Source of the DNA: a virus
Length of the DNA stretch: 64,000 bases
Strand: one strand, 5' to 3'
Virus record (IMG/VR): IMGVR_UViG_3300038558_000079
Location: 26,555 to 90,554 of that record
A model generated the notes under the pieces. That model made no database searches. It was not told where the DNA came from and saw only the letters and a program-made list of their open reading frames with translations. Positions 1 to 64,000 of this stretch are shown one piece after another. Made by a program: the position numbers and the translations under genes. Every line of letters starts with the position of its first letter. The first letter of the stretch is position 1.

Positions 1-150
1 GTAAAAAACCGCATCGGGATTATTGGCTAGCTCGATTGCCCACAGGTTCCTTTGATGAAAGTGATATTCCGCGATCGCCCTCAAATCGGAATTACTTAGT
101 ATTACCCCGTGTTCGTCTTTCAGGTGTTGTATGAAGGCATCATTCGACAT
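1..150 (-). CDS. hypothetical protein, partial (runs off window start)
   Basis: Manual translation from ATG at 150: MSNDAFIQHLKDEHGVILSNSDLRAIAEYHFHQRNLWAIELANNPDAVFY..., open to base 1 and overlapping the stop of the upstream ORF. Confidence 0.55.
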   Translation of the reverse strand, partial: MSNDAFIQHLKDEHGVILSNSDLRAIAEYHFHQRNLWAIELANNPDAVFY

Positions 151-529
151 TGCTGTACTCACCTTTTATCTTTAAATAATCATCTGCTGATGGTATTCCC
201 ATAATATTAACAAAAGGGTTTACTGTACTTGAATTACTTCTGGGAGTAACAAGCGTATATCCAGCACGTTCTCTCAAGTCAGATATGTACTCCTGAGAAT
301 CTTTGCTACTACCGCCAAATGCTAATCCCACACACTGGTAAGTGTTAAGTGTATCCCTAGCTTTTTGGCGGTAGTAGAATTGTCTGTATTGCTCAAATTC
401 CCAGTGCTTTAAACCCAACGCTTCGGTACGACTTAAACCGTAATAAGCAGTGAATAGTGGTAAATCCTCTATTATCCCTCTGATATAAGCTTCTGCTCTG
501 TCTCTGTAGCTACTGTTGTCTCCTTTCCC
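140..529 (-). CDS. tail assembly chaperone C-terminal extension (gpT-like), reached by -1 frameshift
   Basis: The -1 frame is open from the GGGAAAG site (523-529) to the stop at 140 and is the same frame as track ORF 140..418, which has only a TTG start. Confidence 0.75.
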   Translation of the reverse strand, partial: GKGDNSSYRDRAEAYIRGIIEDLPLFTAYYGLSRTEALGLKHWEFEQYRQFYYRQKARDTLNTYQCVGLAFGGSSKDSQEYISDLRERAGYTLVTPRSNSSTVNPFVNIMGIPSADDYLKIKGEYSNVE

Positions 530-1020
530 ACATCATCACTTTTGGTATTTTCGGAGTTCTCTTCTAAAGCTTTATTCATTTGCTCTCTGATGCTATTAAT
601 AATTAGTGCCAGTGGAACATCCTTATTGAGGTTTTTTTTGCTTAGTTCACTCTTAATAAAAGTCAGGAAAGTGCCCGCTTTGCTTTGTGTTAATGCTTCG
701 ATATACGCAGCGTTAAGTGGTAGCATTGCTTTTACAGCTTCACCCATTTTTTGAGTAATGTTGTTGATTTCAACCTGCTCATTAACAGAGATTTCATTAG
801 AGACACTTAAATCATTAAGCTTCTTAACTAACAGTTGATATTGTTGACCGAGTACCATCAATTCTACCTGACTGCTGACATACCGTAAATTATGCGCTTC
901 GGTAATGTGGTCTGGTTTCCAACACTGAAATTCTACTTCTCCAATCCGAAAGATAAAGAAGGGTTTAACTTCATCTAGAATCTCAGCTAGTAAATCTTTG
1001 ATTGGTGCTAAAGTGGTCAT
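472..1020 (-). CDS. tail assembly chaperone (gpG-like)
   Basis: Follows the tail tube gene; helical protein; GGAG RBS before ATG at 1026/1020; in-frame G GGA AAG slippery site near the 3' end. Confidence 0.75.
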   Translation of the reverse strand: MTTLAPIKDLLAEILDEVKPFFIFRIGEVEFQCWKPDHITEAHNLRYVSSQVELMVLGQQYQLLVKKLNDLSVSNEISVNEQVEINNITQKMGEAVKAMLPLNAAYIEALTQSKAGTFLTFIKSELSKKNLNKDVPLALIINSIREQMNKALEENSENTKSDDVGKETTVATETEQKLISEG

Positions 1021-1035
1021 CTTCATGTCTCCATA

Positions 1036-1066
1036 ATAAAAAGTAGGTGCATGTATTACACCTACT
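1036..1066 (-). terminator. intrinsic terminator after tail tube gene
   Basis: AGTAGGTG-9nt-CACCTACT hairpin followed by a T-run on the minus strand. Confidence 0.6.
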
Positions 1067-1093
1067 CCTATTATGCCATAAATTATGTAAAAA

Positions 1094-1624
1094 TTATCCG
1101 TTAGCTGTAATATCACCACGGATAACCTTAATTCCTGTCACCGGATCTGGATAGGCAACAATAGTTGTCTTGTATTCCATTTGGTCTGTTTTGCTCATTG
1201 TAAGGGTAGCCATGGTTTCAATTCCAGCATTCAGAAATGTAAACCAGTTATCCCTGTTAGTCGTTGGAATTCCACCTTCGTATAGTTTGAGTAGTACTTG
1301 GAATTTTGGCACTCTTAATCCGGTCAAGTCCCCGTATTCAATCTTACGTTTCAAGGGATCAATTGTATCCACTACATACCGCATGGGATTTGTGGCACGT
1401 CTGAAAAACTCTATGTCCATTTCAGCGATAGAGATTTCTAATTTTGCGTTAAACCCGGTAAAATATTTGTCGGCGGGTGCATCCGATGCCTGAGTTTTTA
1501 ACTCCCCTACCATATCCTCCATGGTCAGAGTACCTGCATTTAGCTGATCTTTGCTACCAATCACAAATTCGGCGGGTGTGCCTGGTGAGAGTATTACTTG
1601 TACGGGTGCTGCTTCTAAAGCCAT
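1094..1624 (-). CDS. major tail tube protein
   Basis: 176-aa beta-rich protein between tail terminator and chaperone; typical siphovirus order. Confidence 0.7.
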   Translation of the reverse strand: MALEAAPVQVILSPGTPAEFVIGSKDQLNAGTLTMEDMVGELKTQASDAPADKYFTGFNAKLEISIAEMDIEFFRRATNPMRYVVDTIDPLKRKIEYGDLTGLRVPKFQVLLKLYEGGIPTTNRDNWFTFLNAGIETMATLTMSKTDQMEYKTTIVAYPDPVTGIKVIRGDITANG

Positions 1625-1634
1625 TTTTTTGTAC

Positions 1635-2060
1635 CTAATAAAGTGCTAACTTAAATTGATAGAGAACCGAGGCATAGTAGAGTTCAATTGACTTCTCTAA
1701 AGTAGGCTCTATAACCCCTTCAGCTTTGATCGCTTGAATTTTTTGACCTTCCATAAAGAAGGAATTAGAGTTATTCCAACCCTCCCAAATATCTATGAGT
1801 ATTTCCTGTATCTGTCTAACAATCACCCGTTTGTGTGAATACCCAGTAAACCTAAATAAGGGGTTACTAACCTTGGTTGTAATGTAGCGTCCTATGTCAG
1901 GGTTCCCTACACTACTTATGACTACTAACCCCTTACTTAAACTCACTTCAGTTTTAACATTAGGGTGACTATCCTTAATTTCACAAATAGATACTAAAGA
2001 GTTTTGGCTATTTAGAAAATCCCAAATCTTTTTCTCTAGCAGTGAAGTTTTTGGATACAT
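1635..2060 (-). CDS. tail terminator/completion protein
   Basis: 141 aa, position immediately before tail tube. Confidence 0.5.
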   Translation of the reverse strand: MYPKTSLLEKKIWDFLNSQNSLVSICEIKDSHPNVKTEVSLSKGLVVISSVGNPDIGRYITTKVSNPLFRFTGYSHKRVIVRQIQEILIDIWEGWNNSNSFFMEGQKIQAIKAEGVIEPTLEKSIELYYASVLYQFKLALY

Positions 2061-2061
2061 G

Positions 2062-2400
2062 TTAAGTCAGGTTATCAGTTATTACTTGTCCAATTGTCCC
2101 TAAGTTTTCGGTAATATACCCAGTGCGAACCTCTACAAAAATTGCATAATCAACATCTCGATTTATGCCTACTTCGCGTAATTCACCGGGTAAATTCACG
2201 CCACCCGCTCTGATTGTGCAAGCTATTGATGTAGGGTGAATTTCCAAGTTAACGGCGCGGGTGCTGGTGAAAAGTCGTTTGGTGTCAATTGGGGTATAGT
2301 TTTGCAATTCCTCAGCACCAGCCTGACAACCTACTAACAACTTCTCAGCTAGTAGATTCTTAAATTCCTCAACACCCTTACCGTCTACTGTGTAGTTCAT
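2062..2400 (-). CDS. HK97 gp10-like tail completion protein
   Basis: TPIDTKRL and DYAIFVE motifs typical of the gp10-like family. Confidence 0.65.
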   Translation of the reverse strand: MNYTVDGKGVEEFKNLLAEKLLVGCQAGAEELQNYTPIDTKRLFTSTRAVNLEIHPTSIACTIRAGGVNLPGELREVGINRDVDYAIFVEVRTGYITENLGTIGQVITDNLT

Positions 2401-2406
2401 CTTATC

Positions 2407-2754
2407 TTACGGCTCAATAACCATTGCCTTAAGGTTGGCAATATCAGTACCAGCAGCGGTGAAAGACACCTGACTACCTGAATTAAATGCGGTACGCGCC
2501 AAACGTCCAACTGACTTAACAGCGCCTGCACCATTGATTGCCACTACTTGGTCTGCGATCGCTAATCCAGCTACCGTGGTAGGCGTGACTAGAGTAATAG
2601 CATTATCTGTAGCAACTGTGGTTGTTGCTGCATTGGTTAGCAATAATACGGTGTTACCAGTATTATCAAAAGTGTAAGTAGTAGCAGTTGCTAGGGTAGT
2701 CCATGTAGCGGTCGTTCCTAGTTGTGACGGATTAAATGCAGTAAGTGCGGGCAT
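2407..2754 (-). CDS. small virion structural protein
   Basis: 115-aa Thr/Ala-rich beta protein within the head-tail operon. Confidence 0.45.
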   Translation of the reverse strand: MPALTAFNPSQLGTTATWTTLATATTYTFDNTGNTVLLLTNAATTTVATDNAITLVTPTTVAGLAIADQVVAINGAGAVKSVGRLARTAFNSGSQVSFTAAGTDIANLKAMVIEP

Positions 2755-2767
2755 TGTGTTTTTCCTA

Positions 2768-3157
2768 TTATGTGAATGGAACGTTTTTACTTGTGTCTAT
2801 GTAGACGTAGTAACGGTTAGTAAGCTTGCGTTCTACGCTAACTATTACCCCTCTAAGGTTTTGATTAAGCCACTCAACGATGGCATAATTACCTAACGGT
2901 ATTTTGTCAGCATCTGTATCTCCAGTAATGGTAACGCGCCAAATTTGCGCCGAATCTATTCCAAAATCTTCTCTAGAAGCGTACCCTTTCACAGCGGGTT
3001 TTACACTTACACAATTGGTGTTTAGTAATAGGACTTTTTCAAGAGGTAAATCATCATAAGGATTAGGGTTACTTGATACCAGTTGGTAAATCTTAAGTGT
3101 CCCTATTGCACTCTCACCATAACTACTTCTGAAAATGTCTATTACATTAATGTGCAA
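2768..3157 (-). CDS. head closure/stopper-like protein
   Basis: Size and position after the adaptor gene. Confidence 0.4.
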   Translation of the reverse strand: MHINVIDIFRSSYGESAIGTLKIYQLVSSNPNPYDDLPLEKVLLLNTNCVSVKPAVKGYASREDFGIDSAQIWRVTITGDTDADKIPLGNYAIVEWLNQNLRGVIVSVERKLTNRYYVYIDTSKNVPFT

Positions 3158-3534
3158 GTGATAAATCCCCCTACAACGCTAGCCTTAAGTTGAGTAAGTT
3201 CTCTACCGTAACTAGATAACTCCCAAGAATCTTTCGGGGTTCCTACAACAGAACCTATCTCTATGTCACCATCAATCTTGAGCTTATTAATAATGCCAGT
3301 GACAGTAGTACCTTGAGTAGCTGTTGATAGATTATGAGCAGTTAAGAGGTATCTAGCTTGTAGTGTAAATTCATCCCAAAGACTCTCCTGAATTAAAGCT
3401 TTAGAGTTAGCAAGAGTGAATACCACTTTCTCAAGTTTTACAGACTCAAATTCAGGATATACATTCAAGAACCCAATTACTTCTAGAACATCTTCAGCAT
3501 CCATCTTAAGCAGCCCTCTTGAGGAGTTCAGCAT
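3142..3534 (-). CDS. head-tail adaptor (DUF4054-like)
   Basis: FLNVYPEF...LLTAHNL...SSYGRE pattern; true start probably MDAEDV at ~3504. Confidence 0.65.
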   Translation of the reverse strand: MLNSSRGLLKMDAEDVLEVIGFLNVYPEFESVKLEKVVFTLANSKALIQESLWDEFTLQARYLLTAHNLSTATQGTTVTGIINKLKIDGDIEIGSVVGTPKDSWELSSYGRELTQLKASVVGGFITCTLM

Positions 3535-4000
3535 TTATTGCTGCTTTCTTTTTATTGGCGGCATCAATAATTGCGTTGCGAGTTTCACCTTTTACCCATA
3601 CCTCTAAAGAGTCAATATCTTCAGTCTTCCTTACCAGGTCAAGAGCAACTGTATCCTTAAAGTGTCTATATCCCGGTGAAGATGAGTCTGGTGAATCGCT
3701 GGGTACTATTTCAATAGCTCCAATCTTCACTCTGTAGGCTACCATCGGATCTGAAAGTGCGATTTTCCAAGTATCCGCTGACACTTGAAGATTACAACCC
3801 GGTCTTAGGGTGAAACCAGGCTGAAAGTCAGCAGGTAATCCCTTTTCCTTAGTAACAGGTGGTCGTTGCCAACTGAAAGGGTAAACGTTACCATTCTTGC
3901 TAGGATTCATTATCGACTCATAAGAGTCTGTCGGTTGAGATTCCTTTTGAGGTAAATAAACTAGAGCTACCCAAGCGCTCATTGTGGCAGTTTCTGACAT
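3506..4000 (-). CDS. hypothetical head-associated protein
   Basis: Directly follows the capsid gene; 164 aa. Confidence 0.5.
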   Translation of the reverse strand: MSETATMSAWVALVYLPQKESQPTDSYESIMNPSKNGNVYPFSWQRPPVTKEKGLPADFQPGFTLRPGCNLQVSADTWKIALSDPMVAYRVKIGAIEIVPSDSPDSSSPGYRHFKDTVALDLVRKTEDIDSLEVWVKGETRNAIIDAANKKKAAINAELLKRAA

Positions 4001-4001
4001 A

Positions 4002-4913
4002 TTAAATATTCTCTACAATCATAGAGTTTAGAGGTTTTAAGCAATGTACACCACCAAAACGACCTACGGTGTGAACGATTATTTCAAGGTTCACAGTTTG
4101 GGGGGGCAAGATTGTGTAGGGTTTGGCGATCGCTACATAGAATTCCTCCGGATCATCAGGTAGGATTAACATAACGTCAGTACCGTTAGTCCCCTTCCCT
4201 TTCAGGTTATTATCGCCAATAATCGATTCGATGTATCCTAATTCTCGTTGATTCTCTAGGAACATCTGCCCTATGGTTTTATCACCATAAGGGCGTGGGT
4301 TGAACAGGTAGTTATATTTGTCAGTTGGTAATACTAATTTCTTGGGTTGGGCAACTTCATTGCTTGCCAAAAAACTCACATGGTCATTTAGCATCCCGAT
4401 AATTTGATCGGGTGTAAAATTCCCATTAATTTGTACCGAGCTAGATCTACGCTGGATTGGGGTATTAAAGATTCCTGGTAATCCCGCCGCTTCATCCCCG
4501 TTGTACCCCGTAAAGTTAATATATTTGTCATAAGCAGTACGTGTTGCCTCTAACCCCTCAGACTCTAGGGCACGATTAGTAGCGCGTGCTTTATTAACCT
4601 CTTCCCAACTCCACCCACAGAAGCTACCATGAGTTTTAATTTTGTATTGTGCTGTGCGTGTTACAGTCCCTACACGATTGCCACCCTTAGCATAATCTGA
4701 GATTATGCAATTGATGCCAATGCTATCAAATTCCCTTACCTCATATACGTCTGCCCATTCGCCGTCAGGTATGATTACTAAGGGTAGAATTTGACCATTG
4801 GCTAGTTTCAATGGCGGATTTTTACGACGGTAGATTTTTGAACTTTTCGCTAGTAAGTCCTTTTCGGCAAACAATAAAGTCTCTGCATCAAAATGCGAAG
4901 TAGGCGATGTCAT
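4002..4913 (-). CDS. major capsid protein (DUF2184/encapsulin-like HK97 fold)
   Basis: 303 aa; WSWEEVNKA, YNGDEAAGLPGIFN, PKKLVLP, RFGGV motifs; follows protease and decoration genes. Confidence 0.8.
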   Translation of the reverse strand: MTSPTSHFDAETLLFAEKDLLAKSSKIYRRKNPPLKLANGQILPLVIIPDGEWADVYEVREFDSIGINCIISDYAKGGNRVGTVTRTAQYKIKTHGSFCGWSWEEVNKARATNRALESEGLEATRTAYDKYINFTGYNGDEAAGLPGIFNTPIQRRSSSVQINGNFTPDQIIGMLNDHVSFLASNEVAQPKKLVLPTDKYNYLFNPRPYGDKTIGQMFLENQRELGYIESIIGDNNLKGKGTNGTDVMLILPDDPEEFYVAIAKPYTILPPQTVNLEIIVHTVGRFGGVHCLKPLNSMIVENI

Positions 4914-4926
4914 CTTATTATTATCC

Positions 4927-5745
4927 TTACATATTTACTTTGAGAATTGCTAAGTCACCAACACTACCAGAATTTTCAAACTTAGCACCGGGAAGTACGG
5001 CGTAACCTGTCCCTGTGGCATTCCTGACAGTCCCGGCTGTGCTGTCATTGTTGTAACTGTAATAGACAGTATCAGTAGGTTTAAAAGCTGTTGTTGGTTT
5101 CACCCAAATACGACCATTACAAACTGTGTTGATAGCTTCATTGGGTAACACACCATCAACGCCGTCTTGGGATTCATGTGCATTAGTTCTAACACTGATA
5201 CCCCGCGCTACATCAGTAGCCGCAGTAGGTAATTTCCCAGTACGCGCCGAATTTGAGGTTCCGGTAGCTATCACTAATCCAAATGGGAGAATCCCCGGAC
5301 TAGCAGCGGCTGTGGTTGTTGCGATACTACTAGCACCACCAGAGACTGTTATGTTATATGAGTAAGCCGCGCCGGGTTTTCGTGAAGTCAGCACAACCGT
5401 TGTAGCCGTTGTGGTGACTGAGAAAGTGCCATAAATGACACCATTAGCTATTAATGCCGCGCCAAGTTTAGTGGCAATATCAGCGATAGTATCGTCACCA
5501 TCGCTTGTGATACCTGCGATTACATCGATGTCATTATAGTTACCCTGAATTCTCACAGAATACGGTGTATTTAATGCAGCCGTACCGATAGTAATTGTGT
5601 TTACTTGTGCCGTAGAACCGCCTTCATTTACTAGTGAAGGTGTCACAAAGTCATGTGGTGGAGCATCAACCAACATTCCCTCTAACGCATTAGGGCTATA
5701 AAGAGAGGTAGGTGTACTGAAACCTTGGGCATAAAAGTTTGGCAT
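4927..5745 (-). CDS. head decoration/cement protein
   Basis: LPFGLVI...GISVR...GRIWV pattern, Thr/Ala-rich, between DUF2213 and MCP. Confidence 0.65.
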   Translation of the reverse strand: MPNFYAQGFSTPTSLYSPNALEGMLVDAPPHDFVTPSLVNEGGSTAQVNTITIGTAALNTPYSVRIQGNYNDIDVIAGITSDGDDTIADIATKLGAALIANGVIYGTFSVTTTATTVVLTSRKPGAAYSYNITVSGGASSIATTTAAASPGILPFGLVIATGTSNSARTGKLPTAATDVARGISVRTNAHESQDGVDGVLPNEAINTVCNGRIWVKPTTAFKPTDTVYYSYNNDSTAGTVRNATGTGYAVLPGAKFENSGSVGDLAILKVNM

Positions 5746-5746
5746 T

Positions 5747-6916
5747 TTAATTTCCGATATTTACAAAGGTTTTAAGGTATTCCTCTCGTGCTGATTGCAC
5801 GTCTAATCGCAATTTATCAATCTCAGATGTAGGTGTGGTTACTGATAAATTGGTAGCGGTTAATGCAAGTTGCGATGTGTCAACGTTATAATTCTTGTCT
5901 TCAATGACACCATCAAATCTCGCTTTAACATATTCGTCAGACAGTGAATCGCAGTTGGTAACTCTGGTATTCTTAAGGATTACCGCTGTCATCAGTTCTC
6001 TATCTGTAGCAGTATCGAGATTAAAGTCATCCGGTAAGAATCCTTCGCATTGCCGCTCTAGAGAACGTCTTTCCCTAAGTAACTTGGCGACATCTACTGT
6101 AGGTTGTGAATCCAATCTGGCTTCAATACTAGTTAGCTTCTCAGCTAAAGAATCACGGGTAGCGAGTAAGGCATCAAGAGAAGTAAAACCACTACTTGCT
6201 AGCGACTCTTTAAACTTAGCAATCTCTAATCCTAAAGAGTCACACTTAGCTGTTAGTGTCTTAATCGTTTTAGCGTCTTCACAGAGTTTCCCTTTAATCT
6301 TCTCTCCAACATCTAGGGGCAACTCTACGCTAGAGTATTCATCTAATTTAAGAGTGAGACTGGGCATAGTAACACTATATATAGGTATATCGCACGAATC
6401 CAAAGTAAGTCTGACATCCTTTCCAGCGCGTCCTTGCGGAACGATAGCTAGATGATTATATTCCCTACTTGTTTGTTGAAATGTCCCGTCAGGCAGCGGT
6501 TTACAGGTAGCCATATACCCACACGAGACTTGGTTTATGCCGCTTTCAATGGCTTTGATAGCATCGGCATTAGTAATAGTCATGATTACGCCTAAGAAAT
6601 CACCGTCAATTGTGACGATATTACTAGTCGTACCTTTGGCATACTGGTTATGATTGGTGACATCTAAAAGTACAGGAGGGTGTTCGGGTACAGTGATTGG
6701 CTTCATCTTTAAGGTGTGGTAACTATCCTTGTTAAACAACACCTCCGGAGTCACCCTTTCAAAGCGCTTCTTGCCATCAGCAGTCTGATACTCAAGAATG
6801 CCAACACGCGCTACCCTCGCATGACAATTAAGGTAGCCTTCAGGTGTTCTCTCAGCTTTAAAAATATCGCCTGTATCCAGATGAAAAATACTGTCGCTAT
6901 TGTTGTCCTCAACCAT
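5747..6916 (-). CDS. DUF2213 prohead protease/scaffold
   Basis: TPEGYL, ARVGILEY, HP, SCGY, NHLAIV..GRAG motifs plus C-terminal coiled coil. Confidence 0.85.
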   Translation of the reverse strand: MVEDNNSDSIFHLDTGDIFKAERTPEGYLNCHARVARVGILEYQTADGKKRFERVTPEVLFNKDSYHTLKMKPITVPEHPPVLLDVTNHNQYAKGTTSNIVTIDGDFLGVIMTITNADAIKAIESGINQVSCGYMATCKPLPDGTFQQTSREYNHLAIVPQGRAGKDVRLTLDSCDIPIYSVTMPSLTLKLDEYSSVELPLDVGEKIKGKLCEDAKTIKTLTAKCDSLGLEIAKFKESLASSGFTSLDALLATRDSLAEKLTSIEARLDSQPTVDVAKLLRERRSLERQCEGFLPDDFNLDTATDRELMTAVILKNTRVTNCDSLSDEYVKARFDGVIEDKNYNVDTSQLALTATNLSVTTPTSEIDKLRLDVQSAREEYLKTFVNIGN

Positions 6917-7014
6917 ATCAGTTACCTACTACTACCATTACTCTAGTGTGATAGTAGGTAATATGTGATATACTTATCTCTAGTACCCTAAAAATCCGGG
7001 AAAAACCTTTAAGT

Positions 7015-7242
7015 ATGACAACAAAATTATTAAGACCCCTTACTTCCAAGCAAGAATCTCTAGGGAAAAGAGTAAGATTGGCACGAATAGCGCGTGGATT
7101 GACACAACAACAACTAGCCGCTCTGGTTTACATTACCCAAAGTGGTATTAGTGATATTGAAAAAGATATCTCTGAACCTAGATGGACGTTAATGCTTGCG
7201 ATTATTCGGGTTCTGAAGTGTGAAATTGACTATTTTCTTTAG
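7015..7242 (+). CDS. XRE/Cro-family HTH regulator
   Basis: RIARGLTQQQLAALVYITQSGISDIEKDISEP is a canonical HTH_3 motif. Confidence 0.85.
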   Translation: MTTKLLRPLTSKQESLGKRVRLARIARGLTQQQLAALVYITQSGISDIEKDISEPRWTLMLAIIRVLKCEIDYFL

Positions 7243-7723
7243 CATTTTGAATAGCTCTAAACTCTCTCAGGGCTATTTCTAGATTATTAATCCGGTATTC
7301 ATTTTTTGCAATACTCCCCTCGCTCAAGATGCCATTCATGCGTTCCTGATTCACACGCCCCAAGTCTAGCGCTATAGATGCGCTATTCGTACCTTGATGT
7401 GCAATTGCTTTAGTTGCATATAATTCGGCTTGAAGTAGTCCAACGTCATCCTCAGTTGCACAATTCTGTAAAGCCAAAAATAGTTGCTCGATTCTACCAT
7501 TAAGACTACTGAGTTTGGCATCTACTATACTCTCAGCATCACTTATGCGCCTGTTAATGCCTTGGGCATATTCCCAGACAAAGGGGATTAGCCCACTTGC
7601 GACACCACCTAATAATTCAATGATGTTTATCCCTAAGCTCTGGGTTACGGCTAACAGGAACGAACCCACAGTGGCACAAGCACAAAACAATAAAACCTTA
7701 CCAATAGTTATTTTAGTCTTCAT
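7202..7723 (-). CDS. membrane protein with coiled-coil tail (holin-like?)
   Basis: Two N-terminal hydrophobic segments followed by heptad-rich region. Confidence 0.45.
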   Translation of the reverse strand: MKTKITIGKVLLFCACATVGSFLLAVTQSLGINIIELLGGVASGLIPFVWEYAQGINRRISDAESIVDAKLSSLNGRIEQLFLALQNCATEDDVGLLQAELYATKAIAHQGTNSASIALDLGRVNQERMNGILSEGSIAKNEYRINNLEIALREFRAIQNAKENSQFHTSEPE

Positions 7724-7731
7724 GTTTCAAT

Positions 7732-8187
7732 CTACGAAAATGTGGTTTTATAATATTCCTGTTCCAGGAATTGGGTGATGCACCCGGATACTACCTCGAG
7801 ATTGTATTGTATTGTGATTGGTAGCGCTTCTATTTTTAGAATGTCACCATCTCTAAGAATATAATTATTGGAGATGGCGACATCATCTTTTGTAATAATC
7901 ATTTTCTTTGATTCAATTGAGAGTACATGTAGAATCTCGCCATTCACACTTTCGGTGCAACGGATAAAACCAATATGCCGTGACACATAATCACTAGGTA
8001 TATAGATTCCCTCATCAGTATTTTCAGTCAAAGGCGAACGCCCTAATGCTACTGTATATCCGGGTTTTAAAGGTATCCTGTAATAAGGTGCTGTATACCC
8101 GCAAGCGGTATGAGGTCTACCTAGTTCCGTATTAGATGATTTTTTTGTATGTTTTTTTTGTTCTAGCTTAATAATAGCGAAGTTCAT
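7732..8187 (-). CDS. FHA-domain protein
   Basis: VALGRS...VSRH...LRDGDILKI match the FHA signature. Confidence 0.7.
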   Translation of the reverse strand: MNFAIIKLEQKKHTKKSSNTELGRPHTACGYTAPYYRIPLKPGYTVALGRSPLTENTDEGIYIPSDYVSRHIGFIRCTESVNGEILHVLSIESKKMIITKDDVAISNNYILRDGDILKIEALPITIQYNLEVVSGCITQFLEQEYYKTTFS

Positions 8188-8274
8188 TTTTACACCGTTT
8201 TACCCCGTCATCCGCCAGTGTAGCACGAAACCCAGTGGTATTTTACCGTTGTTCGGTTTTAGTATCCCAGAAAC

Positions 8275-8384
8275 GCTGCATCACATACTCTGTATACTTC
8301 CTAGCTTCCGACATGTTGTATTCAATATCCATAAAGAAGTAAACATGTCGGAAGCTAGGAAGTAATACCAGTAAAGGGTACAGC
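8275..8384 (+). repeat. composite palindromic element, copy 1
   Basis: 31-bp GCT..AGC box, TTCCGACATGTT, 24-bp core, AACATGTCGGAA, 31-bp box; 23-bp perfect arms 8295-8317/8342-8364. Confidence 0.95.
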
Positions 8385-8459
8385 GTTTTATATCCCCATT
8401 TATTGAAAGTATGCTAAAACATAGTACAACAACACATAGAGCTACATAAGGTGTAAATA

Positions 8460-8488
8460 TTGACATTGCCTTTTTATTGTGCTAAACT
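8460..8488 (+). promoter_or_regulatory. sigma70-type promoter for dnaE
   Basis: TTGACA-17-TAAACT. Confidence 0.7.
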
Positions 8489-8527
8489 CTCTGTATAACT
8501 AATAAGCACCGCTGAGTTTTTCCTTTT

Positions 8528-11500
8528 ATGTCTAACAATAACAACGATTGTCATAGCATCACTTCTCCTAATTTGATGAGCCAAGTTATGAGAACTAGTA
8601 ATCGGAGCTACAGTCGAAAAACTACAGGTTTTGTAGGACTACATGCTCATTCCTACTTTAGTTTGCTCGATGCCTTTCGGAGTCCTACAGAGTTGGTAAA
8701 ATGTGTTGCGGAATTGGGACAACCCGCGATCGCACTTACAGACCACGGGGGGCTTTGGGGAACTGTTGAGTTAATGATAGCTTGCGAGAAGTATGGGATT
8801 ACACCCATAGCAGGAAATGAGATGTACCTTAAAGATGACGCTGCTACTCAACGTCTTAAAGAGTACGTGGGGGATGGCGATTACAAAGTTAAATCTCGAT
8901 ATCACCAATCGGTATTGGCGGTGTCACGAACAGGGTATGAAAATCTTTGTAAGCTCACCAGTGATTCATACCTAAAGACTTCAGAAAAAGTTAAAGGTAA
9001 GGTGTACCCCCTGGTAACCAAGGAAGACTTAGCAAGGCATAAAGAAGGATTAGTACTTACATCGGGGTGTTTAGCTGGTTTAGTATGTCAGGGTGTCTTG
9101 AGTGGTGATTTAGAATTTGCCAAGGATACTGCTAAGTGGTACAAAGACACCTTTGGGGATAACTATTATATAGAACTTCAAGACCACGGGATAGAGGACG
9201 ACCAACGTAAGGTAAACCTACATCTAGTTGCGATCGCTGAAGAATTAGAGATAGGGCTAGTTGTTACCGCAGATAGTCATTATGTGTACCCGTCACAAAA
9301 GGTGTCTCACAAGCATTTCCTCAGAATCAATAAGGGTGAAAAATTCTCTAATGTATACAAAGGAGATTTCTGGCATCCATCCGAATCAGAGATGGATTCA
9401 CGTCTGGTGTATCTCCCCGATTGGGCAAGGGAACAGGCAATGGACAACACTGTCTTAATTGCCCAGAAAGTACAACCGTACACACTAGCAAGTAAACCTG
9501 CTTCACCTAAGTTTACTCTACCTATGGGAACGACACCCGATGAGTATTTAGAGCAACTTTGTCTGAAAGGATTAGAGCGGATTGGAGAGAGTGCTAACCC
9601 CATATACATTGAGCGATTGTACTATGAATTGGGGATACTTAAACTTAAGGGACTAGCAGATTACTTTCTGATAGTCCAGGACTATGTGAACTGGGCAAAG
9701 GCTCAGAAGATACCAGTTGGAGTAGGACGCGGTTCAGGTGGCGGTGCATTGGCGTGTTACGTCCTGAATATTACTACCATTGACCCCATTAAGCACGGGT
9801 TGATATTTGAGAGATTTATTAATCCAGAACGCGAATCATATCCAGATATCGATGTTGACTTCTGTATGGAGCGCCGACATGAAGTAGTAGCCTACCTACA
9901 GGATAAGTATGGGGTCGGTAATGTTGCTAATATTATTACCTTCAATAAGATGGAATCAAGATCAGCTCTTAAGGATGCTGGTTGGGTGTTAGGTGTGGAC
10001 TTCACGGTACAAAACATATTCTCTAAGTCACTACCTGTAATCCGTGGGAAAAATATTAAGCTAAAAAATATCATTGAAGATCCAACATTAGCACCTGAGT
10101 TTATGGCACACTACGAAGCTAATGCAGTGGTACATTGCAATGTTACTTTTCGAGAATGGGTAGATTTAGCAGTTGCCTTAGAAGGTACAGTAAAATCTAC
10201 CGGGATTCATGCCTCTGGACTAATAATAGGAGATGAATCCTTAAGTAGTATTATCCCCTTACAGTGTACCCCTGATGGGACAATAACTTCTCAGTACAAC
10301 ATGAATGAAGTCGAATATATGGGTATCTTAAAAATGGATATTCTAGGGTTAAAAACTTTAACCATTCTCGACAAAGCCATGAAGTATATTGGCGGTGACT
10401 ATTACGACCTAGAGAAGATAGACATTAACGATAGTAATGCTCTAAACCTTCTAGCAACTACATCACCTGTGGGTATCTTTCAATTAGAAGCCGCTGAGAA
10501 AATGATCCATTTAGTCAAGCCGACTACATTCGAGGAGGTCGCTGATGTCACGTCTTTGATACGTCCAGGGTGTTTTGATATGAGTATGCACAATGAATAT
10601 ACAGCAGTCAAATTCGGGCATTCTGAACCTACATATTGTACAGAAAAACTAAGGGGTATCTTAGGTTCTACTCACTCACAGTGTCTCTATCAAGAACAGC
10701 TACTTAGGATATGCACCGAGATTGCAGGATTCTCACTCGGATATGCCGATAATGTACGGCGGGGATGTGGTAAGAAAAAGAAGGAAGTGTTAGAACCTCT
10801 TAAGGAGTCCTTTGTTAAAGGGTGCTTAGGTAATGGGGAGTCTCAGGAAGTCGCTGATGAACTATGGGAAATCATCTTAGCAAGTGCTGGTTACTCATTT
10901 AATGCCAGTCACAGCAAGGCATATACAATAATCTCCATGTATACTGCATGGGTGCGTTACTACTACCCGGCACAATTCTTTGCAGCGCTACTTTCAGGGC
11001 AGAAAGACGTTGAGAAATTTGCTGAATATAGTACGGCTTTAAAACTCCACAATTTGAAATTGATACCGCCCGATATCAACACTAGCGATAGTGACTTTTT
11101 ACCCATTAATGATGGTGTGTTGTTTGGGTTGGCTTATATCAATGGGTTAGGAGAAAAGACATTAGGGGATGTCTTCTCAGAACGCGCTAAAGGTAAATTC
11201 TTATCTCCGATTGACTTCTTTAGCAGGGTAAAAGTGTCCCAAGCAACAGCACAAAAGTTAATTAAGGCTGGAGCCTTTGATAGCTTGGAATCTAATCGAG
11301 GCAAACTTTTGGAGAATTTACCAGATATCTTTAATTGGCTATCAACACATCGCAAGTTTGCACAAAAGGAACAGACTACTCTGGCTATACCAGGAATAGA
11401 TTGGGGGAACTACCTGGTAGTACCTACACTTAAAGATTCCCCACAATTATCTCTTAGACAACGGCTTGAGAATGAGAAGGACTTACTAGGAATAGCTCTA

Positions 11501-11812
11501 ACAGGGCATATCCTGGATGAGTATAAGTTAGACGCTGTGGTTTTGAAGAATTTAGAAGTGGGGCAAGTATTAGAGGGTGTAATTGTAATTTCTGAAATGA
11601 GAAGTTATACCCAGAAAAATGGCGGTATTATGGGGTTTGTGACCTTAGAGGATATCTTGGGTAATAAGCTAAAGTGTACCGTATTCAGTAGTGCATGGTC
11701 TATCTCAAAAAGTTATATCCAAGTAAATACCCCATTGTATGTCAATGTGAAAATTGGTACATACAATGGGGAAATTAATGGGATTGTTAACCGAATTAAG
11801 AGACTAAATTAA
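8528..11812 (+). CDS. dnaE: DNA polymerase III alpha subunit, unsplit and intein-free
   Basis: PHP (HAHSYFSLLD, ALTDHG), GRGSG, PDIDVDF, KMDILGL, GYSFNASHS, C-terminal OB fold. Confidence 0.95.
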   Translation: MSNNNNDCHSITSPNLMSQVMRTSNRSYSRKTTGFVGLHAHSYFSLLDAFRSPTELVKCVAELGQPAIALTDHGGLWGTVELMIACEKYGITPIAGNEMYLKDDAATQRLKEYVGDGDYKVKSRYHQSVLAVSRTGYENLCKLTSDSYLKTSEKVKGKVYPLVTKEDLARHKEGLVLTSGCLAGLVCQGVLSGDLEFAKDTAKWYKDTFGDNYYIELQDHGIEDDQRKVNLHLVAIAEELEIGLVVTADSHYVYPSQKVSHKHFLRINKGEKFSNVYKGDFWHPSESEMDSRLVYLPDWAREQAMDNTVLIAQKVQPYTLASKPASPKFTLPMGTTPDEYLEQLCLKGLERIGESANPIYIERLYYELGILKLKGLADYFLIVQDYVNWAKAQKIPVGVGRGSGGGALACYVLNITTIDPIKHGLIFERFINPERESYPDIDVDFCMERRHEVVAYLQDKYGVGNVANIITFNKMESRSALKDAGWVLGVDFTVQNIFSKSLPVIRGKNIKLKNIIEDPTLAPEFMAHYEANAVVHCNVTFREWVDLAVALEGTVKSTGIHASGLIIGDESLSSIIPLQCTPDGTITSQYNMNEVEYMGILKMDILGLKTLTILDKAMKYIGGDYYDLEKIDINDSNALNLLATTSPVGIFQLEAAEKMIHLVKPTTFEEVADVTSLIRPGCFDMSMHNEYTAVKFGHSEPTYCTEKLRGILGSTHSQCLYQEQLLRICTEIAGFSLGYADNVRRGCGKKKKEVLEPLKESFVKGCLGNGESQEVADELWEIILASAGYSFNASHSKAYTIISMYTAWVRYYYPAQFFAALLSGQKDVEKFAEYSTALKLHNLKLIPPDINTSDSDFLPINDGVLFGLAYINGLGEKTLGDVFSERAKGKFLSPIDFFSRVKVSQATAQKLIKAGAFDSLESNRGKLLENLPDIFNWLSTHRKFAQKEQTTLAIPGIDWGNYLVVPTLKDSPQLSLRQRLENEKDLLGIALTGHILDEYKLDAVVLKNLEVGQVLEGVIVISEMRSYTQKNGGIMGFVTLEDILGNKLKCTVFSSAWSISKSYIQVNTPLYVNVKIGTYNGEINGIVNRIKRLN

Positions 11813-14800
11813 GCACTTATCAGTTTCACAAGCAACTAGTACATTAGGTAAATCAACGGTGTCATACTTCAGGAGCGCATCTTCAAAATTCTTAATAGAA
11901 CGCCGCCGTCTCACACCATCTACGAGAGTGTTGTAAACCTCTTCAGAGATAGGTTCAAATGGCATCCTAGGGAAAGTTTGTTTACTCTCAAACCGCGCTA
12001 GTAGCGCTGCTGAGATATATCCTTCGTCATCTTGAATTGCTTGATAGATGGCATTTCCCAAAGGCTCTATCTCAGCTTCTGTGAATTCCAGAGTGCTACT
12101 CGTATTGTGCCCCACATAATGTTTCTGGACTTGCATCATGAAGTCGAATTGTGCCAATGCTGAAAAATTCCCTACATCTATATCTGCAACACCCACTAAA
12201 GTAGACCATGGTGCAGCTACAGGAATCTCTACCAACCATTCAGTACATCTGGGGTCATAAGGATCATCCAGTAGGTTCCCAGATTCATCACGGCTAGATT
12301 GTGAGGGGATGACAGTATACCCGTAATCGATACAAGCCAGAGCGACCGGATTGTCTCTGGCAAAGGTAATCCGACGTATGTACCAGGTTCCCTTTGGAGG
12401 ATGCCACCCTGGTGAGCTATTTGATAGTAGCGATTGTGTTCCGCTAGGTTTTACGGTAGTACACCGATTAGGAGTTTTGAGATTATGACGTTTGCAGTAA
12501 TCTGCCACGTCATTCTCTACAAACTTTTTCCATTTCTTGAGACACCGTACCTCTACATCATGAAAGGTGTCACTCAAATATACACCCGTCTCAGTTTCAC
12601 CCCATTTACTAGCACGTCCTGCTTCCCACCAGCGAAGCCAATCAACACCGAAAAGTTTCACAAAGAAATCAAAAACCCCAGTCATTCCCACCCCTACAAT
12701 GGGGTCAAGTTCTCTGGATTCTCTCAACTTCTCATCAACAAATTCGTGGTGTAGTAATGAACATGCCCATAAGCTTGCTGCTTTAAAAGCACTTTTTTGT
12801 TCCTCAATATCAAAGGGGTCTATCTGCGACAGGTGGACTTCTGACAAGTTGCACAAGTTGTCTTGTAGGATTATCTCACCACATGGATTCAGGCCATAGA
12901 TATTCATCCGATAATCAATATCATCATCGCTAGAAGCAAAACTTCTCAGATACTCTTTAGCATCAGTAGGATTGGAGTTATAAAGTCTCAAGAATTCTAC
13001 CTTCTTTTCACTAGTATCCAGTAAATCTACATTGCTACGTGCGATCGCCTCTGGAGCATACTGTATTGCACCTTCGCCTGAATAATATTGGCTTCTCACA
13101 GCTTCAATACACTCAGCTTGTGTAGGTTTCTTATGAAATACCCTAGTGTGATTTGCCATTCTCAGGGCATCTTTATCGGGGTCAATTGTCCAATTGCCAT
13201 CTGAATCTACTTTCCAAAGATTTTCCTTAATCTTGTAGGAATCGGGGTCATTATCTGAAAATTGGCGCATTCCGGCACTATTAGATACCAACAATCCTTC
13301 ACACACAAATTCGTGTATGCTGGCAACTTCAATATCGAAAGTATGCGCTGTTCTTACTTCGTGTTCTATGGATTTAACCTTAACAGGCACTAAATCGGTT
13401 GTAGTTGGAACTAGTCTTTTTAATGTTGTGACAATGACCTGTTCTTGATGACCACCATACCTGTAGCGATAACTACTTACCGTGGGTTTTACCATCTCAA
13501 CCGGGAACCCGTGGTCTTTAAAAGACTTAGGGGTTTCTTTTTTATGGCTTAAATAATGTAAGGAATGCGTTGTTAAGAATGCAGAAGTTGCTTCAAAGGC
13601 ATTTTGCCCAACAGTTACCAATTCCCCTTCCCATTTGTTAGTGCGTTTCCTTAATGAGGAACACAAACGTGTAGTAATTGCTAGGGATGAATAAAGAGCT
13701 TGTACCTGTCTGAGAAAATCTTTATGTGTTGATGTTACTAAAACACCTTGCGAGTGACACCCATCGGCATCGGCTAACCCAGCTAAATATGCTTCGCGAA
13801 TTTCCTTAACTCCCATCAAAATACAATCGGGTATTGACATTGAAGTAAAAGGACGCTTGAAGTTGCTAAAATACTCGTTAAAGGATTTACTGTTGAACTG
13901 TAGCTCAAACGCTTTACTTTTGCGTTGTTCGGGTGTTGCAAGAGAGTAGTCATTAATCCCAAATTCACATGCCACGCTGATTAGTTGCTCAAGAATTTGT
14001 GGGTGTTGTTCAGGAATACTAAATCTGACATTTGTACCATCCGAGCCAACACATCCATTCCCATGTAAGTAGCCTAAGAAATACGCTACTTTGTTAGTTA
14101 ACGCTGGTATGGTGACGGTTTTTTTGTTTCTGGTTGATTGATTTTTGAATTCTGGTAATTCAGTGGGGATACCCGGTATAGACTGAGGGACAAAAACCAA
14201 ACGATCTCCTGGTTTTAAATCTTTAGCTTTTACCATTTTATACCCACCATAAAAATCACTTAATACTGCGATTTTATGTTCTGAAGTACATTCCAAAAAC
14301 CCGTCTTCTGTTTTAATTCGAGACAACGTTTGCACACCTTGATCGAAAAAGTTAGTAACTGGGTAAAAACCCTTACTCGTTAATACGCGGTCTCCAATTC
14401 GGATTTTTTGGATTGGTACTAATCCTAATTGTGTATGAACCAATGACTCACCAGGTAAACAGCGACGCACGTTACCCGATACTATTACTAATGATGGCTC
14501 ATCAATTAACAGACAACACTCAGCACTGTTCAGCTTACGTCCTACAGCACCATTGAGAATTTTTACAATACGCGGGTATAGCTGAGGTAGTAATGTCGGA
14601 TTAGCAATTCCACCGAACCCCTTTAACTTTTCACCTTGTTGTCGTATCCCGCTAATGTCTATCTCTACCTCTATATCACCATCACCAGCTAGCAGGTTAT
14701 CAGTTGCTAATTGGAGAAGGCTTAGATAGCTATCACACCAACCTTCACGAGAATCACCAACTAGAAATAGGTACTTCCTGTCACCTACTACTTTTACAAA

Positions 14801-15253
14801 AGTCCTTTCAGTTCTAGCTTTAGAACTGCCAAACTCCCCTGTGACTTTCACATTAATAGTGTTGAGAACCGGCGGTAACTTCTCTATATATCGAGGTTCA
14901 ATAACAGCGCCAGTACCACACCCTTGCATGGTAAGATTCATCATTAACTCGAAAGCTTTTAGGGTATCTAGGTTAGATGATGAGCAATTATAAGCGCCAT
15001 AGAAGTTTTTTGGAACCTTTACCCAGTCAGTTCCTCCTACCCAGAGCCAACGACCCGATGGTAAACTCTTAAGAGCTAGTGCGTTACTGTAAAGGAGGTG
15101 CTTTTCGTCATCAGTTAACTTGCCTAATTCGGCAATTCCGTGAGTGATTCTCTCACAGGTATCTTGCCAATTTTCGCGGGTGTTATCTGGTTTAAGTCTT
15201 GAATAGGTACGCGAGAAGACCGGAGCCGCGCATGGTGCATTATTGGGAAACAT
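11804..15253 (-). CDS. nrdJ: class II (adenosylcobalamin-dependent) ribonucleotide reductase with intein
   Basis: PSGRWLW, AYNCS, GLNPCGEI, TTVKPSGT, C-terminal CETDKC; cyanobacterial RTPR type. Confidence 0.92.
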   Translation of the reverse strand: MFPNNAPCAAPVFSRTYSRLKPDNTRENWQDTCERITHGIAELGKLTDDEKHLLYSNALALKSLPSGRWLWVGGTDWVKVPKNFYGAYNCSSSNLDTLKAFELMMNLTMQGCGTGAVIEPRYIEKLPPVLNTINVKVTGEFGSSKARTERTFVKVVGDRKYLFLVGDSREGWCDSYLSLLQLATDNLLAGDGDIEVEIDISGIRQQGEKLKGFGGIANPTLLPQLYPRIVKILNGAVGRKLNSAECCLLIDEPSLVIVSGNVRRCLPGESLVHTQLGLVPIQKIRIGDRVLTSKGFYPVTNFFDQGVQTLSRIKTEDGFLECTSEHKIAVLSDFYGGYKMVKAKDLKPGDRLVFVPQSIPGIPTELPEFKNQSTRNKKTVTIPALTNKVAYFLGYLHGNGCVGSDGTNVRFSIPEQHPQILEQLISVACEFGINDYSLATPEQRKSKAFELQFNSKSFNEYFSNFKRPFTSMSIPDCILMGVKEIREAYLAGLADADGCHSQGVLVTSTHKDFLRQVQALYSSLAITTRLCSSLRKRTNKWEGELVTVGQNAFEATSAFLTTHSLHYLSHKKETPKSFKDHGFPVEMVKPTVSSYRYRYGGHQEQVIVTTLKRLVPTTTDLVPVKVKSIEHEVRTAHTFDIEVASIHEFVCEGLLVSNSAGMRQFSDNDPDSYKIKENLWKVDSDGNWTIDPDKDALRMANHTRVFHKKPTQAECIEAVRSQYYSGEGAIQYAPEAIARSNVDLLDTSEKKVEFLRLYNSNPTDAKEYLRSFASSDDDIDYRMNIYGLNPCGEIILQDNLCNLSEVHLSQIDPFDIEEQKSAFKAASLWACSLLHHEFVDEKLRESRELDPIVGVGMTGVFDFFVKLFGVDWLRWWEAGRASKWGETETGVYLSDTFHDVEVRCLKKWKKFVENDVADYCKRHNLKTPNRCTTVKPSGTQSLLSNSSPGWHPPKGTWYIRRITFARDNPVALACIDYGYTVIPSQSSRDESGNLLDDPYDPRCTEWLVEIPVAAPWSTLVGVADIDVGNFSALAQFDFMMQVQKHYVGHNTSSTLEFTEAEIEPLGNAIYQAIQDDEGYISAALLARFESKQTFPRMPFEPISEEVYNTLVDGVRRRRSIKNFEDALLKYDTVDLPNVLVACETDKCLI
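13280..14461 (-). mobile_element. intein with LAGLIDADG homing endonuclease in NrdJ (394 aa)
   Basis: Begins C-LPGESLVHT after GNVRR and ends GLLVSN before S-AGMRQF; internal YFLGYLHGNG and AYLAGLADADG. Confidence 0.9.
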
Positions 15254-15809
15254 GATCGAAGTTCTCTAAGATAATAGGTGACCATCTGACAGTTAGGAGT
15301 GTGGGAATTTCTCCTTTAATCCACTTCTCATCAAAATTCTTGAAAAACACATTAACTTTATATGTGCGATAACCAGTAGCTCCTTTCTTATTAGGGTTAC
15401 TTTCTGCTAAATGGGGAAGTAATCTGAAGGGAGAAAGTGGCATTCTGGGATTCAAAAGCCAATGTGGAGTCACGCCGTTTTTGGTCAACAACGTCGCTAG
15501 AAACACCCAGAACATTCTTCCCATAGAAGGTAGGGTGATATGTGTACCGCGTTGATATTGGGTGTAAAATGCAATGTCATCGGGACTGACATTACTTAAT
15601 ACATCTGAAGATTTTAGGGGTCTATCAAATAGTCCTTTAAAATCTAGATATGTACGCTTCAAAGGTGCTGATAACACTTGATACACATAACACTTTCCAG
15701 GGGATTCTATGAAAGTCCCAATTGGTAATACATCATCTTCCTGAGCCTCTCCTGGGGATAAATGGCACGGATTTATTGGACATGGTGCGATTGGACATGT
15801 TGCAATCAT
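15240..15809 (-). CDS. hypothetical protein
   Basis: 189-aa ORF overlapping the nrdJ start. Confidence 0.6.
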   Translation of the reverse strand: MIATCPIAPCPINPCHLSPGEAQEDDVLPIGTFIESPGKCYVYQVLSAPLKRTYLDFKGLFDRPLKSSDVLSNVSPDDIAFYTQYQRGTHITLPSMGRMFWVFLATLLTKNGVTPHWLLNPRMPLSPFRLLPHLAESNPNKKGATGYRTYKVNVFFKNFDEKWIKGEIPTLLTVRWSPIILENFDHVSQ

Positions 15810-15873
15810 TTGTTTCTGAATAATCCTGTGTTATTATTATATAATAGAATGGACTAGAATTGGTAAAAGAAAA

Positions 15874-16308
15874 ATGACAAAACAACAAAGATTGACAGGT
15901 ATTTGCACGTATGCAGATGGGATCCCTTTCAATGGTGTTCTGAGAGTACACCGGAATGACGGAAATGCTCTTGAGATTGTTATGCGGGACATTCAAATCG
16001 TCAACGGTGTCATCCCCGACTACGTGAAATTAAATCCGGGTATCTATGAGATACAATGGCTAGCAACTAACCCTAGTGGATTTTTACCTACCGAGAATTG
16101 GGTAGTGCCAGAAGCTGATGAATTACCTCTCAAAGATATGAGAGGTACACACTTACTGGAGAATGTTATCACCCGGAAAGACGCTATAATTACAGCGTTG
16201 CAGGTTGAAGTTGAGAGGTTAAGAAATGTACTGAAGTCTAAACCCGTGACTCCCCCTACGCCAGAAGACGTAATTCAGACACAAATAAAAGCTATTACAG
16301 GAGAGTAA
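15874..16308 (+). CDS. hypothetical protein (probable virion/baseplate)
   Basis: First gene of a plus-strand cluster of beta-rich proteins. Confidence 0.55.
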   Translation: MTKQQRLTGICTYADGIPFNGVLRVHRNDGNALEIVMRDIQIVNGVIPDYVKLNPGIYEIQWLATNPSGFLPTENWVVPEADELPLKDMRGTHLLENVITRKDAIITALQVEVERLRNVLKSKPVTPPTPEDVIQTQIKAITGE

Positions 16309-17142
16309 TTGATGGTAACTACAAAGACGATTACAGTTGAACAAGGTGCTGATTTTAGCACTAAGCTTAACTGGCTTCTTAGGAAAATTCCTATAAGCGG
16401 TATTACAAGTGGTAGCCCTACTGTGATAAGTACGGGTATACCTCATAGACTATCTAATGGCGACAAGATCATACTTAGGGAAACGACTACATACCCTGGT
16501 ATTAACAATAACTATCAGGTCACCGTAATATCTCCAAATACTTTCTCTATTACTCAAAGTACGTCTGAAGTTAGTATTACCGAAAGCCGTGATTCTTTAG
16601 AGAAGGAAACTAATTGGCCTGAGCCTTATTACGGTTTTATAGGAATACCCAACAATCTTACCGGATACTCATGGAGTGCTAAGGTAAGTAATAATTACAG
16701 CAATAGTGGGGGAATTGAAGGTGTAGTAGGAAGCGTAGCACTAGGTAGTAATCAAGTCCTACTTAATACTACTAGCAATAATCTTGATATTGAAGTAGGT
16801 GATTTAATTACTGTGGTTGGCTCTGGGATAACCAACCAGCCTGTGAAGTCTATTGCTAAAACACCTTATCGTCTTAATGCTGTCTTAGAGTTTTTTGTTA
16901 CAGCTACTAGCACAGTTGCAAATACAAAAGTATCTAGGACTTCAGGAACCATAGCACAATTCCTAATAGAAACGACAGATGACTATGGGGAGATTGTAAT
17001 AAGTTTACCGGCAAGCACTACATCACAAATCCCCATAGAAGGCGATCGTAAATACTTCTGGGATTTATTCGGAACTACAACAGAAGGTAGTAAGATAAAG
17101 CTAATCAAAGGAACCCTGGAGATAAATCCTAGTGTCTTATGA
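16309..17142 (+). CDS. baseplate/tail-fibre attachment-like protein with inserted beta domain
   Basis: N-terminal TITVEQGADF and C-terminal GEIVISL..YFWDL..KLIKGTLEI resemble BppU/LtfC-like proteins; ISGITSGSPTVIS..HRLSNGD is an FCCH-like insert. Confidence 0.55.
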   Translation: MMVTTKTITVEQGADFSTKLNWLLRKIPISGITSGSPTVISTGIPHRLSNGDKIILRETTTYPGINNNYQVTVISPNTFSITQSTSEVSITESRDSLEKETNWPEPYYGFIGIPNNLTGYSWSAKVSNNYSNSGGIEGVVGSVALGSNQVLLNTTSNNLDIEVGDLITVVGSGITNQPVKSIAKTPYRLNAVLEFFVTATSTVANTKVSRTSGTIAQFLIETTDDYGEIVISLPASTTSQIPIEGDRKYFWDLFGTTTEGSKIKLIKGTLEINPSVL

Positions 17143-17332
17143 ATCTGAACAACCGCTAACCCCACCTCTTTTCGTGTTTGAACAAACACCTACACCTTTA
17201 GTGGTTTCAACATTAGATGATACTATCTTTCAAGTATCCTCGGAGATTTCCAGAGATGAAATTATAGTTTCGCAGCATCATGTCAGAGTCGAGACTAATG
17301 TATTTATCCCTTATGTCGCTATATTTCTTTAA
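17132..17332 (+). CDS. hypothetical protein
   Basis: 66-aa ORF coupled to the upstream gene. Confidence 0.45.
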   Translation: MSYESEQPLTPPLFVFEQTPTPLVVSTLDDTIFQVSSEISRDEIIVSQHHVRVETNVFIPYVAIFL

Positions 17333-17343
17333 AGGTTAAAATC

Positions 17344-17847
17344 ATGGCTGAAACTATAAGCTTACAAATCCGCCCCGGTGTTAATGGCTTTTTCCGCAAA
17401 GTTACTGGGAGTGACGAAACAAATGGTACGGTTGGTGCTATTCCAGTTCAATCAATACAAGAACTAAATGACACGAACGCTACATTGAGTGCCATTAACG
17501 GTAAATTACCAACTCAAATCGCGGGTGGACTACCTGTTTCTTTGGTGCATAGTTCAAATGGAACCCTGAGTAGTGCTAATGGCACTGTTGCTGTGAGCAA
17601 TACACTTACTGAGGTATTTACAGCTAGTACACGTACAGAATGGTTTTTGATGAACCTTAGTGAAGATTACACCTTAGAACTATGGTATGGAACAACAGGT
17701 AATGAAATATTAGTAAACGTATTAGATCCCGGTGAAAAATATTATCGTTCGCGAGTTTTAACAGGATTTCATAATATGGATACAGGTCGTATTTGTGTCA
17801 AAGCCTCAAGTACACCTGTATCCTATATTGCGTGGGGAGTTAATTAG
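17344..17847 (+). CDS. tail-fibre-related protein
   Basis: Beta-rich; resembles short phage fibre/spike modules. Confidence 0.45.
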   Translation: MAETISLQIRPGVNGFFRKVTGSDETNGTVGAIPVQSIQELNDTNATLSAINGKLPTQIAGGLPVSLVHSSNGTLSSANGTVAVSNTLTEVFTASTRTEWFLMNLSEDYTLELWYGTTGNEILVNVLDPGEKYYRSRVLTGFHNMDTGRICVKASSTPVSYIAWGVN

Positions 17848-18278
17848 GCTAATTTAGCAACTACTCTAATACCGTAAAAATCATAGCCGGTACTGGCGGC
17901 ATTTTTTGAACTCGTACTTACTGTGAGGGTGTGGAGTTTGTTATTTGTCACGGTGTAATTAAAAGTTTGACTTGCGGTAACGATTGTAGTAGCCGAATAT
18001 GTGTCGAGTGTTGCCACTATGTCCGCGTTTATTCGTATAGTAGCAATTCCAGCATTCGCAGCCGTACATATAAAAAATGTAAAGGTATAAATGCCGGGTG
18101 TGAGATAAAAGGTACAAAAAGCTTCTGTGGTTATAGACGAAGGTAATAGTCGAGCATAACGATTAAAATTAGCATTGCCATTTCTAGTTACTGAAAAACT
18201 ACCTGTTGACTTTGCGGTGAAATCCTCATAGTAGCGTTCAAAAACATTACAAACTGGATAGGTTCTTAAAACTCCCAT
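17844..18278 (-). CDS. putative carbohydrate-binding jelly-roll virion protein
   Basis: GIATIRINADIVATLDTYS..HTLTVSTSSKNAASTGY pattern seen in receptor-binding modules. Confidence 0.5.
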   Translation of the reverse strand: MGVLRTYPVCNVFERYYEDFTAKSTGSFSVTRNGNANFNRYARLLPSSITTEAFCTFYLTPGIYTFTFFICTAANAGIATIRINADIVATLDTYSATTIVTASQTFNYTVTNNKLHTLTVSTSSKNAASTGYDFYGIRVVAKLA

Positions 18279-18287
18279 TACGTCTCC

Positions 18288-20006
18288 TTAAATTAAATAC
18301 CAGAGTACATACCCAGCAACATCTGCTGTAAGCGATAAATTCATCACAAAAGCTGTGTTAGTAGCTAGAACTAGTGGGTGAGTATAGTCCGCTGCATGTT
18401 CATTTATAGCCATTGCACCTGTTATAGCTGTAGTGTCACTTTTGAGGGTAACAGCACCGTTTGAAAGTGTGAAATATAGCCCTGTAATTGCAATTTTCTG
18501 ACTTGCAACAGCACCGAGAACCGTAACATCACCGACACCTGCTGTGATACTGATAGCAGTAACAATAGGGATTCTATCTATCTTTTCTGCTATATACCGT
18601 AATTGCTGTGTGGTTGTTCCATTGGGGTTAGCAGCAGCACCTACAGTGCCAATCTTATCTTGAATAACTTGAAGTTGAGCTATAGAGTCTACATCAACTA
18701 CTTTTAAGTTTTCATTGGCATCTAATAGTAAAGGCTTAAGCACTCCTGATTTACTACCAAGTACTACATTGCCTGTAGGGGTACTATTCGTAGTCTCGAA
18801 AGCGTACTGGACATTAGTTAGATTAGGCGTAGCGACCTGTAAGTAGTTGTTCGTGTCTAACTGCAAAGCCTTAGCTACACCTGATTTATTAGCTAGTGCT
18901 ACAGTACCAGTAGGTGTTGCACTGGTTGTACCATCGGCATACTGGACATTAGTTAGATTAGGTGTAGCGACCTGTAAGTAGTTATTAGTGTCTAACTGTA
19001 AAGCCTTAAGCACACCTGATTTATTAGCTAATACCACACTACCTGTAGGTGTGGCGCTGGTTGTGTTATCAACATACTGTGTGTTAGTAAGGTTAGGTGT
19101 AGTAACCTGTAAGTAATTATTAGCGTCTAACTGTAAAGCCTTAGTCACGCCAGATTTATTAGCTAGTGCTACAGTGCCAGTAGGTGTTGCGCTAGTCGTA
19201 CCATCGGCATACTGGATTCCACCACCGCCGCCTCCTCCACTGACTACATTTACCGATATAGGAGATGAAGCTGTAATCGGAATTGCACTTTGCGCCGATA
19301 TCTGCAATGCACCCGCATTATCTAACTTGAGTGCAGTTAGTGTCCCATCGCTTTCTTTCGCTAATAGTACAGCACCCGATAGTGTTGCTGGGGAACTACC
19401 CTCTAGGTATTCTGTTGGTGCTGGATTATTCCCCGCCGCGATCGCAATCTTTAAATAACCACTTGAATCAATCTCTACAGGAAAAATTTCCCCTGTACTT
19501 CGTCTTCCCAAGAATAGATTGCCTCGTGGTGTTGCAGGATTACTACCACTATCATACTGAGTGCCTCCACCACTATTCTCACCAATAAATCGTAGTTGCT
19601 GTGAGATAGTGCCAGAAGTGGACGCGGTGTTACTTCCATCAAATAATAACTTTATGAGTAGTCTGATTAATCCACTCATCCCCGACACGCTATTATGGTC
19701 TGTTGCGGGTGCATCGGTTGTGCCCCCAATGCGTGTCTCTAAGCTAGTCTGTGTCGCTGTCAGGGTAGATTCTGTAGCACCACCTGTTGGTTGATTGGCT
19801 ACGAATATTTCCCCACTACCATTGATCTTTATCTTATTCCCTGGTGTAGTGGGGTCTTGAACTGTTACGGAATTCGCGCTGCTACCCGTATCAACAGGTA
19901 GTCTATTCTCTGATGTCCAGACCGCAGCCAAAGATGCCGCGATCTGCTTTGCTAATGCTTTAATTGCCACAAGGTTTTTCCATGTACTTTGTGGTAATTG
20001 TAGCAT
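18288..20006 (-). CDS. tail fibre-like protein with 45-aa tandem repeats
   Basis: Repeats of QYADGTTSATPTGTVALANKSG..ALQLD.NNYLQV.TPNLTN; poly-Gly hinge. Confidence 0.65.
   Translation of the reverse strand: MLQLPQSTWKNLVAIKALAKQIAASLAAVWTSENRLPVDTGSSANSVTVQDPTTPGNKIKINGSGEIFVANQPTGGATESTLTATQTSLETRIGGTTDAPATDHNSVSGMSGLIRLLIKLLFDGSNTASTSGTISQQLRFIGENSGGGTQYDSGSNPATPRGNLFLGRRSTGEIFPVEIDSSGYLKIAIAAGNNPAPTEYLEGSSPATLSGAVLLAKESDGTLTALKLDNAGALQISAQSAIPITASSPISVNVVSGGGGGGGIQYADGTTSATPTGTVALANKSGVTKALQLDANNYLQVTTPNLTNTQYVDNTTSATPTGSVVLANKSGVLKALQLDTNNYLQVATPNLTNVQYADGTTSATPTGTVALANKSGVAKALQLDTNNYLQVATPNLTNVQYAFETTNSTPTGNVVLGSKSGVLKPLLLDANENLKVVDVDSIAQLQVIQDKIGTVGAAANPNGTTTQQLRYIAEKIDRIPIVTAISITAGVGDVTVLGAVASQKIAITGLYFTLSNGAVTLKSDTTAITGAMAINEHAADYTHPLVLATNTAFVMNLSLTADVAGYVLWYLI
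18695..19214 (-). repeat. 135-bp tandem coding repeat, about 4 copies
   Basis: Repeat starts at 19214, 19079, 18944 and 18809 (exact 135-bp period). Confidence 0.9.
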
Positions 20007-20007
20007 G

Positions 20008-20547
20008 TTACGCTGACCGCTGTAAGAGCAAACGGTGTTCCTCTTTCTCGACTAAACAGCGTAACGCGCCCTGGTCTAATTCCCATACCTTTAACTCTAC
20101 GGGGTAGCCAGTTCGTTTGCCGGGACGGGCAACACTATACTTACACAGTCCTCGTTGGTGCAGGTAGTTTTGAAGTGTTTCAGCTTCCTTCTGAGTTGAG
20201 AATCCGAGATTCACCGTCCATGGTGTGGAGTGTTCTGTGGGGAGTAGCGCAGTAATTCTCGAATTTGGAGTTAGAGCCTTGTCAACCCATTTGAATGACT
20301 TAGGAGCATAACGCTTGTGGATTAAGTGTGTCCAAATAATGTTAAGTAATTCTTGTTTCCGAAAAGCCGATACAGCTTTTCCTAGAGTGGCTTTGCAGAA
20401 TAACCACCCTTTCGCCTCTTTATTTAGCTTGTCAATCACCGCTCGTAATTCGCGGATTGTATAGGTTGACAATTCCTGTAAGTCAATCCGTGCCAAGTTT
20501 ACTTTTTTTACTTTGTCTGCTGCCTTGTAGAATAGTGAAGTAGTCAT
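20008..20547 (-). CDS. hypothetical protein (N-terminal Rho-N/HeH-like motif)
   Basis: LSTYTIRELR...RKQELL pattern; own promoter. Confidence 0.55.
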   Translation of the reverse strand: MTTSLFYKAADKVKKVNLARIDLQELSTYTIRELRAVIDKLNKEAKGWLFCKATLGKAVSAFRKQELLNIIWTHLIHKRYAPKSFKWVDKALTPNSRITALLPTEHSTPWTVNLGFSTQKEAETLQNYLHQRGLCKYSVARPGKRTGYPVELKVWELDQGALRCLVEKEEHRLLLQRSA

Positions 20548-20579
20548 GGTCTTATGTCTCTTTTTGCTTTACTGTGTCC

Positions 20580-20608
20580 ATAATAATTCAAATCTTCTAA
20601 GGTGTCAA
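20580..20608 (-). promoter_or_regulatory. sigma70-type promoter
   Basis: TTGACA-17-TATTAT. Confidence 0.7.
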
Positions 20609-20659
20609 GTGGTGTCTGAAAGAATTTTTAGGTGATTTCAAAACTTGGTTCTCAGAATC

Positions 20660-20769
20660 GCTACATACCTTACTGGTATTAACTCTCAGCTTCCGACATG
20701 TTGTTTTCAATTACTATATAGGATAGAACATGTCGGAAGCCAGAAGGTGTACAGAGAGAGGGATTTAGG
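20660..20769 (+). repeat. composite palindromic element, copy 2
   Basis: Same architecture; 24-bp core GTTTTCAATTACTATATAGGATAG. Confidence 0.92.
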
Positions 20770-20877
20770 GATTTTTATCAGATTTAATGCAAAGTTATTC
20801 ATTGGACTACTATATGCGATGATGTACGTTACACTATATCAGTACCAGATTTAAACTTTACTAATACCTACTGAGAC

Positions 20878-23800
20878 TTAAATACCGTGTGTAGCTCGAT
20901 ATGATGGCGAATTTAACATTCTGTCAGATATGTACTTAGCACCTTGTTCAGCACCCTGTTGAGCCGCTTTCCGAGCCAAGTCTTCACCCTGAGATTTAGT
21001 CAGGTACTCAACTCCATTAATGACTTGTGTCTCCAGTTTGACATTTATATCTTTAGGACGTGAAGCATTCTCTATAACCTTATCTGCACTTCCCCCATAC
21101 TCGGTAGTTTTGGGGACATAGCCTACCATGCCACCATCATTGAAGTTTAGGATGTCAACACCACCCAGCTTGTCAAGATTCTGAGTTTGGGCTAAATTGA
21201 GTACACGCTCACCATGGGTTAGAGCCGCGATCGCTACCCCACGCCCCCCATTAAGTGATTTCTCGCGATCGATAGCATCAATTATCCCACCCTGAGCATA
21301 GTTACCTACTATGCCACCATTCCAGAAAAAACTACCTAGTAAAGAGCTAGCAATACCTACAATTCCCCCTAAACCACCACCGCCAACCATCCCACTAACA
21401 CTAGCAAGAATACGTCCTATTCCGCCCCCACCACTGTTCTTACCATCACCTGAGAATAAACTACCAATCCCACTTACGATACTTCCAAATCCACCTTTAC
21501 CACTGAAAAAACTACCTAGTGCATTAGTGATAGGACTAAGAGCATCGGGTGCGCTTTTGATGATTCCTACGGGGACTGGATTCGCGCTATCAACTTTACC
21601 AGTGAATCCTGAGAATGTAGACGCTAGGAAGCTTGTAGTGGAATCTTCTTTGCCACCAAACATACTACCTAGAGTGCCATTATTCAATCCCCCGAAAGTA
21701 TTACCATTTACTACATTTACATACACAGGTAACACCGGGGTAGTACCCAGTTCACTACCGCCGTCTAATAGCGATAAAGGGTTAGTATCCCCACTATCGC
21801 CTTGTTCAAACATCCCACCTTGCCCTTCATTCTTGTTACCACCCAGTAAACCACCAAACAATTTCTCCACTAGGTAGTTACTAGCTATCTCAGCGACTGA
21901 ACCTAGTATGGAGTCCATTAATCCGTTGAATAACTCCTCTATGCTTTGACCACCCTTAATGATGCCAGCAAAGAATCCCTTCAATCCTGTTTGTACAGTA
22001 TCTATAACTGGCTTGAAGGCGTTAAAGTTATCCTTAACAGTGTCAAGTTTAACCTGGTTAATCTGCTCTAAGTTCTGTCTTAACTTGTCAGCTTCTATAG
22101 CACCAACTTGTGTTGTTCTGATGAATTCTTCGAGTTCTATCTTTTGCCCTCTATAAGCACTTTGTTGTTGTAATATTGCACTGTCACGTTGTAATGTGCG
22201 TGCTTTATTGGTCATACCACGGTTAGAGTAGAAGCTAGCTTGAGTCTCTAAGAGTTCTACCTGTGAGCCTGATACACGTTGCGATATCGTCTCTGTTCTT
22301 TGAGCTAGCGCTTTATCAAATTCCCCCTTAAGGTTATCAAGTGTTAAGTTGTTAAGTTCTCGAATTCTTAACTCTAATTCTGCTATTTCTTCTTGAGACT
22401 TACCAGTTGAATTGGCGAATTCCTTCATGTCGAGTATCTGTTTCTCAACACTAATCTCAAGTTCTTTCTTGTCAACCTCAAATTTTAACTTTATCGGGTC
22501 ACCTTGTTGTAGTCCCAAATTTATCGCTTGTGTAGTAGTATCAACGATTTGCTTCTGATATTGTAACTCCTGTTCTTTAATGCTTAGAATAACCTTTGAT
22601 TGTGATATCTGACTAGCAAAAGCAGTCTGTTGTGCTTGTGCATTTATGTTCTGAATTTTAACGTCATATTCACTCTGTTTCTCAGCATTAAGTTTTGTAA
22701 TTTCTTCAGGCGTTCTTTTCCCTTCAAAACCCGCTTGTTCAATTGCAGCTAACTCTTGTGCTAATTGCAGTTCAGCTTCGCGCAATGCAACTCGCTTCTC
22801 TAATTCCCCGATAGCATTATTGGCTAATTCGGGTGATAGTGGGTTAGTCTGTGCAAGTGTCTTTAATTGTTCAATCCGGACTTTATCATTAGCAATCTCA
22901 GCTTGTACCAATTCCTGTCTGGCTTCCCTATCCCGTGCTTCACTCTCACGTAGGAAAGCTAACTTAGCATTTTCAGTTTTCTGTTTAAGGGTAACGTCTA
23001 ATATCTTCTTACGCTCTCCAATTTCAGCACGTAATCTGTCAGCCTCTTCTTTGGTATACTCCTTAGCTTTTTCCTTGTCTTGGATTCCCTTAAGTTGTTT
23101 CTCAAGATTTAACTGTTCTTCTCTAGCACTTATAAGCGCTTCTAAGTCTGGTATGCCCTTCACATCGGGTGAAAATGGCGCTGTACTCTTTAGTTGTTGC
23201 AATTGGTCTAATTTAGCCTTCAAGGTGTCGATACTCGCATTCTCGATATCAAAGCTAGCCTGTTGCTTGCGTGCCTTTTCTTCAGCAGCGAAGCGGTCAT
23301 CTAGTAGCTTTTTAGATTCCTCACGCCCCTTGCGTACATTTTCTAACCCTATGGTTAATTTCTTGAGTTGGTCTTCACCCTCTGTAACCGCACGATTGAG
23401 AATATTCTTACCGTCATCTCCCAAAACACCCGTGGTTAGTGCGGTTCGTAATTGCTCTCTAAGGTTCTCTTTAATAGTCGGGTCATCTATGAGCTTCTGT
23501 ACCTTCTCACGCATCTCAGGAGATACAACACCTCCTTTACTGAGAAGTACCCTAGCAGTACCTATCTGTGATTCTATCGCTCTCTTTTGTTCAACAATAC
23601 TATTTTCTAGTTCTGTGTACTTAGTCTCTAATTGTCGTTGTTCTTGTTGTCGTTTCTGTTCATTATCTAAGGCTCCTTTGTATTCCAAGTTAGTATCAGT
23701 GACTTGATTACTCAAGCTGCTAACCTTAATCCCGTTTTGACGTAACTCTCTCTCTAAATCTAGAAAGGCTTTATTGCTAGCTCGTAATGCATTGGCGGTA

Positions 23801-26800
23801 TTTTGAGCGGCTTCATTACTAGCTTTCTGACGTGCTAATTCTACTTGACGATCGCGTTGTTGTTCGGCACGTCCGGTGACATCTGATATAGCAGTATTGC
23901 CTCTAGTCGCTATACTACCTGGTGTCCAGACGGTTGGGACTGGTGTGTTTGCTACTTGAGGTATTTGTACATTTGCGGTATTATTAGGAGTGTTTTTCTG
24001 TTGTGTAGGTAATCCCCCCTTCAGATAACTCACTAATTGATCTGCTAAACCCGGATTCCGCTTCCACCCATCATCTACACCTTGCCAATTTGAACCACCA
24101 AGTTTATTTGCTTGCATCCATCGAATAAGATCAGCGCCATCTTTAATGCGACCCGACTGAACAGCCTCGATAACTTTACTACCGTAATCGCCAATCCCTT
24201 TCTGTGAATTAGGTAAACGACGTTCACCAGCTAATATTTGCCCAAAGAAGTTCTGGTATTTCTCAGGAGTATTGATTATTTCTTTGTGATAGGCATTATT
24301 AAATTGTCCAAACCCTTGCATATTGTTGCCTGTACCACCTTTATAGGTGTAGAAAGCACGGCGGTTTGTACCCTTCTCAAATGCTTCAGATCCACCTATA
24401 CCTAATGCAAGCACTAACCTCCCACGACCTTCAGCAGTAGACGGGTCAAAATATTTATTCTGACTTAATTGACCACCCAATTCGTTCAGAGCCTCGTACC
24501 CTTTGCCTAATTTTGGAGCGCCACCTTGATTGACAACCCTCTGGGGTATATTGGGTGAGACAGAAGTATTTCTCCCCTGTAGCTGAGAAACAACATCATT
24601 ACTTGCAGATGTAATTTGTGAACGGTTTCGTGTACTGTCGCCTTGGTTTTTATAAGCAGTAATAATTACTTGCCTACCGTTAATATTGGCAAGTCCTACA
24701 TTTCCCGTAACCCGGCTATTATTACCTATTTTTCCCCCTGATTCACCACTAAAGCCAAAATTCCTAGTTTGTCCTAAAGCCGCCCTTGCAGTATCCGCAG
24801 CACCACCTTGATTAATTTGCAAATTTCTCATTGCTTTTGTTACATCGGCTGGTGTAGACGTGTTGCCAAAAGCATTAGTAGCACCAGGGATACTCAAATA
24901 ATTCCGAATTTGAGTCCCTGTAAAACCTCGTTTTTGTGCTTGTGCTGTAGCCGCTTCTGTACCACCCAGTATGCCAACTAAAGCGTTAAAACTTGTGTTA
25001 TCAGAATCACGAAGCATACGAGTCATTAAATCTCGTATAGAAACCTTCTGACCGGCTTGTATTGAGGAGCCTTCAGCTACCTGGTTTTTCGCAATAGTCA
25101 CACTTTGGTCTAATGATACTTTTCCCTCTTTAATTGCAGCATGTATCAAATCGGCGGCAATTAACTTTATAGTTGACGCTGGTGAACTTGGGGCTTGATT
25201 TGCATTATATGTACCTAATATCTCTCCACTTTTTACATCTTGTACCAAGAGAGAGTTTAGCCCATATTGACTTGCTATTTGTGAAGCATTAATGCCTTGG
25301 CGTTGAGATTGATTCTGTTTTACTTGTGTTGCACTTCCACCGTGATTATGCCCATCACCAGGATGATGTTGTTCAATTTGCCCTTTTTGTGCTGAACTTA
25401 AACCTCTACCATTTCTACCTGCTAAGAACTCAGTAGGGTTAACATTCTTCCCATTAATCCATGTTTCGTAGTGTAAATGCGCCCCCGTACCAATCCCCGT
25501 TGAGCCAACTTTACCAATCTTGTCACCAGCATTTAATTTTTGTCCTTCCACCACATCATAAGCCGACAAGTGGAAAAACTTATGCTCAATTTTACGACCA
25601 TGCTCATCGATTGACTCGACTACAACATATTTACCAGCGCCACCAGCCTGATACTTGACACCAGTAACTACCCCTGCCATGGGTGATACCACTTGTGTCC
25701 CTTCACCATACCCGTAATCTTGCCCACGGTGCATTCGTGTTTGTCCAGTTACTGGATGCCGTCTCATCCCCCAAGGGCTAGTTTTTCTACTTTCGGCTTG
25801 TGCTGCGGTAACACCTGCTATCGGAAAGACTGGTTGGCTTGCGTTCCCTACGGGTGGTTTTTCACCTATACCTAAAGCATTCTGAACAAAACCAATACCT
25901 TGCTGTACAACATTACCAGCAGTCTGCATTGCACCTTGTCTAAAGCTAACGACGCTCTGGGTTACACTTTCAAGTTGTTGACCCCAGCTATTAAATATTT
26001 GTCCAATGATATTTAGAATGGGGATATTGTTAGCAAAAGTGCTAAACCAATCCACTGTATTCTTAATAATTTCCTGAATGCTAAGAGGTAGTGAATCCAG
26101 GGCTACCTTAAGCTCGTTCTCAATCACTCCACCAACATTACTGATCTCAGTGCCCCAATTAATAGTAGCTGCTGTCACATTGCCAGTTGCCTCTAAAGAT
26201 GCGAATAGACTATCATTTGTAGCAATAACGGCATCATTATTACTATTGATACTATCGGTGTTAGTCTCGATCGCAAAACCTAAATCAGAAGCTGTAAAAG
26301 TGGTATTAAGTAGTTCTGAGCCTAATCCCTGAGTTGCATATATCCCATCTTCTGTAGTAGCTACTGTCTGCTGGATAGTATCGCCAAAGTCCAGACTACC
26401 TAACGTTACATCTTGAAATGCAGACGTTAGGTCATTTGTAGCACTCTCACTATCCTTTATAGTGTCTTTAGCCTCTAGTAAGCCATTATTGAAAGCCTTA
26501 GTGATATCAATAAATTTATTATCTATCCCTATCTTACTCAAGTCTAACTCTATCGGGATTGCTGGGATATCAATACTACCTTTAGCTGAAATACCAGGTA
26601 ATTGTCGGCGTAATTCCTCACCCTGTCTTAGGGAATCTTCAAAAGCATTATTAGCCTGTAATGCAGCACTTCCTACATCAAACTGTTTATCGGCGGCTTC
26701 TGAGAGTTGTTGGATACTTTCTATTACCGAATCTGCAAATTGAGATACTATATTATCCTGAAACCCAGAAATAGAAGTTTTGATATCGGTAGCATAAGAC

Positions 26801-29800
26801 TGTATTTTTAACTGGCTAGTTTGACGTTGTGCCTCAAGACTAGATTCTGCAAACTGTCTAGATGCACTACGGTAATATTCTTCTATTTGTTTGTTTAATT
26901 CGACTAACTTTTGATTAAATTCATACTTACCTTGTTCTACTCCAGCTTGTAGGTTAGAAATTTCTACAGAACGCTCTTGAAGTGCTGCATACTGGTCAAT
27001 AACATACTTGTCATTAACTCTCTCACCTGCTTTTTCTGATATAGTCTTAAGTTCAGCGCGTCCGGTATTCTCAGTAATACCATAGGCTTGTAGTGTATTC
27101 TGAGCATCCTTATTCTGCAACAGCGCTTTAGTCTGTGCTTGTGCATCAAGTAAACGCTTAATTTTTGCCTCTTGCTGTTGAATATCAAGTTCGCTTAAAC
27201 CAAATTGCAACTCCCCCTGAGTCTTGGAATTAGTGTATAAGCTGGACTTTAAAGTATTTCCTGCAACAGTAGCCTTATCTTCAGCATCAGCTAATTTATC
27301 AACTACACCTTGTATGTTTTTCTGCATTAATGAGAAAGCATTAACAGATTCGCCAACAGCGCGATTAAATTTATCTTGTGCTTTCTGTGCTGACGTTAGA
27401 TCGCTTTCTAGTCCTGCTAGTACATTCTTATATTGCGCCTGATTCCTACCAGGTTCATTGGCTAATTTTTGATATTTCTCAATCTCCTTTTTGAGCATAT
27501 CAACATTAGTCTGCATATTGGACTGTAATATTCCAATAGGTTTAGATATTTTTTCTCTCGCCTCTAGTATTTTTGTTTGTTCATCATCAATAACTTTAAG
27601 TCCAGCCTTATCTTGAGGATTTATAGCTACTAATGCCGCGCGTCGTGTCTGTATCTGTCTGAGTTGGTCATCATACTGCTTTAATTGTCCCAACTCTCTA
27701 ACACCTTGCCCCTTGGTTCCTAAGAGGCTTAATGCTTCTGAAGTTGTAGCATTAACACCTAAGCTTAAGTCAGATGTGGCATTAATGTTATCTCCCAACT
27801 TCTTGTCTTCATAGGTTGAACCCACTCTACCACCTGACAGTTTTTTAAGTAAGTTTGCAGGCGACTCGATTAAACCTGTAACTGCTTTCCCGGTTCCAAA
27901 TCTTAACTTATCAAACCAGTTAGCATCAGCTTTAATTTCCTTGGGTAATAACGCACCTATCCCCATTGCATCTAGCAAGGATTCATCGCGTACTAGCTTA
28001 GTAGCTTTAAATTTTTCGGTTTCCCCTCTACTTTCTGCTAGCGCTTCCCTGTACTTTTGCAAACTCTCAGTAGCGGTATCGGCAAAGTTCCTAGAATCTC
28101 CAGAGGCATCCTTGAAAGCAGCACTAATGCCTTCAAATACTTTCATCCCTACTTCGATTACTACGAACATAGTTAGCATAGGTGCGAGCGCTGACAGCAA
28201 TGCCCTAGCACCCGATGCTAATCCTATAAATCCCGCAACACCATTGATTAGCGCCGCTTTACCAAATGCCCTAACTCCAATAGCACCTCTAGTAAAATTA
28301 GCACCAATGTTAGAAATTCCATTTTTCTGTAGGCTTAGTAGTCCACCATTTAACGCTGACAATCCACCTTTCGCATTATCCAGCATAGCAACGCCGAAGT
28401 TCTTAGCACTTGACAGGACATTACTAGCACCCGATCTTAGAGATTGTACCGGGTTAGCTCTAATGTTCTGTAACGTGTCTCCTATCCCGTCTACTAGTTG
28501 TGTGGCCTTAAGTTTGTTATCACCATTTCCTAGTATTTTCTGGAATGTTCCCATAGCGGCACTTGCTGCACTCGCAACACCCGGAATTTTCATTAACGCA
28601 GCGGTTAACGCTCCAAAAGATTGGAATAGGTTAACTCCAGCCATTACAGCGAGCGCACGAAAAACACCTAGCAGAAAATCTGCGTTTTCAGTCACAAACT
28701 TGATAGCTCCGCTACCTAGTGCTAATAGCAAATTTTTGATTGGTAACAGTGTCTTGCCAATTGTTGCTTGCATCTGAAATAACGCATTATTGAAATTTAT
28801 TAATGCAGACACTGAACTATTAGCCGCTCCTTTGACACCCATCGCAGTTTCGGCGCTTAGTTGTTGAGCAAACTTAGGTAGAAAATCTTCTGACAGTAAC
28901 TTACCTTGACTCATCATCTTGTCTAGAGTTTGTGTTGTTACACCTATCGCTCTAGCTGCAATGTTGAACGCACCAGGTAAAACTTCTCCCAATTGTTGTC
29001 TTAATTCCTCAGCGCTTACCTTGCCTTTTCCAGCCATTTGTTGGACAGCAGCAAAAACTCTACTCTGTTGTTCTGAATTCAAGTCATAAACAGTGCTAGC
29101 TTGTGATACACCACTAAATATCTTCTGTGTCTGACTTTCCAGTGCGGTGTCCCGCGTTGCAGCCCCTAATGAAACATATCCTTCCATTGAGGACTTCATG
29201 TCGGTTCCCAAACGCGCCGTTTCCCCCCTAACAAATGCCAAGCTATTAGCAGCCTCTTGAGCATTGTTGCTGATAAATAGGAATCTACGCTCTAAAGATT
29301 CCATGGCTATAGCGGCTTCAATTGATGCGGGTGCAATGCTGGTTATTATATTCTGGAAAAATTGTACCCCTTTAAATGCCAGGAAACCACCTACTAAACC
29401 TTTAAGACCATCTATCAAAATGCCAGCAATACCGCTTCCTTTAAATAGCGCATCAAAGAATGTATTTACTTGTGGTACTGCAACATTGAGAGACTTGAAG
29501 ATATCTTGAGTTGCAATATTTAACTCTTGTAACTCTTGGGTTTCTTCAGGGGTTATCGTAGTCTTGCGAGTTAATTCTAAGGCTCTATTATTGTTAGCTA
29601 CTAATTTATCTTTATAGACTAATAATCTATCCGATTCTTCTTTGTCCCCTCTTAATTCCGCTTCATTAGCCGATACTACCAGGTTAGCAATTAAGGACGG
29701 CGTGTGCATCTTTAATATCTCTGTCTGTTTCCTAACCCTAGCTGCTATGCCACCAAACAAATCTGCTAGTGCTACCCCAACAGAATTAGTAAATTTGTTT

Positions 29801-32800
29801 CCTGCGTTTTGTGTAACCTGCTGTACTTTCTCAGGACTAATAAGAGGAGAAGTATTAACTACATTACCTTTTAATTCTTGTTTGTCTAAAAGTTTTGCAT
29901 TTTCCAAATAAACTTTTAGGCTTTCTAATTCGTGTTGTGACAGTTCTAACTCATCACCAGACTGTATGCTTGCTTCGGCTTTTGCCAGAAGTTGCTGGTA
30001 CTCTACCTGTCTTTCCTCAAGGTATTTTTGAGCCGCTTCAAATTGTTGCTTCTCATGCTCATCGAAGCTAGCCATAGCTTTATCTATATCGCTAGTTGTT
30101 CGATTTGCTGAGGCATTATAAACATGAGACATAGCAGCAGCAGCATTGGCATTGGCTTTATTACTCTGGCTTATACTGCGTCTGTTCTCTAGGTTGCCTA
30201 CAATACCTTCTACTTTCTGTTTGCCAGTTTCTACCATTTTTTCTGTAAAACTTGGCACAGTATTTACAGCGTTAATACCTTTATTAAACCCTTCTACTAC
30301 AAAGCGCCCTAAACGTTCAAATACCTTAGATGGACTTTGTATCTCCAGTTCTTTTTTAGCCGACTTTGTAACACCTTGCGCTAACTCAATAGATGCAAGT
30401 TCAGCACTTGGTATCGACTTTTCAATACCTTGACTTAACCCTGTTCCTAAGTTCTCTAACCCATAACTTTGAGCAAATTTAGCATCCCAATCATCGATGT
30501 CTCCAGTTTGCACATCAGGAGTAATATCTTCTAAGTCAATATTTGCCGCTTCCTGTGCAAGTAAGCTATCCCAGTCATAATCATCTATTTGTTTTGCATA
30601 ATCATCAACAACTACCTTTGTCCCTTGTTCTATTGATTCCGCTATCTTATCAGGGACAAAGCTTAAATCCTTGGATAACTTGGGGTTTATAGGAGTTTCT
30701 TTAATTACCTGTTGATGGATCTCAGGTACTTTAATTTCAGGAATTTGCTCAACTATCGGGGATTCAATCTCAGGTATTTTAATCTCAGGCAATTCAAGCG
30801 AATCAGTCCCAATATCACCGAGGACAAAACCCTCTATATTTTTAATAATACCACTTAGCTGTAAGCTTGCACCTTTAAGATATTTCTTAACACTATCTTC
30901 TAAGTCTCGACTCAATAATTCCTGAATTGTTTGGTAGTCATCTTGGATTTCCTCAAAGCTAATCTGAGGAATTTCCTCTTGTTTGATAGCATTCAACGCA
31001 CCCCGCGCCGCTGTAATTCTACCCTGTAGATGCGGCTTAAGCGCATCAGGTGTGGTAACTAACTGATCGGTCTTAGAGATGATACTTTTTTGGTGTGGTG
31101 TAAGTTGTGGAATTGTTGACCTGAGTTTTTTGAGGTCAACGTTGTTAACTAATCTTGCCGCTATTTGTTCCTTAGTACCACTTGAACCAACACCATGGCT
31201 TTTGGCTATATTTTTTAGCTCATCCTTGCTGGTGTAACTACCTGTAAGTTGCTTCAGTAAATCCTCACGGCTGCCACCTAATAACTCGGTGTGTACCTTG
31301 TTAGCAAATTGGCTAGCACTGAATGTTGTCTTTTCAATTAGAACCTGTAAGTCTTTATATAATTTATCCAGTTCATCTTGTGGCAAAATATCTATATTTT
31401 TAAGTCTCTCTAGATAAGGCTCAAAAATCTTATATAGATTATCAAATTTTGCTTCTAATAATTTCCCAGTCCCAGATGTGTCATAGGTAGCGTTCTTATT
31501 GTTCTCTATTAGTTGTTTATATTGCTCTACTTGTATTTTGCCTAAATCGTTTAAGAGTTTACCTCCTCCGCTACCTGCTAGTTGCCCAATATTGCGGAGG
31601 CTTGTCTTTCTTTGGATATTAGATATTATTTTCTCTCTATTTCTGTTCGTAAAAACGTAAGCGTCTTGTTCTATTTCTCTAGAAAATGCTTCTCGTTCTG
31701 TATCCCCCTTAAAATTACTTGCCGATCCTTCCACCCTTCGCGCCAACTTTGGATCTAGTTCGTAATCTTCTACCGTCGGCTTGAGTAATTTACGCGCCGA
31801 TTTTAGCTCTTGGAATAAATCTATTTTACCAAAATCGCTTTGCATCCCATGTGTAAGTTCATGGATCAATGTCTCTAAATTTTCTGGTGTTGCATTCCCC
31901 TTAATGAGTTGTGCCAATACATCTTTCTGTACTTTTAAAACGTTATTCTCGCTAGAATAAAACCCCGTTGCCTTTATCCCCTTCTTTTTATAATCTTCAA
32001 TTTCTTCATCCGAAAAAGCCTTCAAGGTAGGAATTTGCTCAGGACTTATACTAATTCCAGCTATAGCCGCAACTTCATCTATAACATCCTGATACTGTTT
32101 AGGTTGTTTTTTGACTTTCTTGGTTGTACCACTAGTTTTTCCCCCCCGCTCTAGTGCTTTAATAGCATCATCAGCTTGCTTCTCATACACCGTAACCTGA
32201 GCATTCATGGCTTCCATTAACTTCAATGCAGAAGCCATTTCTTCTTTACTGCTAAAGTCCAAAGTCCTGAGTTTAGCAAATAATTTCTTATATTCCGTCC
32301 CTATATTTTTAACATTTCCAGTAGAAATAGTTTTCTGAATTTCCGCTATATTATTCCTACCTCCAGAATTCTTAACTACAGTTGCTTCTGCTAAGGGCAC
32401 TGATGCTTCTGCTCTCTGTATGAAAGCTAACTCTTGTTTGTTTAACCTTTCAAGATCGGCCTTCACATTAGTGATTAAATTTTCTAATTCTTTCCTGTTA
32501 AGAACTTCTTTTTCGATAAGAGCTTTTGCTGCTAAGATGGTATCATCATCAGAATCAGATAGTGCATTCTTAAGTGCCTCTTGATATTTCAATACTTTCT
32601 TATTAGAGGCTTCCAAGACTTTCTCTGCTTTAGTAAGTTTGGTGTTCAAGTCTTCACGTTGCTTACCAACAGCTTCTTTCTTCTCACTTATAGCGAGGGT
32701 GCGTAATATTCTAGCACCTTCTAATCCTTTAGCACCTTTTACACCGACTAGATCTAAAAGATGTTCTAATTTTTGTTTCTCTCCACCTAACTTTTCTACC

Positions 32801-34431
32801 CTCTCCCTGACAGCCTCTATCTGCTTTTCTACTTCGCCTAACTGTTTCGTTTTAGCTTCTAAGTTAGCACCAAGCATTCCCTCTTTTTCCGCATCAGTGC
32901 TACCTCTGAATTGCGTTAATTTTGCCTGATTTTCAGATAGTACATATTTGCTCGCATCTTCACGCTTACCTAAAGACTTTAAATCTTCAATCGCAAAAAG
33001 CTTCTGATTACGTTCTGTTTCATTTAACCCCTCAGTGACTTCCTTTTCCTCGAAAGCGGCTATCTTTTTGGCAGTCAACGCTTTCTGTTTCTGTATCTCA
33101 ATTAAGCCTGCTTTCTGAGTTTGAATGGCATTTTTAAAATATTCTTCGCCACGCTCAGTTACACTTTTCCCCATATAGTCAGCTAAATTCCGCTCTAACT
33201 GACTTCTGTAAACTTCTAATCCCGCTAACTCATCCTCACTTTGTTTTCTCTGGACTTCATTTAACCCTTCTCTACTAAGTGATTCCTCATACTCTATTCC
33301 TAATTCTTTAGCGGCGGCTTCATTACGTCCGGTTTTAGTAACTCTCTTGCGTCCGCTTAATAATCTTTTTTCAATCTCAATTTGGTCTTTGCCGATAATA
33401 GATTGGACACGATCTATTGATTCATCTATTGTCTTTGCCAGACTTGATTCGCTATACCCTTTCTGTATAGCCCGTACTACGGGTGCTTTTGTTATTGCCT
33501 CTCTTATCCCTGGAACAATTCGCTCGAAAATTGAACGTCCTACTAAATCCAACGAGCCAATCTTAGAAGATAGTGCAGACTCTATAGAATCTGTTAATCC
33601 TTCAGAAAACTTAGAAGTAATCATTCTTCCAAAGTTTTCTGACGCTCCTACAAATATGTTGTCAAAAATACCTCTATTCTTGGTTCTTATTTTCGATGCG
33701 GTTGATTGAACTCCTGAACTGTCACTCTTAGTTGCTGAAGTGGTTGTAGTTGTTCCTGGAGTGCTAGTGTAACTTGGTAATGTAGCTGTTCCCGAAGTGT
33801 TACCCGGACTTGGTAGTGTGGCTGTTCCCTGTGGTATGTGCTGCGATAACCCTGGTGTTACTGGCGATCGCGATACAGTAGGCGTTAAGAAGCTTGTAGA
33901 ACCTACTCGGTTGCTACTTTTTTGCTGTGAATTAGTTATATTCTTAACAACATTACTAATTTTATCAGATGCGGTATCAAAACTTTTCTCAATACCGTCT
34001 TTTAAGGTTACACTTATCTTCTCCCCTTCGCTTTGCTTTATTTCTGCCTTTACCTTTACCTTTGTCTCTAATTGTTCTGACAATCCTACAATCTGTTTTT
34101 TAAAGCTAGCCTCATTAATTGGATCCGTTGTAGTTCTGATTCTTAATGGATTCTTCTCAAGCCACGCATTAACATCTTTAACATGTGTACGTTTGGATTC
34201 TATATGCTTATTGAGTTGAGTTAATGGGACATCATCAACTTTAACTTTAACTATTAAGTCTTGGCTTAGTGCTTTTTGAAGACGTTGCCGTTCCTGTGCA
34301 ATATTGGCATTATCAAAACTAACCCCAAGCTTGACAACTGGAGTTTTCACACCTGACAACGACCCCAGTCCCTGATAGAAACCACTGAGATCTAACTTTG
34401 TGCCAATATCAACTGAGGCAATCCTAACCAT
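20878..34431 (-). CDS. giant multidomain tape measure protein (4517 aa)
   Basis: Tape-measure motif QMAGKGKVSAEELRQQLGE, SPSKVF motif, long coiled coils; HELTH, M23 (HRGQD..HLHYE) and SxxK/SDN domains. Confidence 0.9.
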   Translation of the reverse strand: MVRIASVDIGTKLDLSGFYQGLGSLSGVKTPVVKLGVSFDNANIAQERQRLQKALSQDLIVKVKVDDVPLTQLNKHIESKRTHVKDVNAWLEKNPLRIRTTTDPINEASFKKQIVGLSEQLETKVKVKAEIKQSEGEKISVTLKDGIEKSFDTASDKISNVVKNITNSQQKSSNRVGSTSFLTPTVSRSPVTPGLSQHIPQGTATLPSPGNTSGTATLPSYTSTPGTTTTTSATKSDSSGVQSTASKIRTKNRGIFDNIFVGASENFGRMITSKFSEGLTDSIESALSSKIGSLDLVGRSIFERIVPGIREAITKAPVVRAIQKGYSESSLAKTIDESIDRVQSIIGKDQIEIEKRLLSGRKRVTKTGRNEAAAKELGIEYEESLSREGLNEVQRKQSEDELAGLEVYRSQLERNLADYMGKSVTERGEEYFKNAIQTQKAGLIEIQKQKALTAKKIAAFEEKEVTEGLNETERNQKLFAIEDLKSLGKREDASKYVLSENQAKLTQFRGSTDAEKEGMLGANLEAKTKQLGEVEKQIEAVRERVEKLGGEKQKLEHLLDLVGVKGAKGLEGARILRTLAISEKKEAVGKQREDLNTKLTKAEKVLEASNKKVLKYQEALKNALSDSDDDTILAAKALIEKEVLNRKELENLITNVKADLERLNKQELAFIQRAEASVPLAEATVVKNSGGRNNIAEIQKTISTGNVKNIGTEYKKLFAKLRTLDFSSKEEMASALKLMEAMNAQVTVYEKQADDAIKALERGGKTSGTTKKVKKQPKQYQDVIDEVAAIAGISISPEQIPTLKAFSDEEIEDYKKKGIKATGFYSSENNVLKVQKDVLAQLIKGNATPENLETLIHELTHGMQSDFGKIDLFQELKSARKLLKPTVEDYELDPKLARRVEGSASNFKGDTEREAFSREIEQDAYVFTNRNREKIISNIQRKTSLRNIGQLAGSGGGKLLNDLGKIQVEQYKQLIENNKNATYDTSGTGKLLEAKFDNLYKIFEPYLERLKNIDILPQDELDKLYKDLQVLIEKTTFSASQFANKVHTELLGGSREDLLKQLTGSYTSKDELKNIAKSHGVGSSGTKEQIAARLVNNVDLKKLRSTIPQLTPHQKSIISKTDQLVTTPDALKPHLQGRITAARGALNAIKQEEIPQISFEEIQDDYQTIQELLSRDLEDSVKKYLKGASLQLSGIIKNIEGFVLGDIGTDSLELPEIKIPEIESPIVEQIPEIKVPEIHQQVIKETPINPKLSKDLSFVPDKIAESIEQGTKVVVDDYAKQIDDYDWDSLLAQEAANIDLEDITPDVQTGDIDDWDAKFAQSYGLENLGTGLSQGIEKSIPSAELASIELAQGVTKSAKKELEIQSPSKVFERLGRFVVEGFNKGINAVNTVPSFTEKMVETGKQKVEGIVGNLENRRSISQSNKANANAAAAMSHVYNASANRTTSDIDKAMASFDEHEKQQFEAAQKYLEERQVEYQQLLAKAEASIQSGDELELSQHELESLKVYLENAKLLDKQELKGNVVNTSPLISPEKVQQVTQNAGNKFTNSVGVALADLFGGIAARVRKQTEILKMHTPSLIANLVVSANEAELRGDKEESDRLLVYKDKLVANNNRALELTRKTTITPEETQELQELNIATQDIFKSLNVAVPQVNTFFDALFKGSGIAGILIDGLKGLVGGFLAFKGVQFFQNIITSIAPASIEAAIAMESLERRFLFISNNAQEAANSLAFVRGETARLGTDMKSSMEGYVSLGAATRDTALESQTQKIFSGVSQASTVYDLNSEQQSRVFAAVQQMAGKGKVSAEELRQQLGEVLPGAFNIAARAIGVTTQTLDKMMSQGKLLSEDFLPKFAQQLSAETAMGVKGAANSSVSALINFNNALFQMQATIGKTLLPIKNLLLALGSGAIKFVTENADFLLGVFRALAVMAGVNLFQSFGALTAALMKIPGVASAASAAMGTFQKILGNGDNKLKATQLVDGIGDTLQNIRANPVQSLRSGASNVLSSAKNFGVAMLDNAKGGLSALNGGLLSLQKNGISNIGANFTRGAIGVRAFGKAALINGVAGFIGLASGARALLSALAPMLTMFVVIEVGMKVFEGISAAFKDASGDSRNFADTATESLQKYREALAESRGETEKFKATKLVRDESLLDAMGIGALLPKEIKADANWFDKLRFGTGKAVTGLIESPANLLKKLSGGRVGSTYEDKKLGDNINATSDLSLGVNATTSEALSLLGTKGQGVRELGQLKQYDDQLRQIQTRRAALVAINPQDKAGLKVIDDEQTKILEAREKISKPIGILQSNMQTNVDMLKKEIEKYQKLANEPGRNQAQYKNVLAGLESDLTSAQKAQDKFNRAVGESVNAFSLMQKNIQGVVDKLADAEDKATVAGNTLKSSLYTNSKTQGELQFGLSELDIQQQEAKIKRLLDAQAQTKALLQNKDAQNTLQAYGITENTGRAELKTISEKAGERVNDKYVIDQYAALQERSVEISNLQAGVEQGKYEFNQKLVELNKQIEEYYRSASRQFAESSLEAQRQTSQLKIQSYATDIKTSISGFQDNIVSQFADSVIESIQQLSEAADKQFDVGSAALQANNAFEDSLRQGEELRRQLPGISAKGSIDIPAIPIELDLSKIGIDNKFIDITKAFNNGLLEAKDTIKDSESATNDLTSAFQDVTLGSLDFGDTIQQTVATTEDGIYATQGLGSELLNTTFTASDLGFAIETNTDSINSNNDAVIATNDSLFASLEATGNVTAATINWGTEISNVGGVIENELKVALDSLPLSIQEIIKNTVDWFSTFANNIPILNIIGQIFNSWGQQLESVTQSVVSFRQGAMQTAGNVVQQGIGFVQNALGIGEKPPVGNASQPVFPIAGVTAAQAESRKTSPWGMRRHPVTGQTRMHRGQDYGYGEGTQVVSPMAGVVTGVKYQAGGAGKYVVVESIDEHGRKIEHKFFHLSAYDVVEGQKLNAGDKIGKVGSTGIGTGAHLHYETWINGKNVNPTEFLAGRNGRGLSSAQKGQIEQHHPGDGHNHGGSATQVKQNQSQRQGINASQIASQYGLNSLLVQDVKSGEILGTYNANQAPSSPASTIKLIAADLIHAAIKEGKVSLDQSVTIAKNQVAEGSSIQAGQKVSIRDLMTRMLRDSDNTSFNALVGILGGTEAATAQAQKRGFTGTQIRNYLSIPGATNAFGNTSTPADVTKAMRNLQINQGGAADTARAALGQTRNFGFSGESGGKIGNNSRVTGNVGLANINGRQVIITAYKNQGDSTRNRSQITSASNDVVSQLQGRNTSVSPNIPQRVVNQGGAPKLGKGYEALNELGGQLSQNKYFDPSTAEGRGRLVLALGIGGSEAFEKGTNRRAFYTYKGGTGNNMQGFGQFNNAYHKEIINTPEKYQNFFGQILAGERRLPNSQKGIGDYGSKVIEAVQSGRIKDGADLIRWMQANKLGGSNWQGVDDGWKRNPGLADQLVSYLKGGLPTQQKNTPNNTANVQIPQVANTPVPTVWTPGSIATRGNTAISDVTGRAEQQRDRQVELARQKASNEAAQNTANALRASNKAFLDLERELRQNGIKVSSLSNQVTDTNLEYKGALDNEQKRQQEQRQLETKYTELENSIVEQKRAIESQIGTARVLLSKGGVVSPEMREKVQKLIDDPTIKENLREQLRTALTTGVLGDDGKNILNRAVTEGEDQLKKLTIGLENVRKGREESKKLLDDRFAAEEKARKQQASFDIENASIDTLKAKLDQLQQLKSTAPFSPDVKGIPDLEALISAREEQLNLEKQLKGIQDKEKAKEYTKEEADRLRAEIGERKKILDVTLKQKTENAKLAFLRESEARDREARQELVQAEIANDKVRIEQLKTLAQTNPLSPELANNAIGELEKRVALREAELQLAQELAAIEQAGFEGKRTPEEITKLNAEKQSEYDVKIQNINAQAQQTAFASQISQSKVILSIKEQELQYQKQIVDTTTQAINLGLQQGDPIKLKFEVDKKELEISVEKQILDMKEFANSTGKSQEEIAELELRIRELNNLTLDNLKGEFDKALAQRTETISQRVSGSQVELLETQASFYSNRGMTNKARTLQRDSAILQQQSAYRGQKIELEEFIRTTQVGAIEADKLRQNLEQINQVKLDTVKDNFNAFKPVIDTVQTGLKGFFAGIIKGGQSIEELFNGLMDSILGSVAEIASNYLVEKLFGGLLGGNKNEGQGGMFEQGDSGDTNPLSLLDGGSELGTTPVLPVYVNVVNGNTFGGLNNGTLGSMFGGKEDSTTSFLASTFSGFTGKVDSANPVPVGIIKSAPDALSPITNALGSFFSGKGGFGSIVSGIGSLFSGDGKNSGGGGIGRILASVSGMVGGGGLGGIVGIASSLLGSFFWNGGIVGNYAQGGIIDAIDREKSLNGGRGVAIAALTHGERVLNLAQTQNLDKLGGVDILNFNDGGMVGYVPKTTEYGGSADKVIENASRPKDINVKLETQVINGVEYLTKSQGEDLARKAAQQGAEQGAKYISDRMLNSPSYRATHGI

Positions 34432-34508
34432 AATAATACCGCTTTAGCTCTCGTTTATGATAGCACGGGTGACTTGGCGGTATTATGGTAGATCCAATGG
34501 TTAATGGA

Positions 34509-34794
34509 GTTTAAACGGAAGTACCCCGCTTCGCGGGGTAACTTCCGGCTGAAAGCATCACCGGATAAGACTTTCCAGAATTGAGGAAAATCATTACATG
34601 ACTACCAATCGTTGTAACCCTTATGTGGCGGGGATTTCAGCCGTTCTTGTCATTGCAACCATTTTAGTACATTTTTTTGCGATCGCCACCCATACATGAC
34701 TACCTACGAAGTAAATACAACAGCCTGAATTTCTTGCTACACAAGGATTTCAGCCCACAAAAGTACATTTGTATGGGGTAACTTCCGTTTAAAC
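34509..34794. repeat. nested inverted/direct repeat cluster (origin-like)
   Basis: GTTTAAACGGAAGT (34509) inverted to 34781-34794; GGGGTAACTTCCG x2; TACATGACTACC x2; two 31-bp dyad boxes (34611, 34724). Confidence 0.7.
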
Positions 34795-35030
34795 ATTTAA
34801 AGTTGCAAATAGTTCTAGTGTCTTCCCCCTCACTGATGCTTCGCCACTAATAGTTCTCGAAACCGTCAATAATTCTGTCCTGAAACCAGCTTCCCTATAG
34901 TAATCCTCTAACAATGGAGAATTACTAACCGCTATAGTACATCCTCGCTTGGCAGACAGCAGTGCTATAAGTTCTAACTGGTGACCGGGGTTGTTGACGT
35001 TGTTAACTGTACTGATTATATCAACAGTAT
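34789..35030 (-). pseudogene. C-terminal remnant of a Dam-like adenine methyltransferase
   Basis: Frame lacking an upstream start: HQLELIALLSAKRGCTIAVSNSPLLEDYYREAGFRTELLTVSRTISGEASVRGKTLELFATLNV*, resembling the Dam C-terminus (SN..Y..F..V.R.IS..R.K..EL). Confidence 0.5.
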
Positions 35031-35054
35031 ACCAGTATCACTAGGTAATGTCAA
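35026..35054 (-). promoter_or_regulatory. sigma70-type promoter
   Basis: TTGACA-17-TATACT. Confidence 0.65.
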
Positions 35055-38000
35055 CTACCCTTTGATGTATTTCATACCCTTCGCTGCCACATCCTGACGT
35101 AATAACTTGAAGGCTAATTTACCGTCGGATAAGAGTGCATCGTCTTCACATCTTTGGTAATTTGCAAGTAGGTTTTGAATATAAAGGTATGGTGTGTCCA
35201 CCGCTTTAAATTCTGGGGTGTATTCCTCACCCGATGCGTAGGTTTCTCGAATTCGTAGCATAGCAATAGTAACCCGTACCATATCTTCAAGTTCTATCTC
35301 TGTGAGATTGGTGTTACAGGCTTTGCAGAAAAACTGCAAAGTATTAGGATTTCCAAGGTCGTTCAATGGGAGTATCTCGTGCAGGGTGATCACCTCTTGA
35401 AAGTCGTCAAATACCTGCTTAGGTGTTAAAGTCTCATAATTATTAAGACCGCTGAGAATAGTCTCTAGAGTACGTCCTGTTGTAGATGCAATAGGTAAAG
35501 TATCGAGTGTCATTTGTGGTGTTGAGATTGCTAAGGTTTCTTCATCCATTATATCATCATTAGATTCTGTTACTACATCAGGTGTCTGATTGTATTTCCG
35601 GTCATATCCCGCTAATAAATTCTGACGTGTTACATCAGATAAGAATTCAGAGGAAAAGCTGTATGTGTACTGCTTCCCCACTTTCTGAGACGTGAAACTA
35701 TACCCCAACTTCTCCAATATCCAGGTAGCTAACTTCGCGGCTCTTACATCGTTAGTGCCTGCTATTATCTTGGGGAAATTATCGTTAAATTCTGTAGCTA
35801 ATTCATCCTTTATCTTCGCTGATACCTTATTGACTTTTAGTGCCCATTCCTTTAATCCCGGCGTTGAGCTACTAAAAGTTAAGTTAGGATTCTCTAAATC
35901 CAATATAGACTCCAATTCCTGAATCTTGAGATACTTCGTTAGTGCATGTACTTTATATCCCAGTAGCTTCACATCCTGTAAGCAAAATTCTAATCCTTCC
36001 TGGTAGTTTTTAGCATAGCGTTTTAACTTGCTGACATCTAGAGCAGGTACTAAGTGTGGGTTCTTGTAGAGAAACCAGAGTAAGTTAGCGTGAATTACTT
36101 CCCGGTAATTATATTTCCAGTGATACACCATGGATACAGTGCATTCTGGTTCTAGTATCCCGGTAGAAATGAGTATTTTTGATTTTGTTCCTTGTCGTTG
36201 TATTTCCGGGTCACAAGCCATCTGTTCAGCCGAATGAGCCGTTGCATAGTCCGTAAAGATTGCCTCTACCGCTGCAACTTTCTCACATGATTCGAGCCGT
36301 GTCACTTCTATGGTTTCTTTGATTACTTCGTTGTACGAATTTTTGAACCCGTCTGCAAATGTTATTTCATGACCTGCGGCTCTTAATTCGGCTACCATCA
36401 CGTCGTAAAAATTAGCCCGTGCCCAATTCTGGTTCGCTACAAGTTCATAATAGTACCAGCTATGCTTGGGCGACAAGGTAGGATAATCATCCCCTTCAAG
36501 GAATTTTTCCAATAACCCTATGAGCGCTTTACCATTAATGTAATCGGGGTTATCAGTCGCTGTGGAATCTGTAAAATTATTGGCTGTATGTTGCCGCAGC
36601 ACTTCCTTAATAAGTTGGTCTGCTATCTCTGTTAAGTTGGACTCCTGACGCTTCTTATCAGCAATCACACCTTCTACCGTAACCGCCCCATGATACTTGC
36701 CCTTACTGGCGTATATATTCCAATCAGTGAGATGACGATCGCGTGCCATCTGCTGGAGGGATTCAATAGGAGTATTAACCGCAAAAAATAGACCATAAGC
36801 CTTCTGGAAATACACAGCATCAATCGATAACCCATTAGCTAATGTAGGCGAAAACATGAACAGATCCGGGGTCTTAGTAAGAATAGACTGATTTAAGTTA
36901 TTCATCACGCTGCGTGCTTCATCGGTGCGTGATGAGTCGGAATCTAGCCGGATAACGCTCTTAGGTGTTTTTCCCTGAGACACTAAGGAATCCTGTGCTA
37001 GTGATTCTAGAGCCTGTAGATTTTCCTTACTATCTGATGCTACCAACGCGGGTACATCAGACTTTACCAGTTGTGCTACTGTTGTCTCGAAAAAACTTGC
37101 CTTCTCCTTACCTGTTAATACCACATTTCTCTTTTTGGGTTTTGTGGTATTAATAAGTACTTTTACAGGTGTGTCTGGCATGAACTGTAGGACATACTTT
37201 ATCGTACTTTTCCTCAATGTCGCATCACTAAGAATACAGCCGCCATTATTGGCATTGGCTAATGCTAATAACTTACAGAGTGCAGATATATTCTCAGCAC
37301 GCTTGAGACGATGTGTCTCTCCAGTGAGTAAGTGAATCAAACCTGATTCACATTCATCTAGTACTAAATGGAAAGGTTGGTCGGTGTTGAATGTTGAGAG
37401 TTTGTGAAGTGAATCGTAACACAATCCAATCCGCTTAACACGTCCTTGTAGGAAGTCAGATACTTGAATATCATCTATCCAATTTATCTTTTCCTGTGGG
37501 GTGTTACCACTTAATGAGATAGCTTGGGAATATCCCAGAGCAATCCGATTATAGATGAAAATCTTAGGAGTATCAGTAGTAGTTAACCACTGCTTTAATG
37601 CTGTAGACTTACCCACTCCCATTGCGGCTTGAATACCTACTACTCCGCTATGGGGGATGTTAGCTAGGAAGTTCTCACTACAATAGGGTGTAGATTCACT
37701 GTAGCAGGGATACCCGGAATCGAGAAGATTCCGAGATTCAAAATGTTGCTTAAGCCGCTCCGAAAATTCAGATGTCTTAGTAGCGGCATCTTTCTTGAAG
37801 TTGTTCTTTAGCTTGATTCCATACTCTGTAAAATATGGCTTTAATATTGAAAAGTTGCCGCTCCACTTTATTTCCCCAGTCTCACGCCAAATCAAGTAAT
37901 TAGCGAGTCCAACAGACCCCACATCACAGGCGTGACAGCGCCAAGCGTGGTCGCCATCAATCTCTACCTGAAATGATGTACCTGACGTTGACTCATGTCG

Positions 38001-39128
38001 TGGGCAATTACCCTGTAACCAGCCGCGTCCATGCTCTGTAAAATCGTGACCATGCCAGTCAAAACCGTCAATCCCAGCACGATTATTTAATTCCTGTGCA
38101 GCTTCTAAAATGTCTTCAAATTCGTCACAATCACTGTCATCTACTATTACTCCCGACTTCGCTCTCTCAACTTTCTTAGCTTCTCTCTCGGCTTTCTTCT
38201 GGGCAAATTCTAACTGCCTCTGTTCCTTCTTTTCGGCTTCAATCGCCTCTAAGTCAGTCCATGCTGTTATCAGATCCAGTAGCCGCTCTGGTAGGGGGGC
38301 TACCTTAGTGTCTAAGGCTGAGTGTATCCATTTGTACATCCCCGTGGCAGGATGCCGGGACGGGGGTAGGACACTATAGCGACCGTTGTATCTGAATTCT
38401 AAAAGTTCACCCTTATCTGGAGTGATTAGCTCTTGTTCAGGTGATACTGGGTACTTATCCCTAAATGCCTTGGGAAGTTCAGCGTAAGACTTTGGTATAC
38501 ACGTCACCCAATCCTCAAACCGTTCCCAGTGCGATCGCGGTACTTGAAACAGCATTTGATAGCGACCAGGTTTTCCCGATGTCCAAGATACCGTCTTGGG
38601 AAGAGGTTCACCGCCAAGAATTAACTCTAGTAATGGTTGTGCTGATGCCCCGTCTACATCGATAGCCAGTAGCCCATCTGAGGAATTACCAGTTATTAGT
38701 CCTATGCCGCTATAGTATTCGCGGTACAGGTAACGTTGAAGTTCTGGGTATTCCCACCCATAGTCCTCAAGCATCTGTGCTACAACAGCACTACCCCGAT
38801 ATTCCTTCTTAATACACCGCTTACCCTCAGCCAGATAGTCGATTACATCGCGTCGTTCCATGAGGTCGATGTAGTAATTCTCACCACTTGCTGGTGACTT
38901 GTCCCGGCACAATAGCAATTGCCACCAATAGGGAACCCTAATGGCTGTATTCACCAACTCAGTCCGCTGCGGGTCATCAAGAGGTTTAAAGGGATAAAAG
39001 GCATTCGGGTCGTAAACCCTTGACTTTTTCTTAGTACTGGAATATACTGAAGGTATCTTTTTGCTTTCGTCCTCTTCTCCGGTCTCAACGGGGTGGGGGT
39101 ATTTTTTTGTGGAGGTACTGGTAATCAT
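35055..39128 (-). CDS. replication protein: Prim-Pol primase + Zn finger + SF2 (CyRepA1/origin-binding-like) helicase
   Basis: GLLAIDVDG, SVLPPSRHP, CPRH..CHAC, AAMGVGKS, LVLDECES, SPTLANGLSID, QQMARDR. Confidence 0.8.
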   Translation of the reverse strand: MITSTSTKKYPHPVETGEEDESKKIPSVYSSTKKKSRVYDPNAFYPFKPLDDPQRTELVNTAIRVPYWWQLLLCRDKSPASGENYYIDLMERRDVIDYLAEGKRCIKKEYRGSAVVAQMLEDYGWEYPELQRYLYREYYSGIGLITGNSSDGLLAIDVDGASAQPLLELILGGEPLPKTVSWTSGKPGRYQMLFQVPRSHWERFEDWVTCIPKSYAELPKAFRDKYPVSPEQELITPDKGELLEFRYNGRYSVLPPSRHPATGMYKWIHSALDTKVAPLPERLLDLITAWTDLEAIEAEKKEQRQLEFAQKKAEREAKKVERAKSGVIVDDSDCDEFEDILEAAQELNNRAGIDGFDWHGHDFTEHGRGWLQGNCPRHESTSGTSFQVEIDGDHAWRCHACDVGSVGLANYLIWRETGEIKWSGNFSILKPYFTEYGIKLKNNFKKDAATKTSEFSERLKQHFESRNLLDSGYPCYSESTPYCSENFLANIPHSGVVGIQAAMGVGKSTALKQWLTTTDTPKIFIYNRIALGYSQAISLSGNTPQEKINWIDDIQVSDFLQGRVKRIGLCYDSLHKLSTFNTDQPFHLVLDECESGLIHLLTGETHRLKRAENISALCKLLALANANNGGCILSDATLRKSTIKYVLQFMPDTPVKVLINTTKPKKRNVVLTGKEKASFFETTVAQLVKSDVPALVASDSKENLQALESLAQDSLVSQGKTPKSVIRLDSDSSRTDEARSVMNNLNQSILTKTPDLFMFSPTLANGLSIDAVYFQKAYGLFFAVNTPIESLQQMARDRHLTDWNIYASKGKYHGAVTVEGVIADKKRQESNLTEIADQLIKEVLRQHTANNFTDSTATDNPDYINGKALIGLLEKFLEGDDYPTLSPKHSWYYYELVANQNWARANFYDVMVAELRAAGHEITFADGFKNSYNEVIKETIEVTRLESCEKVAAVEAIFTDYATAHSAEQMACDPEIQRQGTKSKILISTGILEPECTVSMVYHWKYNYREVIHANLLWFLYKNPHLVPALDVSKLKRYAKNYQEGLEFCLQDVKLLGYKVHALTKYLKIQELESILDLENPNLTFSSSTPGLKEWALKVNKVSAKIKDELATEFNDNFPKIIAGTNDVRAAKLATWILEKLGYSFTSQKVGKQYTYSFSSEFLSDVTRQNLLAGYDRKYNQTPDVVTESNDDIMDEETLAISTPQMTLDTLPIASTTGRTLETILSGLNNYETLTPKQVFDDFQEVITLHEILPLNDLGNPNTLQFFCKACNTNLTEIELEDMVRVTIAMLRIRETYASGEEYTPEFKAVDTPYLYIQNLLANYQRCEDDALLSDGKLAFKLLRQDVAAKGMKYIKG

Positions 39129-39232
39129 GGGTTGTATCCCTCGGTGTGGTTCCTCTTTAATATAACAGACTTTTTGCGTAATGTCTATGTGTATGTTATA
39201 ATATAGGCGTAATTAATTCGGAGCAACAGGTA

Positions 39233-39670
39233 ATGACGTACACAGGGTTAGAAAGCGGTGAACCACGTCCTCTTGAGTACCAAGATATTATAGCTACTAC
39301 TACTAGTCAGTTAAAGCGAGCGGTAGGAAATAAAAATGAAATTTTGGCACTGCAAAAAGAAGTAAACAAACAGCGACGCGCTGCTGCTGCAATACTCAAA
39401 AGGCGATTTGACAAAATGTCACTTACCACTGAAGTTACTGAGGTGGTAAGTATCAAACGGGGGAAAGGAAGACCACCATTACCCAGAGAGAGACGAAAGT
39501 ACTCTAGACATATTGTTGCAACAGACAATCTGTGGGACGATCTACTACTCCTGTCTGACTTTTATGGAGTAGCTAGCCGTAGCGAGGTCATCGCGCAACT
39601 CGTAAAAGAGAAATTCGTGCGGTTGAAAGAACAGCACGCTGCAAATCCTGAAAACCCTTTCCCTATATAA
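39233..39670 (+). CDS. ribbon-helix-helix-like regulator with AT-hook-like motif
   Basis: KRGKGRPP followed by HIVATDNLWDDL...SRSEVIAQLV; divergent from the rep gene. Confidence 0.55.
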   Translation: MTYTGLESGEPRPLEYQDIIATTTSQLKRAVGNKNEILALQKEVNKQRRAAAAILKRRFDKMSLTTEVTEVVSIKRGKGRPPLPRERRKYSRHIVATDNLWDDLLLLSDFYGVASRSEVIAQLVKEKFVRLKEQHAANPENPFPI

Positions 39671-39757
39671 GTCCTGGCTTCCGACATGTTTACCTCTTTA
39701 TAGATTATGGATACAACTTGTCGGATGCTGAAATCTGTACACTGCATGGTTTCTAGG
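39648..39757 (-). repeat. composite palindromic element, copy 3 (core reversed)
   Basis: TTCCGACATGTT-24-AACTTGTCGGAT; core is the reverse complement of the consensus. Confidence 0.9.
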
Positions 39758-39769
39758 CTGTCACAAAAC

Positions 39770-39804
39770 AAAAAACTACTACGGGGTGTTTGTAGTAGTT
39801 TTTT
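39770..39804. terminator. bidirectional terminator
   Basis: AAAAAACTACTAC..GTAGTAGTTTTTT between convergent genes. Confidence 0.7.
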
Positions 39805-39954
39805 AATGTAAAATCTTTTTTGGCAGCCCCTAACCCCACATCGACTCTGTTTTTACCGATAAGACTGTCGTGATGGTTAACTCATAGTCTAGAGGTGTAT
39901 CTATGTTCACGATCGCCAGTATCAACTCCAGAAGTAATCGAATCAATATTATCT

Positions 39955-41370
39955 TCATCGGCATATCACCAGTTGCCTCTTAGCACGGCTAGAACCTACA
40001 TACTGTAACTCTCTGTGAACCTCTAGATCTGAACACTTGGCAATATCACTATAGAGAAACACTACATCGTAAGTAGCACCCTGAGCTTTGTGGACAGTAG
40101 AGGCGTAAGTCCTGCTTACATCCGTAAAAGCTTTTCTGAGCTGATAGTAGTTCCTAAAAGTTTCTTTCCGTTGACGGGATGTTATGGGATAGTTTAGCGC
40201 TTCGGCTTTAAGTTGGGAAAGATGCGCTTGATAATTGCCTCTCTCCTCACTATCTAAGACATAGATAGTTTCCTCTTTAATATTGAATGCACTGAAGCTT
40301 AAGGGCGAATCATAGCCCCCGGTGTTATCATCAGGTGTTTCTGGCTCTATCCACCAAATAGTTAGTCTAGAACAGCGGAACCCTAAGATAGTTGTAGAGT
40401 CCACATAGGAGACATTTACAACGGTTCCGTTATTGCCGATGATTTCCTCATACTTTCGTTTTGAATTCCATTTGAGAAGCGGTTCCCGCAAGACAAGCTT
40501 CTCACCTATGGAATAGCCGTACTCTTTACAATCTTCTAAGTCAGGAATGCTATAGTTATTCACTTCAATACTCTTTAATGAATCGTTAAACCTGTCAACA
40601 TTCTTATTGGTATAAGCTAGCACCTTGTAAGTGTCTCCACTTTGCATCGCAGCACACACCCTTGCTAACCACTCATCATACTCACAATAGATTACCGTGT
40701 CATCTCCCATAAAATCTGCGGGTGACACTTCGAGATGTGATTCTGTCTCATAGCCATCTCTAAGCACTGCTAGGTAATCTACAAGTAACCCATGATGCCT
40801 GACAACCTCGGTTAGCTTGAAGCTATTCTGTGGCTTTATCTTGGTAAATACTGGCGATATTGTACGTGCATTTACTGGTCTTAGTTGATAGCGATCACCT
40901 ACGAATAATGTGGGAGGTAATGATGGGGTGGTTGTTAGGATTGCCCACAAAAAACGATCAATCATAGAAGCTTCATCTATGATTAACAGGTCATAGTCTG
41001 AAAAGTCTAATGGCTCTCCACTTTGGACAAATCTTTCTTCACCTAAATCGTTCACTTCTGGCTTTAACCCTAAGACAGAGTGAATGGTACGGGTTGGTAC
41101 TATTACATTCTGTTCGGTAAGAAAGTCTAGTAATAAGTTCTTAGCAGGGTGCGTTGGTGCTGCTAAAAGTACTCGGTTTTGTCTAGCCTTAAGGACTTTG
41201 ATTAACTCTACTATTATAGTAGACTTACCCGTACCTGGGAAGCCAGTTAGTATAGCAAAACGTTCATCGCGGGGTAAAGATTTCCGCTGAAGAGGTGAGA
41301 CTCTTAGGAACCACTTTTGTACATCTCTCAAAAAATCACTTTGTCCTTTAGTAAACATTGTTTTTCCCAT
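39955..41370 (-). CDS. Dda/RecD-like SF1B helicase
   Basis: GFPGTGKS, APTH, IIDEASM, GDRYQL, YASTVHKAQGATY, YVGSSRA. Confidence 0.9.
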   Translation of the reverse strand: MGKTMFTKGQSDFLRDVQKWFLRVSPLQRKSLPRDERFAILTGFPGTGKSTIIVELIKVLKARQNRVLLAAPTHPAKNLLLDFLTEQNVIVPTRTIHSVLGLKPEVNDLGEERFVQSGEPLDFSDYDLLIIDEASMIDRFLWAILTTTPSLPPTLFVGDRYQLRPVNARTISPVFTKIKPQNSFKLTEVVRHHGLLVDYLAVLRDGYETESHLEVSPADFMGDDTVIYCEYDEWLARVCAAMQSGDTYKVLAYTNKNVDRFNDSLKSIEVNNYSIPDLEDCKEYGYSIGEKLVLREPLLKWNSKRKYEEIIGNNGTVVNVSYVDSTTILGFRCSRLTIWWIEPETPDDNTGGYDSPLSFSAFNIKEETIYVLDSEERGNYQAHLSQLKAEALNYPITSRQRKETFRNYYQLRKAFTDVSRTYASTVHKAQGATYDVVFLYSDIAKCSDLEVHRELQYVGSSRAKRQLVICR

Positions 41371-41415
41371 TAATAAAATTATAGGGGGATTTTTCGGTAT
41401 CCCCCAAAAACCATC

Positions 41416-42621
41416 CTAGTAAGGTAGTTCTGACACTGGTATCTCTGTTGCTCCAGTTTCTTCACTAATCTTTATGAGGATTCCTTTGATTCTTTCCTCG
41501 AATAGTTTATGTTTTTCAGCAGGTGGCAAAGTGATATCAATTGAGGCAATAACTTGTTGCTCAAGTCCACCATCGGACTCTTCAGCAATGCGTTCTGAAG
41601 TTATTCCTAACGATTGAGCGTACACACGCCAATCAAAGGGTATAACATTCTCTGTCGCTTCATCAGTGTCAATACCCTCGGTTGGGAGTGCAGGTGATTC
41701 TTGGCTAGGCAAACCACGGACAATTGCATGGGTTACATCTACATGTTTCCCGGTAGCATTTTCCCACTCTCGCTTGTCCACAATCGATAACTTATGTGGT
41801 ACTCCTGACTTAATCTTGTTTGCCAGAGCATGAAAGGCTTTATTACTTTCACCATTCCCTTTTTCCTCAGCAGTTTGCCCCATCTGCTTAAGTGATTTTC
41901 CCTTTGCGAATACTGAGACACCACCTTCAAGAAAGATTTTGTAACAGAACAGTCCGTAAGTGGTGTCAGACTTTTTGTACTGTTCTATTCGCTCTATCTT
42001 GTACTCTCCAATTTCTAAATCTTCTAATGAGAAAGTGTGTGCAAAACCCGAACCATCATTAACAGGTACGGGTTTTAAAAATTGTGCAATGCCTTGACCG
42101 CTATTTAGCGCAGCGGTAAACACGGGTTTTTTAACCTCTACTTCTTTGGGTATTGCTAGAGGTACGGTGTAATACGTGTAGGGGTCTGTTTCAGAGACTA
42201 GCTCTAACCAAACTTTCTGATAAGTAGTACCATCAAGCGTCTTCTTAGTTTCCCAGGCAAATTCCCCAGAAAAACTCCCAACAGAAATCTCTTTTCCCTT
42301 CATGGTAACTGGGAAAGTGTTTTGACCAAACTTTATAACTAGCGATTCCGACGCGCTAGACTCTCGATACAATGACGCGCCATAAACCCCATCGGGGATA
42401 CCATGTGCCAACTTCACTAGTAGCAACTTCTCAAAATTAAGAGGTATCTCGCTATCCCCTTTCAGTCCAGCAAGTAGCGCTAAAGGGTGCTTCTGTTCAT
42501 CTTCATCGATGGCACTTAAATCGATCGAAGTGAAGTCTGTAGTTTTTGTACTTTTGAACTGGAGGTAGAGTACTGAGGGCAATAGATCTAGGTTGAACTT
42601 AATGTTTATTACTTCAGGCAT
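41416..42621 (-). CDS. hypothetical replication-module protein (possible SSB)
   Basis: Between two helicases; acidic C-terminal tail ending ELPY; own TTGACT-17-TATAAT promoter (42657-42685). Confidence 0.4.
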   Translation of the reverse strand: MPEVINIKFNLDLLPSVLYLQFKSTKTTDFTSIDLSAIDEDEQKHPLALLAGLKGDSEIPLNFEKLLLVKLAHGIPDGVYGASLYRESSASESLVIKFGQNTFPVTMKGKEISVGSFSGEFAWETKKTLDGTTYQKVWLELVSETDPYTYYTVPLAIPKEVEVKKPVFTAALNSGQGIAQFLKPVPVNDGSGFAHTFSLEDLEIGEYKIERIEQYKKSDTTYGLFCYKIFLEGGVSVFAKGKSLKQMGQTAEEKGNGESNKAFHALANKIKSGVPHKLSIVDKREWENATGKHVDVTHAIVRGLPSQESPALPTEGIDTDEATENVIPFDWRVYAQSLGITSERIAEESDGGLEQQVIASIDITLPPAEKHKLFEERIKGILIKISEETGATEIPVSELPY

Positions 42622-42694
42622 TGTTTTAGGTTCTGTTTTTGTTTTACTACAATTCTATTATACACAATATATCAGCTAAAGTCAACATAGAAGT

Positions 42695-44554
42695 TTAACA
42701 TCTTTTATGCTTTTTTGTAGCTATTTGAACCTGATAATGTACCCAGCCTGAATCATACCCACATACCTTTGCAATCTCCCATAGTTCCCGCGATGTAGGT
42801 AGATAATTAGAATGCCCATCACGCATAAGCTCTAACCATTGGTTATAAATATGTAGCGGTTTGGATTTGACGGTTTTTTTCAAGGCTTTCTGATACTTAA
42901 CAATGACATCTAGAACTTCTAGAAGATGTACCACGCTAGGTTTCCAATTATTACCATATATCTTTCGCTGTCCTGTTATCCACTGCGAGAAAGTAGCAGT
43001 TACATCAGCGTTAGGAGTCCGGGCTGCTAGCGCTAGTAGAGTCTGAAAGGTTGGTGCATAATTTAGAAATTGTGCGATCGCCCAACCGTCAACTCTCTCA
43101 TTGCTAAGTAAGTTGTTATACAGGTCTAGTTCATCAGGGATAATTGGTATTAATTCGATACCTTTGTTGTGGGGTATGCTCTCATCCTTTTCAAATACAG
43201 TGATGGTCACCGGGAACATGTACCCGCAGTGTGGACATACTTTTGCGGTTCTCAGTACATCGGTAGCACCGCATCCAAAATCTTCATCGGGGCATCGTTT
43301 TGTAGATTCCCCTACCCTGGTAGCAGCACCCTCTAGAGTCCAGTTGTACGGCTGATCTGGTGTCCCAAATTCCTTATATGCGCCCCAATGGTCTAGATAT
43401 ATTGCTTTAAGCTTTCCCTCCCATAAGAAACCTCTTGCACGTCCTACTTTTTGCTTGTGTCGCTTGATGGATAGTGTAGGTGCTAAGTCTTGCACACATC
43501 CTATCGATTTAAAATCTAATCCTACAGATTTGGCATAAGTAGCTAAATCAAACCCTTCAATCGCTTTCTGACAATTTACAAGAAAAGTTGCCTCACCACT
43601 AGCGAATTGCTGAAGCGCTACCCTTATCTGCTCAGTACCCATCGCACCATCTATATGTACTGCTTTGTAGCTAGAATTATCGGTGATACAAGTAGCATAT
43701 TCTTTACTTAGAGCTACCGAACGCGCAAATATGATAGTGGGAATTATGCCATAAGGTACTCTCACATATTTCTCCCATGTTGGCAAAATGTCACCCTGTA
43801 GTAGAGAGTCCTTAAGTGCTTTATCGAGTGCTTTTTGCTCAAATTCACCCTTCACCCTTGGGATATTATCTAGGTTCGCTTTACACTGTATACCTTTGGA
43901 TTCCCAATAAGGGAGATACCCAAAATGTGCTAATTCAATCTGTGATTCGCCAGAGATTATTAAATCGAATAAGTTGGTGAATCCCTTGTCGGATTCTGGT
44001 GTAGCCGTGTACCCTACTATCTTAGCTTCTGAATATCTAGCCCACAAATCTTTATATGATTTATCAGCACCATTATGGGCATGATGGCATTCATCTATGA
44101 CAATTAGTTCAAAGTAACTAGTATCTATCGCTATTGGCAAATCTGACCACTTCTCATACCGTCTTCTGAGCGTGGGAATTGACGCTATCTGGATTGGTTT
44201 GTGTAGCTCCAATCTGTATCCATTCTTAATAATTCCTATCTCGTTATCTGAGATTCCTATATTAAGTAACTGCTGTCTAGCGTTGATTATAATCTCATCC
44301 TTCTCACCTACCATCAATATCTTTCTACTACTTCCCCGTGCTTTACCTAGCTCATAGTAGTATCGAATTAAAGCACTTTGTTCGACACTTTTACCAGCAC
44401 CCGTACAGAGGTGTCTAATCGGTTTTTGCCTTTGTGTGAGAGACAAAATCACTTTAACAAAACCCTCTAACTGGTAGGTTCTTAATTGGGAGAGATAATC
44501 AATTTCTTTAATCTTATCTCTGAGTATCGTCTCAACTTCTGATATGGTGGTCAT
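42695..44554 (-). CDS. SF2 DEAD/DEAH helicase with C-terminal Zn ribbon
   Basis: CTGAGKS, IDECHH, TATP, EGFD, QKVGR, CP..CG..CPHCG; promoter TTGACA-18-TAGAAT at 44582-44611. Confidence 0.9.
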   Translation of the reverse strand: MTTISEVETILRDKIKEIDYLSQLRTYQLEGFVKVILSLTQRQKPIRHLCTGAGKSVEQSALIRYYYELGKARGSSRKILMVGEKDEIIINARQQLLNIGISDNEIGIIKNGYRLELHKPIQIASIPTLRRRYEKWSDLPIAIDTSYFELIVIDECHHAHNGADKSYKDLWARYSEAKIVGYTATPESDKGFTNLFDLIISGESQIELAHFGYLPYWESKGIQCKANLDNIPRVKGEFEQKALDKALKDSLLQGDILPTWEKYVRVPYGIIPTIIFARSVALSKEYATCITDNSSYKAVHIDGAMGTEQIRVALQQFASGEATFLVNCQKAIEGFDLATYAKSVGLDFKSIGCVQDLAPTLSIKRHKQKVGRARGFLWEGKLKAIYLDHWGAYKEFGTPDQPYNWTLEGAATRVGESTKRCPDEDFGCGATDVLRTAKVCPHCGYMFPVTITVFEKDESIPHNKGIELIPIIPDELDLYNNLLSNERVDGWAIAQFLNYAPTFQTLLALAARTPNADVTATFSQWITGQRKIYGNNWKPSVVHLLEVLDVIVKYQKALKKTVKSKPLHIYNQWLELMRDGHSNYLPTSRELWEIAKVCGYDSGWVHYQVQIATKKHKRC

Positions 44555-44650
44555 GACATGGGTTAATGTTAGTTAATACTAATTCTAACTTCAATATCAG
44601 AGGAATGTCAACAAAAATGCCTACCTACGGGTTCCCCCCCCACAACATTG

Positions 44651-44773
44651 GCTGCAATGTACAGTAGTGGAGAGTTCTAGCTTCCGACATGTTGTATCCA
44701 TTATCTATAATAGAAGTAAACATGTCGGAAGCTAGGAAGTATACAGGGTATTGGATGCAGCTTCCGACATGTT
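44651..44773 (+). repeat. composite palindromic element, copy 4 (three 12-bp arms)
   Basis: 25-bp core; a third TTCCGACATGTT follows the second 31-bp box. Confidence 0.95.
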
Positions 44774-44851
44774 AGAGTTTTTGCCAAGCGCCAAAATCAA
44801 AGCCTAGCTGTGGTATAGTGGTGATAACACGATAAAATCTTCTGTAAAACT

Positions 44852-45811
44852 ATGAGTAAAGCTTTAGTACTATTCGCGGGGATTGGTGGTTCAACATTAG
44901 GACTGAGGTTGGCTGGATTCCAGACTTTAAGCATAGAAATAGACCCCGATATAGCTGAGATTCACAAACGGAATATAGGAGAATGTCAAATCGCTGACAT
45001 CTTGGAAGTTAACCCATTGCATATTAAGATAGGGATTGGTATACCTGATGTAATATTCCTGTCACCACCCTGTCAGGCATACAGTAGGGCATCAATTGGA
45101 AAAGGGAAAGCGACCAGTAAGAATAGAGAAGACAGGGATATATTATTAGAATTAATAGCTAAGGGTTGGTTTGAGGTTTTAGAATCACCTTATGTGGTTT
45201 TAGAGAACGTGCCAGAATACAGGAAGTCTAAAAGTTTTTACCGATGGTGCAATCATCTAATCGGACTAGGATACACTATTAGGTATGACATCTTAAACGC
45301 TTATGACTTTGGTATCCCGACAAAACGCTTGCGGTTGTTCGCAGTTGCTAGTAAAGGAGATTTACCTATCATTAAATGCCCCTACAGGCATGTAGGGTGG
45401 CATAGTGTTATCGGGCAATTGATAGAGGAAATGACTGACTCTAGTCTAATCCCAGTACAAGAAAAGTATGTGTTAGACAATGAAGTAGAATATCCTATTC
45501 TTATAGAGAGAGTAGGCATCTATAGTGGTAAACCTAAAGTAGCGTTAGCCAGTGAACCAATTTGGACTATTCGTAAAAGTATTGGTAGCGATGGCAAGGG
45601 TGCAAATAGGAGCAAATTTATTAATGTAGTTGATGGTAGCACTGTTAAGGACTTATCGGTACAGGGTTTAGGAATGCTTCAGGGTTTTCCCGCTAATTAT
45701 CAGTGGGGAGAGAGTCCTGGTGTTGCGGTAGCAGGGATTGGTAATAGTGTATGTCCCCCATTAGCGCAAGCGATTGGGAATAGTATTAAGGAGGTATTAT
45801 GCAGCAGATAA
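44852..45811 (+). CDS. C5 DNA cytosine methyltransferase (orphan)
   Basis: LFAGIGG, SPPCQ, ENV, RxR, GNSV motifs. Confidence 0.92.
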   Translation: MSKALVLFAGIGGSTLGLRLAGFQTLSIEIDPDIAEIHKRNIGECQIADILEVNPLHIKIGIGIPDVIFLSPPCQAYSRASIGKGKATSKNREDRDILLELIAKGWFEVLESPYVVLENVPEYRKSKSFYRWCNHLIGLGYTIRYDILNAYDFGIPTKRLRLFAVASKGDLPIIKCPYRHVGWHSVIGQLIEEMTDSSLIPVQEKYVLDNEVEYPILIERVGIYSGKPKVALASEPIWTIRKSIGSDGKGANRSKFINVVDGSTVKDLSVQGLGMLQGFPANYQWGESPGVAVAGIGNSVCPPLAQAIGNSIKEVLCSR

Positions 45812-46296
45812 TTGGAATAGATCCGGGTGAGAAGGGCGCGATCGCTGTTCTCAATGTAGTAGAAGGTGTGGTATGTGTTGATGCGGTATACGATATGCCC
45901 TCTAAGATTTCAGAATTGGCGGCAATAATACGGGGTATCTCAACTAATAGTCACGCCTGTATTGAATCACCTTTCACTAATACCAAAGGTGACGCTGACA
46001 AGGAGTTGGCAAAACTTGTCAGGAAACTGCCATTACTAGCCAATTACAACCGGATTATCGGGATGTGTGCGTTTCATGGTATCCCGATCCAATCAGTAGC
46101 ACCCAAGACTTGGCAGGCTACCTTTGCAGTGACGGGAAAGCGCAATGGACATACAAGTATCGCGCAATGCTTAAAGGTGTTCCCGGAATGCAGCGCTCTA
46201 CTCATATCAGAAGGGCATCACTACGATGGACGCAGTGATGCCCTTCTGATTGCTAGGTGGAAACACCTACAGCTAATGGCTAAAAGGAGGTACTAG
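45799..46296 (+). CDS. RuvC-like Holliday junction resolvase
   Basis: IIGIDPG, CIE, PKTWQ, DGRSDALLIA. Confidence 0.85.
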   Translation: MQQIIGIDPGEKGAIAVLNVVEGVVCVDAVYDMPSKISELAAIIRGISTNSHACIESPFTNTKGDADKELAKLVRKLPLLANYNRIIGMCAFHGIPIQSVAPKTWQATFAVTGKRNGHTSIAQCLKVFPECSALLISEGHHYDGRSDALLIARWKHLQLMAKRRY

Positions 46297-46625
46297 ATAC
46301 GTCCTTCGCTGCGCACCCTGTCATCAAACGCGGCATCTAAATCTAAAAGCCAGAAACTACGTGGTAGCTCTATTAGGTTTATGGGGTCATTTCTCCCCGG
46401 TTGAAACTCCGGGGACTCGATCGCCTCAATAGAGACGATATGAATCCCTGGCATGTCGGCTGCTACCTGTGCTTTTTGGGATTCCGTTGAACTAAGGAAA
46501 ACCTCGCTTAGGTACTTCATTCTCAATGGTAGTTGAGATACACTAGATATTTTTATCCACTTTGGAGTTAGCCACGACAGCTTATCTACTACTGTTTTCG
46601 TTCTTTCTGTATAGTAAATTTTCAT
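46293..46625 (-). CDS. hypothetical protein (own promoter)
   Basis: 110-aa ORF downstream of TTGACA-17-TATTGT. Confidence 0.6.
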   Translation of the reverse strand: MKIYYTERTKTVVDKLSWLTPKWIKISSVSQLPLRMKYLSEVFLSSTESQKAQVAADMPGIHIVSIEAIESPEFQPGRNDPINLIELPRSFWLLDLDAAFDDRVRSEGRI

Positions 46626-46648
46626 TGTCTATTGCCTCTGTTGGTTAT

Positions 46649-46683
46649 ATCACCACAATAACACGGTATTGTGGTGATGTCAA
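46649..46683 (-). promoter_or_regulatory. promoter overlapped by 12-bp inverted repeat (operator-like)
   Basis: ATCACCACAATA-6-TATTGTGGTGAT spans the -35/-10 spacer and the -10. Confidence 0.65.
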
Positions 46684-46727
46684 CTATTTTTAAAATAATT
46701 CTCAAAACTTGTCAGAGTCTTAAGAAA

Positions 46728-46764
46728 AACACCTCGCTAAAAAGTAATTCTAGCGAGGTGTTAA
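46728..46764 (-). terminator. terminator after csx3
   Basis: AACACCTCGCTA..TAGCGAGGTGTT hairpin with T-run on the minus strand. Confidence 0.65.
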
Positions 46765-46787
46765 CAGTTGCTATTATCTTTATGTCA

Positions 46788-47114
46788 CTACGGCAAGTCT
46801 ACAGTAAGAACGTCTCCAATGTTCACATTTGGGGTACGAGTGGCTACAATCACAACACCTAAACGTGGATCGTAGCACCCTAGCCAAGGTGCAAAATGAC
46901 AACATTGGTTGACTAAATACCCGTATAGCCAAATTGGAGCTTTCCCCTCAATGACAATACCTTTTGAAAAATCTATACCCTGTGGAAATTTTACCCCTTT
47001 AATATCGCTGGGTACAATTACACCACTTTCGTTGACAATTTTGACACGTAGGAGTTGGCAAGGTAACCCGTCATGGGTTTTATGGGGAATGGCTTGAAGT
47101 TCAATTGCGCTCAT
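46788..47114 (-). CDS. csx3: Csx3/Crn3 ring-nuclease homologue
   Basis: GIVIEGKAPIWLYGYL..H...W..CYDPRLG.V.VAT is the cyanobacterial Csx3 signature. Confidence 0.85.
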   Translation of the reverse strand: MSAIELQAIPHKTHDGLPCQLLRVKIVNESGVIVPSDIKGVKFPQGIDFSKGIVIEGKAPIWLYGYLVNQCCHFAPWLGCYDPRLGVVIVATRTPNVNIGDVLTVDLP

Positions 47115-47146
47115 GGATTTTTCGCCTCGAATGTTAATCTAAACAC

Positions 47147-47175
47147 ATTATAACACCTACTACCGGAAATGTCAA
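47147..47175 (-). promoter_or_regulatory. perfect consensus promoter of csx3
   Basis: TTGACA-17-TATAAT. Confidence 0.85.
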
Positions 47176-47366
47176 TAACTAGGATATCACGTTTCGCAAT
47201 AACATAGTCAAAAAAATATCACTACAGCAGTACCAATACTGTAGTGATGGGCTAACCCGAATTAGTTCCCTCTCATAACTTATACTTCCTACCCGTTCCA
47301 GAGGTTGGAAATATTCTGAGGTTCAAATCTATTATAACAACTACAATTGTTATAATAGCCCAATAC

Positions 47367-47543
47367 TTAATCCCTGATAATAGTGAAAGTCGCATTAAGA
47401 TTCGCGATTCCACGTCGCAATGCGTGAATGTCAGGATAAGTAACATATCTTAACTCTTTGTTCCAATACCCCTTGGGACACAGATACATTTGGGTGACTT
47501 TATTTTGGACAATTGCCTTCACTGAGTCTGATGACGGTTTCAT
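47367..47543 (-). CDS. 58-aa hypothetical protein (missed by ORF track)
   Basis: MKPSSDSVKAIVQNKVTQMYLCPKGYWNKELRYVTYPDIHALRRGIANLNATFTIIRD*; AAGGAG RBS; TTGACA-17-TATAAT at 47578-47606. Confidence 0.65.
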   Translation of the reverse strand: MKPSSDSVKAIVQNKVTQMYLCPKGYWNKELRYVTYPDIHALRRGIANLNATFTIIRD

Positions 47544-47608
47544 ATAACGAATTCACTCCTTTGCTGTTTTCAGTACTATTATAATATACCACAGCGCGAA
47601 TGTCAATA

Positions 47609-47665
47609 GCACTAAAAAAACTTCCTGAACCTACACGTTACGGGTTTAGGAAGTTTTTTTAGTGC
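47609..47665. terminator. long hairpin terminator
   Basis: GCACTAAAAAAACTTCCT..AGGAAGTTTTTTTAGTGC. Confidence 0.65.
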
Positions 47666-47674
47666 CACTAATGA

Positions 47675-48496
47675 CTACAGCAGTTCAAAATCACTGCGCA
47701 CGAGAAAAAGTTCAACGGGGATATCATCAGCCTTGACGCGCCAAGGCTTCTCATCACCATCAACATACCCAGTCACCTTGCCGACCATCGCTGACCCGTA
47801 GGCACTGGTCGTGATTGTCTTACCTATCAGTAAGTGTGGCGACTCCGCATCGTCTTGTGGCGCTAATTCGAGAGTTTCCTTATCTAGTACCGACTCTTGC
47901 GGCTGCACTTTGGTATCAACGATTGGGATAAGATTCTCATCGATATTCAGTGGTACGAATTGCCCACCTGCTACTGGTGGAACCTCAAAGTTCATAACGG
48001 CAATAGTAGCTACATCTTTCAATGTAGCATTCCAACCTACTAGCAGATACCGTCCTTTGACAGGTGAATCTTTGAGATTATCTACTATCTCGATAGTGCC
48101 TTCTGAGGGATACTCGGATAGCAAGTAATTTCTCCACACCGATGTAGAATTCTGGTTGTCTCCCTTCACGCGGCGATAATCAATGCCGCAAAAATACGTG
48201 TAACCGTCTGCATCTTTCTTAGCACCAAACCGCTCTTGTAGCATCACAACCCCATTAAAGTCTAAAACTTTTTCAGGTGTTGGAGATAGGTACTTCTTAA
48301 GATGTGTAATCACCTGGTTTACAATGAAACGTTTTCCGTCATCTGATTGATTACTCAATTCTTCATCAAGGTAGGAGATGACTCTCTCCAATACTTCAGA
48401 ATTTTCCTGTGCAGCTTCTACCAGTTGTGCTAATTCTCGGTAGCGTTTTTCGGCTTGCTGTAGTTCTTTTTCGAGTTCACTAATGCTGTTAGTCAT
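47675..48496 (-). CDS. hypothetical protein (N-terminal coiled coil)
   Basis: 273-aa ORF with AAGGAG RBS. Confidence 0.65.
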   Translation of the reverse strand: MTNSISELEKELQQAEKRYRELAQLVEAAQENSEVLERVISYLDEELSNQSDDGKRFIVNQVITHLKKYLSPTPEKVLDFNGVVMLQERFGAKKDADGYTYFCGIDYRRVKGDNQNSTSVWRNYLLSEYPSEGTIEIVDNLKDSPVKGRYLLVGWNATLKDVATIAVMNFEVPPVAGGQFVPLNIDENLIPIVDTKVQPQESVLDKETLELAPQDDAESPHLLIGKTITTSAYGSAMVGKVTGYVDGDEKPWRVKADDIPVELFLVRSDFELL

Positions 48497-48533
48497 GCGA
48501 TTCTCCTTATTATTTAGGTATCTTTATTATACC

Positions 48534-48833
48534 CTAATCGCCATCTTCTAGCAATATCTTTCCAGATATTACAGAATTCATAATTACATCTAAAACTTCT
48601 GATGGCTCGAACCCTCTCTCCCTTACCCATGCCGCAAACTTAGCACGGATGTTTTCAGAACCAGCGTCTTTATGAACGTATTCCCCTTCGTTCCAGGCAT
48701 TGATAAATCCACCGATAACTGCACTCTGGGTTAATCGTTGTTCCCGGCATTTCTGTTTGAAAGTATTGAATTCGTCTTCTGTCACTCTAAGACTAGCCAT
48801 TAGTGGTTGTCTCTTAGTTGTCTCAGTTGTCAT
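48534..48833 (-). CDS. tandem ribbon-helix-helix DNA-binding protein
   Basis: SLRVTEDEFNTFKQKC..TQSAVI and a second IRAKFAAWV..PSEVL unit. Confidence 0.6.
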   Translation of the reverse strand: MTTETTKRQPLMASLRVTEDEFNTFKQKCREQRLTQSAVIGGFINAWNEGEYVHKDAGSENIRAKFAAWVRERGFEPSEVLDVIMNSVISGKILLEDGD

Positions 48834-48939
48834 GACGCTTCTCCAGTTATTTACTACTATTAATTATTATACCTTAACCCACACATACAAGCAATTATGT
48901 ACGTTTGTGCTACCTGCGGATTCCCCCCCCACAACATTG

Positions 48940-49062
48940 GCTGGATGATGTACGGCGTTGGTGTTCCAGCTTCCGACATGTTGTATTCAATATCTATAAC
49001 AGAGGTAAACATGTCGGAAGCTACACCCAATACCCTGTATGCTTCCTAGCTTCCGACATGTT
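48940..49062 (+). repeat. composite palindromic element, copy 5 (three arms)
   Basis: 25-bp core; shares upstream TACCT.CGG.TTCCCCCCCCACAACATTG flank with copy 4. Confidence 0.95.
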
Positions 49063-49072
49063 GAAGTTCTGT

Positions 49073-50380
49073 TCAGGGGTCAAATTTACGAAGATATTCT
49101 AGGCTCGGTAGTTCCAGAACCTCAAAAGTAATCCCATTCTTTTCGAGTAATGCCACTCCATAACCTGCTTTCACTTTCTCTGAAAGATATCTAGACAATC
49201 CATTTTTCCCAAACTTTGCTGCTATCTCTATGGCAGCTTTACCAGGGTATAAATGCCAAGCTATATCCCTAGCTGTCGAGATTCCACTAGCACCGATGCT
49301 TTCTACAGTTTCACTCTGGCATCCGACAAACATTTGGACTTTTTGACCTCTAAAATTGAAGAATGCTGACTTAATGCACTGCTCCATATACCCCTTCGCT
49401 TTTATGATTTCCTTCTTGTCTTTTTCGGGGTCTAGAAAACCATTGGTATAGATATCTGACCATTCATCTCCAAAGATACGCCAATATTGGGCATCAGCAC
49501 TCATACCATATTGTTGGCGATTAGTACTTTCCCGGAATGTAGCCGCTACAAAGTCTAGATAGTGACTACCATCAGGTTTTGCTGTTAGATACCAGGTGAG
49601 GTCGTGGGATTCTAAGGTGTCAAAGTTTGATGTATCTCCGATATACCGCCCCTTTTCTCTGTCAGCGTCATAGCCAAATTTCAGATCGTAAACTTCTGCC
49701 AATGCTGCATTCCGATGGTCATGTATTTTTGGAGTAGCAAGGACTTTGTACCCCTCTAACTTTTCAAAGATAGAGGCGACAGTTACAGTCTTTCCACTCC
49801 CCTGTTCCGCAACGACCATCACCACAGGATACCTGTTGATATCATTCAGTGCATCAGGTGTAATCGCGATCGCACCATCAGGAATTTCTGACTGGCGTGT
49901 CTTTGTAATGACTGGATGTACGGTTACGGGTAGTGGAGGTTTTGACTCAGGTGTGTCTACCTTCTGTTGTGGAGTTTTCTGTGAAGGTGTAGGGATTGGC
50001 GATTGTGGTACAGGGATTGGCGTTGGCAGCGTTTGAGAGAGGTTTTCAATGATGGTTTCTTGTGCTACAACCTCATGGCTATCTAGAATAGCCTGAGCCT
50101 CAATTACACCTTTCTGGAGTAATAAATTTTGTGTAATTTCTCTCTGTTGTTCAAAGATGCTAGCAGATTGTGCAGCTACTAAGGCATCTTTACTGGCTGA
50201 TGCTAAGAAAGCTGTACTAGTAAGTAGTGCAGCAGCTTTAATAGCACCCTTAGTGGGGACTGTACCGCTAATACCTACTACCAATGCTGATAGTCCTAAC
50301 AATGCACTAATTATTATCTGTGCATTTAGCGCATTGTAATCCGGTAATGTAATGTCCTCTATCTCGAATATACCTCTCAT
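49073..50380 (-). CDS. membrane-anchored P-loop ATPase (FtsK/HerA/VirD4-like)
   Basis: Two N-terminal TM helices, Pro-rich linker, Walker A AEQGSGKT, Walker B IFGDEW, VGCQS. Confidence 0.65.
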   Translation of the reverse strand: MRGIFEIEDITLPDYNALNAQIIISALLGLSALVVGISGTVPTKGAIKAAALLTSTAFLASASKDALVAAQSASIFEQQREITQNLLLQKGVIEAQAILDSHEVVAQETIIENLSQTLPTPIPVPQSPIPTPSQKTPQQKVDTPESKPPLPVTVHPVITKTRQSEIPDGAIAITPDALNDINRYPVVMVVAEQGSGKTVTVASIFEKLEGYKVLATPKIHDHRNAALAEVYDLKFGYDADREKGRYIGDTSNFDTLESHDLTWYLTAKPDGSHYLDFVAATFRESTNRQQYGMSADAQYWRIFGDEWSDIYTNGFLDPEKDKKEIIKAKGYMEQCIKSAFFNFRGQKVQMFVGCQSETVESIGASGISTARDIAWHLYPGKAAIEIAAKFGKNGLSRYLSEKVKAGYGVALLEKNGITFEVLELPSLEYLRKFDP

Positions 50381-50775
50381 CTCTTGTTCTCTCTCCTTTG
50401 ATAGATTCTTTCCAGCACTACAGCTAGTAGAAATGTTCCAGCCGACATTAAGATGTTTATCCCGTTCACTTCGCCTATCTTAAATGCTAAGAGGTAGAGA
50501 TAGAGAGCATCCCACCAGCCCGCTACCAAGCTAAAGAAAATCGCTCCAAATATCCCCGCCGCTAGTAGGCGATACTCACGTACCCGCGTTACCAGAAATA
50601 CTACCAATGATGTTAGTAGGGTTCCTAACTGTAAGAAACCACCACCCGGTATTAACACGGGTATGAGACGGGATATTATACTTAGTGTTGTACTAAGTGC
50701 CAATAGAGCGCCAAGTCCTAATGCAATAGCAAGTAACTTATAGTTTCTTTCTAACTTTGATGACTTATCAGTCAT
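50377..50775 (-). CDS. polytopic membrane protein (about 4 TM)
   Basis: Four hydrophobic segments; ATGA coupling to the ATPase gene. Confidence 0.7.
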   Translation of the reverse strand: MTDKSSKLERNYKLLAIALGLGALLALSTTLSIISRLIPVLIPGGGFLQLGTLLTSLVVFLVTRVREYRLLAAGIFGAIFFSLVAGWWDALYLYLLAFKIGEVNGINILMSAGTFLLAVVLERIYQRRENKR

Positions 50776-50785
50776 AATGGACTCC

Positions 50786-51346
50786 TTAAATTGAGATTAA
50801 TAGTAATAGCAGCAATACCACTAATGCACCTATGGGTATTGCTAGAGATCTGAATACATTATTAGCACTCTCTAACCAGCTAACCCTCTTATATCTGATG
50901 CCCTTAAGTCTTTCCCTGCTTAACTCAAGCGCTATATCACCTAGTTGTTGTTGGTACTTTAGAGGGGGATAAGTAGTTGGGAAATTCCCCACAATTTCAC
51001 CCTGAATTAATTGCCAATTGGTTTGTAACTTCTTAATAACTTCTGACCTATTCCTATTCCCCCATTGCGGATTGTCCTTATCCCTTATGTAATATTCGGG
51101 TGTATGGAGTAGATGGTGGCATGAGCCAGGTTTAGTGGTAGAACCACACACCGCTACTAAATTTTCACCAGCTATCCCGTCACTACCTTGTGTGTAGTAA
51201 AGGTGGTGTGTTTCTACAGCATCCTTACTGTAAAACGCGAGACAACACGCACACTTTACCCTCCCATCAGGATAAGTCTGTAAGCGCTTAACTTCAGCAC
51301 TTACAGTAGACCAATTCGCACTATACCTCTGGCTATAATCAATCAT
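50786..51346 (-). CDS. HNH-like nuclease with C-terminal transmembrane anchor
   Basis: CACC..ETHHLYY..NLVAVC..CHHLLH His-Me finger; ends LAIPIGALVVLLLLLLISI; likely start MIDYSQRY. Confidence 0.65.
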   Translation of the reverse strand: MIDYSQRYSANWSTVSAEVKRLQTYPDGRVKCACCLAFYSKDAVETHHLYYTQGSDGIAGENLVAVCGSTTKPGSCHHLLHTPEYYIRDKDNPQWGNRNRSEVIKKLQTNWQLIQGEIVGNFPTTYPPLKYQQQLGDIALELSRERLKGIRYKRVSWLESANNVFRSLAIPIGALVVLLLLLLISI

Positions 51347-51395
51347 TAGTGTCTGGTCATATACTATTATTAATGTTACCATATAATAGTAAGAA

Positions 51396-52145
51396 TTGAT
51401 AGACGATATGGATTTAAACAAGTTAGAAGATTTTAAAAAGCCTGTAAGTGGGACTGGGTATCCAACAGCACTTACAAAGGCTCAGACCCCACGAAAGAAT
51501 CCACAACTCAAAAAGTCCGGAAGCATCTCTAAAGGCTACCTGGGTTTTGATGTGGTAGCGGAGCTAGAAGGTGCGAACGCGGGTAGTAACTTACAGCTAC
51601 TTGCTGAGGTTCAGAAGCTAGAGACAAAGACAGCCGATATGTCAATCGCGGGTGAAGCATTACGGCGTAAAGCCAGTAACTTAGCACAACAGGGCATTAT
51701 TAGAAGCACTACTGTGCAACATATCCTGAGCGAAGCTGAGAAGTTAGCACTCGCACAGAATCAAGAGAATACTGCTGTAGGGGAATTTCTTAGCAAGATT
51801 GCGCTTGCCAATACCAAGGCTGATAACAGCGATGCCTACACGGCACATGCGGGTCGTGTAGCATTCGATGATGAGAATGCTAGCTTTGCTGAGAGAATTA
51901 GAAAGCTGTATGGTGGGGTAAAACAGAAGGCTATCAGCTACGCGGAATCCCAACAGCTTGCTGAACAACAGAAGGCACGTAAAGCGCTTGAAGGTAGTGT
52001 CCAGAAGTGGATTGAGGGGAAAGGCGACACTTCAGAAGCCATGCGTGCTTTAGATGCCTTAAAGGGCGATCGTAGCAAGAACAATGAAGGCAAGTCGGTA
52101 TTGGGGTCTTTAGGGAAGTTAGCTAAAGATACCTTTGGATTGTAA
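51396..52145 (+). CDS. coiled-coil hypothetical protein
   Basis: 249-aa Ala/Glu/Lys-rich helical ORF, divergent from the HNH operon. Confidence 0.65.
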   Translation: MIDDMDLNKLEDFKKPVSGTGYPTALTKAQTPRKNPQLKKSGSISKGYLGFDVVAELEGANAGSNLQLLAEVQKLETKTADMSIAGEALRRKASNLAQQGIIRSTTVQHILSEAEKLALAQNQENTAVGEFLSKIALANTKADNSDAYTAHAGRVAFDDENASFAERIRKLYGGVKQKAISYAESQQLAEQQKARKALEGSVQKWIEGKGDTSEAMRALDALKGDRSKNNEGKSVLGSLGKLAKDTFGL

Positions 52146-52155
52146 TGTGTACACA

Positions 52156-52201
52156 GTAAAAAAAGTATTAAGGATTCAATGTCCTTAATACTTTTTTACT
52201 T
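52156..52201. terminator. bidirectional terminator
   Basis: AAAAAAGTATTAAGGA..TCCTTAATACTTTTTT. Confidence 0.7.
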
Positions 52202-52307
52202 TACCCTACCCCCGAATACTTGGTAACGTGTTTTCTCTCTCTTATAGATACTGAGAAACACCGCTTTTGTATACCAACAAATGCGATGTTTTCTCTAAGT
52301 AGCACTA

Positions 52308-52535
52308 TTACGATGCTGGTCTTACCACCCAATTAGGATCGGCAAGGAATTCTTGAAACACTTTGTCTGTGGGGGGATATACCGCATCCCAGTCAGCCCT
52401 TGTGTAAGTCTCTGAACAGAGATGAGTTGCTATCTTCCGCTCCCAGTCTACAAGGTAGCAACTGGAATTGCAGCAGTATGGAATTGCTTGTTCGCAAAAT
52501 ACCTCAATCTCCTCAGCAGACCAGTTATTGTTCAT
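52308..52535 (-). CDS. hypothetical protein (own promoter)
   Basis: 75 aa; GGAG RBS; TTGACA-17-TAGAAT at 52565-52593. Confidence 0.65.
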   Translation of the reverse strand: MNNNWSAEEIEVFCEQAIPYCCNSSCYLVDWERKIATHLCSETYTRADWDAVYPPTDKVFQEFLADPNWVVRPAS

Positions 52536-52621
52536 CTGTCTCTCCAGTTTTTCTTGATACTCTCATTCTAGTACTACAACCGGGTAATGTCAACACATTT
52601 TAAAAGTATCTTCTCTAAATC

Positions 52622-52731
52622 GCTATAAGCCATACACTGCTTTACTTCTAGCTTCCGACATGTTTACCTCTATATAGATATTGAAAGCAACATGTCGGAA
52701 GCTGAAAACATTACCCCGTATACGCTGTAGC
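52622..52731 (-). repeat. composite palindromic element, copy 6 (core reversed)
   Basis: 24-bp core; right box overlaps the stop of ORF 52711..53544. Confidence 0.95.
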
Positions 52732-53544
52732 GATTTGAGCTACCAAATTCCGGAAAACACCCTTTAGTGCGTTATCGTCTAGTGGTAGGGACTGGATAAT
52801 GGTGTATTCTGCACTTAAACCCAGTGCCCCCGACATCATTTGTGATTCCAGTGCCACTACTCGTTTTACGGTGCAGCGACTGGCAAATGGGTAGTCATGA
52901 CGCTGGTAATAAGTAAGCCTACTACCATAAAGACTTAACTGACTCTGCCAATAGTCGATCGCCCTCTTGAGCCTCCACAGTCGCTTGAATACGTGGAGAG
53001 TAATGGGAGTGCCCTTGGGGTATCCCAAACCTCTCATGTACCCTGTGATGGTAGCGGGGGATGTATCGAAGTGTCTTGCCACTACATCCCTAAGCGCATA
53101 GTGCCCATGGTTACGTTTCACCCTTCTGAGATATCTCTGTAGTCCGGGTGGGTGTGCCCTTAAGTATCCCCCAGTCCGGATACACTTCCCGGTACTCAAC
53201 CAATAGCTGTAAGCACTGGCAAAGCGACTCATCGCACCAACGCCACCCTCCACCTTCTCCATGTACTTTGCGAGAATTCTCAAATCTCCAGTAATCAGGG
53301 ATGTGAACGAGCGCTTAGTACCACTCTCTGCTAGTAACAACACCCGGAAACACCACATCCTATAAGCGCTTGGTAGGTCAAATCGGGTGCTAATTCGTAC
53401 AGCCGTATTTATGCCTAATAATCTACAGTCGCTGGACAATACAGACGGTGATATTCCTAGCAATGCCGCCAGATCTCTCGAAAGCAATGGTGCAAAGCAT
53501 TTTGGAACATCGCAGAATAACTCGTAATGGTTTGGTGTTTTCAT
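52711..53544 (-). CDS. tandem HTH-like DNA-binding protein
   Basis: Two similar segments RDLAALLGISPSVLSSDCRLLG and RDVVARHFDTSPATITGYMRGLG; basic. Confidence 0.5.
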   Translation of the reverse strand: MKTPNHYELFCDVPKCFAPLLSRDLAALLGISPSVLSSDCRLLGINTAVRISTRFDLPSAYRMWCFRVLLLAESGTKRSFTSLITGDLRILAKYMEKVEGGVGAMSRFASAYSYWLSTGKCIRTGGYLRAHPPGLQRYLRRVKRNHGHYALRDVVARHFDTSPATITGYMRGLGYPKGTPITLHVFKRLWRLKRAIDYWQSQLSLYGSRLTYYQRHDYPFASRCTVKRVVALESQMMSGALGLSAEYTIIQSLPLDDNALKGVFRNLVAQIATAYTG

Positions 53545-53702
53545 AAAAAGCTTAAAGTGTTTACAGATATACGTTTGATGCTAGAGCCAGTAAGTCACAA
53601 TTGGCTAACTTGTAAGAAATTACGGTTAACTTTCCAGAGTACTCGCTAACTTTATTGTTATTGTCCAGAATATAAGTTATAATCAAACATAACACATCAT
53701 CC

Positions 53703-54113
53703 TTGGAAAAGACAATGGCTAAAAATCCGAATAATAGCGGCATAGTATTAACAGATGATAGTATGGGTGCAACAGGTGATGATACCCTGTTATCACCAGT
53801 CATCGAAACACCAAATGTCACTGTGTCACAGCATACAGAGAACTCCACAGAGGCAATGGCTGGGGAGATGGTCGCCCTCATCCAGGAGAACGCCTCAGTG
53901 TTGCAAGAGCTAATCAGAAGTAACACCGAGGAGGCACTAGCACAGATCCAGATGGTCTACGCCGACTGCCAGCGACAGGTTGAGGACTATTACCTCACCC
54001 AGCAACAGCAACTACAGGAAAGCATTACCGCCAGTATCGCGAGTGGTAATGCAGCGCTTCTCAAGAAGCTACAGGGTGAGAAGCTAACACTCGCTAATCT
54101 TAGGAAAAAGTAG
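53703..54113 (+). CDS. hypothetical coiled-coil protein
   Basis: Gln/Glu-rich helical C-terminal half. Confidence 0.6.
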   Translation: MEKTMAKNPNNSGIVLTDDSMGATGDDTLLSPVIETPNVTVSQHTENSTEAMAGEMVALIQENASVLQELIRSNTEEALAQIQMVYADCQRQVEDYYLTQQQQLQESITASIASGNAALLKKLQGEKLTLANLRKK

Positions 54114-54170
54114 CATCCCGTTGACATATCTGCTAGTATTATATATGGTTATGATATAGCATTAGCAGGT

Positions 54171-54467
54171 ATGTCAATGGATGTTAAGTTAAAGATTACT
54201 GATTCAGATATTGTCTATGTGGGAGATGAATTAGGTGTCCCTGTAAAGATTGAAACTGAGGCAATAACTTATGTAGGAAATAGCGAGTACGTTCGCGATG
54301 TTTTAGACTATTCGCTAGAGTGTGCGAAGGTGAAGAGAGACATTAAAGGACAGGGGATAAGAGAGAATTTTATCCTAGTCCTACCAGTGATACTGCTACT
54401 AATAATAACCGGGGTACTTATTGATAGACATTTGCCAGTAAAGCATCAAGTTGAGGTCGTAAAATGA
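54171..54467 (+). CDS. small membrane protein
   Basis: C-terminal TM; promoter TTGACA-17-TATGGT at 54121-54149. Confidence 0.6.
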   Translation: MSMDVKLKITDSDIVYVGDELGVPVKIETEAITYVGNSEYVRDVLDYSLECAKVKRDIKGQGIRENFILVLPVILLLIITGVLIDRHLPVKHQVEVVK

Positions 54468-54997
54468 TAGAGTCTAGATTTATATCCGAATTACAAGAAG
54501 TAATACCTTATGCTAATGAAAATACCTACATGGAGTTAGCACGGGGGATACAAGATAGTGGTGTACCTTTGCCATCTACTCTTGCTGAACTTCATGTGAT
54601 GATATTGGAGAGTGCGATCGCAGGAACGGCTAGAGAGTTAGGTAAGGCTAAGGTACAAACATTAGGGGAAGTCTTTAGTCAGAGTTATGTAGAGAATTTT
54701 GCTGACTGGTTAGAGGATACCGAGCCGTTACTGGTAACTAAGGATGAAGCGCTGCGCGAAGTGACTCTCAAGCTAATTCATAAAGTCGAAACTCTAAAAA
54801 GAGAGAGGACTTCTACTAAGAAGTCGGTAATTATGGCAATCCTTATGAATACTGTGCGGCTATGGGTAGCAGGAGTGGTATTCGGATTACTACTACACAA
54901 TTACCGCATCTTTAGCGGTGTAAAGGTAGTATTACTCTTTAGTAGTATAGCTAGTATTGTTAGCCCTATAGCCGTACTACTAGAGAGTGATAAGTAA
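54464..54997 (+). CDS. membrane protein
   Basis: Two C-terminal TM segments; ATGA coupling. Confidence 0.6.
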   Translation: MIESRFISELQEVIPYANENTYMELARGIQDSGVPLPSTLAELHVMILESAIAGTARELGKAKVQTLGEVFSQSYVENFADWLEDTEPLLVTKDEALREVTLKLIHKVETLKRERTSTKKSVIMAILMNTVRLWVAGVVFGLLLHNYRIFSGVKVVLLFSSIASIVSPIAVLLESDK

Positions 54998-56350
54998 ACT
55001 ACCTACACCAACCTGAGTACAGGTATGGTGTAGGCTTTCAGCAGCCCTGTACCAAATCGAATAAACTAGGTTGGAAGTACTCGACTTTCCGACATAATTC
55101 ACACGATAGGTACGAACCTCTAGGCTGGCTTACGGTCAGCCCCAAAAGTTTGATTACGTTGGCTCCATTAAAATCGGCATCGCCCTTCCAGTGGCAGTGT
55201 CCACAAGAGAAAGTCTTGCCACTACGGTAGGACTTTCCTTTTATTGGATGGATGTGCAAACACTTGTGGCAAGTCTGGCTTGTGTAGGCTGGATTGACTT
55301 TGATAATTTCAACTCCAGCACCAAGAGCTTTGTAGTCCAAGAACATTCGTAACTGAAAAAACGCCCAACTGTTAGATCGTCTGCGTTCAGTTTTGTTTCT
55401 TGGTTGCTCGTTTGTACGCTCTCGAATTCCTGTTAGGTCTTCGAGGGCAATTGAGTATTCAAACTGTTTTGCTCTACTAACAATGTGCTTACTGACGTTA
55501 TGGTTGACCCATGACTGGAAGCGCCTCTCCCGACCAGATAACCGTTGCAAAATCTGCCTAGCCCTACGTCTAGTTGACCTTGTGCCTTCTGTAGCCTTCT
55601 TTTGGAGAGATGCTCTTACCTTTGAATATTTGTCTCGAATTTCTGTTATTTGTTGTCCCGAAAAACTTTCGGACTCACTGGTTACAGCTACGTCTCTACG
55701 CCCAAAGTCCACCCCAATTACACCTTGGGATTTTTGAGGACTTGGAGCTTCATTCTTTACCTGAATATTGACCGAGTAAGTACCATTTTGATACTTAACC
55801 AGTGTTGCCGATGTTGGCGTAAAACCAGATAATTTTCCTTTCTGGTAACTACCAACATCAACTAGGAAACGCTCTCTCCCACCAACTAACGTTAGCGACA
55901 CTGACCAATCTTTCTCTCTAAAGGAGAAAATTCGTGCATCGTAATCAACAGAGGTTGGGAGAAACTTTTTAACGGGTTTGCTCATTCGCTTCGCTGTTTT
56001 GCGATTGGCACTCACCCGATTGATAGCACGGATAGCAAGGTTGGAAGCTAGCCCAAAACGTTCCCTCACTTCACCATAAACCTGATTTTGGATGGTTACG
56101 TTGTGGGTAATCTTGGGTTCTACAGCTTCGTTGATATGGTTGCAAGCACCCGCAAACGCTTGAAGGGTCGCATCTATCTTGGCAACCTGTTCGGGAGTCG
56201 GATTAATTTTGCAGACTATCGTCAACACTTGCTTTTCCATACCATGATTATATCACTGCAATGATTATTTGTGTCGCGCTACATCCTGTCCGCAATTCCT
56301 CTCATCACCAAATCGGAGATTATGGCGGGAGCCTCCTTGCGGTTGAAGGT
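54994..56350 (-). mobile_element. IS200/IS605-family element, tnpB only (IS1341-like)
   Basis: Right-end hairpin GCCTACACC..GGTGTAGG ending TTAC at 54994; left-end hairpin at ~56290-56345; left boundary approximate. Confidence 0.75.
55038..56240 (-). CDS. tnpB: TnpB RNA-guided nuclease
   Basis: RuvC D (GVDFG), E (IALED), D (DADFNGA); Zn ribbon TSQTCHKC..CGHC. Confidence 0.93.
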   Translation of the reverse strand: MEKQVLTIVCKINPTPEQVAKIDATLQAFAGACNHINEAVEPKITHNVTIQNQVYGEVRERFGLASNLAIRAINRVSANRKTAKRMSKPVKKFLPTSVDYDARIFSFREKDWSVSLTLVGGRERFLVDVGSYQKGKLSGFTPTSATLVKYQNGTYSVNIQVKNEAPSPQKSQGVIGVDFGRRDVAVTSESESFSGQQITEIRDKYSKVRASLQKKATEGTRSTRRRARQILQRLSGRERRFQSWVNHNVSKHIVSRAKQFEYSIALEDLTGIRERTNEQPRNKTERRRSNSWAFFQLRMFLDYKALGAGVEIIKVNPAYTSQTCHKCLHIHPIKGKSYRSGKTFSCGHCHWKGDADFNGANVIKLLGLTVSQPRGSYLSCELCRKVEYFQPSLFDLVQGC

Positions 56351-56361
56351 GAGCGTGCTAG

Positions 56362-56967
56362 CTAGTCACCTGTAATCTGCTTTTGTGTCTGTAACGAGTT
56401 AGAGAAGTTCTCTAGCTCTATTTTCGCTGCGTTGAGGGTGTGGTCGATCTCCTCTTGGAAACAAGTTTTGAGGTATTCGAGGTTACTAGCTAAGGTTCCT
56501 GAGATATTACCCGTCAGGCTAACGAGCCGCCGCTTATCGTCAGCGGTTAGTTTTGGTTTTTCGACTAACTTCGCTACTTCACTCTCTAACTCCTGTACTT
56601 TGGACTGCATGACTTTCAGGTAGTCGTTCAATTCCCCTTCAAATACCTCACGGGTATTGATTGGAGGACATTCTTCTATATACCCTTCTCCTTGACGATA
56701 GGTGAGAGTACACGGTGTCCCCTCACCTTGCCCGCTACTCATCACAAACTGTGCAAATTGAGCCAAGGACAACTCAACCTCCAGTATTGGTTTGTCAGCA
56801 CGATGCCAGTTACTGTTGAGTTTTCGACAGTGAGAGGCCGTACTTATTCTGAGTACGGCGGTCACCTCATGTTTCGCAGCACTACCAAAGAGGGGTTTTC
56901 CCCTACTTGAGTACCGTCGTGTTAGTGTGATAATACCGTAACTGGGGTGTTTGGTTGTGACTTCCAT
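56362..56967 (-). CDS. conserved phage hypothetical protein
   Basis: HPSYG...LFGS...EVELS..QFA...GEGTPCT; own promoter TTGACA-17-TAACAT at 56998-57026. Confidence 0.65.
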   Translation of the reverse strand: MEVTTKHPSYGIITLTRRYSSRGKPLFGSAAKHEVTAVLRISTASHCRKLNSNWHRADKPILEVELSLAQFAQFVMSSGQGEGTPCTLTYRQGEGYIEECPPINTREVFEGELNDYLKVMQSKVQELESEVAKLVEKPKLTADDKRRLVSLTGNISGTLASNLEYLKTCFQEEIDHTLNAAKIELENFSNSLQTQKQITGD

Positions 56968-57054
56968 TGTGCATCTCCTTACTCTTGATACCCCCCCATG
57001 TTACCTTTTGTGTGGGGGAATGTCAACACCTTTAAAATTCTGAGTTGCCAAATG

Positions 57055-57165
57055 CCTAGAAGTGTTACACTGTAAGCATCCTAGCTTCCGACATATTGTA
57101 TCCTTTATCTATAATAGAGGTAAACATGTCGGAAGCTGAGAACCTTATAGTGTATAGCCTGTAGG
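57055..57165 (+). repeat. composite palindromic element, copy 7
   Basis: 25-bp core; flanked on both sides by divergent TTGACA promoters 28 bp away. Confidence 0.93.
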
Positions 57166-57250
57166 GATTCAGAGATAAAAGTTTTGAAAAGTATTGACAT
57201 TGCCTTTGTCTTGATATATGATAGAGATATCAACCAGAGAGAGGAGAGGT

Positions 57251-57691
57251 ATGAACAACTTAACCATTACACCACAGGGCGATAACCTCTATACAGTGGT
57301 TATCGGAGGGATGAGCAAGGGGAAGATGCAAGATTGGGCATCTTTACTAGTAGGAGATGATGCGCTCGTCACCGAGCCAGAGGATGGTAACTGGAAGTAT
57401 GTCTTCGCAATTGGGAACGTTACACAAAAGGGTGTTGAAAAGCTTCGTGGGTATGACTACACCTTGCATCCAAGTAGTTGTACCCCAGAACTCTTAGAAG
57501 GGGGTGATGTCATCCCCAAAGATGTACCAGAACTGAAATCGGGTTTCCGATTCAGAAGGCGGGATGGATATATGGCGACTTACCTGTTCAAAGCCCAGCA
57601 GGGTTATTGCTTTATCACAGAAACAGAAGCCCGCCCACTTCTGATGGCGGTTAAAGAAGACGACTTAAGGGGCTTTCTATGCGCATCCTAG
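57251..57691 (+). CDS. hypothetical protein
   Basis: GAGGAGAGG RBS before ATG 57251; promoter TTGACA-17-TATGAT at 57194-57222. Confidence 0.65.
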   Translation: MNNLTITPQGDNLYTVVIGGMSKGKMQDWASLLVGDDALVTEPEDGNWKYVFAIGNVTQKGVEKLRGYDYTLHPSSCTPELLEGGDVIPKDVPELKSGFRFRRRDGYMATYLFKAQQGYCFITETEARPLLMAVKEDDLRGFLCAS

Positions 57692-57765
57692 CTGAAATAT
57701 TGCTCTGGTATGGCACATTAAGTGTAATGTGCTACCTAATACACCATTAACTACAAGGAATAACG

Positions 57766-58059
57766 ATGAATATTAAAATTGAAATCGATTGGAACAGCAT
57801 GGATTGGCAACAGTACAATCACTTACTATTTGGCGCTCATGCCCAGGTCGATGAAGCAAAATTAAGTCACCTACCTCCGAATTTCTCAGGATGGAATACA
57901 GGAGTTCTCATCCTACTTCCCGTGAAAATCACCCAAAATGGGGAATATACAGACATTGATGTAATGGGAGAGATCGTAGAAGTCCTCTACATCGATACCG
58001 TATCGTCCCCCTACAATGTAAGGCTAACAGTTAAGATGCTGAAGCCTTACACGCTATAA
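57766..58059 (+). CDS. hypothetical protein
   Basis: 97 aa with AAGGA RBS. Confidence 0.6.
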   Translation: MNIKIEIDWNSMDWQQYNHLLFGAHAQVDEAKLSHLPPNFSGWNTGVLILLPVKITQNGEYTDIDVMGEIVEVLYIDTVSSPYNVRLTVKMLKPYTL

Positions 58060-58161
58060 GCTACTGCTAGTGGTGGTGTGCATTGAATGTTAGTTAAAAC
58101 ACCACTTACTCAGAACTAAGCCGCCAATCACTGGCGGCTTTAAAATGTTCATTGAAAAGTA

Positions 58162-58365
58162 TCAAGATGAGATATGTGGGAATATACAGTATATATCTAT
58201 AGGTTTATCTATCCCCTCTAACTTAACTGCATACCCTGAACCTACCGGGTAATTCGTAAGCACATATTCTACCTTTGCAATATATGGTGTCAAACTGCCA
58301 TAAGTACAACCGACAGAATTCCCTTTTTTTAAGCTTTTTACCCATTCAATTGTATCGATAATCAT
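58162..58365 (-). CDS. hypothetical protein (own promoter)
   Basis: 67 aa; TTGACA-17-TAAAAT at 58395-58423. Confidence 0.6.
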   Translation of the reverse strand: MIIDTIEWVKSLKKGNSVGCTYGSLTPYIAKVEYVLTNYPVGSGYAVKLEGIDKPIDIYCIFPHISS

Positions 58366-58596
58366 TGTTGTCTTTACCTTATGCTGATACTTCTATTTTA
58401 GTGTAAAGGTAACCAGATGTCAAGAGTTTAAGCTTTAACCGTATCTGAGAGAACGAAGTGTAGAACTATCAACTTACTGGTGTTTTTAAGTATTCATTGA
58501 AATTCCCAAATGCCCTCTAGAAAACTTTTCGCGTGACTTTCTAGCTTGTGCCCCTTAACGGGAAATCAGGTGTTTTTGGCACTTGGCGAAAACTCT

Positions 58597-58719
58597 AACA
58601 TGTCGGAAGCCGTACCCGATACCCTGTATACTTTTCAGCTTCCGACATGTTGTGTTCAATATCTATAATAGGATACAACATGTCGGAAGCTAGGAAGTAA
58701 TACCAGTAAGGTGTACAGC
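58597..58719 (+). repeat. composite palindromic element, copy 8 (three arms)
   Basis: Extra AACATGTCGGAA arm on the left; outer flank is the near reverse complement of the copy-4 right flank. Confidence 0.95.
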
Positions 58720-58815
58720 GTTTTCGGGAAGTGACTTTTGAAAATGTGATATTTCACCCCACTCTGGTATACTATTGTCACTACTACTAATGGTATACTA
58801 GAGAAAAAGTAGAGA

Positions 58816-60276
58816 GTGAAAATGCCAAAGTACACGCCGCATTACAAACCTAATCAGTTAATTTGTGGAACCGGAACAATAGCGGTAATCTCAGGATGGA
58901 CTGTGAAGGATACGATTGCTAAAAAGTTAGAATCTCATGAGTATGCTGTCATCGGACAATTGTATAGTCCTACTAGAGGGATTAGCTTTTTGATTAGAAA
59001 CCTATTGGCTAACCCTCATGTGACTAACCTAGTAATTCTTGGCTGTACAAAAGAGGATAAAAGTTCTGGTAGCTGTCAATGCCTGATTGATTTCTTGCGT
59101 AATGGTTTTCGAGCAGGTATCAGTGATACAGGACGTGAGACTTGGATAATTAACTCTAAGATTACTGGCTATATCGATATTGAAATTACTGCTGATGCTC
59201 TTGAAAGATTCCGACAATCTGTAGTGTGGAGTGAGGCGAAGTCAGTTAGCGAAGTGGTAGATAAAATTAGGGAAGGCGTGAGAGTAATTGAACCTTATGG
59301 TGAACCCATGATATTCCCTATTACAGAAACATTACCCCGCGTATTGCCGGGAACACGCTATGGTCATCGGATTGAGGGGAAAACTATTGCTGATACTTGG
59401 GTTAAAATAATTCATCGGATTAAGACTACGGGTACAATTAGACCAACTGGATATGACGGTCAATGGCAAGAGTTAATCGATTTGATGGCAGTTGTTACCG
59501 ATGAGCCTGCGGGATTCTATTTTCCAGAACCGAATTATCTTCCCTGCGATCGCGCATTCATCACCGAATATATCCCACATATACTCTGTGATGCTCCAAT
59601 TAGAGAAGGTATTAAGTACACCTATGGTCAACGTTTACGCTCTTGGTTTGGTGTAGACCAGATTGAACAAGTGATTCAGAAGCTAATTGGTGAGATTGAC
59701 GCTGCTAGCGCTGTGATGTCGCTATGGGATACTCAAGATCATATCAAGGGCGGTAGTCCGTGCCTCAATCACATTTGGTTGAGGGTAGTTGATAATGAAC
59801 TCTCTCTTACGGCTGTATTCCGGAGTAATGATATGTTCTCAGCTTGGGTTAGTAATGCCATGGGTTTAAGAGCATTACAGGGGCACATCAGAGATGAAAT
59901 CGCTAACCGTAGCGAGTACAATCTCACTTTAGGGGCATTGATCGTAATCTCACAGTCTGCGCATATATACGATGATTGCTGGGACAATGCAGACATGCTG
60001 ATTAAGAATCATTATGGTAAAGGTAAACGGGATTACTATGACGCTAGCGGTAATTTTATTATTGAGGTATGTGATAATGAGATAATTGTTGCCCAGACTT
60101 CACCGGGTAGCGGGGAAGTGGTGAGGACATATAACGGAAAAATCCCCCTGACGATAATCAGAGAGATTGCTGCTAATTCACCTGCGATCGCACCTGAGCA
60201 TATAGGATACTTAGGAATTGAGTTGGAGCGTGCTAGGGTACTGGGGTCTGGGTATCGACAAGATGGATTACCTTGA
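58816..60276 (+). CDS. thyA: thymidylate synthase, cyanobacterial multidomain type
   Basis: YTYGQRL, SPCL, FRSNDM..N, SAHIY; extra N-terminal (MtrA-like) and C-terminal (DUF4346-like) domains. Confidence 0.8.
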   Translation: MKMPKYTPHYKPNQLICGTGTIAVISGWTVKDTIAKKLESHEYAVIGQLYSPTRGISFLIRNLLANPHVTNLVILGCTKEDKSSGSCQCLIDFLRNGFRAGISDTGRETWIINSKITGYIDIEITADALERFRQSVVWSEAKSVSEVVDKIREGVRVIEPYGEPMIFPITETLPRVLPGTRYGHRIEGKTIADTWVKIIHRIKTTGTIRPTGYDGQWQELIDLMAVVTDEPAGFYFPEPNYLPCDRAFITEYIPHILCDAPIREGIKYTYGQRLRSWFGVDQIEQVIQKLIGEIDAASAVMSLWDTQDHIKGGSPCLNHIWLRVVDNELSLTAVFRSNDMFSAWVSNAMGLRALQGHIRDEIANRSEYNLTLGALIVISQSAHIYDDCWDNADMLIKNHYGKGKRDYYDASGNFIIEVCDNEIIVAQTSPGSGEVVRTYNGKIPLTIIREIAANSPAIAPEHIGYLGIELERARVLGSGYRQDGLP

Positions 60277-60378
60277 AGCAATTTTTAGCTTAACGCCGGA
60301 AGCCTCACGCCATATCTGTACTCAGATTGGCGTGAGATGGATAGGCGGGTTGTCGGAGGTACGGAGGCAACCAATAAA

Positions 60379-60789
60379 TTAATCGGGCGTGTCCTGATTC
60401 TCTATATACTTCTTTAATGCTGAAACTGTTACTCCACCACATGATGCAATGAAGTAAGAGCCATTCCATAAAACATCTTTGTGGTAGAACTCATCAACCC
60501 TACTTTCAAACTCAGACCGTAGCTTTCGACTGGTTACGGTTTTGATGTTATTAACCAACTTACTGAGTTCAATCCCTGGATGGTACTGAAATAGCAAGTG
60601 AACATGATTTTCCTCACCGTTGAACTCAATCACCTTGCATTCCCATTTTTCTAGTAAACTCTCGAATATTTCATGCAAGCGGTCTAGCATCTCTTTGGTG
60701 AATAACTTACGGCGGTATTTTGTGGTCAACACCAAATGAGCCTTTAAGTCTGACACAGAACGACCTCTGGAAACAAAATCATTTTTCAT
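60379..60789 (-). CDS. tnpA: IS200-family Y1 transposase
   Basis: HLVLTTKYRR, HVH, W..SYF, YIENQ. Confidence 0.95.
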   Translation of the reverse strand: MKNDFVSRGRSVSDLKAHLVLTTKYRRKLFTKEMLDRLHEIFESLLEKWECKVIEFNGEENHVHLLFQYHPGIELSKLVNNIKTVTSRKLRSEFESRVDEFYHKDVLWNGSYFIASCGGVTVSALKKYIENQDTPD

Positions 60790-60846
60790 CCCGCAAAGCC
60801 CCTTAATTGGTGTATACTAAAACAGTAACATCAATTAAAAGAGACA

Positions 60847-62076
60847 GTGAGAACAGCCTACCAGTACCGACTACGCCCAACAAAACAGCAAGCTGCCAAC
60901 TTTGACAGATGGCTTGTAATGCTGTGTAGTCAGTACAATTACCTATTAGCTGACAGGTTTAATTGGTATGAGCAAAACCGTTCTCCTGTTAATGCTTGTC
61001 CTCTAGTTTGTCACCTCCCAGAACTGAGAGACAAACCAGATTATTATTCGCAAAAGAAAACCTTACCTTTACTCAAGAAAACTCATCCTTGGTATGGAGA
61101 AATTTACTCACAAGTCCTTCAAGATGTAGTTAAGCGAGTTAAAGTGACGTTCGACAGGTTCCTCAAAGGGGACAGTAACGGTAAGCGTAGCGGCAAGCCG
61201 AGATTTAAAGCTCGTAATCGCTATCGCACGTTTACTTATCCTCAGATGAAAGATGGGTGCTTACAGGGTAATCTGATTAACTTACCAATGCTCGGAAAAG
61301 TTAAGGTTGTTCTGCATCGACCTATTCCGGATGGATTTAAAATCAAAACCGCATCTGTCACCAAGAAAGCTGACGGGTTTTACCTCACACTATCTTTAGA
61401 AGACAAAACGGTTCCTGAGATTAAGCCAGATTTCAATCCGGATAAAATTACTGGAATTGATGTTGGATTGAAGGAATTTCTAACAACCTCTGAAGGCGAA
61501 ACGGTTTCTATTCCGACTCTTTACCGCAAATCACAAAAACGTTTACGTGTTATCCAAAAACGAGTATCACGCCGAAAAAAGGGAAGTAACGGTAGACTTA
61601 AAGCTATCAAGCAACTAGGGAAACAGCACAAAAAGGTTGCAGACAAGCGCAAGGATTTTCATTTCAAAACAGCTAATTGGCTGTTATCAAAATATGACGT
61701 AATTGCTCATGAAGACTTAAACATCAAAGGACTTGCGCGTACCCGATTGGCTAAATCTGTGTTGGATGCTGGGTGGTCAAGCTTTCTGTCGATACTAACA
61801 AACAAAGCCGAAAAAGCTGGTTTGTTGGTTGTCTCAGTCAGCGCCCATAACACTTCACAAGATTGCTCCAATTGTGGCGAGAAAGTACCAAAGAAACTGC
61901 ATATTCGGTGGCATGACTGTCCTTATTGTGGGTGTAGTCTAGACCGAGATCATAATGCGGCGATAAATATAAAGAATAGAGCGGTAGGGCAGTCCGTTCT
62001 TAAAGCCAAACGCCTCCTAAGCAATAGCCGGATTGGTTTGGAAGCCTACACCGTACCTGTACCCAGGTCGGTGTAG
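60847..62076 (+). CDS. tnpB: TnpB RNA-guided nuclease
   Basis: GIDVG, IAHED, DRDHNAA; Zn ribbon. Confidence 0.95.
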
Positions 62077-62666
62077 GAGCTGTCACTGTCCGTTAACCTT
62101 GTATTCCGTAGCTTTGCACCCGTTAGATTAGCACCCGTAAGATTAGCATCCGTTAGTTTAGCACCCGTCAGTTTTGCCTCCATCAGTTTAGCGTCTGTCA
62201 GGTTAGCACCTGTCAGGTTAGCACTACTTAGATTAGCCCCCTTGAGGTCAGTAACCTTCAGATCAGCATCTGTCAGGTCAGCATCCATCAAGTTAGATTC
62301 CGTCAGGCGGGAACCTGTCAGGTCAGCACCCGTTAGGTTAGCACCCTTGAGGTTAGCACCCTTAAGGTTAGCAAACCTAATGTTAGCCCCCGTAAGGTTA
62401 GCCCCCGTCAGGTCAGTCCCCGTCAGGTCAGCAACCTTAAGGTTAGCGACCTTAAGATCGGCATCCTCAAGGGTAGCACCCGTCAGGTTAGTACCCGTCA
62501 GGTTAGCACCCTTGAGGTTAGCACCCTTAAGGTTAGCACCTCTTAAGTCAGCCCCACTTAAGTCTGATCTGCTCAGTTCAATACCTGATAAGTCTTTACC
62601 ACTCAGAGTGAGACCAGACCAATCTACACCGCTGAAGTTTAGACCGTCTAAATCTTGTATTCTCAT
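62046..62666 (-). CDS. pentapeptide-repeat protein (C-terminus supplied by IS end)
   Basis: A(D/N)LxG repeats throughout; promoter TTGACA-16-TATGCT at 62696-62723. Confidence 0.9.
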
Positions 62667-62749
62667 AATCTTTTTCCTTTACTCTTGACACTTTCAGCAT
62701 ACCTCAGTAGGTAGGAATGTCAATACTTTGTAAAAAGATTGTTCTAACC

Positions 62750-62870
62750 CTTGCACCCCTTGTGGTATGGTATTTCTGTTTTTCGACATATTGCAAAAAT
62801 CATAGTACCTGGATAAAACATATCGGAGCCTGAATCCCCTACGGTGAGGTAATTCAGGCTCCGATATGTT
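62750..62870. repeat. composite palindromic element, copy 9 (diverged)
   Basis: TTTCGACATATT-24-AACATATCGGAG-30-CTCCGATATGTT; 19-bp perfect IR 62817-62835/62852-62870. Confidence 0.75.
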
Positions 62871-62889
62871 GGCTGAGAGTATTGGGGTA

Positions 62890-63717
62890 TCACATATCCT
62901 TTATCCCTGTAGTACGGAATAAAACAGTATTTGGTAAGTCCACCCCCTTTAAGTTAGCACCTGTCAAATCAACACCCAGAAGATTAGCGCCCGTAAAGTC
63001 AGCACCTTGCAAATCAGCGCATTGCAAGTTAGCACCCCCTAAGTTAGCACCAATCAAAATAGCTCTCTGTAGGTTGGCATTGCTCAGATTAGTATCCTGT
63101 AAATATGCGCTATAGAGAATAGCACCTTCTAATTTAGCTTTATGTAAGTTAGCACCGCGCAGATTTGTCCCCTGTAAGGTGACATCTTTAAGATTAGCAC
63201 CCGTTAAATCAGCACCCCGTAAATCTGCGTATGCCAGACAAGCTGACTGTAGGTTAACTTGCCATAAATTGGCGCTTGAGAAATTGGCATAATACAGTTT
63301 TGCGCTTTCTAGGTTAGCGCTTTCTAGGTTAGCACTCGTTAAATCAGCGTCCCATAAGATAGCACCCGTCAGGTTAGCACCATATAGGCAAGCACCTCTC
63401 AAGTTAACATCCTTGAGGTTAGCCTTCATTAGGTTGCTTTGTGCTAACTTAGCACCTTCTAAGTTAGCATCTTTGAGATTGGCTTTTACCCACCTCGCGT
63501 CCCTAGCTTTCACCTCCTCTAGATTTGCACCCTCTAGATTTGCACCCGTCAAATCAGCAAGATTAAGGTAGATGTCACATAAAAAAGCACCCTTCAAGTT
63601 AGCATTAACCAACTTTGCACCAGTGAAATCGTAACCTCGCAAGTCAGCACCCTGTAGGTTGGCATCGGTCAGGTTAGCACCACTTTGGTCTTTACTGTTT
63701 AATTTTGTTTGTGTCAT
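62890..63717 (-). CDS. pentapeptide-repeat protein
   Basis: A(N/D)LxxA repeats over almost the whole length; promoter TTGACA-18-TATAGT at 63742-63771. Confidence 0.92.
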   Translation of the reverse strand: MTQTKLNSKDQSGANLTDANLQGADLRGYDFTGAKLVNANLKGAFLCDIYLNLADLTGANLEGANLEEVKARDARWVKANLKDANLEGAKLAQSNLMKANLKDVNLRGACLYGANLTGAILWDADLTSANLESANLESAKLYYANFSSANLWQVNLQSACLAYADLRGADLTGANLKDVTLQGTNLRGANLHKAKLEGAILYSAYLQDTNLSNANLQRAILIGANLGGANLQCADLQGADFTGANLLGVDLTGANLKGVDLPNTVLFRTTGIKDM

Positions 63718-63775
63718 GGTTTATCCTCACTTGTTATCCCTACTATAACACAACTATTTAGGTAATGTCAATACA

Positions 63776-64000
63776 TTAAGGAAGTACAATCTGTATAGGA
63801 CATCCAAGGTAACCCTTCTCATCCGCAAGTGCTTCAAATTCAATCCAATCAAAGGGTTGGTTATCCTTCAGGGCATGAAGTCCCTCTACAAGCATTTCAA
63901 AGTGCCATGCAAGCGCTTCAGGGGCGAAATAATAGATACCTGTGGCATCAGGCGATGCACATATTAATAGTGCTTGATTGAGCGCGTACCGATTCCCAGT
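63776..64000 (-). CDS. hypothetical protein, partial (3' end)
   Basis: Open frame ...TGNRYALNQALLICASPDATGIYYFAPEALAWHFEMLVEG...CPIQIVLP*. Confidence 0.55.
   Translation of the reverse strand, partial: TGNRYALNQALLICASPDATGIYYFAPEALAWHFEMLVEGLHALKDNQPFDWIEFEALADEKGYLGCPIQIVLP

Follow-up and report, generated by a model that had tools for sequence, protein, structure and literature searches.

The stoperators of the Cluster A mycobacteriophages are single sites oriented with transcription, and the operators of P1 C1 and the inverted repeats recognised by the phiC31 repressor are lone sites of 17 bp situated at the promoter or close to it, with approximately 15-20 copies dispersed beside early promoters to form one regulon. 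The baculovirus hr elements and the herpes simplex oriS comprise dispersed imperfect palindromes or inverted initiator sites with an AT-rich centre, are often found between divergent genes and serve as enhancers and/or origins, with IE-1 and UL9 as their binding proteins. In the archaeal halovirus HF2, intergenic repeats of 58 bp and 29 bp are themselves promoters (PMC8707807). Here we describe a family of composite repeats, termed cassettes, in a phage of filamentous cyanobacteria (IMG/VR record IMGVR_UViG_3300038558_000079; 90,554 bp). Coordinates refer to the window, the whole 64,000-nt stretch that was analysed (record positions 26,555 to 90,554), unless the record is named.

Identification and architecture of the cassettes

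Exact copies of the 12-bp arm TTCCGACATGTT number 32 in the 90.5-kb record, versus none of the reversed control. At up to two mismatches there are 26 matches in the window versus 4.87 expected, a count reached in none of 100 shuffles (maximum 11). Twenty-two of these matches fall in the nine places reported in a first-pass annotation as one element family, and these nine copies can be aligned with one another. The family is larger than was claimed, with 17 cassettes in the record, eight of them upstream of the window. The other four arm matches, at 3992, 12839, 35620 and 55087, are isolated and carry two mismatches each. The profile scan proposed with the original description, using a profile built on 16 copies, recovered the 17 cassettes and four orthologues only, with no match in approximately 586 kb of unrelated loci. 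The window copies, for which no strand is assigned, are:

c1, 8275..8384: box, arm 8306-8317, 24-nt core in orientation A, arm 8342-8353, box; between a divergent structural operon (-) and a DnaE-type polymerase gene (+)
c2, 20660..20769: family-1 subtype with two arms, 20691-20702 and 20727-20738, core A; bordered by the 3' terminus of the 4517-aa tape-measure gene and, on the other side, the promoter of a 179-aa gene
c3, 39648..39757: arms 39679-39690 and 39715-39726 (2 mismatches in the second), core reversed (B); ahead of the primase-helicase gene region
c4, 44651..44773: three arms, 44682-44693, 44719-44730 and 44762-44773, core A; between a divergent helicase operon (-) and C5-methylase/resolvase genes (+)
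c5, 48940..49062: three arms, 48971-48982, 49008-49019 and 49051-49062, core A; upstream of a 99-aa gene, 48534-48833 (-)
c6, 52622..52731: arms 52653-52664 and 52689-52700, core reversed (B)
c7, 57055..57165: arms 57086-57097 (1 mismatch) and 57123-57134, core A
c8, 58597..58719: three arms, 58597-58608, 58640-58651 and 58677-58688, core A
c9, 62750..62870: diverged; arms 62781-62792, 62817-62828 and 62859-62870, each with 2 mismatches

A C8 tract is present on the left flank of both c4 and c5.

Each cassette consists of an arm, an asymmetric AT-rich core of 24 nt (nine copies) or 25 nt (eight copies) and an inverted arm, with loosely dyadic 31-bp spacers, or boxes, on the outside; many copies continue outward into a UP-like tract and then a consensus TTGACA-N17-TAnnnT promoter. 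The GC content of the cores is 20-33%, compared to 41.5% for the genome. The approximately 110-bp element first delimited does align among copies, but the conserved unit is longer, extending about 60 bp past each arm and, in many copies, into the promoter. The third arm reported for copies 4, 5, 8 and 9 is present, at a spacing of 31 bp (30 bp in copy 9), and the cores of copies 3 and 6 are reversed as described; that of copy 9, which is a weak profile match (E 9e-4), is too diverged to be oriented. Core orientation is free, being inverted at the orthologous c1 of one relative (L012) and unrelated to gene direction in tandem settings, where the tally is five sense, five antisense and one unorientable.

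The 31-bp dyad box of the first-pass annotation stands as a tendency, but not as a rule. Among all 34 boxes, GCT is found in 27, TAC at 12-14 in 15, GTA at 18-20 in 17 and AGC at 29-31 in 18, the corresponding counts for the 18 boxes of the window being 14, 9, 12 and 10. The left and right boxes of the same cassette share an identity of 0.467, versus 0.484 for boxes of different cassettes (permutation P 0.77). There is thus no palindrome selection beyond the arm plus GCT, which fits recognition of a site rather than a long hairpin.

Genomic context

The centres of all 17 cassettes are in non-coding DNA, as had been claimed in essence, once four ORFs (61-69 aa) overlapping the elements themselves are set aside. 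As the fully non-coding share of 48-bp windows is 8.96%, the probability that all 17 would be so placed is approximately 1.5e-18. Every cassette lies in a gap with an adjoining gene start, six of these gaps being divergent, nine tandem and two nominally convergent. One of the convergent cases follows a truncated duplicated ORF and the other rests on a doubtful 145-aa ORF. Six of the 17 cassettes are flanked by -35 boxes that diverge from them and would not be transcribed from any mapped promoter, arguing for a role at the DNA level. Eleven of the 17 lie downstream of a gene able to read into them. Cassettes are frequent beside replication genes, and the promoters linked to them belong for the most part to genes for replication and nucleotide metabolism and to small genes of unknown function.

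Conservation and mosaicism among relatives

Three collinear relatives (L011, L012 and L013; 86-89% nucleotide identity) cover two of the 17 positions. The c1 cassette is found at the same place in all three and a c2 orthologue in L011, so that occupancy is 4/4 and 2/2 in the genomes compared, with no empty site. Mean pairwise identity across the four genomes is 0.96 and 1.00 for the arms, which matches the conservation of promoter hexamers (0.95 for the dnaE promoter); the boxes reach 0.69-0.76, the core 0.65 and the remaining spacer DNA 0.44-0.67. The arms are constant among relatives while spacers and cores drift, although gene conversion among copies could inflate the conservation of the arms.

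The copies have a mosaic structure, in which the breakpoints coincide with the arms. The copy at record position 941 and c8 have homologous left flanks, but their cores are opposite and their right flanks unrelated, the right flank of the record-941 copy being the reverse complement of the c5 left flank. Likewise, c1 agrees with c8 at 34 of 40 bases of the right flank, compared with just 21-27 of 40 for the c1 orthologues, and the c1 core in L012 is identical to the c3 core at 23 of 24 positions. In related strains, other core letters are also found at c6, after the left arm, and at c7. Gene order near c1 and c2 is wholly collinear in the three relatives.

Host genomes and candidate binding proteins

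An exact search for the arm pair in one genome each for 185,579 species gave no match, and none was found at up to three mismatches in five candidate host genomes. At up to one mismatch, the 15-mer has no more than two occurrences in any of 301 cyanobacterial genomes, similar to its reversed control. The arm pair is likewise absent from the IMG/VR contigs searched. Membership of a host MITE or REP family lacking positional conservation is therefore not borne out, the host searches being empty and the orthologues in place. The cassette has no family match in Rfam, and the 21 terminator-like sites in 44001-64000 all lie clear of the cassettes.

The sole clear DNA-binding gene of the phage encodes a 75-aa XRE-type HTH protein (7015-7242) and adjoins no cassette, and the search for an arm-binding protein among the phage genes otherwise yielded weak leads. 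A 1357-aa primase-helicase matches PHROGs annotated as 'replication origin binding' (E 2.3e-14) and also Prim-Pol. Exonuclease and Holliday-junction resolvase genes are carried, while no tyrosine or serine recombinase or invertase was found among the ORFs scanned. The record also holds two TnpA+TnpB and two solitary TnpB elements, one TnpB element being missing in related strains (joint 54995 to 56360). The ends of the phage IS200/IS605 elements have nothing in common with the arms.

Promoters flanking the cassettes

The following promoter-like sites adjoin cassettes in the window:

8460..8488 (+), TTGACA-N17-TAAACT: polymerase gene; -35 box 106-107 bp from the c1 right arm
20580..20608 (-), TTGACA-N17-TATTAT: gene 20008-20547 (-); -35 box 82-83 bp from the c2 left arm
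44582..44611 (-), TTGACA-N18-TAGAAT: helicase operon; 70 bp from the c4 left arm
52565..52593 (-), TTGACA-N17-TAGAAT: gene 52308-52535 (-); 59 bp from the c6 left arm; preceded by TTTTAAAATGTG
56998..57026 (-), TTGACA-N17-TAACAT: gene 56362-56967 (-); 59 bp from the c7 left arm
57194..57222 (+), TTGACA-N17-TATGAT: gene 57218-57691 (+); 59 bp from the c7 right arm; preceded by TTTTGAAAAGTA
62696..62723 (-), TTGACA-N16-TATGCT: pentapeptide-repeat gene 62046-62666 (-); 57 bp from the c9 left arm

The most symmetric copy is c7, where outward TTGACA promoters begin 59 bases past each arm. A loose scan identified an outward site within 110 bp of 13 of the 17 cassettes and none detectable within that distance for the other four. 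In a strict scan (TTGACA-N16-18-TAnnnT), 12 of 25 distinct intergenic sites are situated within 107 bp of a cassette and are shared among ten of the 17 cassettes, a modest enrichment over the 28.6% expected from non-coding space (P 0.03). The arm-to-promoter distances recur at approximately 50, 58-60 (four sites), 71, 83 (two) and 93 (two) bp, and the flank between arm and -35 box is conserved as AGCG(A/T)TT..GAGAAC..AAGTTTTGAAAA(TGTG)TTGACA. The remaining 13 of the 25 strict sites have no cassette within 107 bp, indicating that cassettes are not needed for promoter strength.

A putative control module

We tentatively favour, at somewhat less than an even chance, the reading that the cassette is a dispersed putative protein-binding control module for a subset of host-type promoters, with recombination as a by-product. 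The cassettes would act in cis as double-stranded-DNA binding modules within the upstream regions of sigma-70-like promoters, and the asymmetric 12-15-bp arm, (AGC)TTCCGACATGTT, would be the recognition site of one sequence-specific DNA-binding protein, probably encoded by the phage. Inverted arm pairs at fixed spacing, 24/25 bp over an AT-rich core that would bend easily and 31 bp over the spacer, may bring bound protomers into contact, such that one nucleoprotein complex would be assembled per operon boundary. Situated at a predicted 95-107 bp or so upstream of the flanking start sites, as computed from the promoter consensus, this complex could co-ordinately switch or time the neighbouring promoters by repression, activation or insulation. 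An arm-to-start distance of about 100 bp is far for a simple repressor and counts against this reading. Because 17 near-identical arm pairs share one genome, copies recombine or convert at their arms, which would shuffle flanks and flip cores without being the selected function. A global regulon is the best fit of the four functions proposed in the first-pass annotation, in view of the gene-start gaps, the promoter register and the conservation of the arms. No positive evidence emerged for its proposals of origins and of centromere or loading sites.

Alternative explanations

It is unlikely that the cassette is itself a regulated promoter, with an inverton-like core flip that re-aims transcription. 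The left arm would provide a -35-like or activator box (CCGACA) centred at approximately -30, the core a -10 box (TATAAT) 16 bp past it and the right arm an operator over the start site. CCGACA-N16-TATAAT scores 10/12 in c4, c7 and c8, the arm-to-hexamer spacing is constant, and the core, as the only asymmetric part, differs in orientation from copy to copy and between relatives at c1; a divergent core of the c4 type could also serve the right-hand gene, itself without a TTGACA-type promoter. However, TATAAT is missing from eight of the 17 cores, and the nine 24-nt cores are shortened in the 3' part of the hexamer to TATATA or TATAAA, a one-base shortening by which the last-position T, the most conserved base of -10 boxes, is lost. 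Furthermore, cores in tandem settings point against the downstream gene as often as with it (five each), no invertase or site-specific recombinase is among the scanned ORFs, and the whole promoter scan gave 49 sites versus 42.8 in shuffles (sd 6.5), with no excess. To our knowledge, invertible segments are all far longer than 24 bp.

A role as multiple origins or enhancer-origins, with the AT-rich core opened by the primase-helicase, appears quite unlikely. The inverted sites around a GC-poor core, the six cassettes between divergent promoters, the PHROGs and Prim-Pol matches and the frequent adjacency to replication genes are consistent with such a role, but the core spans just 24-25 bp, the arms are the only iterons, and cumulative GC skew tracks the gene strand and is featureless at the cassettes. 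The fixed register with the promoter flanks would also be left unexplained, and we know of no precedent among tailed phages for 17 origins in 90 kb.

The mosaic copies with arm breakpoints (941/c8/c5, c1/c8 and L012 c1/c3), the alternative core letters at c6 and c7 and the exonuclease and resolvase genes could suggest that recombination is the selected function, the arms linking modules swapped within or between phage genomes by short-homology annealing or a site-specific enzyme. Any dispersed repeat recombines, however, and mosaicism is therefore no sign of selection for recombination; the relatives are collinear around c1 and c2, no recombinase was found among the ORFs scanned, and the 24/25-bp and 31-bp spacings and the promoter register are not accounted for, which makes this explanation improbable. 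The module-shuffling proposal of the first-pass annotation thus holds as regards segment exchange at the arms, but not as regards the '11-9-11 recombinase core' placed in the 31-bp box, of which the N8 'arms' are not conserved.

Just as improbable are RNA or single-strand hairpins that process, stabilise or terminate transcripts at operon ends, or prime single-stranded DNA. The potential of the single strands to fold into hairpins is strong (z -5.2 to -8.9 in five copies; stem of 15-26 pairs), a neighbouring gene could read into 11 of the 17 cassettes, and loop inversion is typical of hairpin-forming DNA. Against this, the six cassettes between divergent promoters would stay untranscribed, the loop of 24-25 nt is not followed by a T-run, no terminator-like site in 44001-64000 and no Rfam family coincides with a cassette, the left and right boxes show no extra complementarity, and the arms are without variation, leaving nothing to covary. 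Non-autonomous mobile elements (MITE, PATE or REP-like) moved by IS200/IS605 transposases of phage or host are highly improbable despite the TnpA/TnpB elements in the record, the TnpB absent in related strains and the palindromic, intergenic and multi-copy nature of the cassettes, as the IS ends are unrelated to the arms, the bases adjoining the arms are inverted (AGC/GCT) rather than direct and so represent no target duplication, both comparable positions are always occupied, and the arm pair is missing from the host-type genomes and IMG/VR contigs searched.

Comparison with known systems

The cassettes resemble REP/BIME (RAYT) elements and IS200/IS605-derived MITEs/PATEs in being intergenic, palindromic and multi-copy in a genome with Y1 transposase genes, but differ from them in that the host-type chromosomes searched contain no copies, neither target duplications nor empty sites are seen, and the IS ends are unrelated to the arms. 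The hr and oriS elements, unlike the cyanophage cassettes, belong to eukaryotic viruses with known binding proteins. The HF2 repeats are similar in that they are intergenic and tens of bp long, carry AT-rich motifs, hold conserved positions in related viruses and are linked to the start of transcription, while the cassette differs as a composite palindrome with a core lacking a consistent -10 box and with clear promoters outside it (PMC8707807). The arm-core-arm-spacer geometry and the flipping core distinguish the cassettes from the P1 C1 and phiC31 operators. They likewise differ from stoperators in the inverted pairs or triplets of arms, the fixed 24/25-bp and 31-bp spacings, the conserved AT-rich core and a location mostly upstream of promoters, and neither a repressor nor lysogeny functions came to light in this phage. 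The stoperators bound by the L5 gp71-type repressor are nevertheless alike in being short, asymmetric, intergenic sites with many copies genome-wide and, as in the control module proposed here, one phage protein controls many transcription units (PMC9283540).

Distribution and genomic placement of the cassettes

When up to two mismatches are allowed, the 12-bp arm TTCCGACATGTT is matched 26 times in the window, against a mean of 4.87 in shuffled sequence (maximum 11; none of 100 shuffles reaches 26). Twenty-two of these matches fall at the nine places (starting at 8275, 20660, 39648, 44651, 48940, 52622, 57055, 58597 and 62750) where the first-pass annotation had located copies of a composite palindromic element, here termed c1 to c9. 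The nine copies can be aligned with invariant arm columns, and both the third arm described for copies 4, 5, 8 and 9 and the reversed core described for copies 3 and 6 are present. The 90,554-bp record, of which the window forms the right-hand 64 kb and which is classed as linear and ~71% complete, contains 32 exact arms, 16 per strand (reversed control, 0). These arms make up 17 cassettes, eight of which lie upstream of the window. An nhmmer profile built from 16 copies recovers all 16. It also picks up diverged copy 9 (E 9e-4) and, in related contigs, four orthologues, and has no match in ~586 kb of unrelated loci.

The centres of all 17 cassettes are non-coding (P ~1.5e-18), as judged from longest-ORF gene calls after removal of four 61-69-aa ORFs that overlap cassettes. 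Read from the ATG within the arm, ORFs end after a few codons in the copies inspected by eye and were rejected as coding. Six of the 17 gaps are divergent, nine are tandem and two are nominally convergent; in one of the latter the cassette lies behind a truncated duplicate ORF, and the other rests on a doubtful 145-aa ORF. Outside the window, record positions 2630-5140 hold a ~1.5 kb tandem segmental duplication with paralogous small genes and two cassettes; the second copy of the duplicated segment ends in a 13-codon remnant of the downstream gene.

Anatomy of the cassette

The centre of each cassette consists of a forward arm, a core of 24 nt (nine copies) or 25 nt (eight copies) and a reverse arm, the core having a GC content of 20-33% compared to 41.5% for the genome. 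A small off-centre palindrome, CTAT(A)ATAG, makes the core asymmetric, lying 11 nt from one arm and 5 nt from the other. The 31 bp outward of either arm follow the loose consensus GCTAGRA.GTATACAG.GTA...AGC. This box had been described as a GCT-TAC-GTA-AGC dyad, of which the GCT stands (27/34 boxes), but TAC, GTA and AGC are in place in 15/34, 17/34 and 18/34 boxes, respectively. Left and right boxes within a cassette are no more alike than boxes between cassettes (identity 0.467 vs 0.484; permutation P 0.77), leaving the arm plus GCT as the only selected palindrome. The same permutation test rules out a long cruciform or hairpin through the 31-bp boxes. Single strands fold strongly (z -5.2 to -8.9) since the arms are themselves inverted.

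Further out, many copies carry G(A/T)TT..GAGAAC..AAGTTTTGAAAA, followed by a TTGACA -35 box that overlaps this tract or lies 10 bp past it. As this conserved flank and the -35 box extend beyond the 31-bp boxes in many copies, the conserved unit measures ~170-190 bp, rather than the ~110 bp originally proposed. The most symmetric copy is c7, with outward promoters 59 bp from both arms. A C8 run is found in the conserved left flanks of c4 (window 44640-44660) and c5 (48930-48950), between the cassette and the next promoter, and a third copy of that flank (record position ~1030) has G6 instead of C8. Homopolymer runs can vary by slippage.

Conservation and mosaicism among relatives

The window has three relatives among metagenome contigs, each collinear with it and 86-89% identical in nucleotide sequence. 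Cassette c1 lies upstream of the DnaE-type polymerase gene in all three (four of four genomes with the window included), and c2, which adjoins the tape-measure gene, is kept in the single relative contig reaching that place (two of two genomes). No empty site was found at c1 (4/4 occupied) or c2 (2/2), the two of the 17 positions compared.

Mean pairwise identity of segments among the four c1 sequences
Arms: 0.96 and 1.00
Polymerase promoter: 0.95
Boxes: 0.69-0.76
Core: 0.65
Other spacer DNA: 0.44-0.67

The c1 core is inverted in the collinear contig L012, between unchanged arms and homologous flanks. Without any reversal it agrees with the c3 core of the window at 23/24 positions, compared to 20/24 for the reverse-complemented c1 core of the window; a local flip is thus no likelier as its origin than conversion from a c3-like copy. 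The right flank of c1 in the window shares 34/40 positions with c8, but 21-27/40 with its own orthologues. The copy at record position 941 has its left flank in common with c8, with the core opposite, and to its right it carries the left flank of c5 in reverse complement. Contigs of related strains from DNA sequencing runs end at cassettes and carry other core letters at c6 and c7. These mosaics of flank and core among paralogues, orthologues and strains indicate that the copies exchange segments, with breakpoints at the arms. Logan contigs of four DNA runs break at cassettes and drop minor variants, and core orientation and rearrangements are not reliably readable from them; near cassettes, two joints connect opposite strands, but with sides of just 42 and 75 letters these may be artefacts of the repeats.

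More distant relatives were found by protein search with the polymerase (homologues P0003, 71%, and P0004, 60%). Among GenBank phages there are distant relatives only (polymerase <=35%, capsid <=30%), and protein-guided scans of viral contigs with the polymerase, the polymerase alignment and the portal gave no relatives. Within a phage group that has received little study, the cassette is a robust element conserved across the lineage.

The phage genome and its presumed host

The record represents a tailed phage. Its structural genes code for an HK97-type capsid protein, a protease, a portal, a terminase and a 4517-aa tape-measure protein with an M23 peptidase domain. Genes of replication and metabolism code for a DnaE-type polymerase, a ribonucleotide reductase, a Prim-Pol primase-helicase and two further helicases, and other genes for a C5 methylase, a resolvase, an exonuclease, a Csx3 homologue and two pentapeptide-repeat proteins. 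Two TnpA+TnpB elements and two solitary TnpB genes are also present. No phage RNA polymerase was seen among the ORFs scanned; the 1035-aa ORF is a tail protein. The TnpB of the IS605-type unit at 60379-62076 shares 88-92% identity with copies from Coleofasciculus, Allocoleopsis, Microcoleus and related filamentous cyanobacteria, and the closest cellular relatives of the polymerase are cyanobacterial; filamentous cyanobacteria are the presumed host. Several loci stand out aside from the cassettes:

Window 11804-15253 (-): ribonucleotide reductase gene, with a ~1.19 kb in-frame segment at 13277-14462
Window 46788-47114 (-): homologue of Csx3 (CRISPR ring-nuclease family), Pfam E 1.9e-28
Window 55038-56240 (-): solitary TnpB element
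Window 60379-62076: complete IS605-type unit with divergent Y1 TnpA and TnpB
Window 62046-62666 and 62890-63717 (-): pentapeptide-repeat proteins

The segment inside the reductase gene is also found in L012 and is absent from L011, another of the collinear contigs. The corresponding stretch of the protein is the one that has its match in an unknown PHROG and not in the reductase; the segment is probably an intein or other selfish insert. The Csx3 homologue may be an early anti-type-III-CRISPR gene; its promoter, TTGACA-N17-TATAAT, scores a perfect 12/12, has a TG upstream and lacks a cassette. In related strains the solitary TnpB element is missing (joints 54995/56360 in contigs of the DNA runs X2 and X6, 54997/56355 in X4), indicating a recent insertion in the present genome. 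Over the IS605-type unit the read depth of strain X2 falls from ~25-35 to 0.8-3, and run X4 has little phage yet yields 100%-identical contigs, which suggests that this unit is also present in the host. Many skips and back-joins occur inside the pentapeptide-repeat gene at 62046-62666 in related strains, the number of repeats thus varying between strains.

Promoters beside the cassettes

A strict promoter scan (TTGACA-N16-18-TAnnnT) returned 31 rows, of which 26 are intergenic and represent 25 distinct sites. Of these 25 sites, twelve have a cassette no more than 107 bp away (10 of the 17 cassettes being served), against 28.6% expected from non-coding space (P 0.03), and a looser scan places an outward site within 110 bp at 13 of the 17; the statistical link between promoter and cassette is modest. 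The distances from arm to -35 box recur at about 50, 58-60, 71, 83 and 93, and together with the conserved sequence between the two this shows that, in many copies, cassette and promoter form one unit. Promoters of equal strength exist without a cassette, e.g. upstream of the tape-measure gene and of the Csx3 gene, so that only some of the promoters are marked in this way. On the other side of c1, an invariant TGCTACACT (window 8213-8221, minus strand), which is extended -10-like and lacks a -35 box, lies upstream of the structural operon in 4/4 relatives, suggesting an activator-dependent late promoter.

To our knowledge, the transcriptional programmes of phages of filamentous cyanobacteria are almost unknown. 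Lacking an RNA polymerase of its own among the ORFs scanned and carrying consensus host-type promoters throughout, the phage needs a way to sort its promoters, and the 17-copy cassette, with its invariant arms, marks about half of the strong ones.

Proposed function of the cassettes

Ordinary gene regulation is the most probable function of the cassettes. Control of a class of host-type promoters by a complex bound to the arms is tentatively put forward as the most likely mechanism. The sequence data establish that the cassettes exist, how they are built and placed, that they are conserved and mosaic, and that they are absent from the host genomes searched; binding, binder, sign of control and start sites are all inferred. 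Each arm would be an asymmetric site for one sequence-specific DNA-binding protein. Because the arm pair is absent from the host-type genomes searched, this protein is probably encoded by the phage. Fixed spacings over a bendable AT-rich core and a length-conserved spacer would allow the protomers to assemble into one complex per operon boundary, which, as computed from the promoter consensus, would sit ~95-107 bp upstream of the flanking start sites. Such a complex may co-ordinately repress, activate or insulate a class of host-type promoters, and recombination among the 17 copies would be a by-product. Three genes for putative DNA-binding proteins can be named:

Window 7015-7242 (+): 75-aa XRE-type HTH gene, on the opposite strand within the structural gene block
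Window 48534-48833: 99-aa protein with a RelB match (E 0.18) and one RHH_9 atlas row (0.90)
Window 52711-53544: 277-aa protein with a weak HTH_3 match (E 0.12) and atlas scores of 0.83-0.87

The XRE-type HTH is the only confident DNA-binding protein found, and the 99-aa and 277-aa proteins are candidate binders as leads only. A further candidate is the N-terminal part of the primase-helicase (window 35055-39128). Homologues of the 277-aa protein occur only in this phage lineage, and its AlphaFold model is poor (mean pLDDT 52) and all helical.

A directional promoter within the core, between the arms, is a rather unlikely alternative. In an invertible promoter (inverton), a promoter is enclosed by inverted repeats and occurs in both orientations in one population. 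In the cassettes the inverted arms surround the core, nine of the 17 cores contain a -10-like TATAAT, and CCGACA-N16-TATAAT scores 10/12 in c4, c7 and c8. However, TATAAT is absent from the other 8/17 cores, and in the nine 24-nt cores a one-base shortening yields TATATA or TATAAA, the last T of the hexamer being lost. Furthermore, a tally of the tandem settings has the core pointing with the downstream gene in five and against it in five, with copy 9 unorientable, and the core flip at the orthologous c1 is tolerated. Given the missing TATAAT, the evenly divided orientation and the tolerated flip, the core promoter is kept as a rival and not as the main reading. By analogy, the cassettes might also be the phage counterpart of baculovirus hr or herpes oriS elements, in which one phage protein would both control the flanking promoters and open the DNA for replication, and the core would flip to switch the side served. 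This is very unlikely, but, if true, it would represent a genome-wide, orientation-switchable enhancer/origin system in a tailed phage.

For promoter control by an arm-bound complex, the cassette offers a practical handle, namely a 48-bp probe for fishing out the regulator, along with a predicted regulon, and, should the binder be new, it would form with the arm a compact orthogonal part for gene control in cyanobacteria. The cassette copies further show dispersed regulatory repeats driving mosaicism, through flank swapping and core flipping, within one phage genome.

Comparison with known elements

Searches of 185,579 species, each represented by one genome, and of IMG/VR contigs returned no exact arm pair, and with up to three mismatches it is absent from five candidate host genomes. 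The 15-mer arm with up to one mismatch does not occur in the same five genomes; in 301 cyanobacterial genomes it reaches no more than two occurrences in any one, as does the reversed control. A host MITE or REP family with target-site duplications and without positional conservation, which the first-pass annotation had named as grounds for refutation, does not account for the cassettes. In REP/BIME-RAYT systems the chromosome holds many copies of the palindrome, unlike the situation for the cassette in the genomes searched, and the Y1 (RAYT) gene is directly flanked by repeats, whereas here both Y1_Tnp genes are paired with tnpB in IS605-type units. The nearest cassettes lie ~165 bp to 1.7 kb from the Y1_Tnp genes, mostly with other genes between. 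MITE and PATE elements have terminal inverted repeats with a direct target-site duplication and show presence/absence polymorphism in close relatives; the cassettes lack the duplication (AGC on the left and GCT on the right continue the palindrome) and show no such polymorphism at c1 and c2. An IS200/IS605 derivative was rejected, the IS ends, including those of a solitary TnpB element, being unrelated to the arms. Guide RNAs of TnpB directed at the cassettes were rejected as well: all that the tnpB 3' flanks (four genes) have in common with the cassette regions is a 13-15-nt stretch of the common promoter motif (..TATTGACATT..), and not the arms.

Searches of the whole window against Rfam 15 gave no match at the gathering score. 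Intrinsic terminators were rejected, as none of the 21 terminator-like sites in 44001-64000 overlaps c4-c9 and the loop would be 24-25 nt, compared to the 3-8 nt of a terminator with its G+C-rich stem and T-run, and so were RNA hairpins in general, six cassettes lying between divergent -35 boxes. The suggested '11-9-11' recombinase core fails, in that it would imply a 9-bp spacer and that the N8 parts of the 31-bp box lack conservation. Core sites of the dif/lox/att type have conserved 11-13-bp inverted arms and a 6-8-bp spacer, whereas the 12-bp arms of the cassette are separated by 24/25 or 31 bp. The ORFs scanned with Pfam and PHROGs (54, 48, 34 and 31 ORFs, many of them small and without a family) include no integrase, invertase or resolvase-type recombinase.

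The geometry of the cassette recalls herpes oriS and baculovirus hr elements, where inverted initiator sites likewise surround an AT-rich unwinding region, the likeness being one of architecture only. As to initiation of replication at the cassettes, GC skew carries no information. Literature searches with the arm string returned unrelated primers only, and no counterpart was found in the literature for the arm-core-arm-spacer layout, the alternating third arm and the orientation-free core. Dispersed operator regulons are represented among phages by the P1 C1 operators, the conserved inverted repeats of phiC31 and the stoperators. Like stoperators, which are short asymmetric sites in many intergenic copies, the arms occur as 32 exact 12-mers in 17 intergenic clusters; stoperators are, however, bound by the phage immunity repressor and oriented with transcription, whereas the arms occur only as inverted pairs or alternating triplets. 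The stoperators of Cluster A mycobacteriophages are a dispersed phage operator system (PMC9283540), and the promoter-bearing intergenic repeats of halovirus HF2 are also close to the cassette (PMC8707807). The cassette is not a member of the stoperator, P1 C1, phiC31, HF2, oriS or hr classes, and is closest in its logic to the dispersed operator regulons of phages.

Follow-up and report, generated by a model that had tools for sequence, protein, structure and literature searches.

A phage of filamentous cyanobacteria encodes, in a short, strongly promoted transcription unit of its own, a small Csx3/Crn3 protein from a phage lineage in which, judged from the aligned residues, the histidine face of the active site is rebuilt and the cA4-binding face is kept. 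The gene is reasonably likely to be an anti-type III CRISPR gene, expressed early and intercepting cyclic tetra-adenylate (cA4), the alarm messenger of type III CRISPR, which Cas10 makes and which cells clear with Csx3 of their own. Host immunity is probably weakened by the phage Csx3, which may sequester cA4 and not cut it.

The csx3 Gene and Its Transcription Unit

The stretch analysed, referred to here as the window, is 64 kb (64,000 nucleotides) long and comes from an IMG/VR virus record of 90,554 bp that is estimated to be 71% complete. Genes for a major head protein, a head protease, a DNA polymerase, RNR and helicases lie on the record, in agreement with the original prediction of a phage. 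The features of csx3 and its surroundings are the following.

46788–47114, minus strand: csx3/crn3 coding sequence (protein P0001), 108 aa with an ATG start, from the open reading frame call and profile matches
47147–47175, minus strand: csx3 sigma-70 consensus promoter, with TTGACA at 47175–47170, a 17-nt spacer, TATAAT at 47152–47147 and TG before the -10
47125–47128, minus strand: csx3 GAGG ribosome-binding site, 10 nt ahead of the ATG, a sequence reading
46718–46762, minus strand: csx3 intrinsic terminator, a 15-pair stem (46762–46728) followed by a T-run
47367–47543, minus strand: orf58, the upstream neighbour, in its own cassette
47218–47248, minus strand: orf58 terminator, separating orf58 from the csx3 transcription unit
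47578–47606, minus strand: second perfect TTGACA-17-TATAAT promoter, driving orf58
46293–46625, minus strand: orf110, a variable accessory gene in the csx3–RuvC interval
45799–46296, plus strand: RuvC-like Holliday junction resolvase (phrog_1770, E 3.9e-21), which bounds the slot on the right in a constant position
44852–45811, plus strand: cytosine DNA methyltransferase (phrog_116, E 1.5e-49)

The product of csx3 was confirmed by its profile matches as a member of the Csx3/Crn3 family, as first predicted: it scores 98.5 bits against the Pfam profile PF09620 Cas_csx3 (cut-off 21; residues 29–103) and 91 bits against TIGR02579 Crn3/Csx3 (cut-off 55.4), and it is matched by the structures 3wzi, 6vjg and 6yud of Archaeoglobus fulgidus Csx3 with E 5e-12. 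With E values of up to 1 allowed, Pfam gave Cas_csx3 only and no match to DUF1874 (AcrIII-1/Crn2), which bears out the view that AcrIII-1 is a different family.

Since the upstream gene orf58 ends in its own terminator (47248–47218), csx3 is monocistronic, and the prediction of a single-gene unit with a perfect promoter and its own terminator stands. Perfect TTGACA-17-TATAAT promoters occur only twice in the window, ahead of csx3 and orf58, while nine sites with at most one mismatch were found against 0.67 expected, a number reached in none of 100 shuffles. The csx3 promoter is present in 5/5 sister contigs, with the -35 hexamer and the TG invariant and the -10 retaining TA...T; the GAGG site is kept in L004 and L005, and the orf58 terminator hairpin is kept in the sister contigs. 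A search of 46000–48000 against Rfam gave no match at the gathering score, and the csx3 leader holds no lone CRISPR repeat. Among RNA runs, none was listed with the stretch, a result that is neutral as to expression.

A Fixed Slot Outside Any CRISPR Locus

The gene order orf58–csx3–RuvC–methyltransferase recurs in no fewer than five contigs of related phages, drawn from different samples (the present one, L004, L005, L009 and L023), orf58 adjoining csx3 in each of the last four and the methyltransferase adjoining RuvC in all sister contigs. A 5628-bp contig from a further run is also syntenic around csx3 and counts for presence and synteny only. The RuvC-like resolvase is 88–91% identical at the amino acid level in four sister contigs and the methyltransferase 93–97%. 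In L005 the place of orf110 is taken by other sequence or the stretch is missing, and csx3 directly abuts RuvC in L009 and L023. No Pfam family was matched by orf58 and no Pfam or PHROG family by orf110; their best ESM Atlas scores, 0.80 and 0.89, are both under the lead level of 0.9. The slot census was drawn from metagenome contigs because searches of IMG/VR gave no other slot relatives: P0001 alone found no match, alignment A1 found only L002, L003, two distant short Csx3, and the neighbouring RuvC found no further relative. Among 50,697 isolate phage records, a set possibly lacking the present record, no match was obtained by tblastn of P0001 or by megablast of 6 kb.

No CRISPR-like repeat family was detected across the whole 90,554-bp record, and six-frame searches of it gave no match to RAMPs, Cmr2, Csm1 or Cas1, which were matched in control genomes. 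Thus the lack of cas genes and array first noted in the window extends beyond it, and no phage-borne CRISPR locus that could own csx3 lies elsewhere in the record, about 71% of the genome. No PF00589 integrase was matched in the same, 71% complete record. On this record csx3 has no type III CRISPR-cas module as its neighbour; it is virus-encoded, outside any CRISPR locus of the record, and retained in related viruses. When 19.9 kb of the window was compared with five cyanobacterial genomes in search of spacers or a host, none of the matches was spacer-like, and only csx3 and a TnpB element were matched. From relatives, we infer that the phage host has a cA4-using type III system.

An Old Phage-Borne Lineage

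A phage-specific clade, for which a phylogeny had been suggested, was recovered. Eleven of 11 sequences of the lineage lie on one branch within cyanobacterial Csx3, with support of 96/92, or 85/90 when the trait columns are left out, in trees of 54 hand-chosen rows of alignment A2 taken from 144 distinct small Csx3; at least five of them occupy this one slot in contigs of related phages. One of the members, P0209, was added by protein searches with P0038 and P0022. Fragments shorter than 95 aa were dropped from an earlier tree, with L002 and L003 kept, and L026 was rejected as a Csx3 relative, being a chance 16-residue match, and left out of the tree.

The nearest canonical relative of the clade in the tree is the Limnofasciculus Csx3, so that capture of a host off-switch, as originally proposed, fits the nesting of the clade in cyanobacterial Csx3. 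A recent one-off capture was rejected in favour of an old phage-borne lineage. The csx3 gene is under purifying selection, as follows from dN/dS values of 0.17–0.42 in 10/10 pairs of the own and four sister alleles. Distant csx3 alleles are far older than the DNA that flanks them, which suggests allele swapping, and an exchange of csx3 alleles between phages is thus suggested by the sequences.

It is hardly credible that csx3 is a passenger fragment of host DNA, or a binning or assembly artefact, without a role in infection. The closest canonical relatives are cellular and the GC content of 43% is like that of phage and host DNA alike, GC and GC3 setting the gene apart from neither; against this stand the occupation of one slot in at least five contigs from different samples, the conserved promoter, the dN/dS well under 1, and the absence of the clade among the best 80 of 222 matches in 185,579 species genomes.

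A Kept Binding Face and a Rebuilt Histidine Face

The closest studied proteins are A. fulgidus Crn3/Csx3 (AfCsx3; AF_1864; PDB 3WZI, 6VJG, 6YUD) and M. mazei Csx3, which belong to the same family as P0001 by profile scores above curated cut-offs and are likewise stand-alone proteins of about 110 aa, whereas P0001 is phage-encoded and not beside cas genes. Hallmarks of the family are a dimer fold, head-to-tail stacking around cA4 and Mn2+-dependent cleavage of cA4 to A2-P. Most cA4 contacts in Csx3 are made by the "D69 face"; H57, a proposed Mn ligand, H60 and H80 are termed absolutely conserved; H60A and D69A are inactive and R71A and H80A highly reduced, yet stacked dimers of H60A keep cA4 between them (PMC7371418).

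Pairwise alignment with AfCsx3 equates N69 of P0001 with H57, H73 with H60, D82 with D69, R84 with R71 and R93 with H80; the placing of the changed residues on one face rests on this alignment, which covers residues 33–105 only. The original reading of LVNQC and VATRT, with the central His and YDPR kept, is thereby given its structural positions. The two proteins have G45, I49, H60, D69 and R71 in common, and the D69 face (G45, R46, I49, D69, R71) is represented in P0001 by G57, K58, I61, D82 and R84, with Lys for R46; S44 is Glu, as in all cyanobacterial members. In contrast, the H57/H60/H80 triad reads N/H/R, only H60 being retained, and P0001 has one additional residue between the first two histidine positions (QCCHF against EC-HP).

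The same division runs through the clade. Part of the triad is lost in 11/11 members, while the cA4-binding face (EGKAPIW, YDPRLG) is intact in 10, P0002 having YDPCLG; the alleles at the slot read N/H/R, Y/H/R, H/H/R, G/T/H and A/Q/R at H57/H60/H80. Among the 54 sequences of A2, no exception occurs at G57 or D82, while I61 and R84 are each found in 90% or more. Such triads are rare elsewhere: H57/H60/D69/R71/H80 is canonical in 131/144 distinct small Csx3, 11 of the 13 deviants being this one clade, and in the wider family 58/74 small representatives are canonical, with Arg at H80 in 2/74. The 41 cellular sequences in A2 have H57 in 100%, H60 in 98% and H80 in 100%.

These changes might be neutral or rate-tuning in an ordinary fast viral ring nuclease like AcrIII-1, with R93 replacing the ribose/phosphate contact of H80 and N69 and H73 holding Mn2+, a reading that we regard as somewhat unlikely. 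P0001 does possess the equivalents of H60, D69 and R71, without which activity disappears or falls sharply, and the cA4 turnover rate of AfCsx3 is near that of AcrIII-1 (PMC7371418). Arg could assume the hydrogen-bonding role of H80, H73 is invariant across the six closest alleles, and H60 is kept in 7/11 clade members, P0001 included. However, the two altered positions are H80, at which Ala leaves highly reduced activity, and the proposed Mn ligand H57 (PMC7371418), both without exception in the cellular sequences. Furthermore, the remaining sister alleles lack H60 (T in 3, Q in 1), same-slot ones among them, and are still under purifying selection; therefore fast autonomous catalysis cannot be the clade-wide function. 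That such alleles nevertheless retain the cA4-binding face strengthens, at the level of sequence, the earlier suggestion of altered kinetics or binding only.

Cellular Relatives and a Possible Host Target

Cyanobacterial small Csx3 are 53–70% identical to P0001 among the best 80 of 222 matches, the top one being from Limnofasciculus baicalensis, and have in common with it an N-terminal extension and the EGKAPIWLYGYL and CYDPRLG motifs; the cellular proteins retain H57/H60/H80, where P0001 has N/H/R. At the cellular loci L037 and L099, csx3 is followed by csx3-AAA (Csx3') and then by Cas10/Csx10/Csx7 and a CARF protein. The cellular relatives are true type III (III-D) accessories, whereas the phage has the small gene only.

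This arrangement raises an improbable alternative, in which the phage Csx3 targets host proteins: its intact D69 face would stack on the H60 face of the host Csx3 or of the Csx3-AAA domain, and its altered face would end the stack, capping or poisoning the assembly or borrowing host histidines to cut cA4 in trans. The Csx3 active site spans two dimers, and a mixture of H60A and D69A regains activity (PMC7371418); P0001 is 70% identical to host-type Csx3, close enough for mixed oligomers, and the small cyanobacterial csx3 usually directly precedes the csx3-AAA gene. The Csx3-AAA domain is also without the triad (His at H57 in 3/34, at H60 in 7/34 and at H80 in 6/34; Arg at H80 in 10/34), although these counts come from a low-identity, uncertain alignment of the fusion domain. 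The proposal is wholly conjectural, no function has been assigned to Csx3-AAA (PMC8284326), and blocking the host off-switch alone would prolong immunity, not weaken it.

Proposed Action of the Phage Csx3

Returning to cA4 interception, the consensus promoter would be read by host RNA polymerase on DNA entry, giving a short monocistronic mRNA. Its product, a small Csx3 expected to dimerise like cellular Csx3, would bind cA4 through the D69 face (E56-G57-K58, I61, D82, R84) and thereby withhold it from the cA4-activated effectors of the host. The H60 face normally brings Mn-binding histidines onto the ring bound by the next dimer; slow or altered cleavage is expected here because this face is rebuilt (N69, H73, R93). 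With cA4 sandwiched tightly between dimers that presumably stack, sequestration may do much of the work. Over-expressed M. mazei Csx3 gives partial relief of Csx1 immunity (PMC7371418).

More tentatively, with the balance of probability still against it, the clade may consist of natural "half-site" Csx3 that are not autonomous ring nucleases: they would stack and sponge up cA4, or else cap or join the Csx3/Csx3-AAA assemblies of the host. Its cA4-binding face would be frozen and its histidine face dismantled in at least two ways (Arg at H80; loss of both H57 and H60), and an arms race with type III-D systems would shuffle old alleles among related cyanophages at a single anti-defence slot of fixed position.

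Phage sponges for cyclic nucleotides, such as Acb2 and the Tad-type proteins, act by stoichiometric messenger capture, a possible mode of the phage Csx3, to which they have no sequence relation. The same mode is offered by Csx15, a filament-forming cA4 binder and very slow nuclease whose cA4 site is shared by head-to-tail stacked dimers; it is unrelated in sequence and reported not to be found in phages (PMC13148439). The role proposed for the phage Csx3 is that of AcrIII-1 (DUF1874) and AcrIII-2 (viral SAVED), virus-encoded proteins that remove cA4 against type III effectors (PMC7371418, PMC12751052), whose fold and family are unrelated to P0001. Where 28,114 phage genomes were surveyed, AcrIII-1, Csx20 and Csx16 are listed and Crn3 is not (PMC12409355), and no phage Crn3 was met in the passages of the literature consulted.

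Significance

The only characterised viral families that destroy cA4 in the literature consulted are AcrIII-1 and the viral SAVED AcrIII-2. If the proposed role is true, the phage Csx3 lineage would be a third viral family against cA4. To our knowledge, there is no earlier capture of the cell's own two-faced off-switch, and the phage Csx3 would be the first. At least five natural alleles at one slot form a ready mutational series for the shared-active-site model of Csx3, and they could show if sequestration alone beats type III signalling in cyanobacteria. The phage Csx3 would also offer a way into the role of Csx3-AAA, the still unexplained partner in cyanobacterial type III-D loci.

Family membership and key residues

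The 108-aa protein encoded by csx3 in the window (P0001) scored 98.5 bits against Pfam Cas_csx3 and 91 bits against NCBIfam TIGR02579 'ring nuclease Crn3/Csx3', the respective cut-offs being 21 and 55.4, and matched A. fulgidus Csx3 (AfCsx3; chains 3wzi, 6vjg and 6yud) with E values of about 5e-12. Residues were mapped by pairwise alignment of P0001 with AfCsx3 in the numbering of PMC7371418, to which the chain index adds 6; the offset was verified on I22, S44-G45-R46, I49 and R71.

Residues of P0001 and their AfCsx3 equivalents
I33: I22
E56: S44
G57: G45
K58: R46
I61: I49
N69: H57
H73: H60
D82: D69
R84: R71
R93: H80

In AfCsx3, adjacent dimers hold the type III CRISPR messenger cyclic tetra-adenylate (cA4) between them: the D69 face of one dimer makes the majority of the contacts, and the H60 face of the next covers the other side (PMC7371418). 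Activity is lost in the H60A and D69A mutants and strongly lowered in R71A and H80A; Mn is probably bound by H57 and H60, and H57, H60 and H80 are termed absolutely conserved (PMC7371418). In this alignment P0001 retains H60 and the whole D69 face, with N replacing H57 and R replacing H80, in agreement with the original prediction that the central His and YDPR were kept and other histidines altered to N and R. Family membership thus holds by sequence, whereas two of the family's defining features, the triad and a cas neighbourhood, are lacking; for this reason P0001 is classed as a viral variant of Csx3/Crn3.

The csx3 transcription unit

The elements of the csx3 cassette are as follows.

46788-47114, minus strand: csx3 ORF, 108 codons, ATG at 47114
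47175-47170, minus strand: -35 hexamer TTGACA
47152-47147, minus strand: TG-extended -10 TATAAT, 17-nt spacer from the -35
47128-47125, minus strand: GAGG upstream of the csx3 ATG
46762-46728, minus strand: csx3 terminator, a 15-pair GC-containing hairpin followed by TTTTCTT
47367-47543, minus strand: orf58, the same-strand gene upstream of csx3
47248-47218, minus strand: hairpin terminator of orf58

The perfect TTGACA-17-TATAAT promoter and the terminator previously claimed were both located in the sequence, and csx3 is a one-gene transcription unit because the upstream orf58 ends in its own terminator. The perfect 29-nt promoter pattern occurs at two sites in the 64-kb window, preceding csx3 and orf58. 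With one mismatch permitted, nine sites were found against 0.67 expected (at least nine in 0 of 100 shuffles), so that the phage employs a set of consensus host-type promoters, of which that of csx3 is one of the two best. Across all five contigs carrying the locus, neither the -35 hexamer nor the TG that extends the -10 varies, and the -10 differs at inner positions only.

A fixed slot in a phage lineage without CRISPR-cas genes

The source record is a linear IMG/VR virus of 90,554 bp, of which the window is bases 26555-90554, with a CheckV completeness of 71%. PHROG matches include a major head protein (E 1e-45), a head maturation protease (6e-64) and a DNA polymerase (1.6e-284), as well as ribonucleotide reductase, a primase/replication protein and a Dda-like helicase; csx3 itself is neighboured by a helicase, a DNA methyltransferase and a RuvC-like resolvase. 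A single ORF of 4517 codons (20878-34431, minus strand) presumably encodes a giant tail or tape-measure protein. The lack of cas genes and of an array, claimed for the window, extends to the whole record (about 71% of the genome): six-frame profile searches gave no match for RAMPs, Cas10/Cmr2, Cas10/Csm1 or Cas1 while control genomes were positive, and a script found no 20-mer family recurring at 45-100 nt spacing. No tyrosine integrase was found over the same extent.

Contigs collinear with the window were obtained from a metagenome scan. L004, part of an 84.1-kb contig, shares 84-88% nucleotide identity over about 20 kb, csx3 included, and L005 (5.6 kb) shares 90-93%. L009 (2.5 kb) and L023 (1.9 kb) carry the same csx3 neighbours, namely the 164-aa RuvC, the methyltransferase, orf58 and the end of a 273-aa gene, with amino acid identities of 88-91% for RuvC, 93-97% for the methyltransferase and 74-88% for orf58. 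The gene order orf58, csx3, RuvC (convergent), methyltransferase is constant, and the matching DNA came from wetland, aquatic and freshwater metagenomes of several studies. A 5628-bp contig from another public run, collinear over window positions 44805-48600, has the length recorded for the contig of the Csx3 protein P0022 and is probably identical to it. Its methyltransferase and RuvC genes are separated, precisely at 45807/45808, by an insert of 1309 bases that is probably a mobile gene.

The surroundings of csx3 also vary. A 110-aa gene, orf110 (46293-46625, minus strand), forms a variable one-gene cassette between csx3 and RuvC, being present in the window and L004 and missing from L005, L009 and L023; its family search was negative, and its best Atlas score (0.89) was to an unnamed viral cluster. 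In L005 (3896-3960), an element of about 60 nt stands in place of about 510 bp 3' of csx3, comprising the terminator and orf110, and L005 Csx3 consequently has an extra 9-residue tail. Within the phage record's first 14 kb, this element recurs more than once at 97-100% identity, at several sites. The 58-aa orf58, with the window's sole other perfect TTGACA-17-TATAAT promoter and its own terminator (47367-47606, minus strand), lies directly upstream of csx3 in all sister contigs; its Pfam search was negative (best Atlas score 0.80), and a role as a csx3 partner or as another counter-defence gene is conceivable.

A clade with an altered histidine face

Ten key columns were read in 158 small Csx3 sequences (144 distinct). 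At H57, H60, D69, R71 and H80, 131 of the 144 were canonical and 13 deviated. Two deviants are isolated cellular sequences (P0040, H60 to I; L064, H60 to Y), while the remaining 11 form one branch. The phylogeny proposed originally as a check for a phage-specific clade thus recovered an 11-sequence branch, with P0005 and L027 (Limnofasciculus) as the closest canonical proteins.

Support for the 11-row branch
Quick tree, 141 rows: SH-aLRT 87, within a 13-row clade at 97
Careful tree, 54 rows: ultrafast bootstrap 96, SH-aLRT 92
Careful tree minus seven trait columns, 54 rows: 85 / 90, branch in 83% of bootstrap trees

Every clade member (11/11) has lost at least one triad histidine, in one of two ways: either R stands at H80, or H57 and H60 are both gone. 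The H57 position reads N, H, H, Y, Y, H, A, A, G, W, W over the 11 rows; H60 is H in seven, then Q, T, T, T; H80 is R in eight and H in three. EGKAPIW is intact in all 11 and YDPRLG in 10, P0002 having C for R71. The 41 cellular rows of the same alignment conserve H57 at 100%, H60 at 98% and H80 at 100%. A profile search of 1.84 billion representatives returned 729 Csx3 family members at E <=0.001; among the best 150, 148 were new and examined, and 74 of these were 80-150 aa long, 58 of them canonical and two with R at H80, some of the remaining rows being gapped fragments. Two additional protein searches yielded one new clade member only, P0209, of A/Q/R type.

Five of the 11 distinct clade sequences were seen on DNA in the phage slot, P0004 shares a 90% cluster with the L004 protein, and P0022 is likely to belong to the slot as well. 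The remaining four are P0002, P0006, P0015 and P0038. None of the 11 was seen in a cellular context, the contexts covered being those of the first seven. P0002 (78% identical to P0001) and P0006 (69%) are distinct proteins of the clade, and the JGI contig listed for each is 2520 bp long; if this contig is one and the same, that phage would have csx3 twice, in tandem.

Selection and allele age

Nei-Gojobori estimates were made for the five alleles with DNA (window, L004, L005, L009, L023).

dN/dS of csx3 and its neighbours
csx3: 0.17-0.42 (10 of 10 pairs)
ruvC: 0.11-0.26 (10 pairs)
methyltransferase: 0.08-0.15 (6 pairs)
273-aa gene: 0.15-0.18 (3 pairs)
orf58: 0.26-0.84 (6 pairs)

The csx3 values are those of a selected protein-coding gene and therefore argue against decay. 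Of the genes in the block, csx3 is also the most divergent, with 42-80% amino acid identity versus 88-92% for RuvC. Between the window and the close alleles L004 and L005, csx3 dS (0.44-0.59) is similar to that of the flanks (0.16-0.45) and dN is about 2-3 times theirs. For the distant alleles, csx3 dS reaches 1.07 (L009) and 1.73 (L023) versus 0.24-0.38 in the flanks, so these alleles are much older than the backbones carrying them, which points to exchange of old csx3 alleles by recombination at the slot. The pattern would suggest diversifying or balancing pressure on csx3, as at other counter-defence loci.

Cellular relatives, host and other viral Csx3

When 5.8 billion protein clusters were searched, 54 proteins matched; each has a Csx3 annotation or score, and the named ones are from filamentous cyanobacteria. 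Relatives are encoded in 222 stretches of 185,579 species genomes; the best 80 of the 222 are nearly all cyanobacterial, led by Limnofasciculus baicalensis at 70% identity. The small cellular csx3 is usually followed at once by a protein of about 300-330 aa with an N-terminal Csx3 domain and a P-loop domain, known as 'Csx3-prime' or Csx3-AAA (PMC7371418; PMC8284326). In the two loci scanned, from Chroococcus (L037) and Aphanothece (L099), the next genes encode Cas10, Csx10 and Csx7 RAMPs (type III-D) and a CARF-domain protein.

L037, 10001-18165: csx3, then csx3-AAA, then type III-D genes
L099, 10001-17445: csx3, then csx3-AAA, then type III-D genes

These neighbours make the cellular homologues true type III accessories, and the cyanobacterial pair may be a sensor plus its off-switch; in contrast, the phage acquired, or retained, the small gene alone. 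In Limnofasciculus (L027), csx3 adjoins mutS2 and not cas genes, on a contig starting just 126 nt upstream.

A TnpB-type element with OrfB_IS605 and Cas12f1-like TNB domains (55038-56240, in region 55002-56240) is a mobile element common to the phage and Limnofasciculus baicalensis, and a host clue. It matches an L. baicalensis contig at 83% over 905 nt. Copies of its 39-nt end, 87-97% identical and for the most part 95-97%, are spread over more than 20 L. baicalensis contigs, many of them at contig ends. Together with the csx3 phylogeny, these matches suggest a Coleofasciculaceae-like filamentous cyanobacterium as host.

Short Csx3 proteins that retain H57, H60 and H80 are encoded on two unrelated IMG/VR contigs of high GC; they are 91 and 96 aa long and score 77 and 81 bits in Pfam.

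L002, 471-746: short viral Csx3, between an excisionase-like HTH gene and a Sak4-like (annealing protein) gene
L003, 9905-10195: short viral Csx3

The text of a survey of 28,114 phage genomes counts 36 with AcrIII-1, 4 with Csx20 (preprint: 5) and 2 with Csx16 and does not name Crn3; matches without absolutely conserved residues were discarded by hand (PMC12409355). Before a viral SAVED protein, just one viral ring nuclease was known (PMC12751052). Our full-text literature search returned nothing for Csx3 with cyanophage and no phage Crn3 for Csx3 with phage-related terms.

Possible modes of action

By the AfCsx3 alignment, the parts conserved in the clade are those that bind cA4 and the changed parts are those that the neighbouring dimer contributes to complete the active site. 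AfCsx3 H60A still binds cA4 and stacks as a pseudo-filament (PMC7371418), for which reason clade alleles with T or Q should bind cA4 without cutting it alone. Since the window allele retains H60, residual or altered catalysis is possible; a normal fast nuclease is the less likely case. More speculatively, P0001 could share a two-dimer active site with the host's Csx3, or with the Csx3 domain in Csx3-AAA, by pairing with it; in favour of this, that domain is itself mostly without the triad (34 distinct sequences, in an uncertain alignment). P0001 may act as a sponge, or as a nuclease of slow or normal rate. Csx15 provides a precedent as a good cA4 sponge with very slow cleavage and head-to-tail stacking (PMC13148439). 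Overall, the csx3 observation was confirmed and its anti-type III interpretation gained support: P0001 probably acts against type III cA4 signalling, and a stoichiometric cA4 binder driven by a consensus promoter would be a plausible weapon.
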